A stretch of DNA of 64,000 nt from positions 627 through 64,626 of the forward strand of contig CBDAQL010000004.1 in NCBI GenBank assembly GCA_965199045.1. The letters are read 5' to 3'. The notes beneath the pieces are model-generated. The model was not told the DNA's origin. It did no database searches and was given only the letters and a program-made list of their open reading frames with translations. The translations under genes were made by a program, and so were the position numbers. How positions within the stretch are numbered: position 1 is the first letter of the stretch; every line of letters begins with the position of its first letter. The DNA is from Acidocella sp. Lineage in GTDB: Bacteria > Pseudomonadota > Alphaproteobacteria > Acetobacterales > Acetobacteraceae. Below, one piece after another: positions 1 through 64,000 of the stretch.

Positions 1-72
1 GATGATGAAGGCGACCAGCACTTCCAACAGCGTGAACCCGGCCATGCGGCGCCGGTCCGCAGCCCCTATCAT
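1..72 (-). CDS. gspI: T2SS minor pseudopilin GspI, 5' part only (runs off the window start)
   Basis: My translation of the minus strand from the ATG at 72 gives MIGAADRRRMAG|FTLLEVLVAFII, a class III signal (G|FxxxE). The ATG overlaps the upstream stop (ATGA). Not in the ORF track. Confidence 0.8.
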   Translation of the reverse strand, partial: MIGAADRRRMAGFTLLEVLVAFII

Positions 73-455
73 GGCGTCAGCACCTGCACCCGGCCGGTCA
101 ACCAGTCGGCACTGATCAGAATATGCTGACCGCCGCCGTTCAGAAAAACCTCGCCGCCGCTGGCGCTGCCGTCTGGTTCGAACACCAGCCCTTGGGGCGG
201 CAACGCGGTGCGTACCGTCAGGAAGCCCGGCAGCGCCGGCAGCTGGAACCGGACGGGCTGGCCCGAAGCGATCGCCTGGCCGCGATCCTGGCGCATCGCT
301 TCCGCGACCCGCTGCGCGGCCTGGCGCGCAGCCAGCCCCTGGCCGCGCGGCGCCAGAAACCCGGCAATCAGCAGCAGCACCAAGCTCATCACCGCCAGGG
401 TTACCAGGAGCTCGAGCAAGGTGAAGCCGGATTTCGGATTACTGCGCGATATCAT
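69..455 (-). CDS. gspH: T2SS minor pseudopilin GspH/FimT-like
   Basis: MISRSNPKSG|FTLLELLVTLAV prepilin motif and a C-terminal FEPDGSASGG GspH-like motif. Start refined from 509 to the ATG at 455. Confidence 0.8.
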   Translation of the reverse strand: MISRSNPKSGFTLLELLVTLAVMSLVLLLIAGFLAPRGQGLAARQAAQRVAEAMRQDRGQAIASGQPVRFQLPALPGFLTVRTALPPQGLVFEPDGSASGGEVFLNGGGQHILISADWLTGRVQVLTP

Positions 456-1650
456 TGAGGCTGAGCATGGCAAGCAGCAGCGAGGAGACGATGCCGGCGA
501 CGGCGGCACCCATCAGGATCGTGATGGCGGGTACCAGCAATGCCACCATTCGCTGCAAGGCAAGGCGGGTCCGTTCCTCGAACATGTCGGCGGCACGCAT
601 GGCTAGCGGTCCAAGCTGGGCGGTCTCCTCGCCCAGCCTCAGCAAATGGATCAGCCGCGCCGGCAATACCGCGGCGGCGCCAAGTGCTGTCGACATGCTT
701 TGGCCGGTCTTTGCACTTTCCGCTGCCGCCGCCACCGCCGCTTCGGCCGCCTTGTTGCCCAACACTTCCTGGACGATGGCCAAAGCGGCGAGCAACGGCA
801 CGCCGTTGACGAGCAGCATGCCGAGCGTGCGGGCGAAGCGGGCGGCGAGAATTTCCCGCAACAGGCCGCCCAGGAGCGGCAGGCGCAGCATCGCGCGGTC
901 CCAGACCTGCCGGAACCGCGGCCGGCGTAGCGCCTGAAACAGCGCCAGCGCGGCGGCGGCCGCGGCCGCCAGCGCATACAGCCCGTAGGCATTGACCGCC
1001 TGACCCAGGCCGAGCAGCAGGGCGGTGGAGGCCGGCAACGCGATATCGTTTTCAGCGAAAAGCGGCACGAATTGCGGCAGCACCTGGGTCAACAGCAACG
1101 TAATGGCGCCGACCGCGGCGAGGCTGAGCACAGCCGGATAGATCATGGCGGATTGCACGGCGGCATTGAGGCTCCGCGAGCGCTCCATGAGCTCCGCCAG
1201 CCGCGCCAGGGTGCCGCCAAGGTCGCCGCCCGCCTCGCCCGCCCGCACCAGCCCGATATACAGGCGCGGGAAACTCGCCGGCTGGCGCGCCAGTGCCTTG
1301 GCCAGCGGCACGCCGTCGCGCACGGCGTCGCGGACTTGGCCTAGCACGGCTTGGGCGCGGCGGTTGGGCGCCTCCTCGGTGATCATCTTCAAGGCGCGGT
1401 CGAGGTCCTGGCCGGCGCTGAGCAGGCTGGCGAGTTCGCGCGTCACCTCGGTCAGTTCGCCGCGCCGCAAAGCCGACCGGCCGATTTGCAGATCAAGCCA
1501 GCTGCCGGTTCGCCGGGCCGGCGTGATGCCCAGCACCATCGCGCCACGTTTTTGCAAGCTGGCGGCCAATTCGGCAGCATTCGCCGCATCGTCGCTACCG
1601 CGCAGAACCGCGCCATCCGGGCCGAGCGCGCGAAAATCGAAGCGAGGCAT
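439..1650 (-). CDS. gspF: T2SS inner-membrane platform protein GspF
   Basis: TRELASLLSAGQDL, LVRAGEAGGDL, YPAVL and GEETAQL motifs in two T2SSF repeats; coupled to gspE (TGATG). Confidence 0.93.
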   Translation of the reverse strand: MPRFDFRALGPDGAVLRGSDDAANAAELAASLQKRGAMVLGITPARRTGSWLDLQIGRSALRRGELTEVTRELASLLSAGQDLDRALKMITEEAPNRRAQAVLGQVRDAVRDGVPLAKALARQPASFPRLYIGLVRAGEAGGDLGGTLARLAELMERSRSLNAAVQSAMIYPAVLSLAAVGAITLLLTQVLPQFVPLFAENDIALPASTALLLGLGQAVNAYGLYALAAAAAAALALFQALRRPRFRQVWDRAMLRLPLLGGLLREILAARFARTLGMLLVNGVPLLAALAIVQEVLGNKAAEAAVAAAAESAKTGQSMSTALGAAAVLPARLIHLLRLGEETAQLGPLAMRAADMFEERTRLALQRMVALLVPAITILMGAAVAGIVSSLLLAMLSLNDIAQ

Positions 1651-3371
1651 CAGGTCTCAGCCCGCACCGCGCGCAGGATCTCCTCGATGCTGGTTTCGCC
1701 GCGCGCCACCGCTGCCATGCCGGCTTGCAGCATGGTCTTCATGCCGGCGGCAATTGCGGCGCGCTCGATGGCACCTTGGTCGGCGCGGGCGAATAGCAGT
1801 TTTTCGATCTCGGCGTCGGGCATCAGGAACTCGGCGATGGCTTGCCGGCCGCGATATCCGGTTTGTCGGCAGGCCGGGCAGCCGCCGGGGCGATAGAGCG
1901 TCGCGGCGTCCAGATTGTGGCGGGCGCGCCAGTTGGCGGGCGCCGGCGAGGGCTGCTTGCAGTCGTCACATAGCCGGCGCACCAGGCGTTGCGCGAGCAC
2001 GCCGCGGAGCACCGCTGCCATCAGGTAATCCTCCATTCCCATATCGCGCAGCCGGGTGATGGCGGCGGCAGCCGAGTTGGTGTGCAGCGTGGAGAGCACC
2101 AGATGCCCGGTAAGTGCTGAGCGCGCGGCGATTTCCGCGGTTTCAAGGTCGCGGATCTCGCCGACCATGATGATGTCGGGATCGAGGCGCACGATGGAAC
2201 GCAGCAAGGCCGCGAAATCCAGACCGATCTGCGGCTTCACCTGGATCTGGTTAACCCCGGGCAATTGAAACTCTATTGGATCTTCCACCGTAATGATTTT
2301 GGTCGCCGCCGCGTTGAGGCCGAGCAATGCGGTGTAGAGCGTCGTGGTTTTGCCGGAGCCGGTAGGTCCGGTGACCAGAAAAATTCCGTTGGGATGGGCG
2401 AGCGCCGATTGCAGCTGGGCGATGAGCGGTGCGTCGAAGCCCTGCGCCGCGAAGTCGAACGATACCGCCGAGCGATCCAGGATGCGCAGCACGACGGTTT
2501 CGCCGTGCATGGAGGGCGCGGTGGCGATGCGGAACACCACCTCCTGACCGCGCACCGCAATCCGGATGCGGCCATCCTGGGGCAGGCGGCGTTCGGCGAT
2601 GTCCAGCCGGGCCAGGATTTTCAGGCGTGAAACGATTGCGGGGCCGAGCCTGGCCGGATGGGTATCAGCCTCCTGCAGCTCGCCGTCATGACGGTAGCGG
2701 ATCCGCAGACGATCCTCGAATGGTTCGATGTGAATGTCGGAAGCCTGGGATTCCACGGCACGGCTGATGATCTGATTGACCAGCCGGATTACCGGCGCCT
2801 CGCTTGCCATGTCCCGCAGCCGCTCGGTATCGTCTTCAGCCGCTTCGCCGACCGGCGCCGGCTCGGCGTCCGGCGTCTCCTCAGGGTAAAGCCGCGACAG
2901 GGCGGCCTCCAATTCAATCGGAACCGCTACCACGCGCTGGATCTCGAGCCCGGTGGCCGCGGCAATGGCGCCGGCGCTGAATTCATCCAGCGGATCGGCC
3001 ATGGCGAGCACCAGACGGGTGGTTTGCGCGCTGTTATCGGGAGCGGCCTGCAGCAAGGCGATCGGCAGGCAGTGCGCGGCGCGCAGAAAGCGGGGACGCA
3101 GCCGTTCCAGCAGCAAGGGCGACATCGGATATTGCTCCGGCGTGGCCAGCTGCAGGTTCAACAACGTCGCCAGGCCTTGCGCCAATGCGCGTTCGGAAAC
3201 CAGCCCTAACCGCACCAGCGCCTGGGCGGCGCTGATGCCGGCTTCCTGCGCCACGGCACGGGCGCGCGCGATCGCCACCGCATCGCAAAGCCGTTGCCGT
3301 TGCAGCCAGATCAACACCGCATCTTCGGCCGAGGAGGAGACGGCGCTCAGCTCCGCCGCAAAATTATTCAT
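1650..3371 (-). CDS. gspE: T2SS ATPase GspE
   Basis: ASDIHIEP, ERRLPQDGR, Walker A GPTGSGKTT, Asp box TVEDPIE, Walker B DPDIIMVGEIRD, His box TGHLVLSTLH and CxxC..CxxC. Confidence 0.95.
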   Translation of the reverse strand: MNNFAAELSAVSSSAEDAVLIWLQRQRLCDAVAIARARAVAQEAGISAAQALVRLGLVSERALAQGLATLLNLQLATPEQYPMSPLLLERLRPRFLRAAHCLPIALLQAAPDNSAQTTRLVLAMADPLDEFSAGAIAAATGLEIQRVVAVPIELEAALSRLYPEETPDAEPAPVGEAAEDDTERLRDMASEAPVIRLVNQIISRAVESQASDIHIEPFEDRLRIRYRHDGELQEADTHPARLGPAIVSRLKILARLDIAERRLPQDGRIRIAVRGQEVVFRIATAPSMHGETVVLRILDRSAVSFDFAAQGFDAPLIAQLQSALAHPNGIFLVTGPTGSGKTTTLYTALLGLNAAATKIITVEDPIEFQLPGVNQIQVKPQIGLDFAALLRSIVRLDPDIIMVGEIRDLETAEIAARSALTGHLVLSTLHTNSAAAAITRLRDMGMEDYLMAAVLRGVLAQRLVRRLCDDCKQPSPAPANWRARHNLDAATLYRPGGCPACRQTGYRGRQAIAEFLMPDAEIEKLLFARADQGAIERAAIAAGMKTMLQAGMAAVARGETSIEEILRAVRAET

Positions 3372-3533
3372 GCGGGTTCTTCCCGCGCCCAGCCACGCGC
3401 GACAAGTTACAGAATTATGTCAGTCGATCGCAATGTTTCCCGCCGCATTCAGTATTAAATCGATTCCAAAACTTAAATCCGCTTTTCGAAAATAAATAAT
3501 ACAGGCGCGCTTTGCGACTTTAAGAAATCATAA

Positions 3534-3548
3534 TTGCGTAACACGCAA
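3534..3548. promoter_or_regulatory. Perfect inverted repeat TTGCGT-AAC-ACGCAA in the divergent gspE/phosphoesterase intergenic region (candidate operator)
   Basis: 6-bp arms seen in an AT-rich divergent promoter region; the regulator is unknown. Confidence 0.3.
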
Positions 3549-3606
3549 CAAGCGCGCGACGGATTATCACCCCCGCGGCTTAACAAACGTAACCGAGGGT
3601 AAACTT

Positions 3607-5310
3607 ATGAAACTCCGACCATCATTATGTTGCGCATCCTTTTTTGCTTCGACCCTATTTTCGTCTCTGCTGCCGATTGCCGCCCAAACGGCCCAGGCGG
3701 CCCAGGCTTCCGTGGGCGCGGAAGTTCCGGCATCCCCAACCGCGGCGGCGTTATATACCGACCGCCTGCCGACCGCGACACCGATCAAACATATTGTTAT
3801 CATCTATGACGAGAACGTTTCGTTCGATCATTATTTCGCCACTTATCCGCACGCATCCAACCCGCCCGGCGAGCCTAAATTCAAGGCGTTGTTCCCCAAT
3901 AACGATCTTAACAACCTCGTCACCGCCAACCTGCTGACCCATAACCCGAATGACTCCAACCCTGCCAACGGCGCCGGCGCCGCCAACCCGTTCCGGCTGG
4001 ATCGGACCCAGGCCGCGACCGCCGATCAGAACCACGCCTACATGGCCGAGCAGGAAGCTTTCGACGCCTTGAAGATGGACCTGTTTCCGAAATATACCGG
4101 TGCTGGCAGCCCCGGTGGCGTTGGCGCCTTTGGTACCACCGGCCAGGTGATGGGCTATTATGACGGCAACACCGTCACCGCGTTGTGGAATTATGCCCAG
4201 GCCTTTGCGTTGGACGACAACACGTACACCGACACTTACGGCCCTTCGACCCCGGGCGCGCTAGGCGCTGTCTCCGGCCAGCTCAACGGCGCCAAGCCTG
4301 GTCTTGGCACCTCTACCAACGAAGTGGCCGATGGCCGCGGCGGCGCCACATTGGATGGCGATGTCGATCCTGCCAATGATGTGTGCTCCAGCAAAACCAC
4401 CACGGTTTACATGACCGGCAAGAACATCGGCGACCTGTTGAATACCGCTAAAATTACCTGGGGCGGTTTCATGGGGGGCTTCAATCTTGATATCAGCGAC
4501 GCCAACGGCCTCACCGGCTGCTCGCGTTCGACCTTCTCACCGACCGTGAACGAGACGGTGGCGGATTACGTCCCGCACCATAACTGGTTCCAGTATTACG
4601 CCTCGACCGCCAATTATTCTCACGCCCGCCCGGCATCGCTGAATGATATCGGCTTTACCAAGGCCGCCAACGGCGCCGTTGATCCCGCCAATCATGAATA
4701 CGACCTGCATGATTTTGAGAGTGCGGTAAGCAACGGCGTGTACCCGGCTGTTTCCTACATCAAACTGCCGGCCTACCAGGACGGCCATGCCGGATATTCC
4801 AACCCGCTGGATGAGCAAGCCGGCATTGTCGGCGTGGTGAACTTTATCATGCAGCAGCCGGATTGGAAAAATACCGCCATCATCATCACCTATGACGACT
4901 CCGATGGCTGGTACGACCATGCTTCAATCCGTCCCACCACCTCCTCCTACGGGGCTCTGGATGCGCTTAACGGCCCGCATGTCTGCGGCTCCGGCACTGA
5001 ACCGGTTGGGTTGGACGGGCAGACGGTGCACGGCTTGTGCGGCCCCGGCACCCGCATACCCTTGCTGGTGATCTCGCCTTATTCCAGGCACGATTACATC
5101 TCGCACACGATGCTCAGCCAGGCTTCGATCGTAAAGTTCATCGAGGATAACTGGCTGGGTGGCGAGCGCCTCGGCGGCGGCTCGTTCGATGCCAAAGCAG
5201 GGTCGCTTATGGACATGTTCAGCTTTCGTCCATTCGCTAGCCGGATCAAAGCGGAACTGATCCTGGATCCGACCACGGGCACCATTAAAAGCGCCCAGAT
5301 TTTCAAATAA
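3607..5310 (+). CDS. Secreted phosphoesterase (AcpA acid phosphatase / phospholipase C family)
   Basis: Sec-like signal peptide; IKHIVIIYDENVSFDHYF, YDDSDGWYDH and GPGTRIPLLVISPY motifs. Confidence 0.88.
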   Translation: MKLRPSLCCASFFASTLFSSLLPIAAQTAQAAQASVGAEVPASPTAAALYTDRLPTATPIKHIVIIYDENVSFDHYFATYPHASNPPGEPKFKALFPNNDLNNLVTANLLTHNPNDSNPANGAGAANPFRLDRTQAATADQNHAYMAEQEAFDALKMDLFPKYTGAGSPGGVGAFGTTGQVMGYYDGNTVTALWNYAQAFALDDNTYTDTYGPSTPGALGAVSGQLNGAKPGLGTSTNEVADGRGGATLDGDVDPANDVCSSKTTTVYMTGKNIGDLLNTAKITWGGFMGGFNLDISDANGLTGCSRSTFSPTVNETVADYVPHHNWFQYYASTANYSHARPASLNDIGFTKAANGAVDPANHEYDLHDFESAVSNGVYPAVSYIKLPAYQDGHAGYSNPLDEQAGIVGVVNFIMQQPDWKNTAIIITYDDSDGWYDHASIRPTTSSYGALDALNGPHVCGSGTEPVGLDGQTVHGLCGPGTRIPLLVISPYSRHDYISHTMLSQASIVKFIEDNWLGGERLGGGSFDAKAGSLMDMFSFRPFASRIKAELILDPTTGTIKSAQIFK

Positions 5311-5334
5311 AAGTAGCGGACGGCTCGGAGCGAA

Positions 5335-6717
5335 ATGCGAACCCTATCTGGTCTGATTGTTCTCATCGCGCTCTGTGCTTGCGTTTTTGGGGGATGGGTC
5401 GTTACCGGGCCCATCCCCTTGAACGATTGGGTTGCAGCACCACGCGCAAGTTTCATCTTGGCGCTGGGAAAAAATCCGTCGCCGGTGCAACTGGTGCGGC
5501 CGGTCCCGCCGGATCAGCTCTCGGCAATGGCACAGCTGGGCAAGCAGCTTTTCTTCGATAAAAACCTTTCCGCCTCGGGCCGGCTTGCTTGCGCATCCTG
5601 CCACGATCCGCAGAAATCTTTCGGCCCTCCAACCGGGCTTCCGGTGGTTTACGGCGGCGCCGATATGAACAGCCCGGGATTGCGGGCCGTGCCGTCTTTG
5701 GAATATCTCGAAACCAACCAGAATTTTTCCATCGGCCCTGATCCGGCCGAGAGCGACACGCCGGCGACGCTGCCGCAACTGGCCAGCGCCAGCACCTCTA
5801 AACCGCGTGCGACCAAGACGGCGCAGAGCACCGCGACCAGCGCCGGCAACCTGGTTCCGGTCGGCGGGTTGTTCTGGGATGGCCGCGCCAACACGCTGAT
5901 GGCGCAGGCGTCAGTGCCGCTTACCAGCCGCTTTGAGATGGATGGCGGCAGTACGGCAGATGTTGCCGCGAAGTTGAAAGCCAGCCCGCTGGCGCCGGAA
6001 TTCATGATGCTTTTCGGGCCGGGCATTTTCGATGATCCGCGTATCGCGGTTGCAGAAGCGATGTTCGCCATCGCCCGCTACCAGATCGAGGATCCGGACT
6101 TCCATCCCTATAACAGCAAATATGATGCCTGGCTCGAGGGCCGGGCGCGGTTAACCTCTGCCGAGATGCGCGGTTATCAAATGTTCAACGATCCCGCCAA
6201 GGGCGATTGCGGCGCCTGCCATCTCGATCAACCGCTGCCGGATGGCCGGCCCCCGGTATTTACCGACACGCAGTATGAGGCTTTGGGCGTGCCGCGTAAT
6301 CCGCAAATCCCCGCCAATGCCAATGCGAGCTATTATGATATGGGCATCTGCGGGCCGCTGCGCCAGGACGCCGCGACGCTGACGCAATATTGCGGCATGT
6401 TCCTGACGCCGACCTTGCGCAACAGCGCCACACGGCAGGTCTTCTTTCACAACGGCTTTTACCATAATTTGCGGGATGTTGTTGAATTCTACAATTTGCG
6501 CGATGTGGCGCCCGGGAAAATTTACCCGCCGGGGCCGGACGGCAAGCCAATGAAGTTTAACGACCTGCCCAGCAAATACTGGGCGAATATCGACACCGCA
6601 GACCCGCCGCTTGACCGCAAGCTGGGAGATGGGCCGGCGTTGAGCAGCGCGGAGGTGGATGATATCGTCGCCTTCCTGAAAACGCTGACCGACGGCTATC
6701 GCCCGGCCGGCAGCTGA
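5335..6717 (+). CDS. Diheme cytochrome c peroxidase / MauG superfamily protein (BthA-like)
   Basis: Two CxxCH motifs (CASCH, CGACH); LGKQLFFDKNLS, FWDGRA, TPTLRN and FFHNG; N-terminal hydrophobic segment. Confidence 0.88.
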   Translation: MRTLSGLIVLIALCACVFGGWVVTGPIPLNDWVAAPRASFILALGKNPSPVQLVRPVPPDQLSAMAQLGKQLFFDKNLSASGRLACASCHDPQKSFGPPTGLPVVYGGADMNSPGLRAVPSLEYLETNQNFSIGPDPAESDTPATLPQLASASTSKPRATKTAQSTATSAGNLVPVGGLFWDGRANTLMAQASVPLTSRFEMDGGSTADVAAKLKASPLAPEFMMLFGPGIFDDPRIAVAEAMFAIARYQIEDPDFHPYNSKYDAWLEGRARLTSAEMRGYQMFNDPAKGDCGACHLDQPLPDGRPPVFTDTQYEALGVPRNPQIPANANASYYDMGICGPLRQDAATLTQYCGMFLTPTLRNSATRQVFFHNGFYHNLRDVVEFYNLRDVAPGKIYPPGPDGKPMKFNDLPSKYWANIDTADPPLDRKLGDGPALSSAEVDDIVAFLKTLTDGYRPAGS

Positions 6718-6733
6718 AGCAGCGGGTACCCTG

Positions 6734-7471
6734 ATGCATCCGCCGCCTGGCTGGATGGCCCTAGTGGTCGCGCCGGCTGTCGGCAGTTTCGCCGGGGTGG
6801 TGGTCAGCCGGTTACCCCGCGGCGAAGGATTTGTCGCGGGACGCTCGCGCTGCGAAGCCTGCGATGCCGAACTCTCCGCAACGGAGATGGTGCCGCTGCT
6901 CAGTTTCATCCTGCAGCGGGGCCATTGCCGGCATTGTACCGCGCCGATCGGTTGGTTCTATCCTGCCATTGAATTGGCGGCGCTGCTGGTGCCCTGCGCG
7001 GCGCTGGCTGCGGGGGCGGCCGGTTGGTGGCTATGGAGCGTTTGCGGACTGGGATGGGCGCTGCTTGCCGTGGCCTGGATCGATGCGCGGCATTTTGTCC
7101 TGCCTGACGGCATCGTGCTGCCGCTACTGCTCGCCGGGCTCGTGGTGTGCTGGCTGCGCACGCCTTGGGCGATTTATGATCATGCACTTGCAGCCGCACT
7201 CGGTTATGGCGGGTTCAGAGGGCTGGATATGGTCTATACCCGGATCAGGGGGCATGCGGGGCTTGGAGCCGGAGACGCCAAACTGCTTGGCGCGGCGGGC
7301 GCATGGGCCGGCCTTGCCGCGCTGCCGGTGATTGTTCTTGGCGCTGGAGTGCTTGGGCTAGCGGTCGCATTGCCGCTGGCGCTGCGCAACGGAAGTGGCG
7401 GACGGACGATGATTTCTTTCGGTCCGGCTCTGGCGCTGGCGAGCTTCGCTACGATTTTAGGCGTTGGATAA
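6734..7471 (+). CDS. gspO: Prepilin peptidase / N-methyltransferase (peptidase A24)
   Basis: RSRCEAC and GHCRHC zinc sites; catalytic WIDARHFVLPD and GAGDAKL; FGPAL. Confidence 0.9.
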   Translation: MHPPPGWMALVVAPAVGSFAGVVVSRLPRGEGFVAGRSRCEACDAELSATEMVPLLSFILQRGHCRHCTAPIGWFYPAIELAALLVPCAALAAGAAGWWLWSVCGLGWALLAVAWIDARHFVLPDGIVLPLLLAGLVVCWLRTPWAIYDHALAAALGYGGFRGLDMVYTRIRGHAGLGAGDAKLLGAAGAWAGLAALPVIVLGAGVLGLAVALPLALRNGSGGRTMISFGPALALASFATILGVG

Positions 7472-7594
7472 GAGAACTTTCTCCTGGCGCGCGTTGGAAA
7501 GCCGCCCAGATGCGCCCTGATGCGCTCCACAAATTTGGTTGTTTACTGCAGGGTTGAGCCCAGATTTGCCCAGACCACTGGAGTGACACGACGC

Positions 7595-8818
7595 ATGCGG
7601 AAGGTTGATCGGGAAACAGCGCGCGGGCTCGGCGCATTGATGGCGCTCAATTTCTTTATGGCTGACATGCAGTCGGGCATCGGGCCGTTTCTTGGCGTGT
7701 TTTTGCTCGCGCACCATTGGAACACGGCGACAATCGGGACGATAATGACGCTGGGCGGCCTTGCCGGCATGCTGATGACGGTGCCGGCCGGCGCCTTGGT
7801 GGATCACACCAGGCACAAGCGGTTATTGGTTGCAAGTTCCGGCGTCTGCACGATTTGCGGCTCGGCGCTGCTATTGCTCTCGCAAAACATCTGGATGGTG
7901 AGCACATCCCAAATTCTTACCGCAATCGCGGGGGCTGCGATTGGGCCCGCGGTTGCCGGCATGACGCTTGGCATGGTTCGTCAAGCCGGCTTTGATCGGC
8001 AGAACGGGCGCAACCAGGCTTTCAACCACGCCGGAAATCTTGCCGGGGCGGGCCTTTCAGGTCTACTCGGCTGGATATTTGGTTTTTGGGCGATCATGGC
8101 GCTCGCTGCATTATTCGGAATTGCGTCGATCGTATCGGTGTTCCGTATTCCAGCCGATGCCATCGACCATCGCGCCGCGCGCGGAGAGCGCCAGGGCTCG
8201 GACGAAGCCGAACATGTCAGCGGGTGGCGGGTGCTGCTGGAATGCAAGCCGCTATTGGTGCTCGCCGCTGCGCTGTTATTCTTCCATTTGGGCAACGGGG
8301 CGATGTTGCCGCTTTTTGGCATGGCCGAGGCCAGCGCGCATCAAGGCAATCCGGCGGCGTTGGTCGCTGTCACCATCGTGGTGGCGCAGGCGGTGATGAT
8401 CGTGATGTCTCTGATTGCAATACGGCTGGCACGAAACCATGCGCTCTGGCTCGCCATGCTGCTTTCCTTCCTGGCACTGCCGGTACGGGGCATATTGGCG
8501 GCGCATCTTATTGTCAGCTGGGGCGTGTTTCCCTTGCAAATGCTCGACGGTGTCGGAGCCGGGCTGCAAAGTGTCGCGGTACCCGCGCTGGTCGCGCATA
8601 TTTTGAACGGCACCGGCCGGGTGAATGTGGGACAGGGAGCGGTGTTGACCGTTCAGTCGCTCGGCGCCGCACTTAGCCCAGCTCTGGGGGGCGTCATCGC
8701 GGATCGGATCGGCTATCCAAACACGTTCATGATCCTTGGTTGCACGTCACTGTTCTCGATCGCGATCTGGCTCGCTGGCGCCGGACTCGTGCGGCGGGCA
8801 AGTGCTGTGACCGCATGA
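7595..8818 (+). CDS. MFS transporter
   Basis: About 12 hydrophobic segments; GALVDHTRHKR MFS motif A variant. Start refined to ATG 7595 (MRKVDRE). Confidence 0.85.
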   Translation: MRKVDRETARGLGALMALNFFMADMQSGIGPFLGVFLLAHHWNTATIGTIMTLGGLAGMLMTVPAGALVDHTRHKRLLVASSGVCTICGSALLLLSQNIWMVSTSQILTAIAGAAIGPAVAGMTLGMVRQAGFDRQNGRNQAFNHAGNLAGAGLSGLLGWIFGFWAIMALAALFGIASIVSVFRIPADAIDHRAARGERQGSDEAEHVSGWRVLLECKPLLVLAAALLFFHLGNGAMLPLFGMAEASAHQGNPAALVAVTIVVAQAVMIVMSLIAIRLARNHALWLAMLLSFLALPVRGILAAHLIVSWGVFPLQMLDGVGAGLQSVAVPALVAHILNGTGRVNVGQGAVLTVQSLGAALSPALGGVIADRIGYPNTFMILGCTSLFSIAIWLAGAGLVRRASAVTA

Positions 8819-10062
8819 CCGGAAATATGCTGATCTGGATTATTTCGGCGCTGGCAATTGCAGGGGTGATCGTGCGTCCGGCCAGAGTGCCGGAAGCGAT
8901 CTGGGCGGTCGGCGGGGCCTTGTTGCTCCTTGTCCTGGGCTGCATCAAACCGGAAACGGCTTGGCGCGGGATAGCGCGCGGTGCCGATGTGTATCTTTTC
9001 TTGACGGGAATGATGCTGTTGGCCGAGCTTGCTCGCACCCGCGGCTTGTTCGACTGGCTAGCGGCATTGGCCGTTCAACGGGCGCGGGGCTCAACGGCCC
9101 GCTTATTCGCCCTGATTTATGGCGTCGGCATAATCGTTACCGCTTTTCTGTCCAACGACGCGACGGCGGTGGTGTTGACGCCTGCCGTGGCGGCGGCGGC
9201 GCGGGCCGCAAAGGTGCGCGATCCGGTGCCGTATCTTCTCATTTGCGCCGTTATCGCGAATGCGGCTTCATTCATTCTGCCGATCTCGAATCCGGCCAAC
9301 CTGGTGGTCTATCACAGCGCGATGCCGCCGCTGTTAAGCTGGTGGACGGCCTACGCGCTGCCTTCATTGGCCGCAATCCTTGTCACCTTTTTCATGCTTT
9401 GGTGGGCGGAGCGGCGCACGCTGAAGGGCGATGTCGAAACCCATGTAGCGCTGCCGGAACTAAAAACCGGCGGGCATATGGCAGCCTGGGGCATTGCCGC
9501 CACAGCGATTTTGCTGCTGACCGCCTCCGCATTCGGCCAGCAGCTTGGGCTCCCGACCGCCGCGGCCGGCGCCTTCACTACGGTGGCTGTGTTGCTACGT
9601 GAGCGGGCCTCGCCATGGCCCCTGCTTAAAAATATTTCCTGGGGCGTGCTGGCGCTGGTCGCCGGACTATTCGTGTTGGTAGAGGCGTTGCAGCAGAGCG
9701 GGTTGATTGCCATGCTGGCATCGCTTTTGCGCCAGGCATCTGCCGGGGATGCGGCGCGGGCAGCATGGGCGGCTGGCGCCGCCGCGGCGCTTGCCAGCAA
9801 TCTTATGAATAATTTGCCGGTAGGGTTGATTGCCGGCAGCGCGGTCGAGGGCGGCAATATCAATCTGCACGTCACTCGAGCATTACTAATCGGGGTTGAT
9901 CTTGGTCCAAATCTTTCGGTGACGGGATCGCTCGCCACTATTCTTTGGCTCACCGCGCTGCGGCGCGAGGGGATCGAAATCAGCGGGTGGCGATTTCTGA
10001 GAGTTGGACTTTTGATTATGCCTACAGCCTTGATCGCCGCGCTGCTACTTGCAATTCATTGA
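8815..10062 (+). CDS. ArsB/NhaD-family (IT superfamily) permease
   Basis: FLSNDATAVVLTP, ANAASFILPISNPANLV and GVDLGPNLSVTGSLATILW; ATGA overlap with the MFS gene. Confidence 0.85.
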   Translation: MTGNMLIWIISALAIAGVIVRPARVPEAIWAVGGALLLLVLGCIKPETAWRGIARGADVYLFLTGMMLLAELARTRGLFDWLAALAVQRARGSTARLFALIYGVGIIVTAFLSNDATAVVLTPAVAAAARAAKVRDPVPYLLICAVIANAASFILPISNPANLVVYHSAMPPLLSWWTAYALPSLAAILVTFFMLWWAERRTLKGDVETHVALPELKTGGHMAAWGIAATAILLLTASAFGQQLGLPTAAAGAFTTVAVLLRERASPWPLLKNISWGVLALVAGLFVLVEALQQSGLIAMLASLLRQASAGDAARAAWAAGAAAALASNLMNNLPVGLIAGSAVEGGNINLHVTRALLIGVDLGPNLSVTGSLATILWLTALRREGIEISGWRFLRVGLLIMPTALIAALLLAIH

Positions 10063-10167
10063 CGGCAGCGCTTGCATAAAGCCAAAATGACCGGCTCCGT
10101 CTGGACATTGCCCCAAAGCAACTGGTTCAATTCGGCCGGAAGCGGAGGGTTTTTTGTCGAGGGCCGC

Positions 10168-12579
10168 TTAAGCTTGACTGCGAACGTCCGTGCCTGCGGC
10201 CAGCGCAGCTTGATCCTGGATTTTGAACAGCGCCAAGATCTCGCTGGCCGCAACGGGCTTGCTGAACAGGAACCCCTGTACTTCGTCGCACGCGTGGACG
10301 CGCAGGAACGCGTTCTGCTCCGGGGTTTCCACGCCTTCGGCCACAATCATCAGCCCAAGCGCCTTGCCCATATCGATAATTGCCCGGGCGATTGCATTAT
10401 CCGCGGCATTATGCGGCAAATCGCGAACAAAGGACTGGTCGATTTTTATGATGTCGATCGGGAAACGCCTGAGCATCGACATCGATGAGTAACCGGTGCC
10501 GAAATCATCGATCGCGACCCGCACCCCCCGGCTCTGGATCGCATTTAGCGTCCGGATCGCGCGTTCGACATTCAACAGCACCATATTCTCGGTAATTTCA
10601 ATCTGCAGGTGCCGCGGGTCCATCCCGCACGCGCCCAGGGCAGAGTCGATATCGGCCAGCAGATACTCATCGGAGAACTGCCGGGGTGAGACGTTTACCG
10701 CTATGGATTTGACCGGCAAAGCCTCAGCTTGCCAGCGCGTGAACTGCAGGCAGGCGGTATTCAGCACCCAGCGGCCGATTGCAATGATCAGCCCGGTTTC
10801 CTCCGCTACAGGAATGAAATCCATCGGCGATATCATGCCCATTGTTGGATGGTTCCAACGCAGCAGCGCCTCGACGCCTGAAATCTGCCTGCTCTCAACA
10901 TCGACCTTTGGCTGATAGACCAGCGTGAACTCGCCTCGGTGAAGCGCCTGGCGAAGGTCTGCTTCCATTGCCAATCGGCCGGAGGATTGCGCCCCGATAT
11001 CGGCCGAGAAGAATCGGACGTCGTTCTTGCCCTCGGTTTTAGCAAGATACATTGCGGTGTCGGCATGGCGCATCAGCGTGTCGACATCGGTACCATCCTG
11101 AGGGAAGATGGCAATTCCGATGCTGCCGGTTACGTGGCATTCATGGCCGTTCAATTCCACCGGAATGCCCAGAATCGCAACCAGGTTCCTGGCCACTCCA
11201 CGCACTTCTTCCGCATCGGAAATCTCATTGAGCAAGACCATGAACTCATCGCCGCCCAGGCGTGCCACCACATCGTCGGCGCGCACCCCGCTGCGCAAAC
11301 GCGACGCCACCTCGACCAACAGGCGGTCTCCCGCGGCGTGGCCAAGCGAATCGTTAATAACTTTAAAGCGGTCGAGATCGACGAACAAAACCGCGCAGCG
11401 GCGATGGTAGCGGCGCGCGGCTCTCAGCGAATTACCTAGAAGTTCGTTGAAAGTCGCCCGATTAGGCAAATTCGTCAGGCTGTCATGGGTTGCTAAATGC
11501 CGGATCCGGTCGTCCGCCAGCTTGCGTTCTTCGGCACGTTCGAAATTCTCGAACGCGAACGAAACATTGGCGGCAAGGCGTTCGAGGATCGTCACGAGAT
11601 CGGGGGTGAAGGTTCCAACTTCTGCAGACGTCACATTCATGACCGCAATCGCCTTGCCCCGGCTGCCCAAAGCCACGGAAACCATCGACTGCGCATTAAT
11701 CGCCTGGATCACATCAAAATACACCGTGCCGGCATATTCCTTCAATAAATCATTGCACACCTGGGTCTTGCCGGTCAGTAAGGCGATGCCTGAAGTGCTT
11801 AACTTGCTGGTATCCTCGTCTCGTAACGGGACCGCATAATCCTGATAGGATTGAATCATCGTTCCGGCGCCAGCGACGTAGCGGAAAAAACTTTTGGTTT
11901 CATCTGGCTCGGACACCGAGACGCCTGCAAAATTTCCGCCATTGACCACGGTCTCGCAAATCAGCTGGTATAGGTTGCTGCGATTATCGGCCCGCATCAG
12001 AGTCTCGTTCGTTGCACTTAACGTCGCAACCAACAGGTTAAACCGTGCCGTGCGCTCGTCGCGCGCAAGGCGATCCCACCTGAAGGCCAGGTTTCCGGCT
12101 ATCCGCGCCAGTTCCAAAGCAAGCGCATCGCCGATGCAATGCGGTGTGTCGAAATAAAATAGTACGACGCCCAGGGCCTGGTCTTCAATAAGCATTGGTA
12201 CCGCGGCGCCGGTACCAGAATGCTGGCCAGGGTCCGGCGGGTAGCCTAGAGTGGCTGGCGCGTCGGCTGCGTACTCATTGGCAAGGCGTATAGTTTTACT
12301 TCGGAATGCGGATTCCGCGAGATCGCTACTCGCGTCGGTCAGCGGCGATGCCGGGGGGCCCGGATCGGCTGGGGCGATCGCGCTCGCCTCAATCCGGAGC
12401 TCGCCATCCTGGTTTGGGACGAGGACTGCCATGGCAGCCAACCACGTGCCGGTGACCGCAGCGTCGCAAACCAGCTGAAACAGGCCTTCGCGGGATGGCG
12501 CCCGCAAAATGGCGTCCGCGATTGCGTTGAGAACAGCTTGGCTGCGGTTGTTTGTGACATCGTAATCGTGTTGCTGCAC
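10168..12579 (-). CDS. GAF-GAF-GGDEF-EAL diguanylate cyclase/phosphodiesterase
   Basis: ATHDSLTNLPNR, RADD I-site, ARLGGDEF, EALLRW and DDFGTGYSS; two GAF-like repeats at the N-terminus; GTG start. Confidence 0.92.
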   Translation of the reverse strand: MQQHDYDVTNNRSQAVLNAIADAILRAPSREGLFQLVCDAAVTGTWLAAMAVLVPNQDGELRIEASAIAPADPGPPASPLTDASSDLAESAFRSKTIRLANEYAADAPATLGYPPDPGQHSGTGAAVPMLIEDQALGVVLFYFDTPHCIGDALALELARIAGNLAFRWDRLARDERTARFNLLVATLSATNETLMRADNRSNLYQLICETVVNGGNFAGVSVSEPDETKSFFRYVAGAGTMIQSYQDYAVPLRDEDTSKLSTSGIALLTGKTQVCNDLLKEYAGTVYFDVIQAINAQSMVSVALGSRGKAIAVMNVTSAEVGTFTPDLVTILERLAANVSFAFENFERAEERKLADDRIRHLATHDSLTNLPNRATFNELLGNSLRAARRYHRRCAVLFVDLDRFKVINDSLGHAAGDRLLVEVASRLRSGVRADDVVARLGGDEFMVLLNEISDAEEVRGVARNLVAILGIPVELNGHECHVTGSIGIAIFPQDGTDVDTLMRHADTAMYLAKTEGKNDVRFFSADIGAQSSGRLAMEADLRQALHRGEFTLVYQPKVDVESRQISGVEALLRWNHPTMGMISPMDFIPVAEETGLIIAIGRWVLNTACLQFTRWQAEALPVKSIAVNVSPRQFSDEYLLADIDSALGACGMDPRHLQIEITENMVLLNVERAIRTLNAIQSRGVRVAIDDFGTGYSSMSMLRRFPIDIIKIDQSFVRDLPHNAADNAIARAIIDMGKALGLMIVAEGVETPEQNAFLRVHACDEVQGFLFSKPVAASEILALFKIQDQAALAAGTDVRSQA

Positions 12580-13018
12580 GTGCTAGCCCCACCCAAGCAG
12601 CGTGATTTGCCAGAAGATTCGAGGCTTGTCGGATGCGGGCATTGATAGTGGATTAAGTCTGAGGCTGGTTGGCGAACGGCAGCCAGGCTTCCCGGGGAAC
12701 CGCGCCGTAGCGGACGGATAGATTGCGGGCGCGCAGCTTTGGCAACGCTGACCGCCTGTCTGCCGGGCCTAAATCGCTGGTTAACCGTTTCATATTCACC
12801 ACCTCTAACAGATATTGCCGAGAAACGATATTGCGATTAACGAAATCGAGATGTCGCGGCGGGGCTTTGTTTTAGCCTTTTATTTCAATGGGTTAGGTTG
12901 TGAGCGACCGGAGGGGCGGCTAGCGGGTTGAAAACATTCTTCTAACGGACGAGTTGTCTGATGCTCGATTGTAAACCCTGACCTGGCGCACGGACGGGGC
13001 GCTGCATTTGGTGATAAC

Positions 13019-13065
13019 GTCGCATTGTTCATCCTGCGATGAAGTCGCATTGTTCATCCTGCGAC
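13019..13065. repeat. Two 21-bp identical tandem copies (25-bp period) of a palindromic site GTCGCA-N10-TGCGA(T/C)
   Basis: gtcgcattgttcatcctgcga at 13019-13039 and 13044-13064; each copy has TCGCA/TGCGA inverted arms. Confidence 0.85.
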
Positions 13066-13392
13066 GAATATGTCAGCCTCCGGCCTGCACCGATGGACAG
13101 GTGGAACCTGACCGGGATGGGCGCCAGGCAGGCGGCTTGAACTGGCCGGGAGCGGCCTCAGCCTTTTGCAGTAAAACGCTCCAGGACGGCGTTCGATCAG
13201 ACGCTATACAGGTTCATCTTTAGTGCCTTTGCCGGTTCGAACCCTATAATCCAAACGTTAGCCAACCCTATTCAATTTCAGGAGGCTTTAAGAACCCGAA
13301 CTTAAGCTTTGGCGCCGAAGATGTGGAAACATGACCGAGTGTGAGTTTCCGCAAGGGCTACAATTTACGGCAAGGACGAGAAGTATATCGCG

Positions 13393-14787
13393 ATGACCGT
13401 CCTGCTGATCAATCCATTAGGAGCGCTGAAGAAAGACGCGCTGGGCCCGGTGGAGTTGCTGGCACAGAATTTCGCCCTGATTTCGCCGACCATGACGGCG
13501 GCCCTGGTCGTGCCCCTCATGTATGCCACCACCGGTAACTGGAGCTGGCTGTCCTATGGGCTGGGGACGGTGATGCTGCTCTTCGTGGCGCTTAATCTCA
13601 ACCAGTTTGCATCTCGCTTCGCCGGCTCCGGCTCGATGTATCAATATATTCGCAAGGGGCTGGGAGATTTCGCCGGCGGCCTCGGTGGCTGGGTGCTGAT
13701 CTGGTGCTATCTTGGAATTTCCATTGCCGGCCTGACGGGGTTCGCCACCTTTGCGCAGACTTTGCTAAAGATGGCTGGGTTCAATTGCCCCACGCTTGTA
13801 TTATTCGCCAGCTGTATCGCCGTATCCGGGTATTGCGCGTGGAAAAACGTCACGTTGTCGGCCAAGGTGATGTTGATACTGGAGGGAGTCTCCGTTGTGC
13901 TCATCACGCTGCTTTGTTTGGTGGCATTGGGCTTCCATGGGCTGGCCGGCGATAAGCTGCAATTCGCGCCGGACACATTCTCGATCAACAAACTCTCGCT
14001 CGGTGTCGTGGTCGCGGTGTTCTCGCTGGTGGGCTTTGAGTCCGCCACGGCATTTGGTGGAGAGGCCCGCCAACCCCTTAAATCCGTGCCCTGGGCGGTC
14101 ATCGTCAGTCTGATAATCGGCGGCGCCTTCTTTGTGTTTGTCACTTATGTTGAAGTGCTGGCAACGCATGGTAACAACCCGCCGCTTGACCAGCTGTCAG
14201 CACCGCTGAACACCATTGCCGGTCTGGTGCAAATGCCCTGGCTCGCTGCTCCGCTTTCGGCATGCGCAATGGTCAGCTTTTTTGCATTGAACTTGTCCTG
14301 CCTGAATGCCGGCGCCCGTATCATCTACATCATGGGTCAACAGGGATTGTTCCATGAATATACCGCCGCCTCGCACAAGGTAAACGAGACCCCGCATGTT
14401 GCGGTAATTATCATGGGCGCATTGTCCGCCGGCCTGCCAACCCTGGGTGCGATCAAGGGCATTGCCGTGGGTGACATGTTTAATGATGGCGGGACATTGG
14501 CCGCCTTCGGATTTATTGTCGCCTATGTTCTGGTTACGATCGCAGCACCGCTTTTTGTAAAATCGTTGGGCGAACTGAAACCGGTGCACGTTATTATCGC
14601 CGCGGTGTCGCTGATGCTGTTGCTGGTGCCGACCATCGGCAGCGTATATCCGGTGCCCCCAGCGCCCATAAAATATTTCCCTTACATGTTCGGTGCGTAT
14701 TTTATTCTGGGCGGGATATGGATCGCATTTCGAAACCATCAGCTGGCAGGCGCAAATGGAGGCCTTCCCAAACTGGAAGGCGCCTAG
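13393..14787 (+). CDS. APC-family amino acid/amine permease
   Basis: LKKDALG..LLAQNFALISPT, GSMYQYI and GFESATAFGGEA motifs; about 12 TM segments. Confidence 0.88.
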   Translation: MTVLLINPLGALKKDALGPVELLAQNFALISPTMTAALVVPLMYATTGNWSWLSYGLGTVMLLFVALNLNQFASRFAGSGSMYQYIRKGLGDFAGGLGGWVLIWCYLGISIAGLTGFATFAQTLLKMAGFNCPTLVLFASCIAVSGYCAWKNVTLSAKVMLILEGVSVVLITLLCLVALGFHGLAGDKLQFAPDTFSINKLSLGVVVAVFSLVGFESATAFGGEARQPLKSVPWAVIVSLIIGGAFFVFVTYVEVLATHGNNPPLDQLSAPLNTIAGLVQMPWLAAPLSACAMVSFFALNLSCLNAGARIIYIMGQQGLFHEYTAASHKVNETPHVAVIIMGALSAGLPTLGAIKGIAVGDMFNDGGTLAAFGFIVAYVLVTIAAPLFVKSLGELKPVHVIIAAVSLMLLLVPTIGSVYPVPPAPIKYFPYMFGAYFILGGIWIAFRNHQLAGANGGLPKLEGA

Positions 14788-14796
14788 CATGGCACG

Positions 14797-17514
14797 ATGC
14801 CGCAGCAGCTGCTTATGAGAATTCCACGCTTTTCAGATATCCCGATTGTCTACAAGATCAGCCTTCCTCAAGCCTTTGCGCTCCTCATACTCGGAAGTGT
14901 TGGCGCGTTCCTGGTGGGTTCGCAACAACGGCAAACACTGGTGTTGGAAGCGGCGATCGGAGCTGACACCGCGCAAGCCAAACTTGCCGTGGCGGCGCGA
15001 AGCTTGACCATTATCAATAACCAGCTTTACGCGCTTACCGCCGCCCAGGCCCTGGGTAGTTCGCAAGACGATCGTCAAAAATCCCTGCAGAACATCCTGG
15101 ACGAAGTAGACGATGTTGGTACTAATCTCGCAACACTCGGTCCGCAACTATCAAACCAACAAGGCAACAGCTTAGCCGGCATCTTGCAGGACCTTGCAAG
15201 CTATCGGAGTGTGATCGAGCCAGCGCGATTGCCACGCAACGTCGATTTCCGTGCAGCGGCCGCGGGGCTGCCGCCATTCGGCCTCGCTTACGCGCAAATA
15301 ACGCGGGTACTCAATCAGACCTCTCAAAGCCTGGCCGAGACGACCACCGAGCAGGTAGGTAACAGCGTAAACGAAACGAATTTCATCAGCAGAGTAATGT
15401 TCATTCTGGTCTGTTGCACTTTGCTGCTGACGATGACGGTGGCGCCATTAATCACCACGGCGGTGCAGCGGGCTATCATACTGATTTGCGAGGCCACGGT
15501 GTGTCTGGCTTCCGGCCGCAATGATGTTGATCTGGAGCGCCTTGAGCGGGGCGATGAATTTGGTGCAATTGTTCGGTCGATGATCATCTTTCGTGAGAAT
15601 CAATACCGGATCATTGCATTAAACGCCGAGAGTGCGGCGATGCAGGCCCAGCAGGAAGCAACGCGCATTGATCAGGAACGCATCACCTGCATGATCTCGG
15701 CGTTAAGCGCGACCAACGAAGCAATATTGCATGCCGAGACCCGCGGCAAACTGTTTCAACTGGTGTGCGAGGCGGCTGTGCTTGGTGGCAAATTCTCCGG
15801 GGCCAGCATCGCGTTGCCAGACCCCGGCGGTAACTTCCTTCGCTTTGTGGCGGTCGACGGTCCTATTGGAGAGCGGTTGCGCGAGATCGAAATACCGCTC
15901 CGCTCGGCGCGGTCTGGCGTGCCGTCGATGGTTGCAAATGCCTTCCTTACAAAGACCCCGTGCGTTGAAAACAATCTTCAAATACATCGAGCTGTAAGCG
16001 ATGGCCTTCCAGAGATTGAGGCGCATTCCGCGGCGGCTGTACCGCTGATTAGCGATAGCAAAGCGGTGTGTGTCCTGCTTTTTCTGTCCGCGGAACCGAA
16101 CACATTTATCCTTGCCTTTGTTGAACTGCTTCAACGTCTGACCCGCAACGTTGCGTTTGCGCTTGAGAACCTTGATCGTGCCGGTGAAAAGCAGCAGGCT
16201 GAAGAGCGGATCAGGCATCTTGCGACCCATGATGGTTTGACCGATTTGCCAAACCGGACGCTTTTCAATCAGCTGTTGGAGTTTTCCATCCAGACTGCGA
16301 AACGCCATCAACAATCTTGCGCCGTCTTATTCGTCGATCTGGACAGGTTCAAGCTGATCAACGACTCCCTTGGTCATGCCGCGGGGGACGCATTGTTGGT
16401 GGAGATGGCGCGCAGGCTGCGCGACAGCGTGCGTGCGTGTGACGTCGTGGCTAGGATTGGCGGCGACGAATTCGTGGTGCTGTTAAATGAGATCAACGGC
16501 GCGCATCAGGTTAAAAGAATGGCGGACCGCATCTTGTCCTGCCTTAGCGAGTCCATTGATTTGAACGGTCAGGAATGCCGTGTTACCGCCAGTATCGGCA
16601 TAGCCATCTATCCGGATGACGGTATTGATGACAAGACGCTAACGCAACACGCTGATCTGGCAATGTACCTTGCTAAAACGGAGGGCAAGAATGGCGTCCG
16701 GCTGTTTACGCCGCAGATTAAATCACAATCAGCCGATAGGTTGCTGATCGAATCGGACTTGCGAAATGCCTTGCATCGGGATGAACTTCGTCTGCATTAC
16801 CAGCCGAAACTCGATGTTCGTAAAAATCATATTTGCGGTGTCGAGGCCTTGGTGCGCTGGCAGCATCCCCAACTCGGATTGCTGGCACCGGTGCGGTTTA
16901 TCCCAATAGCGGAGGAAACCGACCTGATCCTTCCGATCGGAAGCTGGGTCATAAAGACCGCTTGTGCTCAGAACATAGCTTGGCAACAACAGGGGTTTGA
17001 CGATATGTCCATGGCGGTTAATGTCTCACCGCGGCAATTCATGGACGATAATCTGCTGCGGGATATTGACGATGCACTCGCCACCAGCGGCATGGAACCA
17101 AAACTCCTGCAGATAGAAATAACCGAGAGCATGGTTATGCTCAATATCGAACGGGCGATCCGGATCCTTAACTCAATTCATGAGCGCGGTGTACGATTGG
17201 CGATCGATGATTTCGGAACCGGATATTCGTCAATGTCGATGCTAAAGCGCTTTCCGATCGACACCATCAAGATCGATCGCTCTTTCGTTCAGGAGCTGCC
17301 GCAGAACACTCAGGACAAGGCCATTGCAAGCGCGATTATCAACATGGGAAAGGCGCTTGGACTTAGGATTGTTGCTGAAGGTGTGGAAACAGTTGAGCAG
17401 GAGGAATTTTTAGTGGACCAGGGATGTGACGAAATACAAGGCTATTTGTTTAGTAAACCTGGTCCGGCCGAAAAAATCGCTCAGCTTTTCAGGCTTCCTG
17501 TTGTAACTTCCTGA
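14797..17514 (+). CDS. Membrane sensor-HAMP-GAF-GGDEF-EAL protein
   Basis: TM-helical sensor-TM, HAMP (ERGDEFGAIVRSMIIFREN), GAF, RACD I-site, ARIGGDEF, EALVRW and DDFGTGYSS. Confidence 0.9.
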   Translation: MPQQLLMRIPRFSDIPIVYKISLPQAFALLILGSVGAFLVGSQQRQTLVLEAAIGADTAQAKLAVAARSLTIINNQLYALTAAQALGSSQDDRQKSLQNILDEVDDVGTNLATLGPQLSNQQGNSLAGILQDLASYRSVIEPARLPRNVDFRAAAAGLPPFGLAYAQITRVLNQTSQSLAETTTEQVGNSVNETNFISRVMFILVCCTLLLTMTVAPLITTAVQRAIILICEATVCLASGRNDVDLERLERGDEFGAIVRSMIIFRENQYRIIALNAESAAMQAQQEATRIDQERITCMISALSATNEAILHAETRGKLFQLVCEAAVLGGKFSGASIALPDPGGNFLRFVAVDGPIGERLREIEIPLRSARSGVPSMVANAFLTKTPCVENNLQIHRAVSDGLPEIEAHSAAAVPLISDSKAVCVLLFLSAEPNTFILAFVELLQRLTRNVAFALENLDRAGEKQQAEERIRHLATHDGLTDLPNRTLFNQLLEFSIQTAKRHQQSCAVLFVDLDRFKLINDSLGHAAGDALLVEMARRLRDSVRACDVVARIGGDEFVVLLNEINGAHQVKRMADRILSCLSESIDLNGQECRVTASIGIAIYPDDGIDDKTLTQHADLAMYLAKTEGKNGVRLFTPQIKSQSADRLLIESDLRNALHRDELRLHYQPKLDVRKNHICGVEALVRWQHPQLGLLAPVRFIPIAEETDLILPIGSWVIKTACAQNIAWQQQGFDDMSMAVNVSPRQFMDDNLLRDIDDALATSGMEPKLLQIEITESMVMLNIERAIRILNSIHERGVRLAIDDFGTGYSSMSMLKRFPIDTIKIDRSFVQELPQNTQDKAIASAIINMGKALGLRIVAEGVETVEQEEFLVDQGCDEIQGYLFSKPGPAEKIAQLFRLPVVTS

Positions 17515-17656
17515 TGGATCGGCGTTATGAAAATAACGTCGATAGACTGCGGCAGACCGGTATTTGGCTCCTGGGTAACTCTACGCCCAGCCATTGAGGC
17601 AGCCGGATATTGAACGCGTTAGGTACGCGATATGGATCGGGTGCGCCGAATTATCT

Positions 17657-20176
17657 TTAGAGAGAGACCGCCTTATTCGCCATGAAGCGCGCCAGATAGG
17701 TTGCAGTGCGGCTGGTCGCGGCATGGGCCAGTTTTTCCGGAGGGCCGGCGGCGACGATCCCGCCGCCTTCATCGCCGGCACCGGGGCCAATATCTATCAC
17801 CCAGTCGCTGGCTGCTACGACCTGCATATCATGCTCGACAACAACAACCGTGTTGCCGGCGTGAACCAGTCCGCCAAGCTGGGCGACCAGCCGCTCCACA
17901 TCGGCCGGGTGCAGCCCGGTGGTCGGTTCATCCAGCACGTAAAGCGTGTCGCCGCGCTGTACGCGTTGCAATTCGGTGGCAAGCTTGATCCGCTGTGCTT
18001 CGCCGCCGGAAAGCTCGGTTGCGGGTTGGCCCAGACGCAGGTAGCCAAGGCCCACCTCCCGGACTACGCTCAGCGCGCGATGCAAAGCGGTTTGATCGGC
18101 AAAGAATTCGTAGGCGCCGTCCACGGTCATACTCAGCACGTCGGCGATGGTTTTGCCCCGATAACTCACTTTGAGCGTTGCGGCATTATAGCGCGCGCCA
18201 TGGCAGGTGGGGCAGGGGCTGTAGACGCTGGGCAGGAACAGCAGTTCCACCATCACGGAGCCTTCTCCGTTGCAGGTCTGGCAGCGCCCGGCGGCGACGT
18301 TGAACGAGAACCTGCCGGCGCCAAAACCCCGGGCCCGGGCCTGCCGGGTGGCAGCAAATAGTTTGCGAACATGGTCGAACAGCCCGGTATAGGTTGCAAG
18401 GTTTGAGCGCGGGGTGCGGCCGATCGGCTTCTGGTCTACCTGAACCAGGCGCTTGAGATTTTCCATGCCTCCGACGATGCGGCCGGCCGTGATTTGCGCC
18501 GGTGCCTGCTCCAGGTCCTGGCCGTCTTCTTCCGTGGCAACGCGATCGCCCAGCCGCGCCGCCACCAGCTCCACCAAAGCCTGGCTGACCAGGCTTGATT
18601 TGCCGGAGCCTGAAATCCCGGTGACGCTGGTGAGCACGCCGAGCGGAAAGTCTACGTTAAGACCTGCAAGGTTGTTGCGCGTTACGCCGGCCAGGCGCAG
18701 CCAATGCAGCGGGTCGCGCGGAGCCCGCGGCGGCACAGCTGCCGTGGGAAACAGGTAGCGGCCGGTTTGGGACGCCGCGACGGTGGCAAGGCCCGCCGGT
18801 GGCCCGCTGTACAAAATCTCACCGCCGCCTGCACCGGCCGCGGGCCCGACATCCACAAGCCAATCGGCGCGACGGATCACATCGAGATCGTGCTCGACGA
18901 CGAATAAGGAATTGCCCGCTTGTTTCAGGCGATCGAGAGCGGTGAGCAGTGCCTCCGTATCGGCCGGATGCAGGCCGGCCGAAGGCTCGTCCAGAACGTA
19001 GACAACGCCGAAGAGATTGGAATGTACCTGGGTTGCCAGCCGCAGGCGTTGCAACTCGCCGGGTGAGAGGGTGGGCGTGCTGCGATCCATCGCCAGATAG
19101 CCAAGACCGAGGTCAAGCAGAATGGCAAGCCGGGCGGTAAGATCAGCGGCAATCCGTTGCGCCGCCACCGCTTTTTCCGGATGCGCCCGTGCCATTGCCT
19201 TGGCGCCTGGCGCCGTGCCTTTCGCATAGGGCTGAAAGATGTCTACCAATTGCTTCAGCGCCAGCCCCGACATTTCCGCGATATCAAGCCCGGCGAATTT
19301 TACCGAGAGTGCTTCCAGGCGCAGACGCTTGCCGTGGCATAGCGGGCAATCTGCGCTTACCATATATTGCGCGACGCGCCGCTTCATCATCGCACTTTCG
19401 GAATTAGCGAAGGTGCCGAGCACATAGTTCCTGGCGCCGGTGAAGGTGCCCATGTACGAAGGCTCCTCCTTGCGCTTCAGGGCCCGCCGCACCTCGGCCG
19501 GCGTGAACCCGGCATAGACCGGAACGGTGGGATGCTCATCGGTGAACAGCAGCCAGTCCCGGTCCTTTTTTGCCAGATCCCGCCAGGGCCGGTCGACATC
19601 GTAGCCGAGCGTGACGGCGATGTCGCGCAGGTTCTGGCCTTGCCATGCGCTGGGCCAGGCAGCGATGGCACGCTCGCGGATCGTAAGGGTATCGTCGGGC
19701 ACCATCGAGGCTTCGGTGGCATCGTAGATGCGTCCAAGGCCGTGACATTTGGGGCAGGCGCCCTCTGGCGTGTTGGGTGAGAAGGATTCGGCGTAGAGTA
19801 ATTCCTGCCGCGGTGGATAATCACCGGTGCGCGAGTACAGCATGCGCAACAGGTTCGATAATGTGGTGACACTGCCGACCGACGAGCGCGTTGTGGGCAA
19901 ACTGCGTTGTTGCTGCAGGGCCACCGCCGGCGGCAACCCCTCGATTGCGTCAACTTCCGGCACCGCCATCTGGTCGAACAGGCGGCGGGCGTAGGGCGAG
20001 ACGGATTCCAGATACCGTCTCTGCGCCTCGGCGTAGAGCGTGCCGAAAGCCAAAGAGGACTTGCCGGAGCCAGAGACACCGGTAAAGACCACCAGCTGGT
20101 TGCGCGGAATATCGACATCGATATTTTTGAGATTGTGCTCGCGCGCGCCGCGCACATGAACGAAATCCTGCGGCAT
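17657..20176 (-). CDS. uvrA: UvrA-family ABC ATPase, short class-II (UvrA2/DrrC-like) type
   Basis: [13 protein letters not shown], two Walker A motifs ([18 protein letters not shown]), signatures LSPGELQR and LSGGEAQR, CxxC fingers. About 840 aa from ATG 20176, shorter than canonical UvrA. Confidence 0.88.
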
Positions 20177-20609
20177 CTGCACGGTCACTATTGCGAAACC
20201 GGAACAACGATGTTGGGGAGGGCTGCTAAGTAACTTGCTGTCGCGGCCGCAGTTGGCAGGCAGCTTACCGTTTTCGCGCGCGTTGCAAAGCGAGGCTCCG
20301 GAAATGGCGGGTTTAAACCGATAGAATGCATACCCAGTCAAATAGGTGCACCGCGAGCAAATTGCATGCTCGCATCCCGGCGTTGCGTAAGTCAGAAGTA
20401 TCGCGGGATCTGGCCGCGTTGCGGTGTCTGGCCGGCATGTGCACCGGCACCTCGTCGATATGACACCAGCCCTCAGCCCTCGGGCGGGTCATATCATCTT
20501 GATGATCGGATGGAATCTGGCGTGGCAATGCGCGGTGGCGTGACGGGCGTCGCAAGCCGAGCGCTGCACTGCCGCCGGGCGCTTCGGCTTTGCCGAGCAG
20601 GAGCTTCGG

Positions 20610-22451
20610 CTATTCATTGCAATTCGTCGCCTCGGCCGTGATCACCTTGAATAGGTCAGCCGTGACGGGTGGGTTGAACAAATTGCCTTGGGCGATGCAG
20701 CATCCCATCGCCGCCAACATGTCGCGCTCGTTCTGTTGCTCTACGCCCTCGGCGATGACGCGCACGTCCAACTCCGCGCCGAGTTTGATAACCGCCTCGA
20801 CGATCACCCGCTTCGCCGCGCTGAACGGCAGTCCTGCCACGAAGCTGCGGTCGATCTTTATCTCGGTCAGCGGGAAGCGTTCGAGATAGCGCAGGCTGGA
20901 ATGCCCGGTTCCGAAATCGTCAATCGACAGGCCGATCCCAAGCTCGCGCAGTTGGCGGAAGATGCCCAGCATCTCCGGTGAGTCCTCGGCGAGCAGGCTT
21001 TCGGTAAGCTCAAGCGTCAGCCATGCCGGCTCAATGCCGGTCTCGTCGATGACGCGCCGTACCAGGGATGCCATCTCCTGGTGGGTAAGCTCGATTGATG
21101 ACACGTTGAACGAGAAGCCCAGAGGCCTGCTCCGGGGTCGATTGAAGTTGGCGATAAATTGGGCGACCTCCCGCAAGCCGGCGGCTCCGATGTCGAGGAT
21201 CAGGCCGGTCTCCTCGGTGAGGCCGATGAAGCGAGAGGGTGGCTGCAGGCCGAACAGCGGATGCTGCCAACGGATCAAGGCCTCGGCCCCGATGATCTTG
21301 CCGCTCGGCAAATCGACCTGCGGCTGGTAGTGGTAGATGAATGCGTCGGCGGCGAGTGCACGCTGCAACTCGGACGTCATTTGCAGCCTTTGATGCGCGG
21401 TTGTTTCCCGTTCGACGGCGAATTCGCAGGGCCGGCGCAGCAGGCTCGCTTTCGAATCCGCCAGCGCCGCGCCCGCCTGGCGTGCCAGCGTCCTTGCATC
21501 CGCGCCAGGAGCGCCGGTAGCAAAGCCGATCGCGAAACGGATGATGAGATCGGCGTCCGGCAGGGTGAACCGCGCCGCCAGGCAACGGCTCAGCCGCTCC
21601 AGAACTTCCGCCACATTGCCGGGGTTTTCGAAGGCCAGTGCGAACTGGTCGCTGCCAAGCCGGACCACCAGATCGGCGCCGAATGTTTGCAGGCGCTCGG
21701 CGGTTGCCCTTAGCAGCGCATCGCCGACATCATAGCCGTAGCCGCCGTTGATCTCGTGAAAGCGGGCAATATCGAGCTTGATGAGCAGCACCCGGCTCGA
21801 CTTCGTTCGAGCCGATAGCTGCGCGACCAGCGCGTCGCGGTTGAGGCAGCCGGTCAGCCGGTCCGTGTGCAGCATCTCCTCGAGCCTGCCGGCTGTTGCG
21901 ACCTGCTCGGTCACATCCCTAATAAAGCCGGCATAATATGTCGGCGCGGCCGCGGGGCCATGGATCGGCACCAGATGGAGGTCGTTCCAGAACATGGTTC
22001 CATCTTTGCGGTAATTGCGGAGCCGGACCTGGGTTGCGGAGCCGGCCGCCAGGGCTGCGCGCAGGGTGCCGATCTGCGGCTGCAGGCGGTCGCTGCCCTG
22101 CAAATAGCGGCAGTTTTTGCCAATTGCCTCCTCCCGCGCATAGCCGGTTATGGTCTCGAAGGCAGAGTTGACATAAATGATCGGGGCATCTGCCTGGCGA
22201 ATGTCGGCGACCAGGATGCCCTCCGGCGCGCCTGCCATCAGGTTGGACCAAATATCATCCGGGAAGATCTTTCGACGCGGCAGGCGAAAGCGGGAGATAG
22301 GCTGAAGTATAGGCTTTTTGGGATCCAAGGACTCAACTCGGTAATTGCAATGCTCGCGCGCCGAGAGATGAAAGGCTTGGTCCGCCGGCACCCGAGCAAT
22401 GCGCCGCGGAGGTTCAAGAGGCAACCGAGAAGCGGTTGCAAATCGAGCCAA
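20610..22451 (-). CDS. LOV-GGDEF(degenerate)-EAL c-di-GMP phosphodiesterase; true start uncertain
   Basis: PIIYVNSAFETITGY..EAIGKNCRYLQG, NYRKDGTMFWN; GGDEF replaced by GSDQF; EALIRW and DDFGTGHSS intact. Confidence 0.88.
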   Translation of the reverse strand: MARFATASRLPLEPPRRIARVPADQAFHLSAREHCNYRVESLDPKKPILQPISRFRLPRRKIFPDDIWSNLMAGAPEGILVADIRQADAPIIYVNSAFETITGYAREEAIGKNCRYLQGSDRLQPQIGTLRAALAAGSATQVRLRNYRKDGTMFWNDLHLVPIHGPAAAPTYYAGFIRDVTEQVATAGRLEEMLHTDRLTGCLNRDALVAQLSARTKSSRVLLIKLDIARFHEINGGYGYDVGDALLRATAERLQTFGADLVVRLGSDQFALAFENPGNVAEVLERLSRCLAARFTLPDADLIIRFAIGFATGAPGADARTLARQAGAALADSKASLLRRPCEFAVERETTAHQRLQMTSELQRALAADAFIYHYQPQVDLPSGKIIGAEALIRWQHPLFGLQPPSRFIGLTEETGLILDIGAAGLREVAQFIANFNRPRSRPLGFSFNVSSIELTHQEMASLVRRVIDETGIEPAWLTLELTESLLAEDSPEMLGIFRQLRELGIGLSIDDFGTGHSSLRYLERFPLTEIKIDRSFVAGLPFSAAKRVIVEAVIKLGAELDVRVIAEGVEQQNERDMLAAMGCCIAQGNLFNPPVTADLFKVITAEATNCNE

Positions 22452-22463
22452 AAACCGGTTGCT

Positions 22464-23534
22464 TCAGGACATTCGGTCCTGACCGCCGTTGCCGGTGCTG
22501 AGCTTGAAACGGTCACGATATTCCTTGAGTGAAATTCCGAGCCTGCGTTGGAAAGTGCGGCGCGCGGAGTCGGCGGTGCCCAATCCGCTTTGCTTTGCCA
22601 CTTGATCGAGGGCAAGCGAGGTTGCCTCAAGCAGCCGCCGCGCGGTGTCGAGGCGGACCTGCTCGATATAGACGGCGGGACTGAGACCGGTCTCCTGACG
22701 GAACACCCGGGAGAAGTTACGTGGGCTCATCGCCACGTGCCTGGCGAGCGCGCGTAGGTTTAGCGTCTCTTCGGGATGGTTGAGGATCCAATTCTGAGCG
22801 CGGGCGATCGGCGATTGTGCGGCGGCCTGGGCCGCGAGCGGCACGCTGTATTGCGATTGGCCGCCCGGCCGCTTCAGATACATGACCATGTAGCGGGCAA
22901 CTGCGACCGCGAGGGCGCGGCCGTGATCCTCCTCGATCAGCGCGAGCGCCAGATCGATGCAGGCCGAGACCCCGGCGGAGGTGAATAGCGGCCCATCACG
23001 AATGAAGATCCTGTCGGGGTCCACCCGCGACAACGGAAAGTGAGTTCTGAGTTGATCGGCGTATGACCAATGGGTCGTCACGCTGTGCCCGTCGATGAGG
23101 CCGGCGGCCCCGAGTAGAAAGGCGCCGGTGCAGACGGCGCCGTAGCGGGTTGCGGAAGCACAGCCGTGCTGCAACCAATTGATAACCGCAGCGGACGGCG
23201 TATCCGGGATCCCGTAGCTGCCTGCGACAATGAGCGTATCCGCAGCGGGCATGAGATCGTTGATCGATCGGTCCGGGATGATCTTAAGGCCGGAGGCGCA
23301 TCGAATTGTTTCGGGCCGCTCCGACACCAGCGTCATGGTGTAGAGAGTAGCGCATTTTGCCTGCGTGTTCGCCTCATTAAAGACGTCCATGACGCCGGCT
23401 ACCTCCAGCCCATGCACATCGGTTGGCACGAAGATAACAACATTCCGCGGGGCGGTGGTGACCGGCTTGGCATGGCGAGCCGTACGGGTGTCGCTTTTCC
23501 GGGACGAAGGAACAGGATTATCATCCATGGTCAT
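22464..23534 (-). CDS. GlxA-family AraC regulator (DJ-1/PfpI sensor plus AraC HTH)
   Basis: AVCTGAFLLG, TSAGVSACIDL, KRPGGQSQYS and MSPRNFSRVF. Confidence 0.92.
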   Translation of the reverse strand: MTMDDNPVPSSRKSDTRTARHAKPVTTAPRNVVIFVPTDVHGLEVAGVMDVFNEANTQAKCATLYTMTLVSERPETIRCASGLKIIPDRSINDLMPAADTLIVAGSYGIPDTPSAAVINWLQHGCASATRYGAVCTGAFLLGAAGLIDGHSVTTHWSYADQLRTHFPLSRVDPDRIFIRDGPLFTSAGVSACIDLALALIEEDHGRALAVAVARYMVMYLKRPGGQSQYSVPLAAQAAAQSPIARAQNWILNHPEETLNLRALARHVAMSPRNFSRVFRQETGLSPAVYIEQVRLDTARRLLEATSLALDQVAKQSGLGTADSARRTFQRRLGISLKEYRDRFKLSTGNGGQDRMS

Positions 23535-23951
23535 CTCCGCACACTAAAACATCGCGCATTCTAGGACGGTCGCCGGTTCATGTCATCCTGGTCCGCGATT
23601 TTCGGTGGGCGATTCAATTTTAAAACCGGGGCGGCGCTGCGATCAGCTTTCCACCTTGTAATCCGAAGATTTTGGGCTTGACCCTGTTTATTGTACACGA
23701 TAGTTGAATCCCATTCATTATAGAGGAACGATGGTCTAGCCCCTCCTTTGAATCAGCCAAGATAAGCCACTGCTCGGAGCTGGCGGGCGGGAAGAATTTC
23801 GATTGCGACAGTTGCCTCAAACACGTTGCCTGCTCAACGCGTGACTGGACCTGCCGGATTTTATGCGCGGCGACGGACTGAACAGCTTACAAAAAAATCA
23901 ACCATGGCGGCCAAGCCCATGGATAATAATGGATAATAATCGGAGGCGGAG

Positions 23952-24719
23952 ATGCAGCGTTTTGAGAATAAGATCGTTCTCGTGACCGGAGCCGGCGAGG
24001 GCATCGGCCAGCTCACGGCCGCCGAGTTCGTGAAGGAAGGTGCTACCGTTATCGTCTCTGACCGTAACCAGGCCACCGGGGCTGCCACCGCGGCGCGGCT
24101 TCGAGATGAGGGCAGTCCGGACACGATATTCATCAAGGCCGACGTTTCGCGCGAAGCCGATATGACGGCGCTTTTCGAGCAGATCAGGCAGCGTTTTCCG
24201 CGCCTGGATATCGCCATCAACAATGCCGGCGTCGAAGGCGAAGTCGGGCAGATCGACGAACAGACCAACGCCAATTTTGAACATGTGATGGGTGTCAATG
24301 TGCTCGGCACGTTTTTGAGCATGCGCGAAGAGGTAAGAATGATGAAAGCGCAAGGTGCGGGCATCATTGTCAATTTCGCCTCGATCGCCGCGCATGTGGG
24401 GTTTGCCGGGCTGACGCTTTATACGGCATCGAAAGCCGCGATCCTGGCGATGACGAAATCGGCGGCGTTGGAGGTTGCCCGCAGCGGCATACGCATTTGC
24501 TCGATCAGCCCCGGACTTGTCGATACGCAGATGGCAGAGCGTTTCTTCGGGGGTGACGAGGCCGGACGCCGGGCGATGCTCGAGGGCCTGCCGCTCGGCC
24601 GCATCTGCACGCCACTCGAGATTGCGCGCACAACGCTGTTCCTGGCCTCCGAGGATGCGAGCCTGATAGTCGGCCAGAGCATCAATGCCGATGGCGGCTG
24701 GGCCTACGTGAAATCGTAA
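23952..24719 (+). CDS. Classical SDR oxidoreductase
   Basis: TGAGEGIG, NNAG and YTASK; GGAGG RBS upstream. Confidence 0.92.
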   Translation: MQRFENKIVLVTGAGEGIGQLTAAEFVKEGATVIVSDRNQATGAATAARLRDEGSPDTIFIKADVSREADMTALFEQIRQRFPRLDIAINNAGVEGEVGQIDEQTNANFEHVMGVNVLGTFLSMREEVRMMKAQGAGIIVNFASIAAHVGFAGLTLYTASKAAILAMTKSAALEVARSGIRICSISPGLVDTQMAERFFGGDEAGRRAMLEGLPLGRICTPLEIARTTLFLASEDASLIVGQSINADGGWAYVKS

Positions 24720-24780
24720 ACGCCAGAGTTGGTTCGAGGCTCGTGCAATGCGGGTTTAAGCAGGTTTTAAGGGGAAAATC

Positions 24781-25047
24781 ATGGCATCGTCTCCACCATC
24801 CATTGCTCCGGGCATCACGCAGGTGCGCCAACCGGTAACCGAAGCGCAGCTGCTGGCGTTGGGGATCGACCTCAAGCGCGATCATCCCGGCGCCGACATC
24901 GCTGATTTCCGGCAATATCCGGTACTGGCGGAAGGCGGCTGGTTCATCGTCATCAAGAACCAGCGCACGCTGCAGTCGATTAGCCGAAAGCCTTGGCGCC
25001 TGCTGGGACCGATCGAATTGCTATCGAACGGTCTGGATATCGCCTAG
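24781..25047 (+). CDS. Small hypothetical protein (88 aa) in the SDR-hydantoinase operon
   Basis: AGGGGA RBS upstream; fills the gap between co-oriented genes; no family recognised. Confidence 0.6.
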   Translation: MASSPPSIAPGITQVRQPVTEAQLLALGIDLKRDHPGADIADFRQYPVLAEGGWFIVIKNQRTLQSISRKPWRLLGPIELLSNGLDIA

Positions 25048-25109
25048 CTGCGGGAGAGCCTAAAGGCGCTCGCGTTTATTATGCGAAAAAAACATTCGGG
25101 GGAAAAAAA

Positions 25110-27158
25110 TTGTTGATCGGTGTTGATGTTGGCGGGACGTTTACCGATGTGGTCGCGATCGCGGACGGCGAAATCCGTACCGTCAAGGTCTCGACCGATG
25201 TGCGCAATACCGAGCGTGGGGTGCTGGAGGGTGCGCGCGAGGCTGGTGTGCGGGACGCCGTCGTCTTCAATCACGCCTCGACGCACGGGCTCAATGCCGT
25301 CATCACCCGGCGGCTGCCGAAGATCGCCTTTCTGACAACCGAAGGTCATCGCGACATCCTGGATGCCGGCCGTACCTGGCGCCCGCCCGCCGATCTCACC
25401 AATCCGCATTGGCGCCGGCCGTTCGGCGACGCCGCGAAACCGCTGGTGCCGCGTTATCTGCGCCGCGGCATCCATGAGCGGATCATGGCAGATGGCGGCG
25501 TGCTGCTGGCGCTCGATGAGGCGCAGGCGCGGGCGCAGATCGCGGTGCTACGCAAATGCAATGTCGAGGGCGTCGCGATCTGCCTGCTCAACGCCTATGT
25601 CAGCCGCCGGCATGAGGAGCGGCTGCGCGAAATCGTGCAAGAGGAACTGGGCGACATCGCCTGCTCGATCTCGAGCGAAGTATCGCCGTTGGCGAAAGAA
25701 TATGCCCGCGCCTCGACCACGGTCATCGATGTGTTCATGAAGCTGATCTACGGCGCTTACACCGGCCGGCTGGATGCCGGCTTGCGGGAACTTGGTTTCA
25801 AGGGTCAGCTCAACTACGCCAACTGTGCAGCACAGCTGATGGCGTCGGATGCGGCGATGCAGCGGCCATTTGAAATCGTCTTCGCCGGCCCGGCGGCGGG
25901 CACCATCGCCGCCGCCCATTTCGGCGGGCTGATCGGAACCGGTAATCTGCTATGTGCCGATGTCGGCGGCACTTCCTGCGACATCAGCCTGGTCAGCAAC
26001 TTCAAGCCGTATGTCAACACGACGTTCGAGCTCGAGCACGACCTGGTCGTCAATGCGCTGTCGATCGAGGTGTCCTCGATCGGCGCCGGCGGCGGCAGTC
26101 TGGTTACGATCAGCCCGGCGGGCGAATTGCAGGTGGGCCCTGGCAGTGCCGGCGCTGACCCGGGGCCGGCCTGCTATGGCAAGGGCGGCACACAGCCGGC
26201 GGCGACCGATACCTGCCTGCTGATGGGCGTGATCGACCCGGATGGGTTTGCCGGCGGACGGATGAAGCTCGACCGGGCGCTGGCGCTGCGGGCTTTCGAA
26301 GGCCTGGACACGAAACTCTCACTCGATGACCGGATCCGCTACGCTTTCAATGTCGGCGTCAACAACATCGCCGAGGGGCTGGCCAACGTGGCCATCCAGC
26401 ACGGCATCGACCCGCGTGACTACAGCCTGGTGGCGTTCGGCGCCGCCGGGCCGATGCTGCTGCCGGCGGTGCTCGACCGGCTGCACGCCGCCGAGGTGAT
26501 CGTGCCGCCGTATCCCGGCCTGTTTTCAGCCCTCGGGCTGGTCAGTTCGGAGCAGACCTACAGCGACAGCCGCAGCGCCTATCGCATTCTCACGCCCGAT
26601 GCCGCCGCCGAAATCGATGCAGTTTTCCAGGAGATGGAAGCCGGCCTGCGCCGCCGCTTCGCCGACCGCCATGCAAAGCCGAGCTTTGCGCGATCCTTCG
26701 ACGGCCGGCTGCTGGGGCAAAGCTGGGAGACGCCGTTTGTGCCGATCCCGCCCGGGCCGATCACCGCGGCGGGCATTGAGGTGATGATCGCCAATTTTCA
26801 CGACGTTTACGAGCGCCGCTCGGGAAATCGGTTTCCGGCGATGCCGGTTCAGGGTGTCACCTACCGGGTGGAGACCACGATTCCGACAGCCAAGGTCGAG
26901 TATCCGAAATTACCCCGGCGCGGCGCGGGCCAGCCGGCGCCGGCCCGGATGATCGAACTGCACTATCTCGCCAGCCAGCCGATTGCAGCCGCGGAATACC
27001 GGCGCGAAGAGCTGTTATACGGCGATGTTATCGCCGGGCCGGCAATCATCCGGGAGGCGGCGTCCACCACCTTCATGCTGCCGAAGCAGGTGATGGCAGT
27101 GGGCGAATATGGCGAACTTCGGATCCGGCGTGCGGCCGGCGAAAGGACGGCGCCATGA
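25110..27158 (+). CDS. Hydantoinase/oxoprolinase subunit A (ATP-binding)
   Basis: IGVDVGGTFTD, FAGPAAG, DVGGTSCD and VGPGSAGADPGPACYG. Start refined to TTG 25110 after a GGGGGA RBS. Confidence 0.92.
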   Translation: MLIGVDVGGTFTDVVAIADGEIRTVKVSTDVRNTERGVLEGAREAGVRDAVVFNHASTHGLNAVITRRLPKIAFLTTEGHRDILDAGRTWRPPADLTNPHWRRPFGDAAKPLVPRYLRRGIHERIMADGGVLLALDEAQARAQIAVLRKCNVEGVAICLLNAYVSRRHEERLREIVQEELGDIACSISSEVSPLAKEYARASTTVIDVFMKLIYGAYTGRLDAGLRELGFKGQLNYANCAAQLMASDAAMQRPFEIVFAGPAAGTIAAAHFGGLIGTGNLLCADVGGTSCDISLVSNFKPYVNTTFELEHDLVVNALSIEVSSIGAGGGSLVTISPAGELQVGPGSAGADPGPACYGKGGTQPAATDTCLLMGVIDPDGFAGGRMKLDRALALRAFEGLDTKLSLDDRIRYAFNVGVNNIAEGLANVAIQHGIDPRDYSLVAFGAAGPMLLPAVLDRLHAAEVIVPPYPGLFSALGLVSSEQTYSDSRSAYRILTPDAAAEIDAVFQEMEAGLRRRFADRHAKPSFARSFDGRLLGQSWETPFVPIPPGPITAAGIEVMIANFHDVYERRSGNRFPAMPVQGVTYRVETTIPTAKVEYPKLPRRGAGQPAPARMIELHYLASQPIAAAEYRREELLYGDVIAGPAIIREAASTTFMLPKQVMAVGEYGELRIRRAAGERTAP

Positions 27159-29173
27159 GCGCGAACCAAAGCTTCGATTTTCCGGCTGCAAGCAACCTGC
27201 CGCCGGCAGAAGATCCCGGCCCGTTCCATGAGATTGCGCTGCGCGACCTGAGCGACGCGCAATTTCGCGCCCGTTACAATTCCGACCGGTTTACGGCGGC
27301 GATGCTGGCCAGCCGGATGCGGTATGTCGTGAAGCACATGAACACCATCATGCTGACCACGGCGTTTTCGATGATCCTGCGCGACTGGTACGATTTCGCG
27401 GCCACGATCTCCGGACCGCGCGAGATGAATTACGCCATGAGCACGGGATCGGACAGCCTGACGATTTTCATGTTCACCATGCCGGAGGGCGTGCGCAACG
27501 CGGTGGAAGAATTCGGCCTGGAGAACTTGCGGCCGGGCGATGTGCTTATTACCAACGATCCTTATCGTGTCGGGCTGCATGTCAATGATGTCAGTTTCAT
27601 CCGGCCGGTTTTCCACGATAATAAAATCGTCTCGTTCGTTGCGGTGCGCGCGCATCAACTGGATATCGGCGGCACCGTTCCGGGCGGCTTTAGCGCCACC
27701 AAACGCAATGTCTACGAAACCGGCCTGGTGATCGCGCCGACATTGCTGTATCGCAATGATAAGCCGGTGCGGACCACCTTCAACCTGATCTTCGACAACA
27801 CGCGCTATGGGGCGTTGCTGCTGCCCGACATCAAGTCGCTCTATCAAAGCCTGTTGCTGGGCGAGCGCTTGCTTCTGGAAAGTCTTGAGCGCTACGGGCT
27901 CGATGCCTATCTGGGCGCGATCCGCTATAGCTGCGATGTTTCGGCCGATGCGATGCGCGCAGCATTGCGCGCCAAAATCCCCGACGGGGTTTACGAGGCC
28001 GAGGATGGCATCGATGCGGATGGCGTCGATGAGAGCCTGGAATACCGGGTGAAGGTCAAGCTGGTCAAAGCCGGAGACAAAGTGGAGGTCGATTTCAGCG
28101 GCACCTCGGCGCAGGCGCGCACCAGCATCAACTGCGGACCGCTGGACGTGAAGGCCGCGGTCGGGGTGGCGTTCAAGATGCTGATCGAGAACAAGACGCC
28201 AATATCATCGGGCTGTTTCCGCGACATCGACATCGTGATCCCGCCTGGCACGTTTTGCAGCGCGACGCCGCCGGACGGCCCGATCTTCATGTATTGGGAA
28301 TCCTCGCTGACCTTGTTGCTGGCGATTTACCGGGCATTGAGCAAGGTGCTGGGGGAGGATGCGATTGGCGGCGACTACGGATCGCTGATGCTGCATAACG
28401 GCAACGGCATGGGCAAGGATGGCCGGCCCTGGCTGACTGTGGGTAATTGCGGCGGTGAACACGGTCCCTGGGGCGGCACCAAGGTTGGTGACGGTGACAG
28501 CTATACGGTCTTTCACGCCAGCAACAATCTGGACCCGGCGACCGAGGCGGTCGAATCCGACATCCCCGTCGTCGTGATGCGCAAGGAATACATCGCCGAT
28601 ACTGCCGGGCCCGGCGCCAATCGCGGCGGTGCCGCGGTGCGCCGCGACACGCTCTGGCTTACCGATGGCGACCATCTATCGGTGGCGCTGCATGCGAAAT
28701 TGCCGAGCGGGATTGGCGCGAATGGCGGCCTTGCCGGCACGACGCAGGCCGGTTGGATGTTTCCGCCCGAGCTGTTCGACGTTGCAGGCGAAGGCCGCGC
28801 CTTGCCGGTGGACGCTGCGATCTATCGCAACGCCACCCCGGTGGTTGGAATGCTCGATCCCGAGACCAAGTGCCTGGATCCGAACGGCGCGTATTTCTAT
28901 TACGCGGCGCAATCGGTCTGGCGCGCCAAAGCGGGCACGTCATTCCGGTTCCAGACCGGCGGCGGCGGCGGCTGGGGCAACCCGTTCGACCGCGATCCGG
29001 AACGCGTGCTGCGGGACGTCCGCGACGAATATGTCAGCATCGAGGGCGCGCTGCGCGATTATGGCGTGGTGGTGATGGGCGACCCCATTAACGACCCTGA
29101 GAATCTCAGTCTCGATATTGCGGCAACGGCGATGCATCGAAACAAGCGAGGCAAGCCGGAAGATATTTGTTAA
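27155..29173 (+). CDS. Hydantoinase/oxoprolinase subunit B
   Basis: NDPYRVGLHVND, AHQLDIGG, GPGANRGG and TGGGGGWGNP..RDPERV..DV; ATGA overlap with subunit A. Confidence 0.92.
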   Translation: MSANQSFDFPAASNLPPAEDPGPFHEIALRDLSDAQFRARYNSDRFTAAMLASRMRYVVKHMNTIMLTTAFSMILRDWYDFAATISGPREMNYAMSTGSDSLTIFMFTMPEGVRNAVEEFGLENLRPGDVLITNDPYRVGLHVNDVSFIRPVFHDNKIVSFVAVRAHQLDIGGTVPGGFSATKRNVYETGLVIAPTLLYRNDKPVRTTFNLIFDNTRYGALLLPDIKSLYQSLLLGERLLLESLERYGLDAYLGAIRYSCDVSADAMRAALRAKIPDGVYEAEDGIDADGVDESLEYRVKVKLVKAGDKVEVDFSGTSAQARTSINCGPLDVKAAVGVAFKMLIENKTPISSGCFRDIDIVIPPGTFCSATPPDGPIFMYWESSLTLLLAIYRALSKVLGEDAIGGDYGSLMLHNGNGMGKDGRPWLTVGNCGGEHGPWGGTKVGDGDSYTVFHASNNLDPATEAVESDIPVVVMRKEYIADTAGPGANRGGAAVRRDTLWLTDGDHLSVALHAKLPSGIGANGGLAGTTQAGWMFPPELFDVAGEGRALPVDAAIYRNATPVVGMLDPETKCLDPNGAYFYYAAQSVWRAKAGTSFRFQTGGGGGWGNPFDRDPERVLRDVRDEYVSIEGALRDYGVVVMGDPINDPENLSLDIAATAMHRNKRGKPEDIC

Positions 29174-29218
29174 AAGCGAGCGGCTTGTCGTCGCGCCGCT
29201 TTGCTGCCGAAAGAGTGC

Positions 29219-29240
29219 GGCGTTGAAGATCGCCTTTTTT
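29219..29240 (+). terminator. Possible weak intrinsic terminator after hydantoinase B
   Basis: GGCG-N8-CGCC followed by T6; a second hairpin AGCGGC..GCCGCT lies at 29179-29200. Confidence 0.35.
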
Positions 29241-29451
29241 CGGGCAACCCGGCCGCCCTAATTGTATCGCCCTGATTGTATCCGAGACCCAGCGAGGCGC
29301 CTGGCGATCCGGTTCGCCTTGCTGGATTTATCGTTGATCGCAGCGTTGCTTATACTGCGATGAGAAAGGTCCGGCTTCGCTGGCGCAAATATTACTTATG
29401 ATGCCCGCATAGGTGGATGCGGTTATCGATACATAACAGCGGCACCGAGGA

Positions 29452-30243
29452 CTATATTGTTGCGGTTTCCGTGCGAGCAGCCGCCATCTCATAGGTCGGC
29501 GCCGTATTCCGGTCGCTGCCGCGCGCCGCAATCGCTGGGTTCTCGCCAAGCTTTCGAGCGTTGTATACGGCTTGCGTACGGTTTGTCGCGCCCATCTTTC
29601 GCATAATGTTGCGAACATGTACCTTTACAGTACTCTCGCTCATTTGCAGCTCATGGGCGATGATCTTATTCGCTTTGCCCTGGCGTAAACAGGCAAACAC
29701 GTTGAGTTGTCGCGACGTTAGATCCATGCCCTGCGGCAATCGCACAGCGCTCTCCGTCGGCATGAATGTATCGGTGAGAATAACGTCCACGGGCACGACA
29801 ATGCCACCTGCGGCCACGTATCTCACGGCGGCGGGAACAGTCGACATGTCGATGGTTCGGGCTAATATCAGGCCACGCGCGCCGGCACGTAGCACATCTC
29901 TAACGAGTGCGGAATGCGGCGTCGGCGTATCCAGCAGAACGATGACGGGATGATCGATATAAGCCTGTCTAAGCGCGGTAACTTCTTGATTGATTAGACG
30001 TTCGATCAACGCCTTTTCATGTGCGTAATATATAATTACGTCCCAATCGCTTTCTGTTGCGGTAATGCAATCCCGGATCGAGTTGAAAGATGTGAAGGTA
30101 ATATCTTCATCGATCGTGCTGGTCGCAACGATCAAGCAATGACGTGTTAAGGCGAAACTATCAATGAGTGCAACGTGAAGATGCCGATTTACGTGCAATC
30201 TATTACCGTTCTGTATGTTGTTGTTGTGTAATGATTTTGACAC
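29452..30243 (-). CDS. LuxR/NarL-family regulator with atypical receiver domain
   Basis: C-terminal LTSRQLNVFACLRQGKANKIIAHELQMSESTVKVHVRNIMRKM; receiver-like N-terminus lacking the canonical Asp. Confidence 0.88.
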   Translation of the reverse strand: MSKSLHNNNIQNGNRLHVNRHLHVALIDSFALTRHCLIVATSTIDEDITFTSFNSIRDCITATESDWDVIIYYAHEKALIERLINQEVTALRQAYIDHPVIVLLDTPTPHSALVRDVLRAGARGLILARTIDMSTVPAAVRYVAAGGIVVPVDVILTDTFMPTESAVRLPQGMDLTSRQLNVFACLRQGKANKIIAHELQMSESTVKVHVRNIMRKMGATNRTQAVYNARKLGENPAIAARGSDRNTAPTYEMAAARTETATI

Positions 30244-30407
30244 GATATTCCCCGCTTCTTAAGGTATGTCAATCTATTTGGATGGTCCCCAGGCTAGCCA
30301 TTTATTGCCGCAGGCGAATGGATATTCGTTAAGCGTGACATGCGATAACGCATCAGCATGCCTCATGTCTATAAAATTATACCTATTTTAACAATTTTTT
30401 TGACGCA

Positions 30408-31850
30408 TTAATAAAACACTTCAAGGGATTTGCGACGTTTACCACTTTGGCGCGAAGTTTTTAACGTTTCGATTGAAAAAGACGGTGAGAATTCCGTACG
30501 CGAAATAATCGAAGATACAAGTAATGACAATAGCAGGTAGAAATCAGGAGAAGTTATAACCGGCTCAGAGATAAGCCCGGCCACAATGGTTGTGATAATG
30601 GCAGCAGATATTCCACTTATGGTACGTCTTGACCCTATCTCGACGTTTAGTTTTGAAATTTTCTTCAACTCTAGGTATATCAGGGTGCCGAACCATAGAA
30701 ATCCGCAAATTCCCCACACGCCGATAGAAGCGCAAAGTCCCGGCAACAGGCTGGATGACCGGTTGCTGCCCCAACCCACTCCTAAACCGGAAGTTTCAAG
30801 CATTTCGTGAATGCTGTCAGAATCCGCAGCGGAACGATCACGGTAGGATGATGACTGCGATTTGCCCAAGGTTGAGTTGATGATGGTCGAAGCCTCGGTT
30901 GCTACACCGGGGGCGACCGCTGGTCCGATTAAGCAGGTGCCGCCCACTAATGTTGATATGATGATTGTTGCGACTACGACGCGCTGCCGAAATTTTGCTG
31001 AGGCGGAAACGATCGAACGTAGAATAAGTAAGCCGGCCATGACCCCCAAAGTTGCATAACCCGTGGTGGACGTGCTGAGGAGAGTGACAGATAAGCCGAG
31101 CCAGAATACCACCTGCAGGAAACGCCGCTTGTCGCCATTCAAAATCATCGAGGCGGAGGCTGCTACAGGCGCACATAGATAAGCGGCGAGCGATGAGGGT
31201 TCGCTGAAAGATCCGTTCAGGCGGATAAGCGAGCCAACCGTTTCCTCCGATAGTTGCGCCCATCCTGGGTTGCTTAGAAAGAAAGTGCTAGGATACCAGA
31301 GGTGGAAGGTATTTCCGGCAAATTGCCAAATCGCCACAAAATCGGCGATGAGACTCGCGGATAAGTAGCAGTCAAACAGTTTGTTGATTTGCACGCCTGG
31401 TCGCGCCAGATAAATCGCCGCAGCCACCGTCAGCATTGCGTCTGATAACAAATACATATCTTGAGTATAATTTCCAGCGTTGGGCGCCAACGGCAGTCGA
31501 ACCAGGAACAGAGCGGTTTTTTGCGGCCAGACCAGGACTTCTCCTTCAAATAGCCGGGGCATTACGAATGAACTTATCAAAGCGCCGGAAATTACCAATA
31601 TGAAGGGCGTCAGAAGTGTTAGCGCCGGACGCGCGGCAGGATAGCGAGCGCCGCAAAAAATACTGACCAGGAAGCACATGACGAACAAAGAGCAAGGCAA
31701 CAACGCAGGTGTAATGCCGGCCCCGCCAAAGACCGCGATCGCGGCGGCGGAAAAGACCGAGTAGTAAAAAACCAGAGCCAACAGCGTCCCTGGACGGTTG
31801 GCAACGAACATGCAAATTGGGATCAGAACTGTGCCGATTAACGGGATCAT
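30408..31850 (-). CDS. wzy: Wzy-like polymerase / O-antigen ligase-family membrane protein
   Basis: About 12 TM segments; RLNGSFSEPS and STSTTGY motifs, a periplasmic loop with DR, GLGVGWG; located in a polysaccharide locus. Confidence 0.65.
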   Translation of the reverse strand: MIPLIGTVLIPICMFVANRPGTLLALVFYYSVFSAAAIAVFGGAGITPALLPCSLFVMCFLVSIFCGARYPAARPALTLLTPFILVISGALISSFVMPRLFEGEVLVWPQKTALFLVRLPLAPNAGNYTQDMYLLSDAMLTVAAAIYLARPGVQINKLFDCYLSASLIADFVAIWQFAGNTFHLWYPSTFFLSNPGWAQLSEETVGSLIRLNGSFSEPSSLAAYLCAPVAASASMILNGDKRRFLQVVFWLGLSVTLLSTSTTGYATLGVMAGLLILRSIVSASAKFRQRVVVATIIISTLVGGTCLIGPAVAPGVATEASTIINSTLGKSQSSSYRDRSAADSDSIHEMLETSGLGVGWGSNRSSSLLPGLCASIGVWGICGFLWFGTLIYLELKKISKLNVEIGSRRTISGISAAIITTIVAGLISEPVITSPDFYLLLSLLVSSIISRTEFSPSFSIETLKTSRQSGKRRKSLEVFY

Positions 31851-32130
31851 TTCGCTCTACCAATGCGTTTGTAAAACTGGATCTGGGATAAAAATGATTA
31901 TCCAGAGTCTCCCGCAAAGGTAAGGCATAGCGCCATAGCTAATTCGGCTAAGCGGACCTGCCGAAAGGGTCGCTTCGTACCTAAGGACGATATCGCCCAT
32001 CCAAAACTAAGCCGGACGGCTAGTTGAGGTTGATGTCACCGATAACGTAGACTGAACAATCGACAATTTTGCGAAACGATTTGTGAAGCAACTTTGTGCA
32101 GCGGTCGCGTGACATAGCGGGGATCTTATC

Positions 32131-33240
32131 ATGGAGCGAACAGCTCAGCCTAGGCGGAACAATCCAGGCCTAACACCAATATCGTGGCATGTCATAAGTT
32201 TCGTCGCGGCGGTAACGCTAAGCGCCTGTTCCGGGCAGCCCTTGACGTCTCACGCCGTGCCGTCGTCGGCAACCGCTGCCACCGGCATAGCATCTCCCGT
32301 GGTTTCGTCTGAGAGTGAGACATTGCCTTCCGACACTCAGGCCGGGCTAACGCCATATCGTCTTGGGCCGAGCGATGTTATCGCGATTACAATTTACCGG
32401 CATCCGGAGCTTTCGGTCCCGCAGAACAGCGGAGGCGCTGCCAATGGCGGTGTCAGCATCAACAATGACGGCACGGTTGATCTGTCGCTTGTCGGCAACG
32501 TCGATCTCGGCGGCCTGACGGTAGCCGAAGCGCAACAGGCTCTGCAGCGCGATTACTCCAAATACATTCAGCAGGCGGATGTCGCCGTTCAACTCGTCTC
32601 ACCAAAAAGCATGCGCTATTATTTGTTGGGCGACTTTTCTCAACCGGGCGTCAAAATGTCCGACCGGCAGCTGAGCCTGTTGGATGCCTTATCCCTCGGC
32701 GGCAGTCTCGATATCACCAATGCGGATTTGTTTCAGGCCTATGTCGCCATGGGCGCCCAGAAGCTGCCGTTGGATATCCGGGCGCTGCTCGTCGACGGTG
32801 ATATGAGTCAAAATATCATGCTGGCGCCAGGTGCCACGATCGTGATCCCGCCGGCCTCCGATGAGAAGGCGTTTGTGTTTGGTTCGGTAAGCAAGCCAGG
32901 CGCGATCGACTTTGAGGGAGGTGGCTTGTCCGTATTACAGGCGCTCAGCGAGGCCGGGATGGATCTCAACAGTTATAGCGCTTCTAAGCTCTCGCAGGTG
33001 CGTATTATTCGGTCGCACGGCGCCGGCGCGGACTTCATTGTTGTGGACGCGGAGAAAATTCTGGATGGGCAAGCGGCTCCGTTTGCACTGGAGCCCGGCG
33101 ATGTCGTTTTTGTTGCACCGACCACAGTCGCCAATTGGAACCAGGCACTGAACATGTTGCTGCCAACGCTGTCGACGATATCCGGGCTGCTCAACCCGTT
33201 CGTATCCATCAAATACCTGTCCCAGTCGCAACGGAATTAG
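32131..33240 (+). CDS. wza: Polysaccharide export lipoprotein Wza
   Basis: Lipobox LSAC, YRLGPSDVIAITIY, SLBB repeats and C-terminal WNQALNMLLPT. Confidence 0.9.
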   Translation: MERTAQPRRNNPGLTPISWHVISFVAAVTLSACSGQPLTSHAVPSSATAATGIASPVVSSESETLPSDTQAGLTPYRLGPSDVIAITIYRHPELSVPQNSGGAANGGVSINNDGTVDLSLVGNVDLGGLTVAEAQQALQRDYSKYIQQADVAVQLVSPKSMRYYLLGDFSQPGVKMSDRQLSLLDALSLGGSLDITNADLFQAYVAMGAQKLPLDIRALLVDGDMSQNIMLAPGATIVIPPASDEKAFVFGSVSKPGAIDFEGGGLSVLQALSEAGMDLNSYSASKLSQVRIIRSHGAGADFIVVDAEKILDGQAAPFALEPGDVVFVAPTTVANWNQALNMLLPTLSTISGLLNPFVSIKYLSQSQRN

Positions 33241-33245
33241 ATATT

Positions 33246-35732
33246 ATGACAACGCAGTTGCCGGATCTCAAACTAAACGACCATTACGAGACAGTCGATT
33301 TTGGACAGTTTCTCGGGGCCATGCGGCAGCGCTTGGCGACCATCGCCATCTTCATCGGGATCGCCGCTTTCATGGCCTTGGCGCACGTGCTTTTTGCAAC
33401 GCCGCAATTTACCGCCCAGGGCGTATTGTATCTTGGTGAGACCCAGAACACCAGCGACAGCAGCGACTTGTCAGGTGCGGTCAATCTCTCCGCCTATGCG
33501 ACGCAAAGCGACGTCGAGACCCAGATCGGCTTGCTGACGACAGGCACGCTGATCCAGCGTGCGGTGTTGGAGACCGGCTTGAATACCACCTTGCGCAGCA
33601 CCGGAGCGCCACCCCTGACCTACTGGCGGTGGCGCCTGTTCTGGCATGCGAGCACCGATGTGTTCACGCCTGGGCCGCAAGACCTGGAGGTTGTCAATGC
33701 TACCTTGGCCGGACGTTTTCGCATCGTCACCGGCCCCGACAACACCTACAAGCTATACGGCAAGGGCAAGCTTTTTGGCGACGGCAAGCCGCTGTTAATT
33801 GGCGTGATTGGCCTGCCGGAAGCTGTTGGCGGTTCCTCCATTACGGTAATGCGCGGAGCGGCCGGATCAGCCGTGTCGGATAGCCCAACCGCGAGCACGC
33901 CGGCGGATGTTCCTGACATCAAACCTGGCGTCAGCTACGATCTGGACGTGATCCCGCCCGACGTAATGGCGGACAATGTTCTGACAAGGCTGAGCGTGAC
34001 CGCCGGCGGTTCCCCGGACCAGCCGACACAGCTCGCGACCCTGCAATTGCGCTGGCAAGACCCGTATCAGGCGAAGCAATTCATCAACGCGCTGATGTAC
34101 GATTATATCGCGACCCAGTTGCAATGGAAAACGGAGGCGGCGTCAGTGACAGAGAATTTTGTCACCGGACAGATTGCGGCGGTGGCCCGGCGGCTGGCTC
34201 AGGCCGATGCGCAATTGGCAGTCTTTCAGTCGCAAACCGGCATTCTGGACCCGCAACAAAGTGCCATGCAGGCGGCGCAGATGACATCGCAACTCGACAG
34301 CCAACGGACCGCGGTGCTGCTGCAGCAGCGCTCGTTTCAGCAGCTGCACGATGCCATTCACGCCACCCGGCCGCAAGGCGATCCCTATCTGATCAGTGCC
34401 AATAACGACCCCGTCCTCTCCGGCCTTTCATCGTCGTTAGCGAACGCGCAGTTACAGCTCCGGCAACTCAGCTCGGAATATACTTCGTATTCGCAGGACC
34501 TTTCGGTGCAGCAATCTCAAGTTGGCGAAATCCGTCGTTCGATCGCAAACCTGATCGAGAATGACCTGGCGCAGACGACCCAGAACCTGGCCGATATCGA
34601 TACGGTGATCGCTTCCTACAACAAACGACACAAGGAACAGCCGGCGGATGCATTGGAGGTGGCGGCGCTCACACGGACTTCGAATCAGCTTGGGCAGTTT
34701 TATTCGCTGCTGACTGAAAAGGCGGAACAGGCTCAGATTTCCAAGGCGGCAACGATCATTGCGACGCGAATTGTAACCCCCGCGCACCTGCCGCACGCAT
34801 CGACATCGCCAAAGGCGGGCATCACAGTGGTTGCGGGCGCCGTTGCGGGAATGTTTCTGGGGATAATTTTCATATTCCTGCGGCAGACACTCTCAGGCCG
34901 CTATGAGACCGAGGAACAGATCCGGCATATGATCAAGCTACCGGTTTATGGCAAGGTGCCGGTGCAGAAATTGCTGGGCGGCAGCGCGTTCTTCGGTCCG
35001 GATACACCGAACGCCTTTTCCGAATCCTTCCGCCTGATCAACCGCAATGTCAGCCGGATCTCGAACGGAAAAAACGCGGTTGCAACAGTAATCCTGATTA
35101 TCTCCGCGAATAAGCGCGACGGCAAGACGACGGTGGCCGCTAATCTGGCCAAGACTTTTGCCGATGACGGCAAGCGGGTGGTAATGCTGGATTGCGACTT
35201 CTACCTCAGCCGCCTGCAGAAACTTAACGAAATCGCCCAGGCGCCGGAGTCGGGCGGCGTGCCGGTCGCTGGTGGCCGGCCCGAACTGCGGCAATGGCCG
35301 AATGAGAACTTCTCGATTTATAATGCCAGCGCATTGCCAAAACGTGGCCGCAGGCTGGACGAAGCCGCCATTGCGAAAGTGATCGGCCAATTGAAACAGG
35401 AGTTTGACTACGTAATTCTGGATAGCCCGCCGCTACCGATCATATCCGATGGGTTGGCGCTTGCGGGACTATCCGATATGATTTTATCGGTGGTGAGCGT
35501 TAAGAATACCGAACGCCGCACCTTTGAGTATCATACCGAGTTGCTGGCGGGCGTTGATTGCCCGCACGGGGTCATCATCAACGGTGCCCAAGGTGCCAAT
35601 TATGCAGAAACAGACGCTTATTTCATGGGCGTAAATCTGGAAAGAAAACAGTTACGAGGATGGATAAGCGCCGTCAGCGAATGGATAAAAGCGGCCGGCT
35701 CCGCGCATACGACCCGTTCGCCGGCCGAATAG
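33246..35732 (+). CDS. wzc: Polysaccharide co-polymerase / BY-kinase Wzc
   Basis: Two TM segments around a coiled-coil periplasmic region; ESFR, Walker A ANKRDGKT, LDCD and ILDSPP. Start refined to ATG 33246. Confidence 0.9.
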   Translation: MTTQLPDLKLNDHYETVDFGQFLGAMRQRLATIAIFIGIAAFMALAHVLFATPQFTAQGVLYLGETQNTSDSSDLSGAVNLSAYATQSDVETQIGLLTTGTLIQRAVLETGLNTTLRSTGAPPLTYWRWRLFWHASTDVFTPGPQDLEVVNATLAGRFRIVTGPDNTYKLYGKGKLFGDGKPLLIGVIGLPEAVGGSSITVMRGAAGSAVSDSPTASTPADVPDIKPGVSYDLDVIPPDVMADNVLTRLSVTAGGSPDQPTQLATLQLRWQDPYQAKQFINALMYDYIATQLQWKTEAASVTENFVTGQIAAVARRLAQADAQLAVFQSQTGILDPQQSAMQAAQMTSQLDSQRTAVLLQQRSFQQLHDAIHATRPQGDPYLISANNDPVLSGLSSSLANAQLQLRQLSSEYTSYSQDLSVQQSQVGEIRRSIANLIENDLAQTTQNLADIDTVIASYNKRHKEQPADALEVAALTRTSNQLGQFYSLLTEKAEQAQISKAATIIATRIVTPAHLPHASTSPKAGITVVAGAVAGMFLGIIFIFLRQTLSGRYETEEQIRHMIKLPVYGKVPVQKLLGGSAFFGPDTPNAFSESFRLINRNVSRISNGKNAVATVILIISANKRDGKTTVAANLAKTFADDGKRVVMLDCDFYLSRLQKLNEIAQAPESGGVPVAGGRPELRQWPNENFSIYNASALPKRGRRLDEAAIAKVIGQLKQEFDYVILDSPPLPIISDGLALAGLSDMILSVVSVKNTERRTFEYHTELLAGVDCPHGVIINGAQGANYAETDAYFMGVNLERKQLRGWISAVSEWIKAAGSAHTTRSPAE

Positions 35733-35889
35733 AGGGGGATGGGGCGAGTTCAGACGCGACGCGCGCCCAGGCCCGCTAATTGGAACTCAGCACTGCCCGA
35801 GGGGAATTGTTTCGATCAGCCGCTCACCGTAGCGGGTTGTTATTGATCTCCAGCGATGAGCGCGCGTAAAAATCGCCCGTCCAGATCGT

Positions 35890-36726
35890 CTATGTTTTGC
35901 GGTAGACTTTGATGTATTGAATCTGCATGACCTGCGGATCAGTCAAGCCAACGATCGGCCATCCGCCGCCTAGAGCCAGATCGACGATGACAGCCATGGG
36001 TTGGCGAAATTCCGGCAATGTTGGTGTCGACCAATAGGGAATGCGGTTAAAGTAGTAGGTGGTCCGCTGCGGTTCGATTAGGATTCCGAAATTGTTAAAC
36101 TGGCTCGACAGAATACCCCTGGATACGCTTACCACATGGCTGCGGCTTAAATGATCGACATTGTTTTTCCAAAGATGTTCGGTTGACCGGTAACTGGCTG
36201 GAAAAGCACCATAGAATTCGATGACGTCGAGCTCTGGCGCGGTTCCGGTATCGCCGGCGCTGACTAGCCAGAAGGCCGGCCAGACGCCGTGGCCAGCAGG
36301 CAGTCGCGCCCGCATTTCGAAATAGCCGTATTCCTGGGCGAACCCGCGCGGACCGACACCCTTGGCAGATTTCGAGCATAATAAACCTGAGTGCCATTGT
36401 CCTTTCGAATCTTTGTAGGCGGTAATGTTCAGGCCGTTCGGGCCCCGCGAAAACGCGCTACCGGGGCCTGGATTATCAAAGACGGCGTCACCGAAATCAC
36501 CGTTCCAGGGCGTATGGGCGATCCATCGCGTGGCCGGCCCGGTGGCGGAAATATCAAGGTTGGCAAAGTCTTCGTTGAAGCTGACTGTATAGTCTGAGAG
36601 ATCCAGTGCCGGCTTTTGCGCCCCGGATGCTGACATAGACGCATAACCTACCGCGACCGTGATGGCAGCTGCTATAGAAATTACCGATAAACGCCAGCGA
36701 GAAATCCGAACCTTTGCATGAGACAT
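35890..36726 (-). CDS. Secreted GH16 glycoside hydrolase (ExsH-like glycanase)
   Basis: Signal peptide; YGYFEMRARLP, GVWPAFWL and catalytic ELDVIE (ExDxxE). Confidence 0.88.
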   Translation of the reverse strand: MSHAKVRISRWRLSVISIAAAITVAVGYASMSASGAQKPALDLSDYTVSFNEDFANLDISATGPATRWIAHTPWNGDFGDAVFDNPGPGSAFSRGPNGLNITAYKDSKGQWHSGLLCSKSAKGVGPRGFAQEYGYFEMRARLPAGHGVWPAFWLVSAGDTGTAPELDVIEFYGAFPASYRSTEHLWKNNVDHLSRSHVVSVSRGILSSQFNNFGILIEPQRTTYYFNRIPYWSTPTLPEFRQPMAVIVDLALGGGWPIVGLTDPQVMQIQYIKVYRKT

Positions 36727-36838
36727 CGAAAAATCTCCTCAACACTGCTTTCTCACGCTAACTGCGCGGTGGCGGTGCCGATCGCTTCGCCTGGTATACC
36801 AATAAATTTACCATAATATTTATTGTGTCGCGCGGCGG

Positions 36839-37822
36839 CTAGAGAATTGCAGACGATCTGACCAGTCTTTCAAACGTTTGTTGATAATAAATTTTGCGGT
36901 GGAGAAATAGTTTGTCGCGCAGTTTTCGTAACCGGGCCCGCGTTTGTAACGCATCAAGCTGTTGCCGGCTATATTGCCGGATCGGGAGACCCAGCTTCTG
37001 CAACGGCGCGAAGGCATTGATATAGGTTTCGTGATAAGGATGAAAAGGCACCGTCCAGGGCTTATCTCCACCGGCAAAATGCAAAATCTGCGGTGGCATC
37101 TTGCATTTCATTCCCCACTCCAAATACGAGGTTGCAAAATTCCATTGCGGAGCAAGACGTACCCAACGGTGCTTCGCAACCGCGTTTAAAGCACTCTGGT
37201 CATGGTAGAGACAGCGCGCGGTATTATTAATAAAATAGGTGAACGCATCTGCGCAGACATCCCGCCAGGTCTGGGTGTCGGCGAGCAGGACGCCAGAACT
37301 GAAATAGCCGGCGTCGTGATCAAGCCCAAGGCCATCGAAATAGGCGCGGGTTTGCCGGCCGACTCGACCAAGCTCACGACGACGGAAATAATACCGATCT
37401 TCGGCGGCGCCGATAAAGCCCTGCGGCAGCGAAGCTTCAAGAAGTTTTAGAGGGTCTCCCACCGGCCAGGTATCACCGTCAAGATATAGGATGCGCTTGT
37501 AGATGTCCGGAACCACATCGAGCATGAAAAATCGGCCGAGCGCTGAGATTGGAACATGCGTTTTGTTGAATGCTTGATGATTGAAGCCGCTGAAATAATC
37601 GAAGCTGAGGTGATCCAGATGAATGCTATGGGATGATGCAAACCCCGCCATACGATTAAACGCGTCCACCGGAATATTGGTCGTGACGATCCTGACATCG
37701 GCGCGTGCGGGGGGCACCTTTCGCCTAATTTCTAGAGCGGCGGCCAATGTCGGTAATGCAAAGTCCAGATCGGTCACAAAGAAAATCGCGCGGTCCGGAC
37801 CGGATTTTTTGATTACGTTCAT
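36839..37822 (-). CDS. Glycosyltransferase family 8
   Basis: RILYLDGD, YFSSGVLL, HDQSALN and ILHFAGGDKPW. Confidence 0.88.
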   Translation of the reverse strand: MNVIKKSGPDRAIFFVTDLDFALPTLAAALEIRRKVPPARADVRIVTTNIPVDAFNRMAGFASSHSIHLDHLSFDYFSGFNHQAFNKTHVPISALGRFFMLDVVPDIYKRILYLDGDTWPVGDPLKLLEASLPQGFIGAAEDRYYFRRRELGRVGRQTRAYFDGLGLDHDAGYFSSGVLLADTQTWRDVCADAFTYFINNTARCLYHDQSALNAVAKHRWVRLAPQWNFATSYLEWGMKCKMPPQILHFAGGDKPWTVPFHPYHETYINAFAPLQKLGLPIRQYSRQQLDALQTRARLRKLRDKLFLHRKIYYQQTFERLVRSSAIL

Positions 37823-37976
37823 GGTATATGATTTGCTCGGTTTTGGATGATCAGATCAAGCCGGGACGAAGCCATCGCGTATCATCAATTAGAAGGATAG
37901 GCCTAGTATTATCAAATATAGGTATTACCCATTTGTTCGCTTGCGCACGCCATGGAATCGTCTCAGGAACGCTAGT

Positions 37977-39458
37977 ATGAGGAAGGGGCAGCAAGTCGAG
38001 CTACCAACCCGCCCAAGTGGTCGAAGAATTGCCATCGGGGCCGGTGCATTTGGGGCTGTGAGCATTTTCAAAATGCTATTGCAGGTCTTGACGCTGCCGT
38101 TGATGGCGCGGCTGCTCGGCCCATCGGAGTTTGGCCTCTATTCGATCGCGATCCCTATCGTTGCGGTTGTCGGTATGATGTCCGATGGCGGCCTGGGAAT
38201 GTCGTTGATGAAGGAGCCGGATAATTCTCCGGTTTGGTCGACGGCATTTTGGACCTTGCTGGGTGCCGGTATCGTGTTGGCCCTATCATTGACCGGGGTA
38301 GGATTTGTGCTGGGCGACGTCCTGCACCAACCGCGGCTGCCAGGTATCATTGCCGCGTTATCCGTGACCATTATACTGATGACGATCTCGGTGACGCCGG
38401 TTGCTAGACTGGATCGTCAAGGGCGGATCAGTATTGGAGCTGTTGCCGATCTGGTCGGCAATCTCCTTGGCGTTTGTCTCGGCATTACGCTGGCATTCCG
38501 TGGCGCCGGCGCCTGGAGCCTGGTGGGTCAATATGTGACGATCTTTTTGGTGCGTGCCGTAGTGCTGAACAGCGCGGCATTCAAAATGCCGGCGTTTGAG
38601 TTTCGGCCTTCGACACTTCGTTCTCACTTCGCGACGGGCGGGCTGATTGTAAGCGTGCGAATGTCCGATTTCGCCGGAAGAATGGTTGAAAGTGTTTGCT
38701 TGGGCCGTGGTCTTGGAACGGCCGCGGTCGGCATCTACGCGTTTTCTAATCAGCTGCCTAGGTTTTTCTGTGAATCGTTTTCCAATCCACTTTGGCTGGC
38801 CCTTTATATCCGGGCGCTAAGTAACGAGCATGCCAACATCGCCGCTTTACACCGGCAATTTTCACGGTTGCTAGGGATGATCTTGTTTCCGGCAGCAGCA
38901 TTGTTCCTGGTGACCGCGCCGAACCTGGTGCCGTTATTCCTGGGCAAAAAATGGTCGGTCGCGGCGCCCTTGCTGCCGGTTTTTTTGGTAGCCTACGCGA
39001 TGAATGTCATTGCATCCCAGGGCGGTGCGTTGCTGCTGGCTGATGATCGCTATCATCGCCAGCTTTGGTGTACGATCGGGCTCAGTATTGCGAAAATCGT
39101 TGTCGTCTGTCTTGGCCCCTGGATCGGGTTGGCTGGCGTTGCATATGGCGTCTCTTGCATGCACGCAGTTTATGCGGCGGCGATGATCCTAGCATCCGCA
39201 ACGGTCAGCGGCACCAGTCCGCTATTCCTCATCAGAAGCCTGGTTGGGCCTTTGGCCGCCAGCGTGTTTTCCGGAGCGGTGGCGTGGGCATTTCTGCGCT
39301 TTTGGGGCGATAATTTGGTGGGAGTGGCGTTGTGCCTCAGCGTCGGAATTCTGGGCTACGGTGCTGCCATCATTCTGTTCGATCGCAAGTACCTGGTCTC
39401 CGATGTCGCGGTTCTAAGGAATGTAATTGGGCGGCGGCGAACACTGCCCGCCGGTTGA
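37977..39458 (+). CDS. wzx: Wzx-type flippase (PST family)
   Basis: LMARLLGPSEFG and LGTAAVGIYAF; 12-14 TM segments. Start refined to ATG 37977. Confidence 0.85.
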   Translation: MRKGQQVELPTRPSGRRIAIGAGAFGAVSIFKMLLQVLTLPLMARLLGPSEFGLYSIAIPIVAVVGMMSDGGLGMSLMKEPDNSPVWSTAFWTLLGAGIVLALSLTGVGFVLGDVLHQPRLPGIIAALSVTIILMTISVTPVARLDRQGRISIGAVADLVGNLLGVCLGITLAFRGAGAWSLVGQYVTIFLVRAVVLNSAAFKMPAFEFRPSTLRSHFATGGLIVSVRMSDFAGRMVESVCLGRGLGTAAVGIYAFSNQLPRFFCESFSNPLWLALYIRALSNEHANIAALHRQFSRLLGMILFPAAALFLVTAPNLVPLFLGKKWSVAAPLLPVFLVAYAMNVIASQGGALLLADDRYHRQLWCTIGLSIAKIVVVCLGPWIGLAGVAYGVSCMHAVYAAAMILASATVSGTSPLFLIRSLVGPLAASVFSGAVAWAFLRFWGDNLVGVALCLSVGILGYGAAIILFDRKYLVSDVAVLRNVIGRRRTLPAG

Positions 39459-39623
39459 GCCAAGAACCGCGCGCGATGCGCGATTCCAGCCGTTACCAAA
39501 GGCGTGCCATGGCATTTTTTAGAGAGTCATGTTCGCTGAATAGTGGAGGAGAAAGTCGTCCGAGCCCGGTCTACGCCGAGAACATCCAGAAACTTATAAA
39601 CCTGGCTGGCGCCGGATTGATTG

Positions 39624-40775
39624 TTATTGCGCGCATAACTCTCTGAATAATTCGACATGACGCTTGGCGTAGTGGCGCGAGCTGAGGCCGGCTTCGGTGA
39701 GCCTGCGGCGGGAGTTTGCAATCAACGACTGCTGCAGCTCCGGATTGCGCGCGAGATGGCGTATGGCGCTCGCCATTTGCCGGGAATCGCCCGGATCGAC
39801 GTAGAGAACATCTTCTTCTTGAAAATAGGCTTCCAGGCCTCCCACATTCGTACTTATAACGGGCACTCCAAGAATGGCGGCTTCCTCGATGACAGTGATG
39901 CCGGAGGCATGGAAGTTCGGCTGTAGCGGGAGCACGAGCATGTCTGCCCACGCGAACTGGGAAAGCAGATCATCGTTATGCTGGACTTTAAGGACGCTGA
40001 TATTATCGTATTCGCCGCCTAATTTGTACTTGGTTGTAAGCAGACGAACTTCTATGTCTGTTTTGTCGCCGGTTGCGTCAATTAAAGTGGCCCAATCCCG
40101 ATGGCGGTCATTGCCAACTGATAGGACGCGGATTTTGCGCTCCTTGAATACTGGGCGCGGCAATGCGGGAAAGTTTGTGTTGATACCAAATTTTATGAAT
40201 TCGACGCGTGTCCGCGGGAATAGCGCAGCCGCGGATCCGGCGTTGAAGGGCGACAGGAATGTAAGAATATCCGCTTTGGCTAAAAGTCTCGTATAGAGCG
40301 CTTTGCGGAAATAATTGAGACGATGCCATTCATCGATCAACCATATCACCTGCCCTATAAGTTTCGGACGAGCGGCATGTTTGGAAATTGTCAACAGCCC
40401 AAGGACGGCGAGGGTTTGGGATTCCGTATGGGTCCACACCACGTCGGAGCGCAAGATCTCCGCGCGATTTCTCCAAGCATGGATAAAGTCGAAACCCAGG
40501 AAAAAACGCAAACCATAGCGCATGATTTTCTGAAGCGCATTTTCGGGATGGTCTTTCGAATAGATGACGGTGGCGCCAAATTGTGCTGCGTGATGGTAAC
40601 CGTAGGGGAACTCTTCGTTTAGGCCAAGAATTTTGCCGGCGCGCCAGTTTTGTTGCCACGTCCTCGCGTCATAGCCGTAGGCCACGTGAACATAGGCATT
40701 GAAGGGCGCCGCAGGCGCTTCGACAGGATCGGCAGACAAAGCCGCCAGTTGCTTAAGTTCTTGGAGGGCGGACAT
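39624..40775 (-). CDS. Glycosyltransferase family 4 (GT-B)
   Basis: SVGNDRHRD and ASGITVIEEAAILGVPVIST (EX7E-type region). Confidence 0.85.
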   Translation of the reverse strand: MSALQELKQLAALSADPVEAPAAPFNAYVHVAYGYDARTWQQNWRAGKILGLNEEFPYGYHHAAQFGATVIYSKDHPENALQKIMRYGLRFFLGFDFIHAWRNRAEILRSDVVWTHTESQTLAVLGLLTISKHAARPKLIGQVIWLIDEWHRLNYFRKALYTRLLAKADILTFLSPFNAGSAAALFPRTRVEFIKFGINTNFPALPRPVFKERKIRVLSVGNDRHRDWATLIDATGDKTDIEVRLLTTKYKLGGEYDNISVLKVQHNDDLLSQFAWADMLVLPLQPNFHASGITVIEEAAILGVPVISTNVGGLEAYFQEEDVLYVDPGDSRQMASAIRHLARNPELQQSLIANSRRRLTEAGLSSRHYAKRHVELFRELCAQ

Positions 40776-40948
40776 TACACGCTTCCTTTCTGCTTGCTAG
40801 CGATGCAACCGCGGTAAGCTCCCTTTGGATGAACCAAGGGCAGGCGGAAAATGACGATTTTGGAGCCGCTGATTCCGTAAATTTCCTTTATCCTCGGTTG
40901 TACTTTTTCAATTCCTCGATTGCACTAGAACGTTGCGGATCTTCGTGA

Positions 40949-42367
40949 TCAGTTGGAAAGCTCACTTTGCGGGCCGGCTATCTGCCCATTGAAATTCAGG
41001 ACCTCGATTAAGGCGTCGATGTCCCGCGTTTCCGTGCGGCCATTTGGGACACAGATCCGAATGACATCCTCGCCCTCGAAGCTGGCGAGAGAAATCCAGA
41101 ATTGACCGGAACCGACAATTTCCTCGACAATTTGCTGGACCGGTTTGAAGCCTTCAGGCGGTGTGACGCATAACACGCCCAGCGCATTCGGATTTGCAGT
41201 TTTCCAATGTGTCGCTTCCAGACCGGTCCGCAGAAGATTGATCAGCATCAGCGTGTGTTCGACATGCTGAGCGTAGCCTTGCCAGCCTGATACCGACAGG
41301 TTCATAAAAAGCCGCAATCCTGAAAATCTGCGCGACCACAAAACTGAATTAGCATAGGGGTCTTGGGGCGACCCGCCGGCGGGCATAAAGGGCGCTGAGG
41401 TTCCAAATACCCGGTTCAGCACACCGGTCCTTTTGCTGATGAACATACCGCACGCCATAGTGGCCGCAAACCATTTATGTGCGTCTATGGTTACAGAGTC
41501 AGCAAGCTCAATCCCGGCCAGTTGAACGCGAGCGTGGCTGGATGCAATGGCAGCCGCCCCCCAAGCCGCATCTACATGAAACCATGCGCTGGCTTCGGCG
41601 GCAATATTTGCACAGTCGGCCAGCGGGTCCACCATGCCTGCTACCGTGGTACCCGCGGTACCCACGACCATTACTGGCAGCAGGCCGTTTTCAACATCGC
41701 TCGCCACCGCGTCGCGTAGTGCATCGCTGCTCATGCGGCCATGCCCATCCGTTTCGATCATTCGTACTGCAAGACGGCCGATACCTGCCTGGTGCGCAAT
41801 TTTATGCCAGGCGGCATGCGCATCTTGGGATATATATAGCGCCGGCGGCGCCCGGAACGCGCGGGCGCCATTTTGGCTGAATGCAGGGTTGAGTTCAGTT
41901 AGGGCACAGATCAGGGCAGTAAAATTTGCCTCGCTCCCACCATTTGTGAAATGCCCCGTACTGTCTAAGGGAAATCCAAGCTGACGGGCGACCTGCGCGA
42001 TGACATGGGCTTCAAGTGCGACGGCGGCCGGCGACGTGCTGGCCGAAGCCAGTTGGAGGTTAAATGAGGCGATGATTTGTTCCGCCAGCAATGAGGGTCC
42101 GGCGGGTGCTGCGTTGAACAGGCCAAAATAACGCGGATGCGTGATTTGGACATTGCCGTCCCGCATCCGCTCAACCAACCAGGGCAACAATTTCTGCAGT
42201 TGGACCGGTGCTTTAAAATCGAAATCTGAAAGTTCTCCGGCAAATTTTCGCGCGTCGAACTCCGGCGCCACTCGCCCATGCCGCATTTGAAGATGCATAT
42301 CCTCCAGCAACTCGCGGAGGAACTCTTCCATCAGTTTCTGGTCCTTCGGATCGGGAAACAAAGCCAT
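40949..42367 (-). CDS. Group II PLP-dependent amino-acid decarboxylase
   Basis: HPRYFG, TNGGSEAN, GTAGTT, WFHVDAAWG and the PLP lysine in DSVTIDAHKW. Start taken as ATG 42367. Confidence 0.88.
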   Translation of the reverse strand: MALFPDPKDQKLMEEFLRELLEDMHLQMRHGRVAPEFDARKFAGELSDFDFKAPVQLQKLLPWLVERMRDGNVQITHPRYFGLFNAAPAGPSLLAEQIIASFNLQLASASTSPAAVALEAHVIAQVARQLGFPLDSTGHFTNGGSEANFTALICALTELNPAFSQNGARAFRAPPALYISQDAHAAWHKIAHQAGIGRLAVRMIETDGHGRMSSDALRDAVASDVENGLLPVMVVGTAGTTVAGMVDPLADCANIAAEASAWFHVDAAWGAAAIASSHARVQLAGIELADSVTIDAHKWFAATMACGMFISKRTGVLNRVFGTSAPFMPAGGSPQDPYANSVLWSRRFSGLRLFMNLSVSGWQGYAQHVEHTLMLINLLRTGLEATHWKTANPNALGVLCVTPPEGFKPVQQIVEEIVGSGQFWISLASFEGEDVIRICVPNGRTETRDIDALIEVLNFNGQIAGPQSELSN

Positions 42368-42813
42368 GCGCAAATTTTTTGTAGTCTCACAATTCACGTT
42401 AGCGTCTCGCAATGGTGGTGGCGGCTGGCTCGGCGCCGTGTTCTGGCGCCCGTGATAATGCGGCAGTTTTGTTGTTATGCGGCGCGTATCCAGCGGAGAT
42501 GGCCACGATATCAGGCAACATAAAAAGCTCCCGGCGCTTTAGTTGGATGTAAGTCTGGTTGAAACAATGAAGCTGGATCCACGAGATACGACGAAATGCG
42601 ACGTTATTGATGCCGGAAATTGTCGGGTTTCTTCAACTTGACCAAAAGGAGAGGTTTCACGGCAATTTTATCTTAAGAGGTAGGCTTATACCCATCGGAC
42701 ATTCTCTCTAGACGAAAGGCGAACCGAGCGTCCTCAGCCTCTGCGGACCGTGAGAACGTGCGCTCTAGATCCTGCATCGCAGAGGTAACTTCGCAGATTG
42801 ATGATACCGTAGT

Positions 42814-42837
42814 GGCGGCAAAACGAATTTCGCCGCC
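42814..42837 (-). terminator. GC-rich hairpin with UUCG loop just downstream of cimA
   Basis: Minus strand GGCGGCGAAA-TTCG-TTTTGCCGCC, a 10-bp stem; no clear U-tract follows. Confidence 0.45.
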
Positions 42838-42860
42838 GGCGCGTTGGCTGTGTTTTTTTC

Positions 42861-44498
42861 CTAGGAAGCCTGTTTCAATAGTATTTGCTCGCAGCAGAGC
42901 AGACGGTATTTGAACGCGTCACGGAATGCGAGCAGGCAAGCACCCATTATGTCTGCCGCCACTCCGACTGTCGCCCAATGGTCCAACGCGGGCATTTCGA
43001 CGTCATGGCATTCGATAACGACGCGGGTCATCGGCGCCTCGCCTTCTCGCCGTCCCAGGTTGTGAGTTCGACAATGCAGCATGCGTAAGCCGGACAGTTC
43101 CGGAAAGCTTGGGCTTAACACGGCGTGCAAGGCCGCCTCCATCGCAGCCAGCAAATCCTTGCGTGTCATATCCGCCTTCTTGAACTCGCCGCCGATTTTG
43201 GCTTCGATGGCGGCACTGCAAAGTACGGAGACTTCGTTTTTATTTTTCCAGCCACGCATTTCGGTGACGCGGAAAGAAAGAATATCGAAAAGTGCCGGCT
43301 TGTCATCCAGCGTTTCGCGTGCGAGCAATTCGAAACTGGCTTCGGCGCCATCGAAACTCCAGCCTTCGAATTCGAGCATTTTTACCTGTTCGACAAGCTT
43401 TGCGAGTCGCGGATCATCGGCGGATAGGATGATGCCCAGTTGGGCCAAACGATTAAGCAGGTTGGCGCGGCCCGCCTGGTTGGAGACCAAAATACGACGC
43501 CGATTGCCAACCAACTCTGGCACAACATGTTCATAGCTGCTGCTGTCGCGGGTAACTGCCGCGGCATGCAAACCCGCTTTATGCGCGAAAGCGCTTTCGC
43601 CGACATATGGGGCATGTCTATTGGGGACACGGTTCAACCGCTGGTCCAGCGCCCGGCTTATTTCAGTGAGGCGACGCAGCCCGTCCTCACTCACACCGGT
43701 TATATATCCGAGTTTCAGGATCAAGGTTGGGATCAATGTTGTCAGGTTGGCGTTGCCGCAACGCTCGCCTAATCCGTTCAACGTGCCCTGGATCATCCTG
43801 GCGCCGGCAGCTACCGCTGCGAGGCTGCCAGCAACCGCGGTTTCTGTATCATTATGCGTGTGAATGCCAATGGCGGCTCCGGGCAGGGCGGCCACGACCT
43901 CACTGACAATGCGGGAAATCTGCTCGGGGAGGGTGCCGCCATTGGTGTCGCATAACACCAGCCACGCAGCGCCATCCGCTAGCGCACGCTGCAGGCAGGA
44001 TAAGGCATATGCTGGATTGCGTAGATAGCCGTCGAAGAAATGCTCGGCGTCGAACAAGACCTCGTGGCCGAAGCCGGCGGCCTCCGCTACGGCGCTGCCG
44101 ATCAGGTCCAGGTTTTCCAAAGGCGTCACGCCAAGCGCAATTTCTGCGGCAAGATCGGAGGCTTTGCCAACCAGGCAAATTGTCGCCGTTCCGGCTTTTA
44201 GTACGGCACCGAGACCAGGGTCGTTGGAGGCGCTACGCCCTGGTCGTCGCGTTGCGCCAAAGGCTGTTAGCCTGGCATGACGGAACTGCGGAGGATTAGC
44301 GAAAAACGCGTCGTCCGTTGGGTTGGCGCCTGGCCAACCAGCCTCAATGTAATCGATACCGAGTTGATCTAGTTCGGTTGCGATTATCTGCTTGTCCAAG
44401 GTGGAGAAGTCGACCCCTTGTGTCTGCGCGCCGTCACGCAGCGTCGTATCGTAAAGAACGATGCGGCGCGCTGCCGGCAGCATGGCGGCTTTGACCAT
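42861..44498 (-). CDS. cimA: Citramalate synthase homologue (LeuA/CimA, DRE-TIM family)
   Basis: LYDTTLRDGAQ, YIEAGWPGANP, LCDTNGG, IHTHND, GERCGNANL and AFAHKAGLH; starts 3 nt after the NRPS stop. Confidence 0.85.
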   Translation of the reverse strand: MVKAAMLPAARRIVLYDTTLRDGAQTQGVDFSTLDKQIIATELDQLGIDYIEAGWPGANPTDDAFFANPPQFRHARLTAFGATRRPGRSASNDPGLGAVLKAGTATICLVGKASDLAAEIALGVTPLENLDLIGSAVAEAAGFGHEVLFDAEHFFDGYLRNPAYALSCLQRALADGAAWLVLCDTNGGTLPEQISRIVSEVVAALPGAAIGIHTHNDTETAVAGSLAAVAAGARMIQGTLNGLGERCGNANLTTLIPTLILKLGYITGVSEDGLRRLTEISRALDQRLNRVPNRHAPYVGESAFAHKAGLHAAAVTRDSSSYEHVVPELVGNRRRILVSNQAGRANLLNRLAQLGIILSADDPRLAKLVEQVKMLEFEGWSFDGAEASFELLARETLDDKPALFDILSFRVTEMRGWKNKNEVSVLCSAAIEAKIGGEFKKADMTRKDLLAAMEAALHAVLSPSFPELSGLRMLHCRTHNLGRREGEAPMTRVVIECHDVEMPALDHWATVGVAADIMGACLLAFRDAFKYRLLCCEQILLKQAS

Positions 44499-44501
44499 GG
44501 C

Positions 44502-47330
44502 CTATACGACCGCAGGCGCGGGTGCTGGGGCGCCGGACAATCTTTCCGATTGCGTTGCTTGCGATAGGTGACTGGTCTGCTGGCTTGCGGCCCGCGAATT
44601 GATCGTGCAGGTCAGATCGTTTGCAGGCACTTTGGCCAACGCGTCGTGACGCTTGAGAAGGACCTCGATCTGTTCTGATAAGAAAACGGCATGCTGATCG
44701 GTCAAAATTGAAAGATGATCACCCTCGGATTGTATAATTTCAAAGCCGCCACTGAAGAGATTGCGCCATCCATGGGCGCGGTCGTAGCCAGGCAGCATAT
44801 CCACATCGGCCTTGGCGCGTATGAGCACGCCCTTCGCATCGAGCGAGGTTGGCCGCCACCGCGCGCCGATCAGTTTCGCCATTCGATAGACGATCCACAT
44901 CCCGACCGGATTACTTTTGCTATCGAAATAGCCGGAGGGCCGGTCGGCCTCGGTCTCGTTCCGGGCGGTGTGCTGCCGGCGGTGACTGATGATATCGAGA
45001 CGATATCCTATGGCGGTCGGAATAGACGATACCTGCCAGCAAATAAGGCGCCAGGCCTGCGCGGCGGCCTTGCCAAGACGCGCCATGGAGGCACCCGCAT
45101 CGGCAGGCCGCAGGGATAGGCCGCTGATGGTTTTCCATCCGCTGCGAATGACGGTTGCAACCTTGCTCAACCCGCTCCAGGTAAAGGCCCGCGAGTCAAT
45201 AAGGAGCAGGAAGGCAGCGTGCCCGCCGGCGCGCTGCAACGCATGCGCGGCTTCAAATGCGATTTTTCCGCCGAGCGAATAACCGACGATAACGCAAGGC
45301 GCCTTGCCGGCGTGGTCGATTAGCGCGCGGCCGAAGGGTTCGCTAAGCTCCTCCATGGTCGGCATATTCTTTTTATCCGCGATCCCGACCGCCTCGATCC
45401 ATTGCACCGGCAGCAATGCGTCGATTAGAAACACGCTCCGATTTTCAGCGATCAACTCGGCCAGCCGATATTCGTCTGGCCGCGCACCCATGAAATAGAT
45501 CGGCAAGCCGTTATTGCCACTTTGCAGAGGGATCACCTGCGTCATACCCGTGCTCAAGCGGTGCCGGGATAGCTCCGCCGCCAGCGCCGCGATGGTTGGC
45601 CGCTGGAAGAACACCGGTATACTCACACGCATGTTCAACGCCTTGTTGATTTCGTTGATCATGCGCAGCGCTAGCAGCGAATGACCGCCTAAATCGAAAA
45701 AATTATCCTGCGGCTCAACCTCGGGAAGCTCCAGCATTTCCATCCAGATGCCGGCGAGCAGTTGCTCAATGGGGGTGACGGGTTTGGCATATTCCGTGTT
45801 TGCTTGCGCCACCCGCAGCTGCGGTGCCGGCAGCGCCTTGCGGTCAACCTTGCCGCTTGGCGTTAAAGGAAAAGCGATCAGCGGCACAAACGCAGCGGGG
45901 ATCATGTAGCCCGGGAGCCGTTCGCCAAGGAACTGACGAAGCTCCTGGGTTGAGATATCCTGGCCGTGGGCCGGCACGAAATAAGCGGCGAGATTTTGCA
46001 TTCCGTCGGTCCCGGCATAGGCGATGGCGACGCTTCGTTCGATATCCGGATGGCTTAGCAGAACACTCTCGATCTCCCCGAGCTCGATGCGATGACCGCG
46101 TATTTTGACCTGATGATCGATGCGTCCCAGAAACTCCAGCTTGCCGTCGCCCAAACGTTTTACCAGGTCGCCGGTGCGGTACATGATCGCCCCCGGCTCG
46201 GCGAAGGGGTCTTTGATGAAGCGTTCGGCATTCAGCTCCGGCCGGTTGAGATAGCCGCGTGCAACCGCGCCGCCGCCGATATAAAGCTCGCCCGGAACCC
46301 CCAATGGGACCAGCTGGGACGCGCTGTCCAACACGTAAAAGCGGGTATTAGGGATGGGCCGTCCGATGACCACTGGGCAGCCTGTTTCTACCTTGGCGAC
46401 CGCGGACCATACGGTGGTCTCGGTGGGTCCATACATGTTCCATAGCGTGCGGCAACGGCTGAGCAGCTGTTCGGCCAGGACCGTACCCCAGGCTTCGCCG
46501 CCGCAAAGGATTTTCAGATCCGCGGCGCCTTGCCAACCGGCGTCCAGCAGCATCTGCAAGGTGGCCGGGGTTGCCTGCATAACGGTGACGCCGGCGTCTT
46601 CGATCAGCTGCCGCAATGCGCCGCCATCACGCGCGGTTTCGCTGGAGGCAATAACGGCGGAGCCGCCAGTGCTCAGTGGCAGGAAAATCTCCAGCAGCGA
46701 GATATCGAAAGCTATGGTGGTAAGCGCCAGCATTCTGTCGGTGGCAAGAAATCCAGGCCGGCGCTGCATCGCGGTAAGCATGTCGACGACACCGCCGTGC
46801 TTGACCTGAACGCCCTTCGGGTTGCCGGTCGAGCCGGACGTGTAAATCACATAGGCAAGATTATCGGCTGTGAGATCGCTGGACGGCGCATCACCGTTTG
46901 GCGCCGAAGCAGCCTGCAGGTGCTGCTCCGCAGCGCTATCAAAAATATCGTCCACCAGCAGCAGCCGGGCCTTGCTTGCCGGCAATAAGCGTTGCGATTT
47001 GCGTTCGGTAAGCACGGCCAGCGGTTTTGCATCTTCCAGCATGTAGGCGAGACGCTTATCCGGCAAAGCCGGGTCCAGCGGCACATAGGCGCCACCGGCC
47101 TTCAGCACACCCAGCATGCCGGCAATCATGTCGGGCGACCGGTCGATACAGAGCCCGACCAACGTTTCCGGTCCCACGCCAATCGCGCGCAATTCCTGCG
47201 CGATCGCTTCGGCGCGCTGGTTCAGCGCGCGATAGCTCAGCCTGGACGATCCAAAGCTTAGCGCCTCGGCATCGGGGGTACGTGATAACTGAGCTTCGAA
47301 CAGTCTATGAATAAGCTTCATCTTCTTCAT
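44502..47330 (-). CDS. NRPS A-PCP-TE module (glycine-type A domain)
   Basis: YTSGSTGNPKG, AFDIS, YGPTE, YRTGD, QVKIRGHRIELGEIE, PSGKVDR; PCP LGGHSL; TE GYSLGG. Confidence 0.93.
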   Translation of the reverse strand: MKKMKLIHRLFEAQLSRTPDAEALSFGSSRLSYRALNQRAEAIAQELRAIGVGPETLVGLCIDRSPDMIAGMLGVLKAGGAYVPLDPALPDKRLAYMLEDAKPLAVLTERKSQRLLPASKARLLLVDDIFDSAAEQHLQAASAPNGDAPSSDLTADNLAYVIYTSGSTGNPKGVQVKHGGVVDMLTAMQRRPGFLATDRMLALTTIAFDISLLEIFLPLSTGGSAVIASSETARDGGALRQLIEDAGVTVMQATPATLQMLLDAGWQGAADLKILCGGEAWGTVLAEQLLSRCRTLWNMYGPTETTVWSAVAKVETGCPVVIGRPIPNTRFYVLDSASQLVPLGVPGELYIGGGAVARGYLNRPELNAERFIKDPFAEPGAIMYRTGDLVKRLGDGKLEFLGRIDHQVKIRGHRIELGEIESVLLSHPDIERSVAIAYAGTDGMQNLAAYFVPAHGQDISTQELRQFLGERLPGYMIPAAFVPLIAFPLTPSGKVDRKALPAPQLRVAQANTEYAKPVTPIEQLLAGIWMEMLELPEVEPQDNFFDLGGHSLLALRMINEINKALNMRVSIPVFFQRPTIAALAAELSRHRLSTGMTQVIPLQSGNNGLPIYFMGARPDEYRLAELIAENRSVFLIDALLPVQWIEAVGIADKKNMPTMEELSEPFGRALIDHAGKAPCVIVGYSLGGKIAFEAAHALQRAGGHAAFLLLIDSRAFTWSGLSKVATVIRSGWKTISGLSLRPADAGASMARLGKAAAQAWRLICWQVSSIPTAIGYRLDIISHRRQHTARNETEADRPSGYFDSKSNPVGMWIVYRMAKLIGARWRPTSLDAKGVLIRAKADVDMLPGYDRAHGWRNLFSGGFEIIQSEGDHLSILTDQHAVFLSEQIEVLLKRHDALAKVPANDLTCTINSRAASQQTSHLSQATQSERLSGAPAPAPAVV

Positions 47331-50300
47331 CCACCATCCAGGCTGATAGGAGTTGCTGCCGTTCCGCCTCGGTCAGCATGGGCAATTCATTTAGTTTTTG
47401 GTCCGGGTCGGCGGCGGCAGCTTGCAAAAGCACCGTCAGATGGCCCAGCAGACGTTCGATCCGGTTGGCGTCGAACAGATCCGTGCTGTATTCGACTTCG
47501 GCCGTGATTTTGCTTCCCGCATCGATGAGGTTGATCGTCAAATCGAATTTCGAGGTTTTGGAATGCGCCAGCAATGGCTCCGTTATAAGCCCGGGGAAGC
47601 CAATGAATTGCGGGTGGTCGTCGCGATCCCGCCAGTTCAGCATAACCTGAAAGACCGGCGCGTAACTAAGATCCCGTTGCGGCCGAAGGGCTGCGACAAC
47701 CTCACTGAACGGCGCCGCGCGATGGGAATAGACAGCCGCAACATCGTGACGCACCTGCGCGAGGAAGTCACGGAATGTGGTGCTGGCATCAGGCTGGGTG
47801 CGCAGCACATGGGTTTCGAGTAGAAAACCGATTAATGGGCGCAGTTCCGGCAACTCGCGATCGGCAATGGGGATGCCGATTAGAATATCGTCCTGCATGG
47901 TATAACGGTACATCAGCGTGCTCAGGCCCGCCGCGAATACGGCAAACATTGTTGCCTTGAGCTGCCGGCATAATTCTCGAACATCTGCCGCCAGCGCCGG
48001 TTCTAATTCAAACAGCTGCTTATGGCCGCGGAAGGAGCAGATTGCCGGGCGCGGCCTGTCCGTTGGTTGATCGAGCAATGCAGGAGAGCCGCGCAAACGG
48101 ACGCTCCAGAAAGCGAGCGCGTCATCGAAGTTCTGTTCTCGCTGCCACACCGCGTAATCGCCGTGCTGAATTGGCAAAGGCGGCAGCGCCGGAGGCTCGC
48201 CTTTTATGCCAGCTTCATAGAGCGCCCCGAGCTCACGCCAAAGAACACCGATCGAGGCGCTATCGCAAATAATATGGTGCAACATCAAAATCACAGCGTG
48301 ATCGTCAGTGCCGATTTCCACGATTGTGACCCGCAGCCCCGGCTCGACACCGAGATGGAATGGCCGGACCGGCTCCTCCGTCAACAAAGCCGCTAATTTG
48401 GCGTCGCGTTGATGTGCCGGCAGCTGCAACAGGCTGACCGTTTTTAATTTGATCGGCCAGCTTTCATGAACTTCGGCTTCCGGCCGGCCTTTCTTCAGCG
48501 CGATCGTGCTACGCAAAATTTCGTGGCGTTCGATAATGGTATTGAACGCATCCTGCAGCGCCGCGATGTTCAACTTGCCCTTGAGCCGCACCGCTTCGGC
48601 CTCGTTATATACCGGCGCTCCGGTGTTGAATTGCGCCATGAAAAAAATGCGCTCCTGAGCTATTGTGAGCGGGCAGGAGCGGCCGCGTGCGGCTACCGGA
48701 ATGCGTTTTTGAACAGCAAGCGGACTGGGTTGGGGCGAAGCCGGGTGTGCTGGTCTGTTCAGATGCTTTCCAATAACCTGAGCCAGTTGGCCAACTGTCG
48801 GGTTTTCGAAGAAATCGGTCAGTGAAAGCACTACCGATTGGCGGTCGCGCAACCGCGAAAGGAACTGGATCGCCTGCAAGGATTGCCCGCCACAGGCGAA
48901 AAAATTGGTCTCCGGATCAATATCCAACGGGCCCAGAAGTTCCTGCCAAAGCTCACCGACCAGGCTTTCAAGTTGCCGGCGGCCTGCCTGCTGCACCGCT
49001 GACGTTGCTGGTGCGTCTGTTGCTTGCGCGGCTGTTGCCTGCGCGTCTGTTGCCTGCATGCCCGGACCAACCTGCTTTGCATGCCTGCCGGCGCGCTGTT
49101 CCGCGTCTTCCACCAGATGCAGGCGCTGGATTTTTCCGGAAGGTCCCTTCGGTAGATTTGGGACCAGGTAAATACGCGTCGGCGTTTTGAAAAAGCCCAG
49201 ATTATGCTCACAATGCGCGAGCAATTCGCGTTCATCGCAGTTGGCCCCGGCCCGCAGTACTGCGTACGCCACCAAGTCCTCGCCGACATACCGGTCCGGA
49301 ATGCCGACGGCGGCTGCTTCCAACACGGCCGGATGCATTTCCAGTACTTCATCGATCTGCTTCGGCGCGATGTTCATGCCGGCCTTGATGATCAATTCTT
49401 TGACCCGTCCGATCAGGAACAGGTAGCCGTCTTTGTCTTGATAACCGAGATCGCCGGTATGCAGCCATCCCTCAGGGTCCAGCGCCGCCGCGGTGCCGAC
49501 GGGGTCATTGTAATAGCCTTGCATCATCCCATCGCCGCGAAAAAGAATGTCGCCGGTGGCGCCCGCCGGTAGCAGGCTACCGGCGCGATCGACGATTTTT
49601 ATTTCAAAGCCCCAGGGGAGCCCCGGCGATCCTATCTTGTTCTGCCCCGGAGGTGCTGGATTTGAGAAAACATTGCCGGCTTCTGAGCATCCCATCGCCT
49701 GGATCAGCGGCAGATCAAACTTTACAATGAATTCGCGATGCAGGGACGGGGATAACGGGCCGGAGGAACTCCGAATAAAACGAATGCGGCTAAATGCGGC
49801 ACTTCGGCTGTCTGCCCGTGGATCTTTCCAATCCAGCAGCTGAGAGACAATGGTGGGCACCACGGCCGACCAGGTACAACCGTAATCGCCAAGCAAATCC
49901 CAATATTCAGCGATGGCGAAGCCGTGCGGAACCACTACCGATCCACCGCTCATCAACGTCGGGATCAATGTCACGCATTCCGCATTGATATGGTACATCG
50001 GTAGCACCAGGAGAGAGCGATCGGATCGTTCGAGCTGGTGGGCCCGGATAGAGTTTCTGCCATGCGCCAGAATGGACTTATGGGTGTGTACCGCCCCTTT
50101 GGGCTGGCCGGTGCTTCCAGACGTATAAATAATCATCGCGGCATCATTCGCCTCGATGGCTGGCGCGTCTCTCTTCGAATGACCAGTGCTGCCTAAGCCG
50201 GCAGGCCTATCAACACTGGCCGGCACAACGATGATTTGCGATTTGATAAGTTTAAGGACTTCCGCGATCAGATCTTGGTATTTTTCAGAGACGAATACAA

Positions 50301-50697
50301 CGCTCGCTTGACAATGATCCAGCGTATAGGCCAGCTGTGAAAGGCCGGCGCGGACGTTCAAAGGCACTACGACAAAACCGCAATACATGGCGCCCAGAAA
50401 CAGCTGGGCGGTATGCACGCCATTATCCATCATCAGCGCGATCCGGGCCTGCGGTTCCAAGCCAAGGCTAAGAAGCGACGGATAAAGCAGATCAGCTTGT
50501 TGCTTTAGTTCGTTGAAAGTAAGTTGATGTCCGGTCTCAGGGCTCACTAAAAAAACATCGTCGGGCTGCAATGTCGACATTGCATTTAGTAATTGCGGTA
50601 CCGTATCAAGATGTTCTATGCCCGCTGCAGTCATGGGGTGTCTCTTCATTGTCCGATAACGATTTTGCTGGATAAGCGGCAACTTAACGCTGTGCAA
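47305..50697 (-). CDS. Acyl-CoA-ligase-like adenylation-PCP-condensation starter protein (start may be ATG 50634)
   Basis: YTSGSTGQPKG, LPMYHINA, GWLHTGDLG, GRVKELIIKAGMNI, PSGKIQR; PCP CGGQSL; C domain LTIAQER..HHIICDS..SKFDL. Confidence 0.92.
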   Translation of the reverse strand: MHSVKLPLIQQNRYRTMKRHPMTAAGIEHLDTVPQLLNAMSTLQPDDVFLVSPETGHQLTFNELKQQADLLYPSLLSLGLEPQARIALMMDNGVHTAQLFLGAMYCGFVVVPLNVRAGLSQLAYTLDHCQASVVFVSEKYQDLIAEVLKLIKSQIIVVPASVDRPAGLGSTGHSKRDAPAIEANDAAMIIYTSGSTGQPKGAVHTHKSILAHGRNSIRAHQLERSDRSLLVLPMYHINAECVTLIPTLMSGGSVVVPHGFAIAEYWDLLGDYGCTWSAVVPTIVSQLLDWKDPRADSRSAAFSRIRFIRSSSGPLSPSLHREFIVKFDLPLIQAMGCSEAGNVFSNPAPPGQNKIGSPGLPWGFEIKIVDRAGSLLPAGATGDILFRGDGMMQGYYNDPVGTAAALDPEGWLHTGDLGYQDKDGYLFLIGRVKELIIKAGMNIAPKQIDEVLEMHPAVLEAAAVGIPDRYVGEDLVAYAVLRAGANCDERELLAHCEHNLGFFKTPTRIYLVPNLPKGPSGKIQRLHLVEDAEQRAGRHAKQVGPGMQATDAQATAAQATDAPATSAVQQAGRRQLESLVGELWQELLGPLDIDPETNFFACGGQSLQAIQFLSRLRDRQSVVLSLTDFFENPTVGQLAQVIGKHLNRPAHPASPQPSPLAVQKRIPVAARGRSCPLTIAQERIFFMAQFNTGAPVYNEAEAVRLKGKLNIAALQDAFNTIIERHEILRSTIALKKGRPEAEVHESWPIKLKTVSLLQLPAHQRDAKLAALLTEEPVRPFHLGVEPGLRVTIVEIGTDDHAVILMLHHIICDSASIGVLWRELGALYEAGIKGEPPALPPLPIQHGDYAVWQREQNFDDALAFWSVRLRGSPALLDQPTDRPRPAICSFRGHKQLFELEPALAADVRELCRQLKATMFAVFAAGLSTLMYRYTMQDDILIGIPIADRELPELRPLIGFLLETHVLRTQPDASTTFRDFLAQVRHDVAAVYSHRAAPFSEVVAALRPQRDLSYAPVFQVMLNWRDRDDHPQFIGFPGLITEPLLAHSKTSKFDLTINLIDAGSKITAEVEYSTDLFDANRIERLLGHLTVLLQAAAADPDQKLNELPMLTEAERQQLLSAWMVDEEDEAYS
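49000..49059. repeat. Four imperfect 15-bp tandem repeats encoding the (QATDA)-type linker between A and PCP
   Basis: Units tgacgttgctggtgc / gtctgttgcttgcgc / ggctgttgcctgcgc / gtctgttgcctgcat. Confidence 0.75.
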
Positions 50698-50886
50698 TGT
50701 TCAATATGGCAGGCCATTCTGTCAACGAACCAAAATGCTTAGAAATACATCCCCAAACGATCACCCTACCCAAATGGGTGACGGCCGATGGACGGACTGC
50801 TTAACGGCCATTCAGTGACCTTGGAAAATAAATACGAAACAGCAACGGCGGCCTTACACCGGGGCGACCGTCGCGCGTATCGTAAA

Positions 50887-51576
50887 TCATGAGATCGGTA
50901 AAATAAGCCCGGAGTGTATGATATCACCGATTACGACAAAACTGCCCGCCAAGTGGAACGGATCAAAAAAAGGCGTTGATAATGAAGGTTTTGGAATGGC
51001 GCGGAACGATCCGGACGTGATGTCGATGGCAGTGACTTCAACATCCGTGAAGTCGAACCGGAATTTAAGTAAAGGATACAGGCATTTGAAAATCGTCTCC
51101 TTGACGGAAAAAATGATCGTCGTCAGCAATGGTTCGCTGATCGGTAGCCTTGATAGGTTTTGGTATTCGAGGGGCGTTGTGATCAGCGGCGCTATCTCTT
51201 TGGCGGTTGCGGATGACATTAGTGTTTCAGTGTCCAGGCCAAGGCTTCTTGCGCGTGACTCCCAGGCAACAGCTGCAAAGGCGAAGCCATTTGAATGTGT
51301 TATGGATCCGACAATACCAGACGGCCATACCGGACATCCGTCTTGCCCCGACGCAACGTTTAGCGCCGCTGCGCCTAATCGGATCAGCGCTTCCTGCGCA
51401 CAAAGTCGGCCGCTCACGTAATCCGCCTGTCGCCGCCCGACAGCATCTTTAAGCCGGGACGGCAGTGGGACTTCCGCCGGTAAAGTTTTTAATTCCCAAT
51501 ATCTTATACCGGTATGGACGACGAAGTCCGGAAACAGCTTTGGAATATCGCTTGGTGATAGGCTCAACTTGTTCAT
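50887..51576 (-). CDS. 4'-phosphopantetheinyl transferase (EntD/Sfp-type)
   Basis: RRQADYVSGRLCA, PVWPSGIVGSITHS, LGLDTE and FSVKETIFK. Start refined to ATG 51576. Confidence 0.9.
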   Translation of the reverse strand: MNKLSLSPSDIPKLFPDFVVHTGIRYWELKTLPAEVPLPSRLKDAVGRRQADYVSGRLCAQEALIRLGAAALNVASGQDGCPVWPSGIVGSITHSNGFAFAAVAWESRARSLGLDTETLMSSATAKEIAPLITTPLEYQNLSRLPISEPLLTTIIFSVKETIFKCLYPLLKFRFDFTDVEVTAIDITSGSFRAIPKPSLSTPFFDPFHLAGSFVVIGDIIHSGLILPIS

Positions 51577-51941
51577 CGTATTTCGCTTCAAACGAGCAGA
51601 TATTATTATAGCTGCAACCGCATGTTTTAAGACCCATCTCGCTGATGCGCGATAAATGAAGGAGAGGCAAGGGGTGCCGGGCGCGCGGCCCGCGCCATCA
51701 AAGCTACCAAACCTTAGGTCCGGCCTGCGCGCCCATCGCATCAATCACCGGTGCCCATTAAGTATGCTTTGCCTTGCACGCGGCCGTCTGTTTTGCGCAG
51801 ACAATCTACTTGTTTTGCGCGCTCAATCTGCCGGAGTCGCAGTAATACTTTTAGGCAGCTTGCCTGCCATTATCGAATACGTAGGCTGATTAAGCTTCTT
51901 GGTAAATCGCGAAACCTATTCAGTTCGGAATTCATACCGTA

Positions 51942-53060
51942 ATGTTTGAACAGCGCAGACATATTGCCACGCTGGATGGTCTACGCGGCTTTGCCGCCTT
52001 GATTGTCGTGTGGCTCCATATGACGACCGAGGCATTCAAAGTCAGCACGCCGTATCGTGGCTATCTGGCGGTCGATTTTTTCTTTATCCTCAGCGGTTTT
52101 GTTATCGCGGGCGCCTATGAGCAGCGCCTTCTGGTCGGCATGCCGTTTTCGGAGTTCGTGCGGCTTCGGCTGATCCGGCTTTACCCGCTAATTGTGCTGG
52201 CGATCGTCTGCGGTTTTAGCGTCAAACTCACGGCCTTCTATCTATTGCCGCATCACGGATATGTTTGCGACAATGTTTCAAGCATTATTATTGCAGGTAT
52301 TCTTGGCATTTTTCTGCTACCGTCCCATGTCGCGATCAACCCGGACTTTTTCCCGCTGGACAGCCCGCTTTGGTCGCTGATGTTCGAGCTTTGGGCGAAC
52401 CTGCTTTATGCATTCATTGCCAGCCTGGCAAATGCCCGTCAGTTGCGGGCGGCGGTCTGGGCGTTGGCAATCTGTGGTGGAATTGGGCTGATCCCCAGCG
52501 TCAGGCTTTTCGGATATTTGCATGGCGGTCATACGATCCCCGAAATGGGCGTCGGCTTTGCCCGGGTGGGCTGGGGATTTTTCGCCGGTGTGGTCTTACA
52601 TGGTCTTCTAACGCCGGCGCGCGTCGCACGGATCCCGCGGGTTCCATTTCCCATGCTTTGCATTGTATTGTTGCTCGCAATCTCACCAGGACCTGCGTTG
52701 GGCCCGTTTTACGATGTGTTCGCGGCAATCGTGATATTACCGATTATCGTAGCGCTCGGCAGCAGGGACGCGCTTGGTCCAAGATGGCGTGGCCCTGCCT
52801 TGTTCTTCGGCGCAATTTCATATCCGGTCTACGTGTTGCACTACGCCACGTTCATTCATTTCAATCATTTCAGGGGTCATTCAAAGCCATTGACCTATGC
52901 GATGTTCGTTGCGGCCATGTTGCTTGTCGTCGGTACAAGTTATCTCGCTTTGCGGTTTTACGATGAACCGATCCGCCGCTGGCTGCTGCGCGTGACGCGT
53001 CCGGTACCATATGCCGCGTCGCGCCAAAGCGCCTATCCGGAGCCCGGCGTTGCCGACTAG
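51942..53060 (+). CDS. Acyltransferase family 3 (OafA-like, membrane domain only)
   Basis: LDGLRGFAA..V..H, VDFFFILSGFVI, RLIRLYP, PLWSLMFE and ISYPVYVLH. Confidence 0.9.
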   Translation: MFEQRRHIATLDGLRGFAALIVVWLHMTTEAFKVSTPYRGYLAVDFFFILSGFVIAGAYEQRLLVGMPFSEFVRLRLIRLYPLIVLAIVCGFSVKLTAFYLLPHHGYVCDNVSSIIIAGILGIFLLPSHVAINPDFFPLDSPLWSLMFELWANLLYAFIASLANARQLRAAVWALAICGGIGLIPSVRLFGYLHGGHTIPEMGVGFARVGWGFFAGVVLHGLLTPARVARIPRVPFPMLCIVLLLAISPGPALGPFYDVFAAIVILPIIVALGSRDALGPRWRGPALFFGAISYPVYVLHYATFIHFNHFRGHSKPLTYAMFVAAMLLVVGTSYLALRFYDEPIRRWLLRVTRPVPYAASRQSAYPEPGVAD

Positions 53061-53165
53061 GCGTTTCAAGCTAGCATACGGGTCTCACTCGGGATTCGGT
53101 GATGCGGCCAAAGGCCAAAGCGGGCGGAGTATATAACGGATCCTTTAAACGCTTAGTCGCGAGAG

Positions 53166-53750
53166 TTATGCTGGTTCAGGGCTCCAGTGCATAATGACCA
53201 TGGCGGTATCGGGGCGCGGCCGCTCCTCGAGCTCGCGAGAGGCTGAGCCGATGAAAATGAAGCCCGCGATTCTGCCTTCCGGTGCAAAGGCGGCGCGCAC
53301 TGTGTTGGAATATGCCGCCCAGCCGGTGAGCCAATTCGCGACAAAACCCTCCGCATGCGCCGCAGTTATTAAATTCATGCAGGCTGCACCTGCGGAAAGC
53401 TCCTGCTCCCAGATCGGAATATGGCTGTCATGCGCAGGGACCGATAACGCGACAATAAGTAATGGTGCTTGCCGCGCGAATTGCTGGTTGGCTTCGAGCT
53501 CGAGCCGGCCGGCTTGCGGCCGCGTTTCGTGATACGCCGTGGCCAATAACGTTGCTAAAACGTCGCGTTGAGTTTCAGCGACAATCACGAACCGCCATGG
53601 CGCCAGCTTACCGTGATCCGGCGTTCGTGTTGCCGCGGCAAGAATACGTGCCAGCTGTGCCGCATCCGGTCCGGGGGCCACCAGATCCCGCGCTTTGCCC
53701 GAGCGCCGGCTGGCGAGAAGTGCGGCTGGGGATGAAAGCTGGTTGAACAT
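53166..53750 (-). CDS. Nitroreductase (YdjA-like)
   Basis: RRSGK, RTPDHGKLAPWRF, AHAEGFVANWLTG and GFIFIGS. Confidence 0.88.
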   Translation of the reverse strand: MFNQLSSPAALLASRRSGKARDLVAPGPDAAQLARILAAATRTPDHGKLAPWRFVIVAETQRDVLATLLATAYHETRPQAGRLELEANQQFARQAPLLIVALSVPAHDSHIPIWEQELSAGAACMNLITAAHAEGFVANWLTGWAAYSNTVRAAFAPEGRIAGFIFIGSASRELEERPRPDTAMVIMHWSPEPA

Positions 53751-53838
53751 GTCTGGCTCGTTTCAGTTGTCTGAATTTAGCTGCGAAGGCGATAGGCGAT
53801 TTACACTTCCTCATCGGCCAAGCTGGATCCATTCAACT

Positions 53839-54348
53839 TCAGCTCTTGAAAAAATCGGCGCTGCTGCGGGCGGCGACGCCGTTCTCAGGCACCGGCAACA
53901 TCGCGAACGAGGTTTGTCGGAAACGCATCGCACTGATACGCCAATGGCCGCCGACCTGGCGATACTCATCATCGTAAATGCCGGTAAGGCGCAGCAGGCT
54001 GGCCGGATTTTCGGCTACAGCGAACGCCATGCCGACAAAAATCTGATCCCAGACGCCGCGCGCATGAGCCGCGGAAAGCAGTTCGATCCGGGGGTTTTGA
54101 CCGGTGTGCAACCCCATGCTGCGGCCGGGATGCTGATGAATGCCACGCAAATAACGCAGGTAACCATCCGGACCATCGACCGCAGGCACGCCCTCCATTT
54201 CGATCACCGCATCATCGGTAAAGCAGTTGCGTACCGCATCCAGATCAACGGCATCGAGCCGCACCCAATAATGGGTTTTGAGCGCGCGTATTGTTTCGAT
54301 CGTCTCCAGCCGCTCGAGGCGACGAAAAATGCCGGTTTCGTCTGTCAT
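53839..54348 (-). CDS. NTF2/SnoaL-like protein (LinA/BaiE/scytalone dehydratase-like)
   Basis: RLERLETIETIRALKTHY..LD, HTGQNPRIEL and YDDEYRQVGGHWRI. Confidence 0.8.
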   Translation of the reverse strand: MTDETGIFRRLERLETIETIRALKTHYWVRLDAVDLDAVRNCFTDDAVIEMEGVPAVDGPDGYLRYLRGIHQHPGRSMGLHTGQNPRIELLSAAHARGVWDQIFVGMAFAVAENPASLLRLTGIYDDEYRQVGGHWRISAMRFRQTSFAMLPVPENGVAARSSADFFKS

Positions 54349-54496
54349 ATTCCCGATCCCCAATTATTGCGCGCCTGACAATTATTCTCTGCAGGGCTGA
54401 ATATTTTGCATATCCCAGTAGCTCTTCGACGTCTAGACTAATTATGCGGGACGCCGGAGCGGGCGCGAAAATAAGCGCTTGAACATGGAGGAAAAA

Positions 54497-55393
54497 ATGC
54501 GCGTCAAGGCGTTGGGCTACGTTATCATCGGCAGTGCTGACATTGCGGCCTGGCGGCGCTTTGCAACCAACGTACTAGGGCTGATGGTGTCCGATCGCCA
54601 GGATGGCGGCCTGTATCTGAAAATGGATGAGCGCCATAGCCGTTATTTAATTGTTCCGCATTCTTGCGAAGTGTTTCTGGGGACCGGCTGGGAAATGAAC
54701 GGCGAGGCCGAATATGAAGCCGCGGTTGCAGAACTGCTTGAAGCGGGCATCGGCGTTGATCGCGGCGGCATCGACGACTGCCGCACCCGCCGGGTGAACG
54801 GCTTCGCGGCATTCACGGACCCTTCAGGCAACCGCGGTGAACTTTTCTGGGGACCGATCACCGATTTCGCAAGGATGGTCTCGCCGATTGGGGTTTCCGG
54901 ATTTATAACGGGCGATATGGGCATGGGTCACGTCGTGCTGCCAGCGCCGAACTACGACGCCACACTCGAATTCTGGACCAACACCATGGGTTTTGGCCGC
55001 TCGGATTTCGTCAACTTCGATATGGGACCCGGCCAATCGCCGGTCCGTATCAGCTTTCTGCACTGTGATAATGCCCGCCAGCATAGCCTCGCCATTGCCG
55101 AACAGGCGAACGAAATCGGCTGCGATCATTTGTTGATTGAGGTTGCCGATGTCGACGAGGTCGGCCGCTGCCTGTATCGCTGCGAAGATGAAGGCGTTCC
55201 GCTGCGGGTGACGCTTGGACGTCATATCAACGACAATATGCTGTCCTTCTACATGCATTCGCCAGGTGGATTCTCGATTGAATACGGCGCCGGCGGCATG
55301 CGTGTCGATGACCGGGCCAGCGCCCTGGTTTACGAAGCAACGCGCGGCAGCCATTGGGGCCACCGATTTGTTCCATCTGAAAGCACAAGCTGA
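54497..55393 (+). CDS. hsaC: Extradiol ring-cleavage dioxygenase (HsaC/BphC/TesB-like)
   Basis: LGYV, GMGHVVL, DHLLIEV and LGRHINDNMLSFYM.SPGGF.IEYG with the Fe ligands His/His/Glu; GGAGG RBS before ATG 54497. Confidence 0.85.
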   Translation: MRVKALGYVIIGSADIAAWRRFATNVLGLMVSDRQDGGLYLKMDERHSRYLIVPHSCEVFLGTGWEMNGEAEYEAAVAELLEAGIGVDRGGIDDCRTRRVNGFAAFTDPSGNRGELFWGPITDFARMVSPIGVSGFITGDMGMGHVVLPAPNYDATLEFWTNTMGFGRSDFVNFDMGPGQSPVRISFLHCDNARQHSLAIAEQANEIGCDHLLIEVADVDEVGRCLYRCEDEGVPLRVTLGRHINDNMLSFYMHSPGGFSIEYGAGGMRVDDRASALVYEATRGSHWGHRFVPSESTS

Positions 55394-55402
55394 AAGCACA
55401 AG
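55377..55402. repeat. Perfect 13-bp tandem duplication (CTGAAAGCACAAG x2) at the hsaC/hsaD junction
   Basis: Copies at 55377-55389 and 55390-55402. Confidence 0.85.
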
Positions 55403-55405
55403 CGC

Positions 55406-56251
55406 ATGAGCCCGATACCGGAGGCGAATTATCTTACCCTGCGCAATGGTCTGCGCCTGCATTACCAGGAACTGCACAGCCAAGGCCGCCAGCGTGGCAC
55501 CGTGTTATGCCTGCACGGCGGTGGACCAGGGGCCAGCGCATACAGCAATTTTCGCCGCAACTTCGATGCCATCGCCGCCGCGGGCTATCATGTGCTGGCG
55601 CCCGATTTGCTCGGCTTTGGCTTGTCCGACAAGCCTGACGACATCGATTATATTTCCGATCTTCACGTCGATGCCATGGAGGAACTTCTCCAGGCCGCCG
55701 GCGCGCAGCAAGTAATCCCGCTCGGTAATTCGCTCGGCGGCAGCGTTGCCATCGAATATGCGCTGCGCCACCCGGGCCGCACCAAGGCGCTTATTCTAAT
55801 GGCGCCTGGTAGCGTGGTCGACCCGAAGACGTTCTTTGGCACCACCGCCGGCGGCGCCGCGCTCGCGGCATTCGCGCGCGAACGGCCAGTGCGTGAGGAA
55901 CGCTTCCGCGAAGTGCTCGGGCTGCTGGTCTTCGATCCGGGCACAATCGATGACAGCGTGCTGGCCGAGCGCCTGCCGATTGCGCAGCAGCAGCCGAGCC
56001 AGGTTTTCACCTCGGTTAAAATTCATCCAAGCTGGGAACGGCTCAGTGAACTTACCATGCCGGTGCTAGGCTTTTGGGGCTCGCGCGATTGTTTCCTGCC
56101 GGTCTCACAGGCGCTGGTACTTCTTGAACATGCGCCGCATGTGAAAATGGTGATCTCCAACGAGTGCGGACATTGGTACATGATCGAACAAGCCGACGAC
56201 TTTAATCGCGAGGTCGCCGGTTTTCTCGAAACCCTACCGGAACGGCCATGA
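55406..56251 (+). CDS. hsaD: Meta-cleavage product hydrolase (HsaD/BphD-like)
   Basis: LHGGGPGASAYSNF, nucleophile GNSLGG and CGHW. Confidence 0.85.
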   Translation: MSPIPEANYLTLRNGLRLHYQELHSQGRQRGTVLCLHGGGPGASAYSNFRRNFDAIAAAGYHVLAPDLLGFGLSDKPDDIDYISDLHVDAMEELLQAAGAQQVIPLGNSLGGSVAIEYALRHPGRTKALILMAPGSVVDPKTFFGTTAGGAALAAFARERPVREERFREVLGLLVFDPGTIDDSVLAERLPIAQQQPSQVFTSVKIHPSWERLSELTMPVLGFWGSRDCFLPVSQALVLLEHAPHVKMVISNECGHWYMIEQADDFNREVAGFLETLPERP

Positions 56252-57030
56252 GGCTCAAAGGGCGCGTCGCGCTAATCACCGGCGCCGGCCTTGGCATCGG
56301 CCGCGGGATTGCCTGCGCCTTTGCCGCCGAAGGTGCCAATGTCGTCATCGGCACCCGCAGCCAGGGCGCCGGCGAAGAGACCGTCGCGATGATCCGAGCC
56401 AATGGCGGCCAAGCCGATCTTGTCGTCGTTGACGTCGCCAGCCGCGCCGGCTGCGAACAATTAGTCGCAGATTGCGTCAGCCGCCTTGGCAGGATCGATA
56501 TTCTGCTGCATAACGCAGCAGCGTTTCCATTTGCCAGTGTCGAAACGCTGACCGATGATGATCTCGAAGCGACACTGGCGCTCAACGTCAAATCCTGCTT
56601 CTGGCTCACCAAAGCGGCATTGCCGCACCTGCGGGGTTCAGCATCCCCGCGGATTCTTATCACCTCCTCGGTCTCCGGCAATCATGCGACCGCGCCCGGC
56701 CTCACCCATTATTCAGCGTCGAAGGCGGCGGTCACCGGCTTTATCAGAAACCTCGCACTCGAACTCGCAGCCGAGGGCATCACCGTAAATGCCGTAGAGC
56801 CCGGCTTCATCCGCACCGAACGCAACAGCGTCCCGGAAATGGCTGAAATTGTAAAGAACATCTCCCGCCAGATCCCGATGCGCCGCGCCGGCAGCCCAGC
56901 CGACATCGCCGGCGCAATGCTCTTCCTCGCCTCGGATCAGGCCAGCTATATCACCGGACAATCCATCGTGGTCGATGGCGGCCTGACCCTCGGCGTGCCA
57001 GGCGATTTCGCCGATATCACCGGGGGCTGA
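56248..57030 (+). CDS. SDR oxidoreductase (FabG-like)
   Basis: TGAGLGIG, YSASK and VDGG; ATGA overlap with hsaD. Confidence 0.9.
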   Translation: MRLKGRVALITGAGLGIGRGIACAFAAEGANVVIGTRSQGAGEETVAMIRANGGQADLVVVDVASRAGCEQLVADCVSRLGRIDILLHNAAAFPFASVETLTDDDLEATLALNVKSCFWLTKAALPHLRGSASPRILITSSVSGNHATAPGLTHYSASKAAVTGFIRNLALELAAEGITVNAVEPGFIRTERNSVPEMAEIVKNISRQIPMRRAGSPADIAGAMLFLASDQASYITGQSIVVDGGLTLGVPGDFADITGG

Positions 57031-57038
57031 GGCAAGCA

Positions 57039-57286
57039 CTTCTTTTTCTGAAGAAAAAGAAGCAAAAAGACTTCTTTTATTCTGGGGCATGGGCGGTTGA
57101 CGATCCCGGCTCCAGAATAAAAAGAGGTTTTGTGTCGCTCTCAGGAAAATCGATTGAGAATAGCGTTAACCGAACAAACCGGTTATGGCGAAGTATCAGG
57201 TTTTTTTTAATCTGGGCAATGGGTGGTTGACGATCCCGGCTCTAGAATAGACGAAAGTTTTTGCGCCGCTTTTTTCAAAAAGCGGC
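57039..57286. repeat. Composite hairpin element (REP/MITE-like) between convergent SDR genes
   Basis: Left hairpin CTTCTTTTTC-TGAA-GAAAAAGAAG; right hairpin GCCGCTTTTT-TC-AAAAAGCGGC; two internal ~42-bp near-copies (57079-57120, 57209-57250), the first closed by an 11-bp stem. Confidence 0.75.
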
Positions 57287-57302
57287 TGCTTAGACTCTAA
57301 CC

Positions 57303-58061
57303 TCAATGAAACGTCCGGCCGCCATCTACTGCAAGCGCGGCGCCGGTTACATAGGACGATTCCGACGAGGTTAGAAATAGGATTGCGCTGGCGATTTCTT
57401 CTGGCTGCGCCATGCGTTGTAGGGGATAATCCTTGGCGCTGGGGAGCGCGCTGTTCGGGCTTGCCATGTTGCGTGCATTGCGCACCATCGGCGTGTCGAC
57501 GATGCCGGGACAGACCACGTTCGCCCGGATGTCCGGGGCTAATTCACCGGCAATTGCCTTGGTGAAATTCATGACGCCGGCTTTTGAGGCGGCATAGACC
57601 GCGCTGGCGCCGACTGGCCGGATTGCCTGGGCGGATGCGATGTTGACGATCGTCGCGGCGCCTGCGGCGCGCAGCCATGGCAGTGCGGCGCGGCAGACCA
57701 GATACGGTCCTGTGAGGTTGACGCCGATGACGCGCTGCCATGTCGCGGGGTCCAGTGCTTCAAGGGCGAGGACGCTGACGATACCGGCGGCGTTTACAAT
57801 CGCGTCGATCCCGCCCAGAACTTCTGCAACGCGCGCGGTGGTTGCTTCGACTGCTTCCGCGTCAGTGACATCGAGGATGAAGCCGTGACAACCCATTGCA
57901 TTGGCGGCTTCGATGACTGCCGGGTTGGCGTCGAGTAAGGCCACGGCGGCACCGGCTTGCGCGAACAGGGTGGCGGTGGCGTGGCCGATACCTGACGCGG
58001 CGCCGGTGATGAGGGCCCGGCGGCCGGCAAGTCTGCCCTGCAGAGTTGGTTGCGCTGTCAA
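57303..58061 (-). CDS. SDR oxidoreductase
   Basis: TGAASGIG, VNAAG and YAASK. Confidence 0.9.
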   Translation of the reverse strand: MTAQPTLQGRLAGRRALITGAASGIGHATATLFAQAGAAVALLDANPAVIEAANAMGCHGFILDVTDAEAVEATTARVAEVLGGIDAIVNAAGIVSVLALEALDPATWQRVIGVNLTGPYLVCRAALPWLRAAGAATIVNIASAQAIRPVGASAVYAASKAGVMNFTKAIAGELAPDIRANVVCPGIVDTPMVRNARNMASPNSALPSAKDYPLQRMAQPEEIASAILFLTSSESSYVTGAALAVDGGRTFH

Positions 58062-58075
58062 TATGAAATCATTCT

Positions 58076-59245
58076 CTAGACTTGAATATCGGGGTTCTCG
58101 AGTCCGAGGAGGACGGCGCCGTAGCTGCGGGCCGTGACCTGGCTTTGGTTGGAAATATGCTGGCGTGCGGCGATAAGATCAGCATAGATGCGGCCCAGCG
58201 GTAGCGTTTCGTAGAGGCCGTGGCCGCCGGAACCGCGGAACAAATTGCCGGCGAGTTCCAGGCAGCGCTCGGCGACCAGCGAGGACTGATATTTGTAGAA
58301 CAGGCGCAGGTCGGTCGGCGGCATTTCGCCGCGTTCTGCAAAGCGCCGCAATTCGGCGAAATTGCGATGCAACACCAGGCGCATCTCATCGATGGCATTG
58401 GCGGCTTCGGCGCAGGCGCGCTGGGCGTCCGGGTCATTCGCGGTTGCAGCCCCTGTGGTGCCGATGCGGCTGGAGCCGTAGGCGCGGAACGCATCGAGCA
58501 TTGCCTGCAATGCGCCGATGCAGCCATTGCTGACAACCCTGCTGAATACCTGGACGAACGGAACACGGTAGAGCGCGCCAGTGTTTACCGCGTGGCCGGG
58601 GCTGACGCCGGTGACATAAGCATCGCGAAGATTATGCACCCGGTAATCCGGTACGAACACGTTATCAACGATGATATCCTGGCTGCCGGTGCCCTTCAGG
58701 CCGAGAACATGCCAGGTGTCCTCAATGGCAAAGTCGGATCGGGGCAGGAGAAAGGTGCGGTAATCGCCGTCGCCGGGGTCGCCCACCAGGCCGCCCAGCA
58801 GAATCCAGCCGCAATATTCGCTGCCGCTGGAGAATTTCCAGCGGCCTGAGAAGCGGAACCCGCCATTGACCGGCTTTGCCCTGCCGGTTGGCATGTAGGT
58901 TGAGGCGATGAGCGTCGTATCGTCATCGCCCCATACATCGTGGGCGGCGCGATCATCGAACAATGCGAGTTGGAAAGGGTGCACGCCGACGACGCCATAG
59001 ACCCAGGCAACGGAGAGATCGCCTTCCGCCAACGCCATCTGAACTTCGGCGAACAGCGCCGGATCCGCCTCGAACCCGCCCCAGCGTTTGGGCTGCAAAA
59101 CCTTGAATAATCCGGCTTCGCGAAGCTCGGATATTGTCTCGGGCGTCGCGCGCCGCTCGTAGCTTTGCTGTGCTGCGCGCGCTGAAAGGGCTGGGATCAT
59201 CGCCCGGGCGCGGCCGATGAGTTGATGCGGATCGATATAGCTCAT
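58076..59245 (-). CDS. hsaA: Two-component flavin monooxygenase, oxygenase subunit (HsaA/TesA1-like)
   Basis: LFKVLQPKRWGG, GVHPFQLALF, SGRWKFSSG, WHVLGLKGTGS and GSGGHG; acyl-CoA-dehydrogenase fold. Confidence 0.82.
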   Translation of the reverse strand: MSYIDPHQLIGRARAMIPALSARAAQQSYERRATPETISELREAGLFKVLQPKRWGGFEADPALFAEVQMALAEGDLSVAWVYGVVGVHPFQLALFDDRAAHDVWGDDDTTLIASTYMPTGRAKPVNGGFRFSGRWKFSSGSEYCGWILLGGLVGDPGDGDYRTFLLPRSDFAIEDTWHVLGLKGTGSQDIIVDNVFVPDYRVHNLRDAYVTGVSPGHAVNTGALYRVPFVQVFSRVVSNGCIGALQAMLDAFRAYGSSRIGTTGAATANDPDAQRACAEAANAIDEMRLVLHRNFAELRRFAERGEMPPTDLRLFYKYQSSLVAERCLELAGNLFRGSGGHGLYETLPLGRIYADLIAARQHISNQSQVTARSYGAVLLGLENPDIQV

Positions 59246-60843
59246 GACGCGATAGAACCTTCAAGGGGCTTGGCTGTTGCAGTGACAAGTGCTGCGACTT
59301 CCCGCCGCAGTTCGTGCTTGGCGATTTTATCACCCGCCGAGCGCGGCATATCCGGCAGCACCTGCATCAGCTCCGGCCATATTTCCGGAGACGTCCGATG
59401 CGCGCGAAAATGCGAAACCATATCTTGGAGTGTCAATTCGGTCCAACCCGGCCGCAAGGTCACGAACAATGCGACCCGTTCGCCGAATTTCGGGTCGGGT
59501 GCTGCCATTGCGGCGGCCAGATGTACCGCCGGATGTTTGGAGGCAAGTTCCTCGACCGCGGCGCAACTGACATTCTTGCCGCCGCGCAGCACGAAATCGC
59601 CAGTGCGGCCGATGACGTGCAGATAGCCCTGGTCGTCCATCTCGACGAAATCGTCCATCAGCATCCAGCCATCCGGCGTAAAAAGCCGGCTGTTTGCCGT
59701 GTCGTCGGCGTAATAGCCGCGGCTGAGAAGCGGGCCTTTGCCGGCCGGGCGGCCGCGTCCGCCGGCGGTGACGTCGCGGCCGGCTTCATCGAACAGCCGC
59801 ACGTTCATTATTGCAATCAGGCGTCCTGCCGTTGTTACCCGCTTTTCTTGCGGATCATGGACCGTGGTGCAGCTGAGACCGCCGGTTTCGTTCGAGCCAT
59901 AGAAGTTGAGAACCTTTGCGCCGCTTTGGGTCTCAAAGGCGCGTGCCCGTTCCGGTGGGATGGCCTCGCCGCCGGAAAAGACGACGCGCAAGGCGTTAAG
60001 ATCCGTGTTTGCAAACTGCGGCGAATTCAGCATCATGGTCAGCTGTGTCGTTACCGCGGCCATTACCGTGACGTGGTAGCGTTCGATCATTGCAATCGCG
60101 GTGTCGGCATCAAATTGCGGGAATACGATAACCGGTATGCCCAGCAATAGCGGCGTGACATGCGACGTCCACAGGCCGAACCCGAACGGCGATGGCGCGC
60201 AGCTCATCATGATGTCGCGGTTGCCAAGCTCGCCGCCGGCGCGCGCGACTTCGTGGAAGGCGAACCAGCGAAGCTGGTCGTGCATCACGCATTTCGGCAT
60301 GCCGGTGGTGCCGGAGGTGGAGTTGAGCAGGAAAAGATCGCCGGGTTTGATCGACAATGGCAACGGCTTACCTGGCGGGTCCTGCAGCATCGCCTCCGGC
60401 GCGTCCGGCAGCAGAATATGGGCGCGCAAATCCGGCACCCGTTCGGCGAGCCAGAGAAATCCGGCTTGCATTTCATCGCCGCGATGCGCCGCCAGCGAAA
60501 CCAGCGCATGGGCATCGCCCTTGGCCAGCAAATGCGCCGCCTCGCGCATGCCGGTCCGCGCGCCGAGGCCAACCGCAACCAGACCTGCCTTTTCGGCGCC
60601 CATCATAGCCGCGTGCAGAATGATGCCGTCCGGCAGCAGCAGACCGACATGCTCGCCTGGCGTTAGCCCGGCGGCCCGCAGGCGCAGTGCGATGGCATCC
60701 GAAAGCTGATCATATTGCCGCCAGCTGAAGCAACGCTCCGGCTCGATGAGCGCCAAGCCGGCTGGATTGCGGGCGGCGTGCTCGCGCAGGATTGCGGCCA
60801 GGCTAGGCTGCTGCATCGGCTCGGCGGGCGTTGCGGACGGCAT
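59242..60843 (-). CDS. Acyl-CoA synthetase (ANL family)
   Basis: STSGTTGMPK, YGSNETGG, IGRTGDFVLRGGKNV and GDKIAK. Confidence 0.88.
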   Translation of the reverse strand: MPSATPAEPMQQPSLAAILREHAARNPAGLALIEPERCFSWRQYDQLSDAIALRLRAAGLTPGEHVGLLLPDGIILHAAMMGAEKAGLVAVGLGARTGMREAAHLLAKGDAHALVSLAAHRGDEMQAGFLWLAERVPDLRAHILLPDAPEAMLQDPPGKPLPLSIKPGDLFLLNSTSGTTGMPKCVMHDQLRWFAFHEVARAGGELGNRDIMMSCAPSPFGFGLWTSHVTPLLLGIPVIVFPQFDADTAIAMIERYHVTVMAAVTTQLTMMLNSPQFANTDLNALRVVFSGGEAIPPERARAFETQSGAKVLNFYGSNETGGLSCTTVHDPQEKRVTTAGRLIAIMNVRLFDEAGRDVTAGGRGRPAGKGPLLSRGYYADDTANSRLFTPDGWMLMDDFVEMDDQGYLHVIGRTGDFVLRGGKNVSCAAVEELASKHPAVHLAAAMAAPDPKFGERVALFVTLRPGWTELTLQDMVSHFRAHRTSPEIWPELMQVLPDMPRSAGDKIAKHELRREVAALVTATAKPLEGSIAS

Positions 60844-60849
60844 CGGGCG

Positions 60850-62325
60850 TCACGCTTGCGGCTTGAGCAGTGCCGCGGCGGCGTGCTCGACGCGGGTGCC
60901 GCGGAAGAAGTTGCGATTAAGGCCGCCGTAGAAACTTGCCGGGAAGGTAAACACGAAGTCCTTGAAATCGGCGTCGCTGATATGTCCGTGCTCGACCAGC
61001 TCATAGGCTTCCACCAGCACTTCGGTCATGTCGGAGACATCCCAGTGCCCGGCATCGGAGCTGAACATCGCCTGCAGGCGGGAGCCTTCCGGATTAAGCT
61101 CGCGGTTGAAGGCCCAGGCAACGCTGCTATCGTCTGCTTCGCAGCCGAAATAAAATTTGGGGACGAAAGCCTCGATCAGTTCCTGCTCGCTTGCGATGTC
61201 GAGCCCAGTCCATTCGTCCAGCACCGGCGGCAATGGCTCGAGCTTGGTGAAGCTTTCGCGCAGACCTTCGACTTTGGCTGAAAACACATCGTCGCCGTAG
61301 TCGTTGAAGAGCTGCAGCAGCAAATCGGTGTCGATGCGCGCGGGGTCAAGATTGCCGATGGTCTGGCTGTTGCGTTTGTCCCAATGGCCAATGAGATCGT
61401 TCAACAAGGTGCAGGCCCAGCCGACGCCGCCTTCCAGCATGCCGAAGCTTAGTTGCGGAAAGCGGCGGGTGACGCCGGCCATGAACAGCGATTTGCAGGT
61501 CGCCTCCATGGCGGCGCCGAATGAGCCGATGTGGTTGTACATGTAGTTGGTGGGCGATTGCCGGCTGCCCCAGCCCATGCCGGGCGTATGCGTCGCCGGG
61601 TTGACCTTCAGCTCGACGCAGCGGCGCCAGAAGGGGTCGTAGTCATAGGGGCTGTCCAGACCAAGCGTATCGATCGTAGAGCCTGGGCGGCCGCCCCAGG
61701 CGGGCCGGTCGCCGGCGCTGGTCAGCAATGGCCGGTGGATCAGGCCATTGATCATGATCGCCTTGAAGCCGAGTTCCTGCACCGCGTAATTCAGCTCGGC
61801 GATCGCCTCCTCGGGCGTATGGGTTGGGATTTGCGCCACTGCCGTCATGCGGTCGGCATAAGGGCGGTAGACCTCGGCATAGAAGCGGTTGAGGCTGCGG
61901 CAGACCACCTGGCGCAGTTCGGCATCACCGATGGAGGTCGCGGTCAGCGTGCGGCTGGGATACATCACCGAGAAGTCGATGCCCATGTCGTCCAGCCGCT
62001 GCGCCATCAGCCGCGGCAGATGCGCAGTGGCGCGATCCAGCGTGTTGGCGGCAGGCAAGCTCCACCAGGGCGGCCGCGTCACGCCTTTGAGCAGGCGGTT
62101 TTGCGCGGTCATCTCCGACCAGGGGCGCAGCACCGTATCATCATAGTCGAACCCGGCCTCGCCGGCCTCGATACGCTTGGCGAGATCGGCGCCCGCCAGC
62201 TCGCGCACGCTGTCGATGACGTAGGGCTTCAGGATCGGCATGGTCTCGATATAATGGCCGTCGGCATCGATCACGGGATGATCGAGGCGCGAGCGGATCT
62301 CGCGGGCGGAAGCATGATTGAGCAA
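60850..62325 (-). CDS. Amidohydrolase-2 family metal-dependent hydrolase/decarboxylase
   Basis: VIDADGH, FGMLEGGVGW, YFGCEADD and FSSDAGHWD. Confidence 0.82.
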   Translation of the reverse strand: MLNHASAREIRSRLDHPVIDADGHYIETMPILKPYVIDSVRELAGADLAKRIEAGEAGFDYDDTVLRPWSEMTAQNRLLKGVTRPPWWSLPAANTLDRATAHLPRLMAQRLDDMGIDFSVMYPSRTLTATSIGDAELRQVVCRSLNRFYAEVYRPYADRMTAVAQIPTHTPEEAIAELNYAVQELGFKAIMINGLIHRPLLTSAGDRPAWGGRPGSTIDTLGLDSPYDYDPFWRRCVELKVNPATHTPGMGWGSRQSPTNYMYNHIGSFGAAMEATCKSLFMAGVTRRFPQLSFGMLEGGVGWACTLLNDLIGHWDKRNSQTIGNLDPARIDTDLLLQLFNDYGDDVFSAKVEGLRESFTKLEPLPPVLDEWTGLDIASEQELIEAFVPKFYFGCEADDSSVAWAFNRELNPEGSRLQAMFSSDAGHWDVSDMTEVLVEAYELVEHGHISDADFKDFVFTFPASFYGGLNRNFFRGTRVEHAAAALLKPQA

Positions 62326-62343
62326 GCAGGCGCTCCTTTTCGT

Positions 62344-62904
62344 TTAAGCGCGGGCGCGGGCGAGATCGCGCCGGACCGCTTCGCGGACTGTTTCGGGATC
62401 GATCTGGAAGCGCGCGGCATAGGCGCCCGCGACCACCTGCGGCATGATCAATTCAAGGTCGGCAACGCTCACCAGCGCCTCGCAGCCGGGCTCGGCACGG
62501 CGCAGCATCTGCGGCAGCCGGGTGCGAATACGGTCGAGCGCCCAGGCCAGCGGGTCGCCATCGGCAAACGGGTCGACATGCAGCAGCTCGTTGCGCTTGG
62601 CCCGCCAGGAAACGTAATGATAATGCGGATCTTCCTCGAAGCAGTCGAAGCGCAGATGCTCGCGCCAGCCATCGGACCCTCGCACATAGACATGCAGCGA
62701 GACGCCGCGATCATCGATTTCGGTGAGCTTGCCGGTCTGGTCGCCGGTTGCGGCCTCCAGCACCTGACGCGAGGCTGCGGTAATCTCGTCGTCCAGCACG
62801 CGGTACTCGACCCCGATGCGCACATTGCCGGATTCGAAGTAGCGTGTATGCGCCTCGATCGCCGGGATCGGCATCATGTCGTAGCGCGTGATATGGTCGA
62901 CCAT
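62344..62904 (-). CDS. Hypothetical protein, first gene of the amidohydrolase-ligase-hsaA operon
   Basis: 186-aa ORF tightly spaced with the operon; motif-like LRFDCFEEDPHYHY; function not recognised. Confidence 0.7.
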   Translation of the reverse strand: MVDHITRYDMMPIPAIEAHTRYFESGNVRIGVEYRVLDDEITAASRQVLEAATGDQTGKLTEIDDRGVSLHVYVRGSDGWREHLRFDCFEEDPHYHYVSWRAKRNELLHVDPFADGDPLAWALDRIRTRLPQMLRRAEPGCEALVSVADLELIMPQVVAGAYAARFQIDPETVREAVRRDLARARA

Positions 62905-63218
62905 CGCTCAAGTCCGCCCGTGAGAGCGATTAGCGATTACGCCGGACGCTGATTGCTTTGGTGCTTTTGAATTCACAGGATTTTTTGTTGGCTTTTTGCT
63001 TGGCAAGGTCGTCATCCTCTATTGGGTCTGTCGCCCTTTAAGAAGGACAAACGTAATCCGAAATCGGTCCTTTGTCAATGTGAAAATGGATTATTTCGTT
63101 GCTCTAAGCGCGATCTCATGCGATATCAATCCTGTCGGCTGCTTCCGGCGAAGCCTTTGATCAGCATTTCCGTCTGGAGTTTGGCGTCCTGTCCACCGCC
63201 CTTGCCAATGTTTCAGCA

Positions 63219-64000
63219 ATGATATCGCCGAGCGTCGAACGGACCAGCGCGGCCGACATTGATGACCGGATGTTCACGCTGCTGCGGTCGGATGGCCGTC
63301 AATCCTTTCGGGAGCTGGGCGACCAGCTTGGTGTTTCCGCCAAGCAGGCCGGCGCGCGATTGCGCCGTTTGCTTGATTCCGGAGAGGTCAGCATCATCGC
63401 GACGGTGGACAGCATCGCCGCCGGCTTCCAATTCATGCTGGCGATTGCCGTTGAGGTTGATGGTCCGGTGAACGCGGTGGCCGACGCGCTGGCCGCCATA
63501 CCCAACGTGCTGGTGGTGCTGCGCATGGCCGGCCAGTACGACATTGAGATTGTGGTTGCGGCAGAGAGCCAGGCCGAGCTTGCCCGCCTGGTGAAAACGC
63601 AACTGGGCTGTATCGGCGGCATTCGCGCGCTGCATCCAAGCTTCGTGCTGGACATTGCCAAATTCGAAACCGGGTTCGGGCGCAGCGATGCGGGGGCGCC
63701 GGCGCTTTCCTGGCCGTCGGGCTGCGGGCTTGACCCTGTTGATAAGGCGATCATCGAGCGGCTTTGGGAAAATGCGCGGGCGCCCAACGAAGCAATCGGC
63801 GCCGCCCTTGGTCTAAGCGAAAGCACGGTACGGGCCCGCATCGCCCAGATGCGCCGGCGCAACCTGATCCACGTCACCGCGATCCGCAATATCGAGCTGG
63901 GGCATGATCTGCTATTTGCCTTCATCGGCGTCGGCCTGCGGCACAGTGGGCGAGCGGAAGTTATCGACGGCTTGGTGGCGATGCCGCAAACTGCCTTTGT
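63219..64000 (+). CDS. Tandem (double) Lrp/AsnC-family regulator, runs off the window end
   Basis: My translation from ATG 63219: IDDRMFTLLRSDGRQSFRELGDQLGVSAKQAGARLRRL (HTH 1), a RAM-like domain, then LDPVDKAIIERLWENARAPNEAIGAALGLSESTVRARIAQM (HTH 2). Open to the window end, so absent from the ORF track. Confidence 0.88.
   Translation, partial: MISPSVERTSAADIDDRMFTLLRSDGRQSFRELGDQLGVSAKQAGARLRRLLDSGEVSIIATVDSIAAGFQFMLAIAVEVDGPVNAVADALAAIPNVLVVLRMAGQYDIEIVVAAESQAELARLVKTQLGCIGGIRALHPSFVLDIAKFETGFGRSDAGAPALSWPSGCGLDPVDKAIIERLWENARAPNEAIGAALGLSESTVRARIAQMRRRNLIHVTAIRNIELGHDLLFAFIGVGLRHSGRAEVIDGLVAMPQTAF

Follow-up and report, generated by a model that had tools for sequence, protein, structure and literature searches.

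Introduction

Natural LOV receptors that lack the active-site Gln were described by Dietler et al. in 2022 (Nat Commun 13:2618, PMC9098866), who reported about 350 such sequences, mostly with Leu or Ile in its place. Since then, the Gln has been known to be dispensable. Removal of the Gln from engineered receptors is reported to have often weakened signalling. Members of the class were recognised by a filter that retained proteins with at least eight of nine residues (G59, N61, C62, R63, F64, L65, Q66, N94 and N104, in YtvA numbering) and a residue other than Gln at the position of Q123. One of the natural receptors, a LOV-deltaQ-GGDEF-EAL protein from M. loti (WP_140774521.1), was assayed as a truncated LOV-GGDEF fragment, whose cyclase output was repressed by blue light (PMC9098866). 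The response was to blue but not red light, and a Met-to-Gln exchange was without effect. Proteins of this kind bear on the question of how flavin protonation reaches effectors and on the hypothesis that LOV domains originated from redox flavoproteins.

Here, we analyse a LOV-GGDEF-EAL gene of Acidocella sp. (assembly GCA_965199045.1), located in a stretch of 64,000 nucleotides (positions 627 to 64,626 of contig CBDAQL010000004.1) that is referred to as the window. All positions given below are those of the window, and the gene and its upstream features are encoded on the reverse strand (-). Sequences of the same family, such as a protein of Novosphingobium sp. 9U (P0036), are contained in the published alignment of Gln-less LOV domains (PMC9098866). 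Both the class and the family were thus described in 2022, and the Acidocella protein adds nothing categorically new there. What is new is that lineages with a catalytically dead GGDEF domain pair the LOV gene with a gene for a GATR (a GATase1-like regulator of the AraC family) and a conserved cis-element.

Gene and domain organisation

The gene spans positions 20610..22328 (-) and encodes 572 amino acids when translated from TTG 22328, whereas the longest open reading frame (20610..22451, -) starts at TTG 22451 and encodes 613 amino acids. The start codon is uncertain, with GTG 22391 as a third candidate, but TTG 22328 is favoured by the observation that homologues begin at or after its position and that the residues upstream of it are unconserved. 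Unless indicated otherwise, residues are numbered according to the 572-residue protein. In the 613-residue reading frame, Pfam detected PAS_9 (residues 77-182, 64.6 bits), GGDEF (195-335, 67 bits) and EAL (361-595, 223 bits) domains.

An AlphaFold2 (AF2) model of the protein reached a mean pLDDT of 89.6; it represents a monomer without cofactor and is uninformative on flavin contacts and on the dimer. In this model, the LOV region forms a beta-sheet flanked by A'alpha and J-alpha helices. The A'alpha helix (residues 24-32, 22233..22259, assigned by DSSP) precedes the LOV core (residues 37-140, 21909..22220), which ends in a DVT motif and matches solved LOV domains with an E-value of about 1e-30 (phmmer). 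It is followed by the J-alpha linker helix (residues 140-154, 21867..21911), the degenerate GGDEF domain (residues 156-300, 21429..21863) and the EAL domain (residues 330-572, 20613..21341). The interval 21905-22260, to which a preliminary description of this DNA had referred, spans both the A'alpha helix and the LOV core. A tally of linker lengths showed that 15 residues separate DVT from the DRLTG motif at the start of the GGDEF domain, whereas the linker comprises only five residues in at least 18 of 120 homologues.

The flavin pocket and the Gln position

Short LOV proteins of Pseudomonas and chimeras derived from PpSB1, both from the PDB, aligned with the LOV part without gaps (8a3u, 7a6p, 7yx0; phmmer, E 1e-29 to 1e-31). 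Among the NCBIfam models, the YtvA family scored 125 bits and the NifL PAS domain 55 bits, below its cut-off of 242. The canonical GxNCRFLQ motif reads GKNCRYLQG, with Phe replaced by Tyr, and contains the adduct-forming Cys (C73, C114 in the 613-residue frame; TGC 22112-22110). The two flavin-contacting Asn residues, N105 and N115, are found in LRNYRKDG and FWND, and the phosphate-contacting Arg residues are R74 (in NCR) and R90 (in IGTLRAAL); all four align with their counterparts in PpSB1-type LOV domains.

Strand I-beta reads tyyagfIrdvt, as opposed to tyyigiQrdvt in the solved domains. The position of the active-site Gln is thus taken by Ile136 (I177 in the 613-residue frame; ATT 21923-21921), which lies in a predicted strand comprising residues 129-138. 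Since the alignment is free of gaps from the NCR motif to DVT, the Gln has truly been replaced by Ile, and a shifted register that could hide it was ruled out. The same procedure reported Gln in 39 more distant Cys-bearing LOV domains, indicating that it detects the residue where present. By our own count, eight of the nine residues of the published filter match (F64 being Tyr), with Ile at the position of Q123. These results bear out the preliminary description, which had noted the photoactive Cys, both Asn residues and the exchange of Gln for Ile, had named an alignment with the Gln in a shifted register as a possible refutation, and had pointed out that natural LOV receptors without the Gln exist and can signal, as is indeed documented (PMC9098866). 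A compensatory change of the pocket accompanying the loss of Gln, for example the Phe-to-Tyr exchange in NCRYLQ, was rejected: Tyr is equally common in Gln-bearing LOV domains, and Gln-less and Gln-bearing pockets differed only in conservative Ile/Leu swaps.

Extent of the Gln-less clade

The preliminary description had presented the loss of Gln as a feature of this protein. The loss is real, but it is not confined to this protein: an entire alphaproteobacterial LOV-GGDEF-EAL clade spanning three orders lacks the Gln. At this site, the 118 full-length homologues closest to the Acidocella protein have Ile, Leu, Met or Val, and never Gln. To collect further members, the clade signature NCR[YF]LQGxDRLQP, which the Acidocella protein carries, was back-translated and searched in 185,579 species genomes, yielding 68 stretches of the Tyr variant and 14 of the Phe variant. 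The former were all alphaproteobacterial where named, while the latter included only nine full-length clade members. Gln was found at the site neither in the 62 scored species genomes with NCRYLQGxDRLQP nor in the nine full-length matches of the Phe variant, Ile, Leu, Met or Val again being present. The signature search served where a locus search based on the family alignment did not, because the latter had selected generic EAL peptides and mostly returned unrelated GGDEF-EAL genes. In a profile-free search with the LOV domain alone among 1.8 billion representatives, multi-PAS proteins with summed scores filled the list, and the clade could not be delimited in that way.

In a tree of full-length sequences, 118 of 119 Gln-less rows, including the Acidocella protein, fell on one side of a branch with 100% SH-aLRT support, separate from Gln-bearing LOV-GGDEF-EAL proteins. 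The one exception (L011, with Leu) was placed among Gln-bearing rows. The adduct-forming Cys was retained in 116 of 119 aligned homologues and replaced by Val in P0021 and by Tyr in P0027 and P0058; its presence in all 68 signature loci is given by construction, as the signature contains it. Both Asn and both Arg residues were invariant or nearly so in the family alignment. Together with Ile, Leu, Met or Val at the Gln site, the retention of Cys, Asn and Arg across the clade speaks for purifying selection that keeps the flavin pocket functional. In the Acidocella genome (99.5% complete), this protein is the sole LOV domain of the NCR[FY]LQ type. The same genome also contains BLUF, phytochrome and photolyase genes.

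The GGDEF and EAL domains

The GGDEF motif reads GSDQF (21642-21656) and aligns without gaps with the GGDEF and GGDKF motifs of 5m3c and 3icl. It deviates from the active-site motif GG[D/E]EF, so that the catalytic Glu is absent, and the RxxD I-site expected five residues upstream is replaced by FGAD. GxDQF, with Gln at motif position 4, was found in all but two members of a 55-row subclade, and the tree shows only about two changes at this position. Read by eye, the domain appears to retain guanine-contacting Asn and Asp residues, from which we infer that it may still bind GTP.

The EAL domain contains its complete set of catalytic residues (E349, R353, N408, E440/E443, D470-D471, K491, E527/E530 and Q547), all of which were invariant in an alignment of 62 sequences. 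A Foldseek comparison of the predicted structure with solved active EAL domains gave TM-scores of 0.91-0.94, normalised by target, at 35-43% identity, as compared with 17-25% identity to LapD. The earlier assignment of a degenerate GGDEF next to an intact EAL domain was therefore correct. With a GGDEF domain devoid of both catalytic Glu and I-site and an invariant EAL site, the protein is best read as a putative light-gated phosphodiesterase.

The upstream gene and candidate regulatory elements

Directly upstream lies a GATR gene of the FtrA-GlxA type (22464..23534, -), whose product combines an N-terminal DJ-1_PfpI domain (82 bits) with a C-terminal HTH_18 domain of the AraC type (72 bits; Pfam). 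The NCBIfam models FtrA (230 bits, cut-off 425) and GbdR (158 bits, cut-off 480) both remained below their cut-offs, and the gene is thus an equivalog of neither. In relatives, orthologues with 48-75% identity occupy the corresponding place. Sub-lineages whose GGDEF domain is dead have an orthologous DJ-1/PfpI-AraC gene immediately upstream of the LOV gene, together with a conserved TTGTCC-N15-TTGGC element. In the raw contingency table, the association between a dead GGDEF and a GATR neighbour was significant (Fisher, 8e-7). As the trait changed only twice on the tree and only two independent pairs exist, this association may reflect shared ancestry.

In Acidocella, the element takes the form of a direct repeat, ATGTCC-N15-TTGGCT (22446..22472, -), which overlaps the GATR stop codon and was read by eye from alignments; the GxDQF group has TTGTCC-N15-TTGGCC. 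It is still present where the GATR stop codon sits 25-35 nt further upstream. We infer that it may act as an operator. A putative promoter of the LOV gene, again identified by eye in aligned intergenic regions, consists of TTGCCT (22424-22419), a spacer of 17 nt and CATTGC (22401-22396), thus covering 22396..22424 (-). In a Sphingomonadales-rich group, corresponding boxes (TTGAAG ... GCATCGTC) precede GGAGG and ATG. A consensus scan of this region returned neither a sigma-70-type site nor a terminator.

Two other readings were discarded. The conserved element does not conform to an EcfG-type site (GGAAC-N16-17-CGTT), because it has a spacing of 14 nt, and the group of the Acidocella protein lacks the motif. 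Nor was TGTCC-N(12-18)-TTTGG accepted as a recurring operator: the window contains four matches versus 0.85 expected, two of 100 shuffles also reached four, and none of the other sites lies close to a relevant start.

We propose tentatively, at slightly less than even odds, that Gln-less LOV-EAL and GATR genes form a conserved two-gene module in the dead-GGDEF lineages, with a direct-repeat operator (TTGTCC-N15-TTGGCC) preceding a promoter of the LOV gene's own. If so, a chemical or redox signal perceived by the GATR would decide when the light-gated c-di-GMP phosphodiesterase is deployed, and the module would represent an unreported GATR-photoreceptor circuit in Sphingomonadales, Hyphomicrobiales and Acetobacterales. 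A literature search returned no report linking a GATR to a photoreceptor gene. The presence of a GATR gene and cis-element beside dead-GGDEF members provides a concrete hypothesis for the control of such photoreceptors in vivo.

Wider neighbourhood

A polysaccharide locus had been placed about 7 kb from the gene. The locus is real and comprises genes for a Wzz/GNVR kinase, GH16, GT8, a flippase and GT1 at 33-41 kb, but its first clear gene is 10.7 kb away, with hydantoinase genes in between. In seven related contigs, the listed neighbours of the homologues included no polysaccharide genes, and a functional link was rejected because the neighbourhood is not conserved in the relatives checked. 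The same applies to a UvrA paralogue, whose linkage is shared with only two other genomes. A plasmid origin of the contig found no support either, since replication and partition genes as well as a terminal overlap were absent from the part outside the window.

Proposed mechanism and alternatives

We consider it likely, with a probability of roughly two in three, that the protein is a LOV photoreceptor with a flavin cofactor, that its sensor controls c-di-GMP hydrolysis by the C-terminal EAL phosphodiesterase domain, and that the gene is probably expressed from its own promoter under GATR control. As far as can be judged at the sequence level, this agrees with the preliminary proposal of a blue-light- or redox-regulated phosphodiesterase without the signalling Gln. 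The protein would be cytoplasmic and probably dimeric. Blue light would induce a Cys-flavin C4a adduct with protonated N5. In place of the Gln, water and backbone contacts would transmit the signal to the beta-sheet and the A'alpha and J-alpha helices, as proposed for other Gln-less LOV domains. The helical linker would then re-orient the catalytically dead GGDEF domain, which may serve as an adaptor and possibly as a GTP-binding allosteric module, and the resulting change in EAL dimer geometry would shift the rate of c-di-GMP hydrolysis up or down. The gene would probably be transcribed from its own promoter and controlled by the adjacent GATR-type AraC regulator, such that light would gate c-di-GMP turnover only when the GATR signal is present.

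Other outputs of the flavin pocket have to be weighed against this reading. The domain could act as a redox or oxygen sensor in which phosphodiesterase activity depends on how far the flavin is reduced in the dark rather than on a light-driven adduct, comparable to flavin PAS domains of the NifL or MmoS type. The hydrophobic nature of the Gln site throughout the clade, the proposed descent of LOV domains from redox-active flavoproteins (PMC9098866), the weak NifL match and the gas sensor DosP as nearest whole-fold match are in line with this idea. We nevertheless regard it as unlikely, because nearly all homologues retain the adduct-forming Cys, which has no known role in redox sensing, LOV photoreceptors outscore NifL by far, and the M. 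loti member answers blue rather than red light. Similar odds are assigned to a LOV domain that is uncoupled or vestigial, leaving a phosphodiesterase that is constitutive or regulated only by GTP, and whose level is determined by transcriptional control through the adjacent regulator of the AraC type. Such a loss of coupling would fit with the dead GGDEF domain, the few clade members without Cys, the five-residue linkers and the attenuation often reported upon removal of Gln from engineered receptors. It is hard to reconcile with the light response of the M. loti member and with flavin-pocket residues that are (nearly) invariant among proteins only about 50% identical overall, a pattern not expected of a vestigial domain.

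A loss of catalysis rather than of sensing appears least probable. LapD and FimX also have a degenerate GGDEF adjoining an EAL domain, and by analogy the protein could be a silent receptor for c-di-GMP or GTP, or a scaffold, that passes the light signal on to a partner protein. LapD structures were among the fold matches, and the NCBIfam LapD model scored 108 bits, as against a cut-off of 1020. LapD and FimX, however, lack several of the EAL metal-binding and general-base residues, whereas these are all invariant here, and the EAL domain is clearly closer in identity to active enzymes than to LapD, so that we give this option very little weight. Under the preferred reading of a light-gated phosphodiesterase, the Acidocella protein represents a natural, compact test case for signalling without Gln, with EAL hydrolysis as its sole plausible output.

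Comparison with known systems

The protein shares with its M. loti counterpart the domain order, the signature NCR[FY]LQGxDRLQP, the Cys, Asn and Arg residues and the hydrophobic character of the Gln site (Ile versus Met); over the full length, its identity to Mesorhizobium members of the clade is 47-51%. In contrast to the Acidocella protein, with its GSDQF motif and missing I-site, the M. loti lineage has retained the Glu of motif position 4 (GSNEF/GSDEF) and showed cyclase output, and Mesorhizobium loci lack an upstream GATR gene.

The PAS-GGDEF-EAL order is also found in RbdA/PA0861 of Pseudomonas aeruginosa (whole-fold matches 5xgb, 5xgd and 5xge, E 1e-40), which has been solved with GTP bound, whereas GTP binding is only predicted for the Acidocella protein; RbdA differs further in its intact GGDEF motif. 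Caulobacter PdeA (CC3396) matches in its EAL domain (3u2e, 4hjf and 3s83, TM 0.91-0.94 by target). In RbdA and PdeA, the EAL domain is stimulated when GTP occupies the GGDEF domain, which in PdeA has a regulatory and not a catalytic role. The PAS domains of both proteins are not LOV domains, unlike that of the Acidocella protein. E. coli DosP, the best whole-structure match (9cmf, E 2e-44; NCBIfam DosP 281 bits over GGDEF-EAL, below cut-off), likewise uses a PAS domain, sensing oxygen, to drive EAL through an inactive GGDEF domain, but it differs in its haem cofactor, its two PAS domains and an identity of only 21-22%. Characterised light-regulated c-di-GMP phosphodiesterases include BlrP1 (BLUF-EAL) and Synechococcus SL2 (LOV-GGDEF-EAL); the sensor of the former is a BLUF domain, and the LOV domain of the latter is canonical and Gln-bearing. 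LadC, a LOV-activated diguanylate cyclase (PDB 8c05; PMC10396304), resembles the Acidocella protein in its succession of LOV domain (E 4e-27), J-alpha linker and GGDEF domain, but its LOV domain is Gln-bearing, its GGDEF domain is active and an EAL domain is missing, its output being synthesis.

The product of the upstream gene shares its two-domain build with the GATR regulators CdhR, GbdR and SouR. CdhR binds a GGTCGC-N15-GGTCGC site (PMC5806209), with which the candidate operator has in common the arrangement of two 6-nt direct repeats around a 15-nt spacer, its half-sites being TTGTCC/TTGGCC rather than GGTCGC.

Gene structure and domain architecture

The LOV gene is located on the minus strand, where its open reading frame (ORF) has an upper limit at 22451 and ends with the stop codon at 20610-20612. 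Since no homologue starts before the position of TTG 22328 and the residues upstream are unconserved, the gene likely comprises 20610-22328 and is predicted to encode 572 amino acids; GTG 22391 and TTG 22451 are possible alternative starts. In the 613-aa ORF starting at 22451, Pfam assigned residues 77-182 to PAS_9, 195-335 to GGDEF (weak, 67 bits) and 361-595 to EAL (strong, 223 bits). The PAS part matched the NCBIfam YtvA-type and LOV histidine-kinase photoreceptor models, and the remainder the GGDEF-EAL phosphodiesterase models DibA, DosP and GepA, all below the equivalog cut-offs. The AF2 model (mean pLDDT 89.6; residues in 572-aa numbering, as hereafter) comprises an A'alpha helix (24-32), the LOV core (37-138, with Ile136 in its last strand), a J-alpha helix (140-154) and the GGDEF domain, which a long helix (305-326) connects to the EAL barrel. 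Its best whole-chain Foldseek matches were DosP and RbdA/PA0861, and active EAL domains matched it at TM 0.91-0.94.

Active-site residues

Searched against all PDB chains with phmmer, the LOV domain matched Pseudomonas short LOV proteins and chimeras (E 1e-29 to 1e-31) with zero gaps from the NCR motif to DVT. Where the solved LOVs read 'tyyigiQrdvt', the LOV protein reads 'tyyagfIrdvt', with the Ile codon ATT at 21923-21921 and the codon of the adduct Cys, TGC, at 22112-22110 (both minus strand). The replacement of Gln by Ile in a LOV domain with a retained Cys, proposed in the preliminary description, was thereby confirmed, and no Gln in a shifted register was seen. Applied to more distant Cys-bearing LOV domains, the same procedure reported Gln in 39 and therefore detects this residue where it is present. 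Both flavin-binding Asn named in that description were read in LRNYRKDG and FWND, together with GKNCRYLQG and both phosphate-binding Arg. Its account of a degenerate GGDEF and an intact EAL domain also held: GSDQF aligns gap-free on GGDEF, the I-site RxxD is replaced by FGAD, and the EAL catalytic residues E349, R353, N408, E440/E443, D470/D471, K491, E527/E530 and Q547 are without exception present in the protein and invariant in a 62-sequence family alignment. At the level of sequence, these data support its core interpretation of a Gln-less flavin sensor driving an EAL phosphodiesterase.

Distribution of Gln-less homologues

The best 120 homologues (49-98% identity) came from Propylenella, Novosphingobium, Bosea, Qipengyuania, Sphingomonas, Phyllobacteriaceae and many metagenomes. 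None of the 119 aligned proteins, including that of the window, carries Gln at its LOV position (Ile 78, Leu 18, Met 18, Val 5), and 116 retain the adduct Cys. A full-length tree was built from 130 proteins, among which Planctomycetota, Burkholderiales and Xanthomonadales supplied Gln-bearing LOV-GGDEF-EAL proteins. All but one of the 119 Gln-less rows (118) share one side of a branch with 100% SH-aLRT support, the exception (L011, with Leu) grouping with the Gln-bearing rows across it; on the Gln-bearing side, the GGDEF motif is intact in every row. The absence of Gln is thus a property of a clade and not an individual oddity. No systematic pocket difference between Gln-bearing and Gln-less LOVs was found beyond conservative Ile/Leu swaps.

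A search of 185,579 species genomes with the back-translated signature NCRYLQGxDRLQP gave 68 stretches, every one from Alphaproteobacteria where named (Sphingomonadales, Hyphomicrobiales, Acetobacterales). The pattern itself fixes Cys in each of the 68; the Gln site, scorable in 62, is occupied by Ile (43), Met (12), Leu (6) or Val (1). A Phe variant of the signature yielded 14 further stretches, nine of them full-length clade members (7/9 from Mesorhizobium) with Ile or Met at the site. The other five were rejected as clade members: the matches in Jeongeupia (three) and Stenomitos are confined to the LOV domain and have Cys, Ser or His at the Gln site, and a Methylocystis LOV has Gln. Only one of 400 sampled other alphaproteobacterial species contained an orthologue at E 1e-120, which marks the family as rare and patchily distributed.

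Several variants were recorded. In three homologues (P0021, P0027 and P0058), Val or Tyr replaces the adduct Cys as well (GKNYWHLLA in P0027); these are natural LOV-like domains with neither Cys nor Gln. The LOV-GGDEF linker occurs in two lengths, with 15 residues in 87 proteins, including that of the window, and 5 residues, leaving almost no J-alpha helix, in at least 18 (among them P0070, which has GSNCF, and P0085). A separate second group (L027-L035), from Ferrovum-like and other proteobacterial MAGs, has Cys-bearing LOVs with Ile/Val at the Gln site (HFVAIINDIT) that precede a second PAS domain; given this group, loss of Gln may have happened on more than one occasion.

GGDEF state and the upstream regulator

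With two exceptions, members of the protein's own 55-row subclade have GxDQF as their GGDEF motif; a Sphingomonadales-rich lineage has GxNSF, and other Gln-less lineages keep xxxEF (GGDEF, GGNEF, GSNEF). Directly upstream of the LOV gene lies a gene for a DJ-1/PfpI and AraC-HTH regulator of the GATR type (22464-23534, minus strand). Its orthologues (48-75% identity) hold the same position in Propylenella, a related MAG, Novosphingobium sp. 9U, Bosea sp. UC22_33, Qipengyuania, Sphingomonas sp. LT1P40 and another MAG, and other neighbours vary. A GATR gene was found upstream in 36/40 informative signature loci that have lost the position-4 Glu and in 1/18 that keep xxxEF. The raw Fisher test gave 8e-7 (51 informative Y-signature loci, 11 of them xxxEF), a value to be read with the motif state changing just twice on the tree and with no more than two independent pairs; the pairing is therefore a long-retained lineage trait, and repeated co-evolution is not demonstrated.

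In the window's group, the junction of the two genes carries a conserved DNA element, TTGTCC-N15-TTGGCC, whose copy in the window reads ATGTCC-N15-TTGGCT (22472-22446, minus strand) and which keeps its place where the regulator stop codon sits 25-35 nt further upstream. At the window's own junction (region 22396-22472, minus strand), a promoter-like TTGCCT-N17-CATTGC stands 21 nt after the direct repeat. In the Sphingomonadales-rich group, TTGTCC is followed by TTGAAG ... GCATCGTC and then by GGAGG and ATG. The junction element shares its repeat length and 15-nt spacer with the site of the GATR protein CdhR, which consists of two 6-nt direct repeats (PMC5806209). From the alignments, the junction reads as a likely operator plus a candidate promoter belonging to the LOV gene itself; a consensus scanner found neither promoter nor terminator there. 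The conserved GATR neighbour and the cis-element of the dead-GGDEF lineages were not found described in the literature searched, relative to which both are new.

Genomic context

Just downstream of the LOV gene is a class II UvrA paralogue (17657-20341, minus strand); its alignment to the NCBIfam UvrA model leaves out approximately residues 118-262 of the model. Copies with 70-74% identity lie close to the GATR-LOV pair of Bosea sp. UC22_33 (L082/L224) and, in Sabulicella (L196), close to the LOV gene, but not in other relatives. Two GAF-GGDEF-EAL genes with strong Pfam GGDEF and EAL matches (10168-12579, minus strand; 14797-17514, plus strand) flank an amino-acid permease gene and, with the LOV gene, bring the number of c-di-GMP turnover genes within 12 kb to three. 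The polysaccharide locus previously placed about 7 kb away is real (33-41 kb), but 10.7 kb separate its first clear gene from the LOV gene; on seven related contigs, no polysaccharide genes were listed beside the homologues. A LuxR-type regulator and this cluster's Wzz/GNVR tyrosine-kinase gene flank a 480-aa ORF (30408-31850, minus strand), which has no Pfam match and lies in the window's lowest-GC stretch (0.49).

The Acidocella sp. genome (3.5 Mb, 99.5% complete) contained no second LOV motif. Light sensing by this organism is plausible because it encodes two BLUF proteins, one short and one longer, a bacteriophytochrome and a photolyase (at C2:718079-718357, C3:159335-159610, C3:1979918-1980373 and C3:548579-549046 on contigs of the same genome). 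The C-terminal part of the longer BLUF protein appears B12-binding-like by eye (AppA-like).

Proposed mode of action

With catalytic Glu and I-site lost but an invariant EAL site, the LOV protein should have c-di-GMP hydrolysis as its only output. In the family alignment, N194 is invariant and D203 nearly so; as we read these as counterparts of the guanine-binding Asn/Asp of cyclases, the degenerate GGDEF may have retained GTP as an allosteric ligand, the role of GTP at the GGDEF domains of Caulobacter PdeA and RbdA. Light would generate a Cys-C4a adduct in the LOV flavin pocket, followed by N5 protonation and a water-mediated relay to the sheet, the first steps resting on work from 2022. By analogy, the signal would then pass through the J-alpha helix to the GGDEF domain as adaptor and alter EAL dimer geometry. 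We consider it probable, at roughly two chances in three, that the LOV protein is a light-gated c-di-GMP phosphodiesterase.

Comparison with published Gln-less LOV receptors

LOV receptors can generally do without the Gln (Dietler et al. 2022, PMC9098866), and about 350 natural Gln-less receptors, mainly with Leu or Ile, were found in that study (PMC9098866). Among them is a Mesorhizobium loti LOV-GGDEF-EAL protein with Met at the site; its LOV-GGDEF fragment acts as a cyclase that blue light represses, and restoring Gln produced no change (PMC9098866). The published filter required at least 8 of 9 conserved residues, and the supplementary alignment includes family sequences such as the Novosphingobium sp. 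9U protein, our homologue P0036 (PMC9098866). As the LOV protein matches 8/9 filter residues by our own count and shares 47-51% identity with Mesorhizobium clade members, it is a further member of this published Gln-less LOV-GGDEF-EAL family.

Follow-up and report, generated by a model that had tools for sequence, protein, structure and literature searches.

Why should an NRPS assembly line lie in the midst of genes for building and exporting a polysaccharide? The question is raised by positions 29452-53060 of the window (the whole 64,000-nucleotide stretch of Acidocella sp. DNA analysed here), in which Pfam and NCBIfam scans recovered all 14 genes of a first-pass annotation in their expected places and with their expected domains. 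The span is flanked on the left by hydantoinase A/B genes and on the right by a nitroreductase and aromatic meta-cleavage genes, and its GC content is somewhat below that of these flanks. We propose, with a probability of about 0.48, that this island is a second Wzx/Wzy-type EPS locus carrying a portable thiotemplate cassette, made up of a PPTase, two NRPS proteins (NRPS1 and NRPS2) and the citramalate synthase CimA, that decorates the glycan.

The polysaccharide half of the island begins with a LuxR/GerE-type regulator (29452-30243, minus strand; GerE, 1.6e-19) that is CsgD/EpsA/NarL-like by its weak matches to these three and a 57% homologue of which adjoins the cassette in one of the related loci (L004). 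Next to it is a multi-pass membrane protein of 480 aa (30408-31850, minus strand), itself lacking a Pfam match, some of whose homologues (47-54%) possess the Wzy_C domain (PF04932) or are named as members of the O-antigen ligase family. By virtue of these homologues it is probably a Wzy polymerase of the O-antigen ligase/Wzy_C superfamily; its orthologues adjoin the cassette in L002, L004 and L084, and a 50% paralogue is present in the chromosomal EPS locus. On the plus strand are the outer-membrane polysaccharide export protein Wza (32131-33240; Poly_export, 2.8e-20, and SLBB_2) and the co-polymerase/tyrosine autokinase Wzc (33135-35732; Wzz, GNVR and P-loop kinase domains; TIGR01005). These are succeeded by a GH16 glycanase in an ExoK-like position for an EPS locus (35890-36726, minus strand; Glyco_hydro_16, 5e-11), a GT8 glycosyltransferase (36839-37822, minus strand; 2.3e-25), a Wzx/MOP-family flippase (37941-39458, plus strand; Polysacc_synt_3, 2.6e-46) and a GT4 glycosyltransferase detected in the Pfam scan (39624-40775, minus strand), which has an 80% orthologue in L001. 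The flippase belongs to a different subfamily from the one accompanying the cassette in L004, L084, L085, L101 and L102. The description of the locus as Wzy-dependent stands as far as Wzx, the Wza/Wzc pair and, through its Wzy_C-bearing homologues, Wzy are concerned, but the span 29452-53060 has no initiating phosphoglycosyl transferase. Three Bac_transf genes lie elsewhere in the genome, on contig C2, and in L001 a Bac_transf priming transferase occupies the position held by GH16 in the window. Neither a sugar aminotransferase or deacetylase that could create an amine acceptor nor exosortase/PEP-CTERM genes were seen in the window.

Two further genes are lineage-specific extras rather than conserved parts. 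The AT3 membrane acyltransferase that had been taken to cap the far end is indeed present (51942-53060, plus strand; Acyl_transf_3, 2e-20), but it has an orthologue in none of the related loci, and its place in the system is doubtful. The group II PLP-dependent amino-acid decarboxylase (40949-42412, minus strand; Pfam/NCBIfam) is restricted, among the loci compared, to the window and L001, and has a 51% paralogue on contig C3.

The thiotemplate genes belong to a same-strand run that starts at an Sfp/EntD-type PPTase (50887-51744, minus strand; Pfam/NCBIfam) and has the GT4 gene as its last member; the PPTase is also kept beside the cassette in L002, L004, L084, L085, L101, L102 and L105. Domain scans resolve NRPS1 (47305-50697, minus strand; likely start M22, at about 50634, the database version of the protein having 1109 aa) into an oxalyl-CoA-synthetase-like acid ligase, a PCP and an LCL-type C domain, and NRPS2 (44502-47330, minus strand) into an A domain, a PCP and a TE, the two genes overlapping by 17-26 nt. 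As in type I NRPSs, AMP-binding, PP-binding, Condensation and Thioesterase domains are present with intact core motifs and an adjacent PPTase: the C domain has HHIICDS, the PCPs have the serine motifs GGQS and GGHS, and the TE retains the Ser-Asp-His triad (GYSLGG, Asp, GDH) with a lid of ~110 aa. Judged by its sequence, this triad is of the ordinary hydrolytic or release type. The Stachelhaus code of the A domain, obtained by motif mapping, is DILQLGMVWK, which matches the glycine type DILQLGxxWK; ~18 family members from different phyla have this code or one conservatively altered at position 7 or 8. Among solved structures, NRPS2 is closest to LgrA module 2, DhbF (5u89) and AB3403, which we take to be glycine-activating modules; together with the code, they support the glycine specificity assigned in the first pass.

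What acid, then, is joined to the glycine? The nearest solved structures to the ligase domain are the oxalyl-CoA synthetases 6qjz, 5ie0 and 8aff (E = 9e-81). A fatty acyl-AMP ligase (FAAL) starter was rejected on similarity, the best solved relatives being oxalyl-CoA synthetases, 4-coumarate ligases and malonyl-CoA synthetases. The residues of the oxalate pocket, including the OCS-specific Ser289 and His319 (AtAAE3 numbering), are listed in PMC8905533. In NRPS1 the equivalent of Ser289 is kept (RSSSGPL), His319 is replaced by Asn (SEAGNVF), as is His216, and Ala-Met is replaced by Gly-Cys/Ser. Since both His residues have given way to Asn and Ala-Met to Gly-Cys/Ser, the pocket would be larger and polar. 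A true oxalyl-CoA synthetase (AAE3/OCS) was likewise rejected, the defining His being replaced by Asn. Among family members whose eight pocket positions are all readable, 32 of 33 have I-N-S-S-G-(S/C)-N-K at these sites, and the string is the same with or without an adjacent HMGL-type gene. Thus, the likeness to oxalyl-CoA synthetases and the pocket residues bear out a small carboxylic acid, as against a fatty acid, as the starter; the predicted chemistry, an acid starter joined to glycine, has good support. We infer that the exact acid is citramalate, and the product is likely to be citramalyl-glycine or a 2-alkylmalyl-glycine.

The citramalate synthase CimA (42861-44498, minus strand) starts 4 nt past the NRPS2 stop codon and matches TIGR00977 over residues 13-535 with 527 bits against a curated cut-off of 450. 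No PF08502 match to a C-terminal LeuA_dimer domain was obtained at E <= 0.001, this domain being present in most CimA homologues of 55-68% identity; the regulatory domain has diverged. The gene is the only one in the genome to pass TIGR00977, and a gene passing this model is absent from 23 of the 24 other genomes of the genus, the lone exception having cimA beside a decayed copy of NRPS1. A complementary pattern is seen more widely: in 11 genomes an HMGL-type gene adjoins the NRPS and no other gene scores above the TIGR00977 cut-off, while in 12 genomes with no adjacent HMGL-type gene, a cimA passing the cut-off is found elsewhere (Fisher p = 2e-5). Further, the condensing enzymes have been recruited from three lineages, TIGR00977-type, truncated LeuA-type and truncated Leptospira-CimA-type, of which the latter two match their models in the catalytic part only. 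The functional tie between cimA and the NRPS, proposed earlier, is upheld by the sole genomic copy, the distribution in the genus and the adjacent-versus-elsewhere pattern, and there is good support for a 2-oxoacid:acetyl-CoA condensing enzyme dedicated to the NRPS, which here is a citramalate synthase otherwise lacking in the genus.

The ligase-PCP-C/A-PCP-TE family to which the NRPS pair belongs is unstudied; our literature search found no paper describing the gene set, in agreement with the first-pass annotation, which knew of no such pathway. Its members, at 50-60% identity, are distributed across Alphaproteobacteria, Acidobacteriota, Verrucomicrobiota, Planctomycetota and Binataceae and are common in bacteria of acid soil, peat and moss. 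Of 61 genomes of the genus, 5 have the cassette itself; for the family, the figure is 1 of 151. Recognisable polysaccharide genes lie within 10 kb of the NRPS in 27 of 40 loci, across phyla (of the remaining 13, without a recognised polysaccharide gene, 4 are on contigs < 10 kb). When 19 loci from 18 genomes were compared with 36 arbitrary regions on the same contigs, 40 of 357 flanking ORFs were polysaccharide genes as against 4 of 654 in the controls, a ~20-fold enrichment; at least two such genes were found at 8 of the 19 loci and in 0 of the 36 controls (Fisher p = 6e-5), the loci being related rather than phylogenetically independent. In metagenomic relatives of 60-86% identity, the linkage is kept despite a shuffled gene order. 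Because it is both kept in rearranged relatives and enriched across phyla, the juxtaposition is not a matter of chance, and a nonrandom, cross-phylum tie of the family to polysaccharide loci is supported. Genes recurring around the NRPS encode glycosyltransferases, sugar-nucleotide enzymes, Wzc, Wza and flippases; in several phyla it is enclosed by glycan genes of the same strand, L031 and L021 being examples of long operon-like runs. Only cimA, the PPTase and an MOP flippase accompany the NRPS throughout the closest clade. A siderophore cluster was rejected: the window has no TonB receptor, uptake or export transporter or iron-chelating monomers, and no TonB receptor, ABC/MFS exporter or uptake system recurs around the 40 loci, where MOP flippases are the sole recurring transporters. 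That the span 29452-53060 has no siderophore receptor had been remarked before, and we likewise found it free of TonB receptors, efflux pumps and resistance genes.

Taking these findings together, the glycan-decorating cassette might work as follows. CimA would condense pyruvate and acetyl-CoA to citramalate; the oxalyl-CoA-synthetase-like domain of NRPS1 would adenylate this small hydroxy-dicarboxylic acid and load it onto its own PCP; the A domain of NRPS2 would load glycine; and the C domain would form citramalyl-glycyl-S-PCP. The TE could then off-load the unit, at the cytoplasmic face of the membrane, to a lipid-linked repeat-unit sugar or a nucleotide-sugar precursor, and the MOP flippase would carry the modified unit across the membrane for polymerisation by Wzy and export by Wza/Wzc. 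We infer the transfer of the acyl-glycyl unit onto the polysaccharide, and the recurrence of the cassette beside polysaccharide genes in several phyla suggests a new way of decorating surface sugars. A broader form of the proposal, possible but to be held tentatively, is that there is an undescribed cross-phylum class of Wzx/Wzy polysaccharides with a (2-alkylmalyl)glycyl substituent, for which the portable cassette supplies the precursor synthase, the PPTase and often the flippase, with the TE acting as a transferase onto a sugar amine or hydroxyl. The points counted against decoration are the loci devoid of glycosyltransferases (L084, L101 and L102), the lack of an acceptor-generating enzyme or priming transferase, the ordinary TE triad, the unconserved AT3 and decarboxylase, the kinship of the loci and the 13 of 40 loci without a recognised polysaccharide gene.

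Several of these same observations would be accommodated if citramalyl-glycine were a free secreted molecule, for instance an alpha-hydroxycarboxylate that chelates metals, a signal, or a solute against acid or osmotic stress, released by TE hydrolysis and exported by the MOP-family protein, with the EPS genes nearby on account of co-regulation or a shared biofilm physiology. The TE with its standard hydrolase triad fits such a role, as do the cassettes comprising just flippase, NRPS, cimA and PPTase (in L084, L101 and L102 the flippase is joined at most by a Wzy-like gene, and no glycosyltransferase lies within 8-10 kb), the LuxR-type regulator in the island and the value of metal chelation in the habitats where the family is common. 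However, it is glycan genes, rather than receptors, exporters or uptake systems, that recur around the NRPS, which in several phyla is embedded in their same-strand runs, and Polysacc_synt_3 flippases are, to our knowledge, known for lipid-linked glycans and not for small acids. We regard the free molecule as rather unlikely.

Alternatively, the GT4 enzyme, aided in some lineages by a deacetylase, could build a small glycoconjugate, either a (2-alkylmalyl-glycyl)-aminosugar glycoside or a lipid-linked monosaccharide, by a logic akin to that of bacillithiol and mycothiol (GT4, deacetylase and ligase) or of HpnI/HpnK-modified hopanoids. Such an arrangement is suggested by the Terracidiphilus locus L016, a compact set in which an HMGL-type gene and the NRPS are directly followed by a YdjC/HpnK-like sugar deacetylase and a GT4, and by the window GT4, which closes the run starting at the PPTase and weakly matches BshA and MshA; but these matches score 27-29 bits, no better than those of any GT4, and most loci also hold Wzc, Wza, Wzy or Wzz genes for polymer export, and we consider a small glycoconjugate improbable. 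Compact versions of the system are found in the source strain, apparently cultured, and in the cultured Terracidiphilus gabretensis S55. The mere gathering of two accessory modules on one low-GC island, without functional meaning, is disfavoured and in our estimate very improbable: the GC dip, the sparse occurrence in the genus and family and the shuffled gene order are compatible with it, but the linkage survives these rearrangements and is enriched over same-contig controls across phyla.

Should the polymer indeed carry the unit, the island would provide the first example of a complete NRPS, with C-A modules and a TE, supplying a polysaccharide substituent, and an acidic, metal-binding acyl-amino-acid group would be added to the known chemistry of slimes and capsules. 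Bacteria of acid soil, peat and moss widely carry the family, among them Acidobacteriota, Verrucomicrobiota, Planctomycetota and acidophilic Alphaproteobacteria, and in these habitats exopolymers influence how metals are bound, how water is retained and how bacteria associate with plants. Genome-mining tools should, in that case, read many "orphan NRPS" clusters as genes for glycan tailoring, not for antibiotics.

Parallels to different parts of the island are found in several known systems. The glycan half shares its parts list (Wzc, Wzx, Wzy, Wza, GH16 glycanase and AT3) with the succinoglycan exo locus of Sinorhizobium meliloti (ExoP/T/Q/F/Y, the GH16 enzyme ExoK and the AT3 proteins ExoH/ExoZ), which has no NRPS, cimA or PPTase, while the island has no priming transferase of its own. 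Thiotemplate or carrier-protein enzymes that supply a non-sugar acyl part in surface-polysaccharide loci are also seen in the RkpA/WcbR type I PKS genes of capsule loci (Sinorhizobium, Burkholderia) and in RfbK-O of Vibrio cholerae O1, responsible for tetronate N-acylation of perosamine; these, however, are of the PKS or ACP/ligase kind, lack a C-A NRPS module and provide another substituent or anchor. Genes for acyl-amino acids or carrier-protein acyl units likewise recur in EPS loci of environmental Gram-negative bacteria, but these are of other enzyme families (GNAT-like NAS, stand-alone ligase and ACP), with a long-chain fatty acid as starter. In its minimal logic of an acyl starter, glycine and TE release, the line resembles AB3403 of Acinetobacter baumannii (C-A(Gly)-PCP-TE with a separate acyl-CoA ligase and ACP; PDB 4zxh), in which the stand-alone ligase and carrier deliver a fatty acyl starter and the operon also encodes an RND pump, whereas here the ligase is fused, oxalyl-CoA-synthetase-like, paired with CimA and set in a polysaccharide locus. 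Among solved structures, the loading domain stands closest to the plant and yeast oxalyl-CoA synthetases AtAAE3 (5ie0-5ie3), LsOCS (6qjz) and Pcs60 (8aff), which have the oxalate-binding Ser in common with it but differ at the two His and the Ala-Met positions; being fused to a PCP, the NRPS1 ligase would therefore load a carrier and not CoA. As regards the overall scheme, the nearest precedents are DltABCD, for D-alanylation of teichoic acids, and AlmEFG, which places glycine on Vibrio cholerae lipid A: in these too, a small unit destined for an envelope glycopolymer is adenylated and bound to a carrier protein. In contrast to them, there are here two full NRPS modules, an amide-forming C domain and a TE, an acyl-amino acid takes the place of a single amino acid, and domain scans of the window show no stand-alone carrier protein, DltB MBOAT, DltD or AlmG-type transferase, the presumed target being a Wzx/Wzy polysaccharide. 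A new form of carrier-protein-dependent glycan decoration is plausible but unproven, and the likeness to Dlt is closest in a single relative, L085, where the cassette is accompanied by an ACP, a DltB-like MBOAT and a DltD-like gene.

The island at 29452-53060 joins two sets of genes, and six-frame ORFs combined with Pfam and NCBIfam scans recovered, each in its place, all the genes that the first-pass annotation had named. The glycan half comprises a LuxR/GerE regulator, a 480-aa membrane protein, Wza, Wzc, GH16, GT8, a Polysacc_synt_3 (MOP) flippase, and GT4. The 480-aa protein returned no match in the Pfam scan; certain homologues of it carry Wzy_C or are named as members of the O-antigen ligase family. 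The thiotemplate half lies entirely on the minus strand in the order PPTase, NRPS1 (ligase-PCP-C), NRPS2 (A-PCP-TE), and citramalate synthase (cimA), with the two NRPS genes overlapping by 17-26 nt and the cimA start lying 4 nt beyond the NRPS2 stop. Downstream of cimA, a 448-nt gap is followed by a group II PLP decarboxylase and then GT4. This gap (42413-42860) is ORF-free and lacks a convincing terminator or promoter; its counterpart in the related locus L001 spans about 540 nt. Scanning 39.3-53.2 kb for promoters and terminators gave counts at the shuffle level, which set no operon boundaries. Past the PPTase, in divergent orientation, lies the membrane acyltransferase AT3 (51942-53060, plus strand).

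The borders of the island are unrelated to it, with hydantoinase A/B on the left and a nitroreductase and meta-cleavage genes on the right, and GC content within it dips to 0.49-0.58, versus 0.60-0.63 in the left flank. An apparent synteny of the nitroreductase flank with the related locus L085 was rejected, as no homology was found and the resemblance is coincidental. The genome amounts to 3.50 Mb in four contigs, of which that holding the window (C4) is 82.8 kb; in a plasmid test of C4, replication and partition genes were not seen by eye in its 64-83 kb portion, and its two ends show no overlap. A second, chromosomal EPS locus on contig C2 (488905-501437) is paralogous to the island and free of NRPS genes; it has an L084-type flippase (44%), Wzc (39%), Wza (54%), a Wzy-like protein (50%), and GH16 (54%), along with GT8 and a Bac_transf priming transferase. 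Hence, the most fitting view of the island is that of an additional EPS locus, of the type usual in the genus, that carries the cassette. The island decarboxylase also has a 51% paralogue on contig C3 (668812-674433), where its neighbors are a MetY-like enzyme, a 260-aa protein without a family match, and a FATP-like acyl-CoA synthetase. The 260-aa protein is homologous to a 233-aa gene after the decarboxylase in L001 (L001:2427-4546), and the decarboxylase with this protein may form a separate unit. Up to 20 kb upstream of the island, three GGDEF-EAL proteins with GAF, GAF, and PAS sensors (10168-22451) may exert c-di-GMP control of its polysaccharide.

The association of the NRPS pair with polysaccharide genes extends well beyond this genome. 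In three related loci (L001, L002, and L004), cimA homologues of 86%, 72%, and 69% identity each adjoin the same NRPS pair, and these cassettes too stand beside Wzx, GT4, GT8, GH16, Wzc, Wza, and Wzy-like genes in varying order. NRPS1 homologues at 67%, 63%, and 60% identity present three more arrangements: L084 reads Wzy-like, PPTase, NRPS1, NRPS2, cimA, flippase; L085 continues this core with GT4, an ACP, a DltB-like MBOAT, and a DltD-like gene; and L086 reads Wzz, kinase, Wza, GerE, PPTase, NRPS, epimerase. The trio that follows the flippase and GT4 in L085 (16466-19099), namely, an 84-aa carrier protein, the MBOAT (TIGR04091, 171 bits), and a weakly DUF1574-like protein, looks like a Dlt-type module. 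With each species represented by one genome, a scan recovered full-length NRPS relatives at 41-60% identity, mostly 47-60%, from Alphaproteobacteria, Acidobacteriota (including the cultured Terracidiphilus gabretensis S55), Verrucomicrobiota, Planctomycetota, and Binataceae. In many of these, the line is fused into one ligase-PCP-C-A-PCP-TE protein.

We clustered all ORFs that flank the NRPS at 40 loci, then annotated those clusters that recurred. HMGL/cimA-type condensing enzymes recur most widely (15 loci), followed by MOP flippases (9), Wzc-type kinase domains (7), two GT4 clusters (7 each), epimerases (6), UDP-glucose/GDP-mannose dehydrogenase and Wzz-like proteins (5 each), AsnB (4), heptose-pathway SIS, GHMP kinase, and nucleotidyl transferase (3-4), and Wza, AAA_22 EPS ATPases, and pectate-lyase-like proteins (3 each). 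PKS modules (6) and Lys/Orn-oxygenase-like flavoproteins (5) were also seen; a recurrent receptor or small-molecule transporter was not found among these neighbors. In other phyla, PKS modules (KS-AT-...-ACP) replace the TE after ligase-PCP-C-A-PCP in L011, L012, L018, L019, L022, and L054, which sit within GT4/UGDH polysaccharide loci. At least one recognizable polysaccharide gene lies within 10 kb of the NRPS in 27 of the 40 loci; 4 of the 13 negatives are on contigs below 10 kb. As a control, we used 36 arbitrary 20-kb regions, fixed beforehand, from the same contigs in 17 of the 18 genomes. ORFs matching the polysaccharide panel of other genomes made up 40/357 in NRPS flanks versus 4/654 in controls (odds ratio 20, p = 5e-15), and at least two such ORFs were present in 8/19 loci versus 0/36 controls (p = 6e-5), the loci being phylogenetically nonindependent and the panel drawn from the same flanks.

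The NRPS pair is also tied to cimA. The island gene scores above the TIGR00977 equivalog cutoff, returned no LeuA_dimer match in the Pfam scan, and is the sole such gene in its genome. Among 24 other genomes of the genus, 23 are devoid of any TIGR00977-passing gene, which led us to reject a housekeeping role in the isoleucine pathway; the exception (G166) has cimA beside a decayed NRPS1. In that locus (L105; G166:C12:355000-374999), cimA and NRPS2 are intact, NRPS1 is broken by stop codons, and the flippase is truncated; two more NRPS1 paralogues, both intact, lie elsewhere in the same genome. Since NRPS1 orthologues occur in just 5/61 genomes of the genus and 1/151 at the family level (the present genome alone), the cassette is accessory. 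In a survey of 27 NRPS-bearing genomes, none of the 11 with an adjacent HMGL-type gene has another TIGR00977-passing gene, whereas all 12 lacking an adjacent one encode cimA elsewhere (540-775 bits); this complementary distribution (Fisher p = 2e-5) has two clear exceptions and two contig-edge cases. The NRPS-adjacent enzymes derive from three lineages, TIGR00977-type, LeuA-type, and Leptospira-CimA-type, the latter two matching the catalytic part of the models alone. In a metagenome-assembled relative (L102; G216:C71:6086-11276), cimA directly adjoins NRPS1 with no A-PCP-TE gene between them, which could be a deletion or an assembly artifact.

The nearest solved relatives of the NRPS1 ligase are oxalyl-CoA synthetases (6qjz, E = 9e-81; 5ie0; 8aff), followed by 4-coumarate and malonyl-CoA ligases, and FAALs are absent from its near structural matches. 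This similarity of the ligase to oxalyl-CoA synthetases, together with a C domain that belongs to the ordinary LCL class (nearest Txo1/2, TycC, and DhbF) and not to the lipo-starter class, led us to reject a fatty-acyl starter of the lipopeptide kind. We used the ligase alignment to locate the eight residues that form the oxalate pocket in AtAAE3/LsOCS (PMC8905533). Ser289 is kept, Asn replaces the OCS-specific His319 and also His216, and Ala313-Met314 is replaced by Gly-Cys, changes that imply a roomier, polar pocket. With the OCS-specific His replaced and the pocket enlarged, oxalate itself is disfavored. The pocket string I-N-S-S-G-(S/C)-N-K is shared by 32/33 family members with all eight positions readable, and because it is nearly invariant, the entire family probably loads one and the same acid. 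The convergent recruitment of condensing enzymes beside this invariant-pocket ligase argues for a 2-alkylmalate starter, with citramalate the likeliest. The earlier suggestion of a possibly citramalate-derived unit is favored by the cimA tie and the polar, nonfatty pocket, with the exact acid being what we infer.

The earlier assignment of glycine stands, given the NRPS2 A-domain code DILQLGMVWK and the best solved relatives of the domain (LgrA module 2, DhbF, and AB3403), which we take to be glycine activating. About 18 relatives from various phyla share this code, either exactly or with position 7 or 8 conservatively substituted. The TE retains its triad of Ser (GYSLGG), Asp, and His (GDH) and resembles an ordinary releasing TE; in the proteobacterial clade its lid, about 110 aa long, includes the conserved stretch SGYFDSxGxP. 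We predict citramalyl-glycine (C7H11NO6) as the product, and this predicted chemistry has moderate-to-good support.

Where this product goes is the weak link of the model. Its covalent attachment to polysaccharide, with the glycan as target, is plausible: polysaccharide genes are enriched around the family, the NRPS lies amid long same-strand runs of glycan genes in L031, L021, L018, and L019, L085 supplies its Dlt-like set of ACP, MBOAT, and DltD-like genes, and the neighbors include no recurrent small-molecule exporter. In Terracidiphilus, a YdjC/HpnK-like sugar deacetylase and GT4 directly follow the NRPS and, by analogy with Nod-factor or bacillithiol logic, would provide a free sugar amine. 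(That compact locus, L016:8326-18600, also has a truncated LeuA-type synthase, and its 2005-aa fused NRPS reads ligase-PCP-C-A(Gly)-PCP-TE.) Against attachment, however, the sole constant partners of the NRPS in the nearest clade are cimA, PPTase, and the MOP flippase; L084, L101, and L102 have no glycosyltransferase nearby; the window has neither an acceptor-generating enzyme nor a priming transferase; and the TE resembles one that simply releases its product. The decarboxylase and AT3 also lack conservation, and AT3, previously counted as part of the system, was rejected as a conserved component, its orthologue occurring in no related locus.

Near-identical DNA is present in many moss metagenomes, and about 18 such runs contain roughly 75% of the 31-mers sampled from the cimA-NRPS2 stretch (42861-47330). 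Moss and plant metatranscriptome contigs match, in pieces of 150-250 nt at 99-100% identity, five island genes within 33100-53060 (Wzc, GH16, cimA, NRPS2, and AT3), which offers weak evidence that both halves are expressed in situ; these matches do not bear on cotranscription.

Literature searches for the island gene set yielded no specific published account, in keeping with the first-pass annotation. PKS genes are known within capsule loci (RkpA and WcbR). For acyl-amino-acid genes in EPS loci, there is a precedent in N-acyl amino acid synthases tied to PEP-CTERM loci (Craig et al. 2011, cited in PMC8776678). Closest in function are Dlt and AlmEFG, which decorate envelope polymers in a carrier-protein-dependent manner; unlike these, the window has no MBOAT, DltD, or stand-alone carrier. 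The AB3403 acyl-glycine line resembles the cassette in its assembly logic but differs in starter and context.

What the first reader, a model, noticed from the sequence alone, without database searches (positions are those of the whole stretch)
42861..44498. CimA homologue coupled to the NRPS has lost the allosteric GxGPV motif
Seen: catalytic TIM-barrel motifs are intact, but the regulatory domain reads KADMTRKDLLAAMEAAL where CimA/LeuA normally have AEGxGPVxALxxAL. The gene starts 3 nt after the NRPS stop. Knowledge: that motif forms the Ile/Leu feedback site. Inference: a feedback-insensitive paralogue dedicated to supplying a 2-alkylmalate starter.
Basis: partly seen in the sequence, partly recalled or inferred. 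Interest (0 to 1): 0.62.

Follow-up and report, generated by a model that had tools for sequence, protein, structure and literature searches.

The report
NRPS-linked citramalate synthase without feedback site
An Acidocella-like bacterium carries, on an 83-kb contig, an extra citramalate synthase that keeps its catalytic core but has lost the conserved amino-acid sensing site, and it travels with a small peptide-synthetase cassette inside a slime-polysaccharide gene cluster; this is a bacterial example of the rule, known from plants, that primary-metabolism enzymes lose feedback control when recruited into specialised pathways.

Summary
The gene lies on the minus strand (44498..42861, 545 aa) and is a full-length TIGR00977 citramalate synthase (527 bits, cut-off 450). 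Where all 83 motif-bearing relatives read AEG-N-G-P-V-N-A-L-D, it reads MTRKDLLAAME.

The loss goes beyond the motif. The protein keeps 185/202 conserved catalytic positions but only 39/80 conserved regulatory-domain positions. Pfam LeuA_dimer scores 17 bits, below threshold. The βββα-βββα fold is still predicted and is still under purifying selection.

The 37 motif-less homologues form one clade nested within normal CimAs. Every member with enough flank, except one basal member, sits beside the same cassette:
- a PPTase;
- an oxalyl-CoA-ligase-like A-T-C module;
- an A(Gly)-T-TE module.

The cassette usually lies inside an exopolysaccharide locus. None of 80 canonical cimA loci has an NRPS neighbour.

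The genome has a chromosomal ilvA and a normal leuA. 22 of 24 congeners have no cimA. The gene is therefore accessory, not the isoleucine enzyme.

The TIM barrel shows no clade-specific change, so the product is probably plain citramalate. Whether citramalate is the NRPS starter is unproven.

Verdict: a new bacterial variant of a known evolutionary theme, of moderate interest.

The parts
42861..44498 (-). cimA-like gene (P0001, 545 aa): a TIGR00977-type citramalate synthase with an eroded regulatory domain
   Evidence: TIGR00977 scores 527 bits against a cut-off of 450, over positions 2-519 of 526. Pfam finds HMGL-like and HCS_D2. The start codon lies 3 nt after the NRPS stop.
43629..44462 (-). 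Catalytic TIM barrel (residues 13-290) with intact LRDG, HTHND and GERCGN motifs
   Evidence: PF00682 scores 145 bits. 185 of 202 conserved catalytic-region positions are retained, the same as in canonical sisters. There is no clade-specific change here. Model pLDDT is mostly above 90.
43374..43604 (-). Subdomain II (HCS_D2, residues 299-375). It carries the two substitutions that mark the NRPS-linked group: G308A (FAHKAGLH) and D340N (VSNQAGR).
42906..43346 (-). Degenerate LeuA_dimer regulatory domain (residues 385-531). The fold is kept but the conserved residues are half lost.
   Evidence: PF08502 scores 17.4 bits, below the 24.9 cut-off, yet is collinear over 3-129 of 131 positions. 39 of 80 conserved positions are kept. 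AlphaFold predicts βββα-βββα with pLDDT 86-96. dN/dS is 0.22 here against 0.07 in the catalytic part.
43128..43178 (-). Site of the lost effector motif: KADMTRKDLLAAMEAAL (residues 441-457), aligned to MTVAEGNGPVNALDTAL. It lies at the β3-to-α1 junction of the first βββα unit.
42921..42977 (-). Second eroded unit: WATVGVAADIMGACLLAFR, aligned to the canonical WSTVGVSxNVIDASxxALH
44502..47330 (-). NRPS 2 (P0121, 942 aa): A-T-TE. The specificity code is DILQLGMVWK (glycine type). The TE region is long.
   Evidence: Pfam hits. The code was read from FDISLLE, VMQAT, ILCGG, NMYGPTE and TTVWS.
47305..50697 (-). NRPS 1 (P0122, 1130 aa): a starter adenylating domain like an acyl-CoA ligase, then T and C
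   Evidence: Pfam hits. The closest solved structures are oxalyl-CoA synthetases 6qjz, 5ie0 and 8aff. The pocket reads I-N-S-S-G-C-N-K, against V-H-C-S-A-M-H-K in AtAAE3.
50887..51744 (-). Sfp/EntD-type phosphopantetheinyl transferase
   Evidence: 4PPT_N and ACPS hits. A PPTase is present in the cassette in L094, L095, L097, L098 and L093.
40949..42412 (-). Group II PLP-dependent decarboxylase, downstream of cimA-like after a 448-nt gap. It is not part of the conserved core.
   Evidence: PF00282 scores 182 bits. It was seen only in the window and in L005, and is absent in L094-L098.
29452..40775 (.). Flanking Wzx/Wzy-type exopolysaccharide genes: LuxR regulator, a 480-aa unknown, Wza-like exporter, Wzc-like kinase, GH16, GT8, Wzx flippase and GT4
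51942..53060 (+). Acyltransferase-3 family membrane protein on the other flank of the cassette
   Evidence: PF01757 hit. The same family flanks the cassette in L096 and L098.

Best explanation
The gene encodes a pathway-dedicated (R)-citramalate synthase. It descends from an ordinary Acetobacteraceae-type CimA and was captured into a mobile cassette. The cassette comprises a PPTase, an oxalyl-CoA-ligase-like A-T-C module, an A(Gly)-T-TE module and the CimA-like gene. It lives inside exopolysaccharide loci.

The catalytic machinery is unchanged, so the enzyme most likely still joins acetyl-CoA to pyruvate. The C-terminal LeuA-type regulatory domain is kept as a folded, probably dimer-stabilising, module. 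It has lost the conserved effector-binding residues: the G-P-V-x-A-L loop/helix start and the second S-x-N-V-I-D-A-S unit. The enzyme should therefore no longer be shut off by isoleucine.

Translational coupling to the NRPS (a 3-nt gap) ties its expression to the assembly line. The enzyme would supply citramalate as a building block for a small acyl-glycine product that probably belongs to the polysaccharide pathway. An alternative building block is 2-oxobutyrate, made from citramalate by the host LeuCD/LeuB.

Shown by sequence and comparison:
- family membership;
- motif and domain erosion;
- a single origin of the loss;
- cassette synteny;
- dispensability for isoleucine.

Inferred:
- loss of feedback inhibition;
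- citramalate as the product;
- which NRPS step consumes it.
For: Family membership and catalytic core:
- The protein is a full-length TIGR00977 equivalog hit.
- The catalytic motifs are invariant.
- It keeps 92% of conserved catalytic positions, against 93% in canonical sisters.
- Only G308A, D340N and T442A are clade-specific relative to the sister group, and none lies in the TIM barrel.

Erosion of the regulatory domain:
- 49% of conserved regulatory positions are kept, against 94-95% in canonical sisters.
- Column entropy is 1.53 in the regulatory domain against 0.55 in the TIM barrel for the motif-less clade. In canonical CimAs the values are 0.82 and 0.79.
- The dN ratio of regulatory to catalytic part is 2.8-3.9, against 0.3-2.1 in canonical pairs. 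ω of the regulatory domain is still 0.22.
- LeuA_dimer scores 17 bits, against 74-88 in canonical relatives.
- The fold is retained and aligns with full-length M. tuberculosis LeuA.

Single origin:
- The motif-less sequences form one clade nested in canonical CimAs.

Cassette synteny:
- The cassette is seen in L093, L094, L095, L096, L097, L098 and L184 plus the window.
- 0 of 80 canonical loci have an NRPS neighbour.

Dispensability for isoleucine:
- ilvA and a canonical leuA are chromosomal.
- 22 of 24 congeners lack cimA.
- Cassette hosts G016 and G041 also have no second cimA and have ilvA-like genes.

Published support:
- The LeuA-type domain of Leptospira CimA binds isoleucine (PMC13381585, citing Zhang et al. 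2009).
- R529H/G532D(/L535V) mutations in the regulatory region of C. glutamicum IPMS remove leucine inhibition (PMC8709942).
- Plant CMS, MAM and IPMS3 lost the R-region on recruitment to specialised metabolism (PMC7826400).
Against: - No assay has been done, so loss of inhibition rests on sequence alone.
- For TIGR00977-type CimAs I found no solved regulatory domain. A sequence search of PDB found none. The ligand contacts of the motif are therefore extrapolated from LeuA and LiCMS.
- The regulatory domain is still under purifying selection (ω 0.22-0.37), so it does something.
- A Binataceae NRPS-PKS has the same starter-domain pocket.
- Its genome has no TIGR00977 gene. This argues against citramalate being the obligatory starter acid.
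- One basal motif-less member (P0037) is not NRPS-linked.
Confidence: 0.6

Rival explanations
1. The enzyme's purpose is an isoleucine-insensitive bypass to 2-oxobutyrate. Citramalate would be converted by the host LeuCD/LeuB. The 2-oxobutyrate, or a derivative, would then be the acid loaded by the starter domain, or would be consumed elsewhere in the pathway. This parallels the apple citramalate pathway.
For: The host has leuA, and hence a leucine pathway. Its ilvA has a C-terminal regulatory domain (TIGR01127), so normal 2-oxobutyrate supply is presumably feedback-limited. The apple precedent is PMC7826400. The starter pocket is small and polar, which is compatible with a short 2-oxo or 2-hydroxy acid.
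Against: No leuCD or leuB copies lie in or near the cassette. Nothing distinguishes this reading from direct use of citramalate.
Confidence: 0.15
2. The enzyme has changed its 2-oxoacid substrate and makes another 2-alkylmalate.
For: G308A lies in the conserved FAHKGGLH active-site loop and D340N in subdomain II. Both are fixed in 35 of 37 clade members. IPMS-family enzymes recruited in plants often changed specificity (PMC7826400).
Against: There is no clade-specific substitution in residues 10-290. All TIM-barrel differences from distant CimAs are shared with the canonical sister group. The TIGR00977 score remains above the equivalog cut-off.
Confidence: 0.12
3. The regulatory domain was not simply inactivated. 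It was retuned to a new effector, such as the pathway product, or to docking with the NRPS.
For: The domain is retained at full length in all 37 members, with ω below 1. Several residues are invariant: L461, P466, R492, W508, T510 and G512.
Against: The former pocket positions are highly variable within the clade: entropy 1.74-1.82, against 0.34-0.53 in canonical CimAs. Only one regulatory position (T442A) is newly fixed. No new motif has replaced the old one. The retained invariants are also invariant in canonical CimAs, so they are likely structural.
Confidence: 0.1
4. It is the organism's ordinary isoleucine-pathway citramalate synthase, and the sequence oddities are neutral drift.
For: It is the only TIGR00977 gene in the genome. 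No PF00585-type threonine dehydratase is present.
Against: A TIGR01127 ilvA scoring above its cut-off is chromosomal. 22 of 24 congeners have no cimA. The gene lies on an 83-kb contig inside an EPS/NRPS cluster. 41 of 80 conserved regulatory positions are lost, while canonical enzymes keep about 95%.
Confidence: 0.03

Closest known systems
(R)-citramalate synthase CimA of the TIGR00977 type (Geobacter sulfurreducens type; canonical alphaproteobacterial CimAs such as that of Rhodovastum atsumiense, P0027)
   Same: It has the same three-part architecture and a full-length HMM match above the equivalog cut-off. The catalytic residues are identical. It is 64-68% identical to the nearest canonical relatives.
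   Different: The effector motif and half of the conserved regulatory-domain positions are lost. G308A and D340N are fixed. The gene sits next to an NRPS in an EPS locus rather than in a housekeeping context, and the host makes 2-oxobutyrate through IlvA.
Plant IPMS-family enzymes recruited to specialised metabolism: apple MdCMS, Brassicaceae MAM synthases, tomato IPMS3 (PMC7826400)
   Same: A primary-metabolism 2-oxoacid:acetyl-CoA condensing enzyme is recruited to a specialised pathway and loses end-product control.
   Different: The plant enzymes deleted the R-region outright, and mostly changed substrate preference. Here the domain is retained, still folds and is still under purifying selection. 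Only its conserved site has decayed, and the substrate pocket is unchanged. The plant enzymes belong to the LeuA branch, not TIGR00977.
Leptospira interrogans citramalate synthase (LiCMS), with its isoleucine-binding LeuA-type domain, and M. tuberculosis LeuA
   Same: The same fold families are present. The model aligns over about 580 columns with full-length MtLeuA, including leucine-bound 3fig. PF08502 is the domain shown to bind isoleucine in LiCMS (PMC13381585).
   Different: Identity is only 18-26%. The sequence of the TIGR00977 regulatory domain finds no solved relative. The window's domain falls below the Pfam threshold.
IPMS homologues inside NRPS clusters that homologate amino acids (HphA-type, for example in anabaenopeptin clusters, PMC8402340; recalled from general knowledge)
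   Same: An IPMS/CMS-family gene sits inside a non-ribosomal peptide cluster and supplies a non-standard building block.
   Different: Those systems bring their own isomerase and dehydrogenase (HphCD/HphB-like) and feed an amino-acid A domain. Here no such partners are present. The amino-acid module is glycine-specific, and the other loading domain is a small-acid ligase.

Membership tests
TIGR00977 citramalate synthase (CimA) | Full-length match to the equivalog HMM above its curated cut-off | tested here: met
   The score is 527.1 bits against a cut-off of 450, over residues 13-535 and profile positions 2-519 of 526.
TIGR00977 citramalate synthase (CimA) | Intact DRE-TIM catalytic residues (LRDG, HxH, GERxGN, FAHKxGxH) | tested here: met
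   All are present and lie on columns invariant across 70 homologues. The one change is G308A in FAHKGGLH.
TIGR00977 citramalate synthase (CimA) | LeuA-type regulatory domain with the conserved G-P-[VI]-x-A-L effector loop | tested here: not met
   PF08502 scores 17.4 bits, below 24.9. The motif is replaced by RKDLLAAM. 39 of 80 conserved positions are kept.
TIGR00977 citramalate synthase (CimA) | Role as the first step of threonine-independent isoleucine synthesis | tested here: not met
   ilvA is present. The gene is absent from 22 of 24 congeners. It sits in an NRPS/EPS context.
TIGR00977 citramalate synthase (CimA) | Condensation of pyruvate with acetyl-CoA to (R)-citramalate | not testable with these tools
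   This is inferred only from the TIM barrel being unchanged relative to canonical sisters.
Feedback-released IPMS/CMS-family enzymes of specialised metabolism (MAM, MdCMS, IPMS3) | Derived from a primary-metabolism enzyme by duplication or transfer | tested here: met
   The motif-less clade is nested in canonical CimAs and is sister to P0010-P0013.
Feedback-released IPMS/CMS-family enzymes of specialised metabolism (MAM, MdCMS, IPMS3) | Physical loss of the R-region | tested here: not met
   The domain is full length (385-531), predicted to fold, and has ω of 0.22. Only its conserved residues have decayed.
Feedback-released IPMS/CMS-family enzymes of specialised metabolism (MAM, MdCMS, IPMS3) | Insensitivity to the end-product amino acid | not testable with these tools
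   An enzyme assay is needed.
Feedback-released IPMS/CMS-family enzymes of specialised metabolism (MAM, MdCMS, IPMS3) | Dedicated to a specialised pathway (co-location or co-expression) | tested here: met
   8 of 8 di-modular NRPS loci with enough flank carry it, against 0 of 80 canonical loci.
HphA-type homologation cassettes in NRPS clusters | Accompanying isomerase and dehydrogenase genes (LeuCD/LeuB homologues) in the cluster | tested here: not met
   No aconitase-family or IPMDH-family gene was found among the annotated ORFs between 29 and 62 kb of the window.

The most novel reading that the evidence does not exclude
The CimA-like enzyme belongs to a widespread, undescribed class of small NRPS cassettes. 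Each has a small-acid ligase starter with the pocket I-N-S-S-G-S-N, plus a glycine module. The cassettes work inside exopolysaccharide loci, and their product, a citramalate-derived acyl-glycine, would be attached to or released with the polysaccharide. In this reading the deregulated citramalate synthase is carried only by hosts that lack a native citramalate pathway, as seen so far in Acidocella-like hosts.
Probability: 0.25. Interest if true: 0.7.

Novelty: new variant of a known kind. Interest (0 to 1): 0.5.

Why it matters
Three reasons:
- It extends a rule established in plants to bacteria, through a different mechanism. The rule is that IPMS/CMS enzymes lose feedback control when recruited into specialised metabolism. 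Here the effector site erodes in place while the domain is kept, instead of the domain being deleted.
- It offers natural, probably feedback-resistant citramalate synthases for engineering citramalate, 2-oxobutyrate, propanol or methacrylate routes.
- It marks an orphan NRPS family that recurs in exopolysaccharide loci and has an unknown product. One dedicated precursor enzyme now gives a concrete handle for labelling and knock-out experiments.

Tried and rejected
- A search for a second cimA in the genome found only this gene and leuA.
- PF00585 threonine dehydratase is absent. This first suggested the gene might be essential for isoleucine. The idea was rejected once a TIGR01127 ilvA was found.
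- A megablast of the cluster against PLSDB plasmids gave only short NRPS-motif matches.
- A sequence search of PDB with a canonical TIGR00977 regulatory domain found no solved relative. Ligand contacts could not be mapped residue by residue.
- Literature searches for a citramalate synthase coupled to an NRPS, or for NRPS genes in Acidocella EPS loci, found nothing relevant.
- The idea that the starter domain loads oxalate was rejected. 5 of the 7 pocket residues that vary among these ligases (all but the universal Lys500) differ from AtAAE3, including His319, one of its two oxalate-specific residues.
- The idea that citramalate must be the starter acid was weakened by the Binataceae locus.
- The gene is not a decaying pseudogene. 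It has no stops, a catalytic ω of 0.07, and 37 intact relatives.
- Whether contig C4 is a plasmid was not established. No replication genes were looked for.
Full report
**What is there.** The finding's coordinates hold one ORF on the minus strand, 44498..42861 (545 aa, P0001).
- It matches the NCBIfam equivalog model for citramalate synthase, TIGR00977, over its whole length: 527 bits against a cut-off of 450.
- Pfam finds the HMGL-like TIM barrel and the post-barrel HCS_D2 subdomain. The LeuA_dimer regulatory domain is missed at default thresholds.
- The upstream gene (47330..44502) is an A-T-TE NRPS. Its stop TAG is followed by gcc and then the ATG of the cimA-like gene, so the '3 nt' statement is exact.
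- Further upstream lie an A-T-C NRPS (50697..47305) and an Sfp-type PPTase (51744..50887).

**The observation.** An alignment with the closest homologues shows that canonical relatives read MTVAEGNGPVNALDTALRKAL. P0001 reads KKADMTRKDLLAAMEAALHAVL at residues 440-461.
- Of the 120 best homologues, 83 have G-x-G-P-[VIL] and 37 do not.
- The truly universal core is G-P-[VIF]-x-A-L. Rhodobacterales CimAs read DRGPVNAL.
- None of the 37 motif-less sequences has G-P at that place.
- The genome's own LeuA keeps GDGPVDA.
I took positions at least 90% conserved in canonical CimAs. P0001 keeps 185/202 of these in the catalytic part, which is 92%; canonical sisters keep 93%. In the regulatory domain it keeps only 39/80, which is 49%; sisters keep 94-95%.
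- The second unit of the domain, GVSxNVIDAS, reads GVAADIMGAC.
- LeuA_dimer scores 17.4 bits, against 74-88 bits in canonical proteins. Other clade members show intermediate values of 22-49 bits.

**Is the domain dead?** An AlphaFold model has mean pLDDT 85.
- It predicts the two βββα units with pLDDT 86-96.
- The former motif sits at the junction of strand 438-446 and helix 449-461.
- The whole model aligns with full-length M. tuberculosis LeuA, including the leucine-bound form.
- Nei-Gojobori estimates for own against P0002 give ω = 0.07 for the catalytic part and 0.22 for the regulatory domain.
- The dN ratio of regulatory to catalytic part is 2.8-3.9 in the motif-less clade. In seven canonical pairs it is 0.3-2.1.
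- Column entropy tells the same story: 1.53 against 0.55 in the clade, and 0.82 against 0.79 in canonical CimAs.
- No new conserved motif replaces the old one. Only T442A is newly fixed in the domain.

The domain is therefore relaxed but not free. The simplest reading is a retained structural or dimerisation module whose ligand site has decayed.

**Evolution and context.**
- In a maximum-likelihood tree the 37 motif-less sequences form one clade. The tree needs one change, SH-aLRT is 86, and 0 of 500 label shuffles are as low. The clade is sister to canonical P0010-P0013 and close to the Rhodovastum enzyme.
- Gene neighbourhoods were read for P0006, P0009, P0019, P0020, P0014, a same-genus genome (G016) and L184. 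All show the same A-T-C plus A-T-TE synthetase, split or fused, directly beside the cimA-like gene. A PPTase usually accompanies them.
- P0002's contig ends just upstream of the gene.
- One basal member, P0037, has a half-decayed motif (GDDPV) and is not NRPS-linked.
- The canonical sister P0012 is not NRPS-linked.
- None of 80 canonical cimA loci from reference genomes has an NRPS hit in its flanks.
- The cassette is repeatedly embedded among polysaccharide genes such as flippase, GTs, Wza/Wzc, GH16 and acyltransferase-3. In the window these span 29452-53060.

**Is it needed for isoleucine?**
- The genome has four contigs and 3.5 Mb. The window lies on an 82.8-kb contig.
- By LeuA identity of 92-94% the organism is Acidocella-like.
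- The genome has no second TIGR00977 gene.
- It has a chromosomal TIGR01127 ilvA scoring above its cut-off and a normal leuA.
- Only 2 of 25 genomes of the genus, this one and G016, have any TIGR00977 match. Both matches are motif-less and NRPS-linked.
- Cassette hosts G016 and G041 likewise have no second cimA and have ilvA-like genes.

The gene is therefore accessory. It does not refute the idea.

**What it makes and for what.**
- Relative to the canonical sister group, the clade has no fixed substitution in residues 10-290. Only G308A, D340N and T442A are clade-specific. Plain citramalate from pyruvate is therefore the most likely product.
- Module 2 has the glycine code DILQLGMVWK, read. 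This agrees with an earlier first-reader note.
- The starter adenylating domain is most similar to oxalyl-CoA synthetases.
- The published oxalate pocket of AtAAE3 is V215 H216 C288 S289 A313 M314 H319 K500 (PMC8905533). The aligned residues here are I N S S G C N K. This pocket is roomier and still polar, and it lacks His319, one of the two oxalate-specific residues. It fits a small hydroxy- or oxo-acid, and citramalate or 2-oxobutyrate are candidates.
- Caveat: the same pocket occurs in a Binataceae NRPS-PKS that also lies beside polysaccharide-export genes. That genome has no TIGR00977 gene. The link 'CimA product = starter acid' is therefore not established.

**Comparison with what is known.**
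- The LeuA-type domain of Leptospira CimA binds isoleucine (PMC13381585).
- Regulatory-region mutations R529H/G532D(/L535V) free C. glutamicum IPMS from leucine inhibition (PMC8709942). That these residues fall in the GxGP motif is my recollection and was not checked here.
- Apple CMS, MAM synthases and tomato IPMS3 lost the whole R-region when recruited to specialised metabolism (PMC7826400).
- The present case is the same theme in a bacterium, in the TIGR00977 branch. It proceeds by erosion rather than deletion, without a visible change of substrate pocket, and is tied to an NRPS in an EPS locus.
- I found no paper describing this cassette.

**Limits.**
- No enzyme data exist for this protein.
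- No solved TIGR00977 regulatory domain was found.
- The cassette's product is unknown.
- I did not establish whether contig C4 is a plasmid.

Noticed in passing
window 29452-53060; loci L005, L094, L095, L096, L097, L098, L186: The small NRPS cassette is nested in Wzx/Wzy-type exopolysaccharide loci in every context read. A distant Binataceae NRPS-PKS with the same starter module sits beside Poly_export, AAA_22, CbiA-kinase, DegT and GT2 genes. The product may belong to the polysaccharide pathway.
   Followed up: partly
window 47305-50697 (residues about 237-342 of P0122): The starter adenylating domain is oxalyl-CoA-synthetase-like. At the AtAAE3 oxalate-pocket positions it reads I-N-S-S-G-C-N-K, and the signature is strictly conserved in eight orthologous loci (only the sixth residue varies: S in the other seven loci, C here). 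The acid it loads is unknown.
   Followed up: partly
window 40949-42412: A group II PLP decarboxylase (similar to DABA or Asp decarboxylases) follows cimA-like after a 448-nt gap. It is present only in the window and in the closest relative (L005), so it is a lineage-specific addition to the cassette.
   Followed up: no
window 44502-45400 (C-terminal about 340 aa of P0121): The thioesterase region is about 90 aa longer than a usual TE. Pfam matches only positions 40-104 of the TE model. It may be an atypical release or transfer domain.
   Followed up: no
L093 13319-15879 (same-genus genome G016): The first NRPS gene of the cassette is split into several ORFs in this genome. This could be a frameshift or an assembly error. 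The adjacent cimA-like gene is intact and nearly identical to P0020.
   Followed up: no
genome contig C4:75425-76339 (outside the window): A CitE/HpcH-like lyase lies about 31 kb from the cimA-like gene on the same contig, among catabolic genes. By my own reading of the translated sequence (not checked against a profile library), it belongs to the family that includes malyl- and citramalyl-CoA lyases.
   Followed up: no
P0026, P0037 (L099): Two basal members of the motif-less clade keep G308 and have half-decayed motifs (ANDPVEAL, GDDPVGAL). P0026 also keeps D340, while P0037 has T there. P0037 lies among sugar-metabolism genes without an NRPS. These are possible intermediates in the loss of regulation.
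   Followed up: partly

What the first reader, a model, noticed from the sequence alone, without database searches (positions are those of the whole stretch)
48960..50697. Starter domain is a CoA-ligase-like enzyme, not an amino-acid A domain
Seen: it lacks the FDxS amine-binding Asp (LPMYHINA instead) and has RFIRSSSGPL..PLIQAMGCSEAG..SNP, recalling small-dicarboxylate ligases of the oxalate-CoA ligase/AAE3 type, with a variant of the YGxTE motif. It is fused to PCP-C. Inference: it loads a small carboxylic acid such as citramalate or a derivative.
Basis: partly seen in the sequence, partly recalled or inferred. Interest (0 to 1): 0.6.

Follow-up and report, generated by a model that had tools for sequence, protein, structure and literature searches.

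The report
Small-acid ligase domain starting an NRPS
The first domain of this small peptide-synthetase line is not an amino-acid activator but a relative of the ligases for very small anionic acids (sulfoacetate, oxalate, malonate). It most likely loads a small polar acid, plausibly citramalate made by the gene two doors down, onto glycine inside a slime-polysaccharide gene cluster.

Summary
Residues about 44-522 of the 1109/1130-aa protein at 47305-50697(-) form a complete ANL adenylating domain without the amine-binding Asp, fused to PCP and C.

The AAE3 comparison holds. Oxalyl-CoA synthetases are the best solved-structure matches by about 45-70 bits, and the AF2 model matches MatB and the oxalyl-CoA synthetases best.

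It is not an oxalate ligase. Of the AAE3 oxalate pocket only Ser289 and the catalytic Lys are kept, and both His residues are Asn.

Its closest relatives are 46 stand-alone bacterial ligases (42-47% identity). Thirty-four of them sit next to SauS, often with Xsc and TctABC, so they are SauT-type sulfoacetate-CoA ligases.

The NRPS-fused domains form one clade (SH-aLRT 100) across five or more phyla. All share a more polar pocket and every locus read lies in an exopolysaccharide cluster.

The only recurrent neighbour, in 13 of 38 loci, is a 2-alkylmalate synthase recruited twice: CimA-type here and truncated LeuA-type in Acidobacteriota.

Best reading: the domain loads a small polar or anionic acid, most plausibly citramalate or another 2-alkylmalate, and the C domain joins it to glycine. 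The substrate is inferred, not shown.

The scan noted the same kind of line on other DNA (e1-3949391, e1-2837645).

The parts
49132..50568 (-). ANL (acyl-CoA-ligase-type) adenylating starter domain, aa 44-522. Pocket residues: H236 I237 N238 / S311 S312 / G336 C337 / N342 / K522.
   Evidence: Pfam PF00501 and PF13193. PDB phmmer best hits are oxalyl-CoA synthetases. AF2 model pLDDT 86; Foldseek best hits are MatB and the oxalyl-CoA synthetases. Pocket mapped onto AtAAE3 residues.
48772..48960 (-). Carrier domain (PCP) with GGQS phosphopantetheine site, Ser606
   Evidence: PF00550, E 1e-14. S606 is invariant in 42 homologues.
47347..48675 (-). Condensation domain with HHIICDS active site
   Evidence: PF00668, E 5e-87. 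Best PDB matches are elongation-type C domains: Txo2, Txo1, TycC6 and the fuscachelin PCP-C.
47305..50634 (-). Whole gene: ligase-PCP-C, 1109 aa from ATG 50634 (1130 aa if read from TTG 50697)
44502..47330 (-). Second NRPS gene, A(Gly-type code DILQLGMVWK)-PCP-TE. Its start overlaps the end of the ligase gene by 26 nt.
   Evidence: Pfam, and TIGR01733 at 453 bits. Code residues read from the translation.
42861..44498 (-). Citramalate synthase-type 2-alkylmalate synthase. Its ATG lies 3 nt after the NRPS stop (TAGGCCATG).
   Evidence: TIGR00977 at 527 bits, above the cut-off of 450. Junction read. A second IPMS/CimA-type gene lies elsewhere in the genome.
50887..51744 (-). Sfp/EntD-type phosphopantetheinyl transferase upstream of the NRPS
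   Evidence: PF17837 and PF01648. The same position is kept in the loci.
40949..42412 (-). Group II PLP-dependent decarboxylase, 448 bp downstream of the synthase. It is not part of the conserved cassette in other loci.
   Evidence: PF00282. Absent from the NRPS-type loci.
29452..40775 (.). Surrounding exopolysaccharide genes: LuxR/GerE regulator, Wza, Wzc-like, GH16, GT8, Wzx flippase, GT4
   Evidence: Pfam

Best explanation
The N-terminal domain is a carboxylic-acid-activating ANL enzyme of the lineage that holds sulfoacetate-CoA ligase (SauT), oxalyl-CoA synthetase and malonyl-CoA synthetase, recruited as the loading domain of a two-gene NRPS. It adenylates a small polar, probably doubly anionic or hydroxylated, acid and puts it on the thiol of its own PCP instead of CoA. 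The PCP is primed by the PPTase encoded upstream. The C domain then forms an amide with glycine, which is loaded by the next protein (A-PCP-TE), and the TE releases or transfers the N-acyl-glycine. The most likely acid is citramalate, or another 2-alkylmalate, made by the tightly coupled citramalate synthase gene. The product probably decorates or accompanies the exopolysaccharide whose genes surround the cassette. Shown here: the domain class, its lineage, the clade-specific pocket, the Gly-type code and the gene context. Inferred: the acid, the direct PCP loading and the fate of the product.
For: Domain class and lineage:
- ANL domain, PCP and C are present with all core motifs, and there is no FDxS Asp.
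- PDB phmmer gives oxalyl-CoA synthetases at 275, 252 and 246 bits. 4CL scores 206, FadD13 195, MatB 194 and NRPS A domains about 135.
- The alignment to the oxalyl-CoA synthetases is collinear, with no FAAL-type insertion.
- Foldseek on the AF2 model (pLDDT 86) puts RpMatB, AAE3, LsOCS (TM 0.81) and Pcs60 on top.
- The nearest relatives are 46 stand-alone ligases at 42-47% identity.
- Of these, 34 have SauS directly upstream, often with Xsc and TctABC. SauS scores 701 bits against a cut-off of 600. Xsc scores 885 and 956 against 676.
- That is the published sulfoacetate operon layout (PMC10413351).

Clade and pocket:
- The NRPS-fused domains form one clade with SH-aLRT 100 and a stem of 0.59.
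- All of them read SS / MG[S/C][S/T] / GN at the pocket positions, where SauT-type ligases read AS / [M/F]G[L/M]T / A[P/Q] and AAE3 reads CS / YAMT / TH. The changes make the pocket more polar and roomier.

Context:
- A 2-alkylmalate synthase is the only recurrent neighbour, in 13 of 38 loci. It is CimA-type in this window, L001, L022, L080 and the P0006 locus. It is a truncated LeuA-type of 377-385 aa in the Acidobacteriota loci.
- Here its ATG lies 3 nt after the NRPS stop codon.
- The only amino-acid A domain in the line carries a Gly-type code, so the synthase product has no other obvious entry point.
- The C domain resembles elongation-type C domains, not lipo-initiation ones.
Against: - No biochemical data exist, and the pocket was read from sequence alignment, not from coordinates.
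- Two thirds of the loci have no alkylmalate synthase within about 10 kb.
- The pocket signature does not differ between loci with CimA-type, LeuA-type or no synthase. The synthase could therefore serve another step.
- Of 10 genomes whose locus lacks the synthase, 3 show no CimA above the cut-off anywhere. They are MAGs, one of which lacks even LeuA, so this neither supports nor refutes the idea.
- The nearest assigned relatives use sulfoacetate, not a hydroxy-dicarboxylate.
- The tree was rooted with very long outgroup branches, so whether the clade is nested in SauT or sister to it is not settled.
Confidence: 0.55

Rival explanations
1. The domain loads one of the acids used by its nearest relatives: sulfoacetate, malonate or oxalate. 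The product would be N-sulfoacetyl-, N-malonyl- or N-oxalyl-glycine, and the alkylmalate synthase would serve something else.
For: The closest clade is SauT-type by context. The best solved matches are oxalate and malonate ligases. One source names a 52%-identical ligase-PCP protein 'sulfoacetate-CoA ligase'. Most loci lack an alkylmalate synthase. Ser312, equivalent to AAE3 Ser289, is invariant.
Against: Both oxalate-pocket His residues are replaced, and positions 311, 337, 341 and 342 differ from every SauT-type sequence. A long stem separates the clades. No SauS, Xsc, Tct or other sulfonate gene lies in any NRPS-type locus. Alkylmalate synthases are far more common next to the NRPS than chance would allow. 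By my rough estimate chance gives about 1-2%, from roughly 3 such genes per genome, against 34% seen.
Confidence: 0.2
2. The domain loads another small polar monocarboxylic acid from central metabolism, such as lactate, glycolate, pyruvate, glycerate or 3-hydroxybutyrate.
For: The pocket is polar, with Asn, Ser and Cys in place of His and Met. The cassette occurs in many loci without a dedicated acid-supply gene. From general knowledge, polysaccharides commonly carry such acyl groups.
Against: This does not explain why two different alkylmalate synthase subfamilies were recruited beside the NRPS. All functionally assigned relatives act on acids with a second anionic group.
Confidence: 0.15
3. 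The domain is a fatty-acid or aryl-acid loading domain, as its automatic names suggest ('long-chain fatty acid-CoA ligase'), and the product is a lipo-glycine anchor for the polysaccharide.
For: The best NCBIfam model is PRK06187 'long-chain-fatty-acid--CoA ligase' at 384 bits. Sources name the homologues this way. G336 and S/C337 could in principle open a deeper tunnel.
Against: The PRK06187 score is below that model's cut-off of 476, and the same model matches the SauT-type ligases equally well, so the name carries no weight. There is no FAAL insertion, and FadD13 and 4CL score 70-80 bits below the oxalate ligases. The clade-specific pocket changes are all towards polar residues. The C domain does not resemble lipo-initiation C domains.
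Confidence: 0.1

Closest known systems
[quoted passage not shown]
   Same: Nearest relatives, at 42-47% identity over the whole ANL domain. They share YHIN, the R-F-x-R-S-x-S strand, the MG.TE variant of YGxTE and SNP. The substrate is a very small acid with a second anionic group.
   Different: SauT is a stand-alone CoA ligase next to SauS, Xsc and TctABC. The domain here is fused to PCP-C, lies in an exopolysaccharide locus and forms a separate clade (SH-aLRT 100). Its pocket reads S311, S/C337, G341 and N342 where SauT has A, L/M, A and P/Q. The SauT assignment of the relatives rests on gene context, not on an assay of those proteins.
Oxalyl-CoA synthetases AtAAE3 (5IE0-3), LsOCS (6QJZ) and yeast Pcs60 (8AFF)
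   Same: Best solved-structure matches by sequence (E 1e-80 to 5e-72) and among the best by fold. Ser289 and the catalytic Lys are kept. The alignment is collinear.
   Different: Identity is about 31%. The oxalate-pocket residues H216 and H319 are Asn, A313-M314 is G-C/S, V215 is Ile and C288 is Ser. The acceptor is a PCP, not CoA.
Malonyl/methylmalonyl-CoA synthetase MatB (Rhodopseudomonas palustris, 4FUT/4GXR)
   Same: Top Foldseek match of the model (E 2e-48). It is also a small-dicarboxylate ligase.
   Different: Only 28% identity and 194 bits by sequence. It is a stand-alone CoA ligase.
Acyl-ligase (AL/FAAL) loading domains of NRPS and hybrid lines, such as PvdL module 1 or the AL-T-C-A(Gly) start of bacillaene synthase (from general knowledge)
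   Same: The same logic: an ANL domain loads a non-amino acid on a carrier, and a C domain acylates the first amino acid. In this family the first amino acid is glycine, and some members continue with PKS modules.
   Different: Those domains belong to fatty-acyl or other ANL branches. No described loading domain of the SauT/oxalate-ligase branch was found in four literature searches.
Regulatory-domain-less IPMS/CimA copies recruited to specialised metabolism (from general knowledge: plant MAM synthases, acylsugar IPMS3)
   Same: The neighbouring synthases are extra copies. Those in Acidobacteriota are LeuA cores cut after about residue 385.
   Different: These are bacterial, linked to an NRPS, and their product is unknown.

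Membership tests
ANL superfamily, acyl-CoA-ligase-type (non-amino-acid) adenylating domain | AMP-binding N- and C-terminal subdomains with core motifs and the catalytic Lys | tested here: met
   PF00501 E 1e-75 and PF13193 E 4e-16. Motifs and K522 read. K522 is invariant.
NRPS amino-acid A domain | Asp235 (FDxS) that binds the alpha-amino group, and a match to the amino-acid adenylation model | tested here: not met
   The position reads Y235-H236. TIGR01733 is not among the top matches, whereas the next protein scores 453 bits. NRPS A domains in the PDB score only about 135 bits.
Oxalyl-CoA synthetase (AAE3/Pcs60) | Closest overall similarity among solved ANL enzymes | tested here: met
   275, 252 and 246 bits against 206 or less for other classes. 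Foldseek top group.
Oxalyl-CoA synthetase (AAE3/Pcs60) | Oxalate-binding Ser289 and His319, said to be specific to this family (PMC8905533) | tested here: not met
   Ser is kept (S312), but His319 is N342. H216 is N238 and A313-M314 is G336-C337. This holds across the clade.
SauT sulfoacetate-CoA ligase | Stand-alone ligase encoded with SauS, and usually Xsc and a sulfoacetate transporter | tested here: not met
   None of the NRPS-type loci has SauS, Xsc or Tct, whereas 34 of 46 stand-alone relatives have SauS.
SauT sulfoacetate-CoA ligase | Falls inside the SauT-type clade and shares its pocket signature | tested here: not met
   Separate clade with SH-aLRT 100 and stem 0.59. Fixed differences at 311, 333, 334, 341 and 364, plus 337 and 342. 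The root is uncertain.
Fatty acyl-AMP ligase (FAAL) loading domain | FAAL-specific insertion in the N-terminal subdomain and closest similarity to FadD-type enzymes | tested here: not met
   The alignment to the oxalate ligases is collinear without such an insertion. FadD13 scores 195 bits against 275.
Lipo-initiation (starter) C domain partner | C domain closest to starter-type C domains | tested here: inconclusive
   The best PDB matches are elongation-type C domains (Txo2, Txo1, TycC6, fuscachelin). Starter-C structures do not appear at E below 1e-10. No dedicated subtype classifier was available.
   Support comes from context only: an alkylmalate synthase in 13 of 38 loci, from two subfamilies.

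The most novel reading that the evidence does not exclude
A cassette conserved across phyla (PPTase, SauT/oxalate-ligase-type starter-PCP-C, Gly module with TE or PKS extension, optional feedback-free alkylmalate synthase) makes N-(citramalyl or other 2-alkylmalyl)-glycine units. These units are attached to, or released with, a Wzx/Wzy exopolysaccharide. That would be an NRPS-made anionic decoration of a polysaccharide and a new substrate class for NRPS loading domains.
Probability: 0.3. Interest if true: 0.7.

Novelty: new variant of a known kind. Interest (0 to 1): 0.55.

Why it matters
Loading of non-amino acids by ANL domains is well known. This branch of the superfamily (sulfoacetate, oxalate and malonate ligases) has not, as far as four literature searches show, been described as an NRPS starter. 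The clade is large, conserved at 50-80% identity across Alphaproteobacteria, Acidobacteriota, Verrucomicrobiota, Planctomycetota and Binatota, and always sits in exopolysaccharide loci. Its acid and product are therefore probably a common but uncharacterised feature of soil-bacterial slime. The fixed pocket signature gives a simple sequence marker for the clade. The twice-recruited alkylmalate synthase gives a concrete, cheap substrate hypothesis to test. One cultured carrier, Terracidiphilus gabretensis S55 (L011), is available for that.

Tried and rejected
- **Literature.** Four searches for an NRPS linked to citramalate or isopropylmalate synthase, exopolysaccharide, exosortase or acyl-CoA-ligase loading found nothing relevant. 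A search for citramalyl amides in polysaccharides also found nothing.
- **CimA elsewhere in the genome.** I asked whether genomes whose locus lacks the synthase carry a CimA elsewhere. Seven of 10 do, against 4 of 14 control genomes. This is confounded by phylogeny and MAG incompleteness, so it is inconclusive.
- **Pocket against synthase type.** There is no correlation between the pocket variants (S/T at 338, V/I at 343) and the type or presence of the synthase.
- **Group-specific positions.** The scan found no gain or loss of a charged residue that would point to a sulfonate or carboxylate site.
- **Promoter and terminator scan.** Counts did not exceed the shuffled expectation.
- **Automatic names.** 'Long-chain fatty acid-CoA ligase' was rejected as evidence. 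The model behind it is missed by this protein, and the sulfoacetate-operon ligases score just as close to it.
- **Three-dimensional pocket.** It could not be measured, because model coordinates are not exposed.
- **Reference enzymes.** Characterised ANL sequences (SauT of C. necator, AAE3, MatB) could not be put into the tree, because no tool returns them as sequences.
Full report
**1. What is at the coordinates**

The minus-strand ORF 47305-50697 translates without stops into 1130 residues from a TTG. The identical protein in the public collection has 1109 residues. That places the likely start at ATG 50634 (sequence read).

Pfam finds four domains:
- AMP-binding at aa 44-396
- AMP-binding_C at aa 448-522
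- PP-binding at aa 580-642
- Condensation at aa 675-1117

The finding's span (48960-50697) is therefore the ANL domain plus the linker up to the carrier domain. The core adenylation motifs and Lys522 are intact. Where amino-acid A domains carry the amine-binding Asp (FDxS), this protein reads Tyr-His.

**2. Neighbours in the window**

On the same strand, in order:
- an Sfp/EntD-type PPTase (50887-51744)
- the ligase-PCP-C gene
- an A-PCP-TE gene (44502-47330), overlapping the previous gene by 26 nt
- a citramalate synthase-type gene (42861-44498; TIGR00977 at 527 bits, cut-off 450)
- after a 448-bp gap, a group II PLP decarboxylase and a GT4 glycosyltransferase

The synthase ATG lies 3 nt after the NRPS stop codon.

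The A domain of the second gene carries D-I-L-Q-L-G-M-V-W-K at the ten specificity positions, read from the translation.

Around the cassette lie Wza, a Wzc-like kinase, GH16, GT8, a Wzx flippase, a LuxR/GerE regulator and an AT3 acyltransferase. This is a Wzx/Wzy exopolysaccharide locus.

The genome has one other IPMS/CimA-type gene on another contig.

**3. Which kind of ANL enzyme**

Sequence search against all solved structures:

| Match | Bits |
|---|---|
| Oxalyl-CoA synthetase LsOCS (6QJZ) | 275 |
| Oxalyl-CoA synthetase AtAAE3 (5IE0) | 252 |
| Oxalyl-CoA synthetase Pcs60 (8AFF) | 246 |
| 4-coumarate ligase | 206 |
| FadD13 | 195 |
| MatB | 194 |
| NRPS A domains | about 135 |

The alignment to the oxalate ligases is collinear, without a FAAL-type insertion.

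An AlphaFold2 model of the domain (pLDDT 86) matches RpMatB, AAE3, LsOCS (TM 0.81) and Pcs60 best.

The 'long-chain fatty-acid-CoA ligase' name comes from NCBIfam PRK06187. This protein scores 384 bits against that model's cut-off of 476. The sulfoacetate-operon ligases described below score 397-422 on the same model. The name carries no weight.

**4. It is not an oxalate ligase**

The AtAAE3 oxalate pocket is V215-H216, C288-S289, A313-M314, H319 and K500. Ser289 and His319 are said to be specific to oxalate ligases (PMC8905533).

In the alignment these positions are I237-N238, S311-S312, G336-C337, N342 and K522. Only the Ser and the catalytic Lys are kept. Both His residues are Asn, and the Ala-Met pair is smaller.

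In 42 ligase-PCP-C homologues, N238, S311, S312, G336 and K522 are invariant and N342 is at least 90% conserved.

**5. The family and its nearest relatives**

The protein belongs to a large family at 50-79% identity. Members occur as ligase-PCP-C, or fused on to A-PCP, with or without a TE. Split forms also exist, as ligase alone or ligase-PCP.

A scan of species-representative genomes returned 33 NRPS-type loci. They come from Alphaproteobacteria, Acidobacteriota, Verrucomicrobiota, Planctomycetota and Binatota. Among them is the cultured Terracidiphilus gabretensis S55.

The same scan returned 46 stand-alone ligases at 42-47% identity.

A maximum-likelihood tree of the ANL domains gives the following:
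- The NRPS-fused domains form one clade (SH-aLRT 100, stem 0.59).
- This clade groups with a gammaproteobacterial set of stand-alone ligases (SH-aLRT 100).
- The outgroup branches are very long, so whether the clade is nested in the stand-alone ligases or sister to them is open.

In L035 and L036 the stand-alone ligase sits in the order TctABC, SauS, ligase, Usp, Xsc:
- SauS: NF047625 at 701 bits, cut-off 600
- Xsc: TIGR03457 at 885 and 956 bits, cut-off 676

A SauS homologue lies directly upstream of the ligase in 34 of the 46 stand-alone loci, often with Xsc and Tct genes. No NRPS-type locus has one.

This is the published layout of sulfoacetate degradation with the AMP-forming ligase SauT (PMC10413351). 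The closest functionally assignable relatives are therefore SauT-type sulfoacetate-CoA ligases. The assignment rests on context.

**6. A clade-specific pocket**

| Group | 311-312 | 335-338 | 341-342 |
|---|---|---|---|
| NRPS-fused sequences (all) | SS | MG[S/C][S/T] | GN |
| SauT-type ligases | AS | [M/F]G[L/M]T | A[P/Q] |
| AtAAE3 | CS | YAMT | TH |

Sources.

A scan for group-specific positions adds 333-334 (QA against ET) and 364 (F against N). It shows no charged-residue switch.

The changes make the pocket more polar and roomier. This argues for a conserved substrate that is different from that of the relatives but still small and polar. It argues against a fatty or aryl acid.

The C domain resembles elongation-type C domains (Txo2, Txo1, TycC6, fuscachelin PCP-C) rather than lipo-initiation ones.

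**7. Context across the family**

Every locus I read lies among polysaccharide genes: Wza, Wzc, Wzx, Wzy, glycosyltransferases, CE4 deacetylases, UDP-glucose dehydrogenase and exosortase EpsH.

Clustering all ORFs of the NRPS-type loci gave only one recurrent neighbour, an HMGL-like Claisen condensase.

Counting the loci fetched later, it is adjacent in 13 of 38 distinct loci. A genome holds about three such genes. By my rough estimate, chance adjacency would be 1-2%.

The synthases are of two kinds, only about 30% identical to each other:
- Full-length CimA-type in this window, L001, L022, L080 and the P0006 locus. TIGR00977 scores are 406-553 bits.
- LeuA-type catalytic cores cut at about residue 385, in Acidobacteriota. 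NF002086 scores are 574-587 bits, aligned to positions 4-384 of 516.

So two independent recruitments of a 2-alkylmalate synthase lie next to the same NRPS. Its only amino-acid module is glycine-type.

Where no synthase is nearby, the acid could come from the primary pools of the isoleucine or leucine pathways.

A test of this was inconclusive. Seven of 10 such genomes have a CimA above the cut-off elsewhere, and the rest are MAGs.

**8. Mechanism proposed**

1. The PPTase primes both carrier domains.
2. The ANL domain adenylates the acid and thioesterifies it to its own PCP. This is the same chemistry as its CoA-ligase relatives, with the Ppant arm in place of CoA.
3. The C domain acylates Gly-S-PCP on the second protein.
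4. The TE hydrolyses or transfers the N-acyl-glycine. In some relatives two PKS modules extend it first.

The fate of the product, whether a decoration of the polysaccharide or a free molecule, is not shown. The PLP decarboxylase is particular to this window and may supply an amine, but this is a guess.

**9. Odds**

| Claim | Odds |
|---|---|
| Carboxylic-acid starter domain of the SauT/oxalate-ligase lineage | about 0.95 |
| Small polar or anionic acid rather than a fatty or aryl acid | about 0.8-0.9 |
| Citramalate or another 2-alkylmalate specifically | about 0.45-0.55 |
| Sulfoacetate, malonate or oxalate | about 0.2 |
| Another small polar monocarboxylate | about 0.15 |
| Fatty or aryl acid | about 0.1 |

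**10. Novelty**

ANL loading domains are a known kind. This lineage as an NRPS starter appears undescribed in the searchable literature. So does its link to exopolysaccharide loci and to alkylmalate synthases. The scan itself noted the same kind of assembly line on other DNA (e1-3949391, e1-2837645). I class it as a new variant of a known kind.

Noticed in passing
L035:5345-13907 and L036:5449-15353; also 32 further stand-alone loci among L033-L079: Complete sulfoacetate-degradation operons (TctABC, SauS, AMP-forming ligase, Usp, Xsc) in Gammaproteobacteria, Burkholderiales and relatives. Desulfobacterota versions keep TctA/TctC next to the ligase but have no SauS within reach.
   Followed up: partly
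window 54479-62325: A second, unrelated ANL ligase (59242-60843, 24-28% identical). It lies among a BphC-like extradiol dioxygenase, an alpha/beta hydrolase, two SDRs, an acyl-CoA dehydrogenase-like protein and an amidohydrolase. This looks like a catabolic cluster, not part of the NRPS.
   Followed up: partly
L082:10001-24959 (P0027 locus): A relative in which ligase-PCP-C-A-PCP is followed by two PKS modules (KS-AT-KR-ACP, then KS-AT-ACP-TE) and a truncated LeuA-type synthase. It sits inside an exopolysaccharide locus with a CE4 deacetylase and an asparagine synthase-like gene.
   Followed up: partly
window 40949-42412: A group II PLP decarboxylase. Its best matches are only weak (DABA decarboxylase and PanP, 136-153 bits). 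It lies 448 bp downstream of the synthase and is absent from the other NRPS-type loci. Substrate unknown.
   Followed up: no
window 50634-50697: The ORF's TTG start at 50697 is probably not used. Gene callers start the identical protein at ATG 50634 (1109 aa).
   Followed up: yes
window 30408-31850: A 480-aa ORF with no Pfam match next to the GerE/LuxR regulator. The P0010 locus has an unannotated 437-aa gene in the same position beside GerE, so it may be a conserved unknown of this polysaccharide locus.
   Followed up: no
window 24993-29173: A hydantoinase/oxoprolinase A and B pair directly upstream of the polysaccharide locus.
   Followed up: no
(P0122-P0241): The family occurs in many fusion states: ligase alone, ligase-PCP, ligase-PCP-C, with A-PCP added, and with TE added. 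Some short forms may be frameshifted gene calls in long-read MAGs.
   Followed up: no
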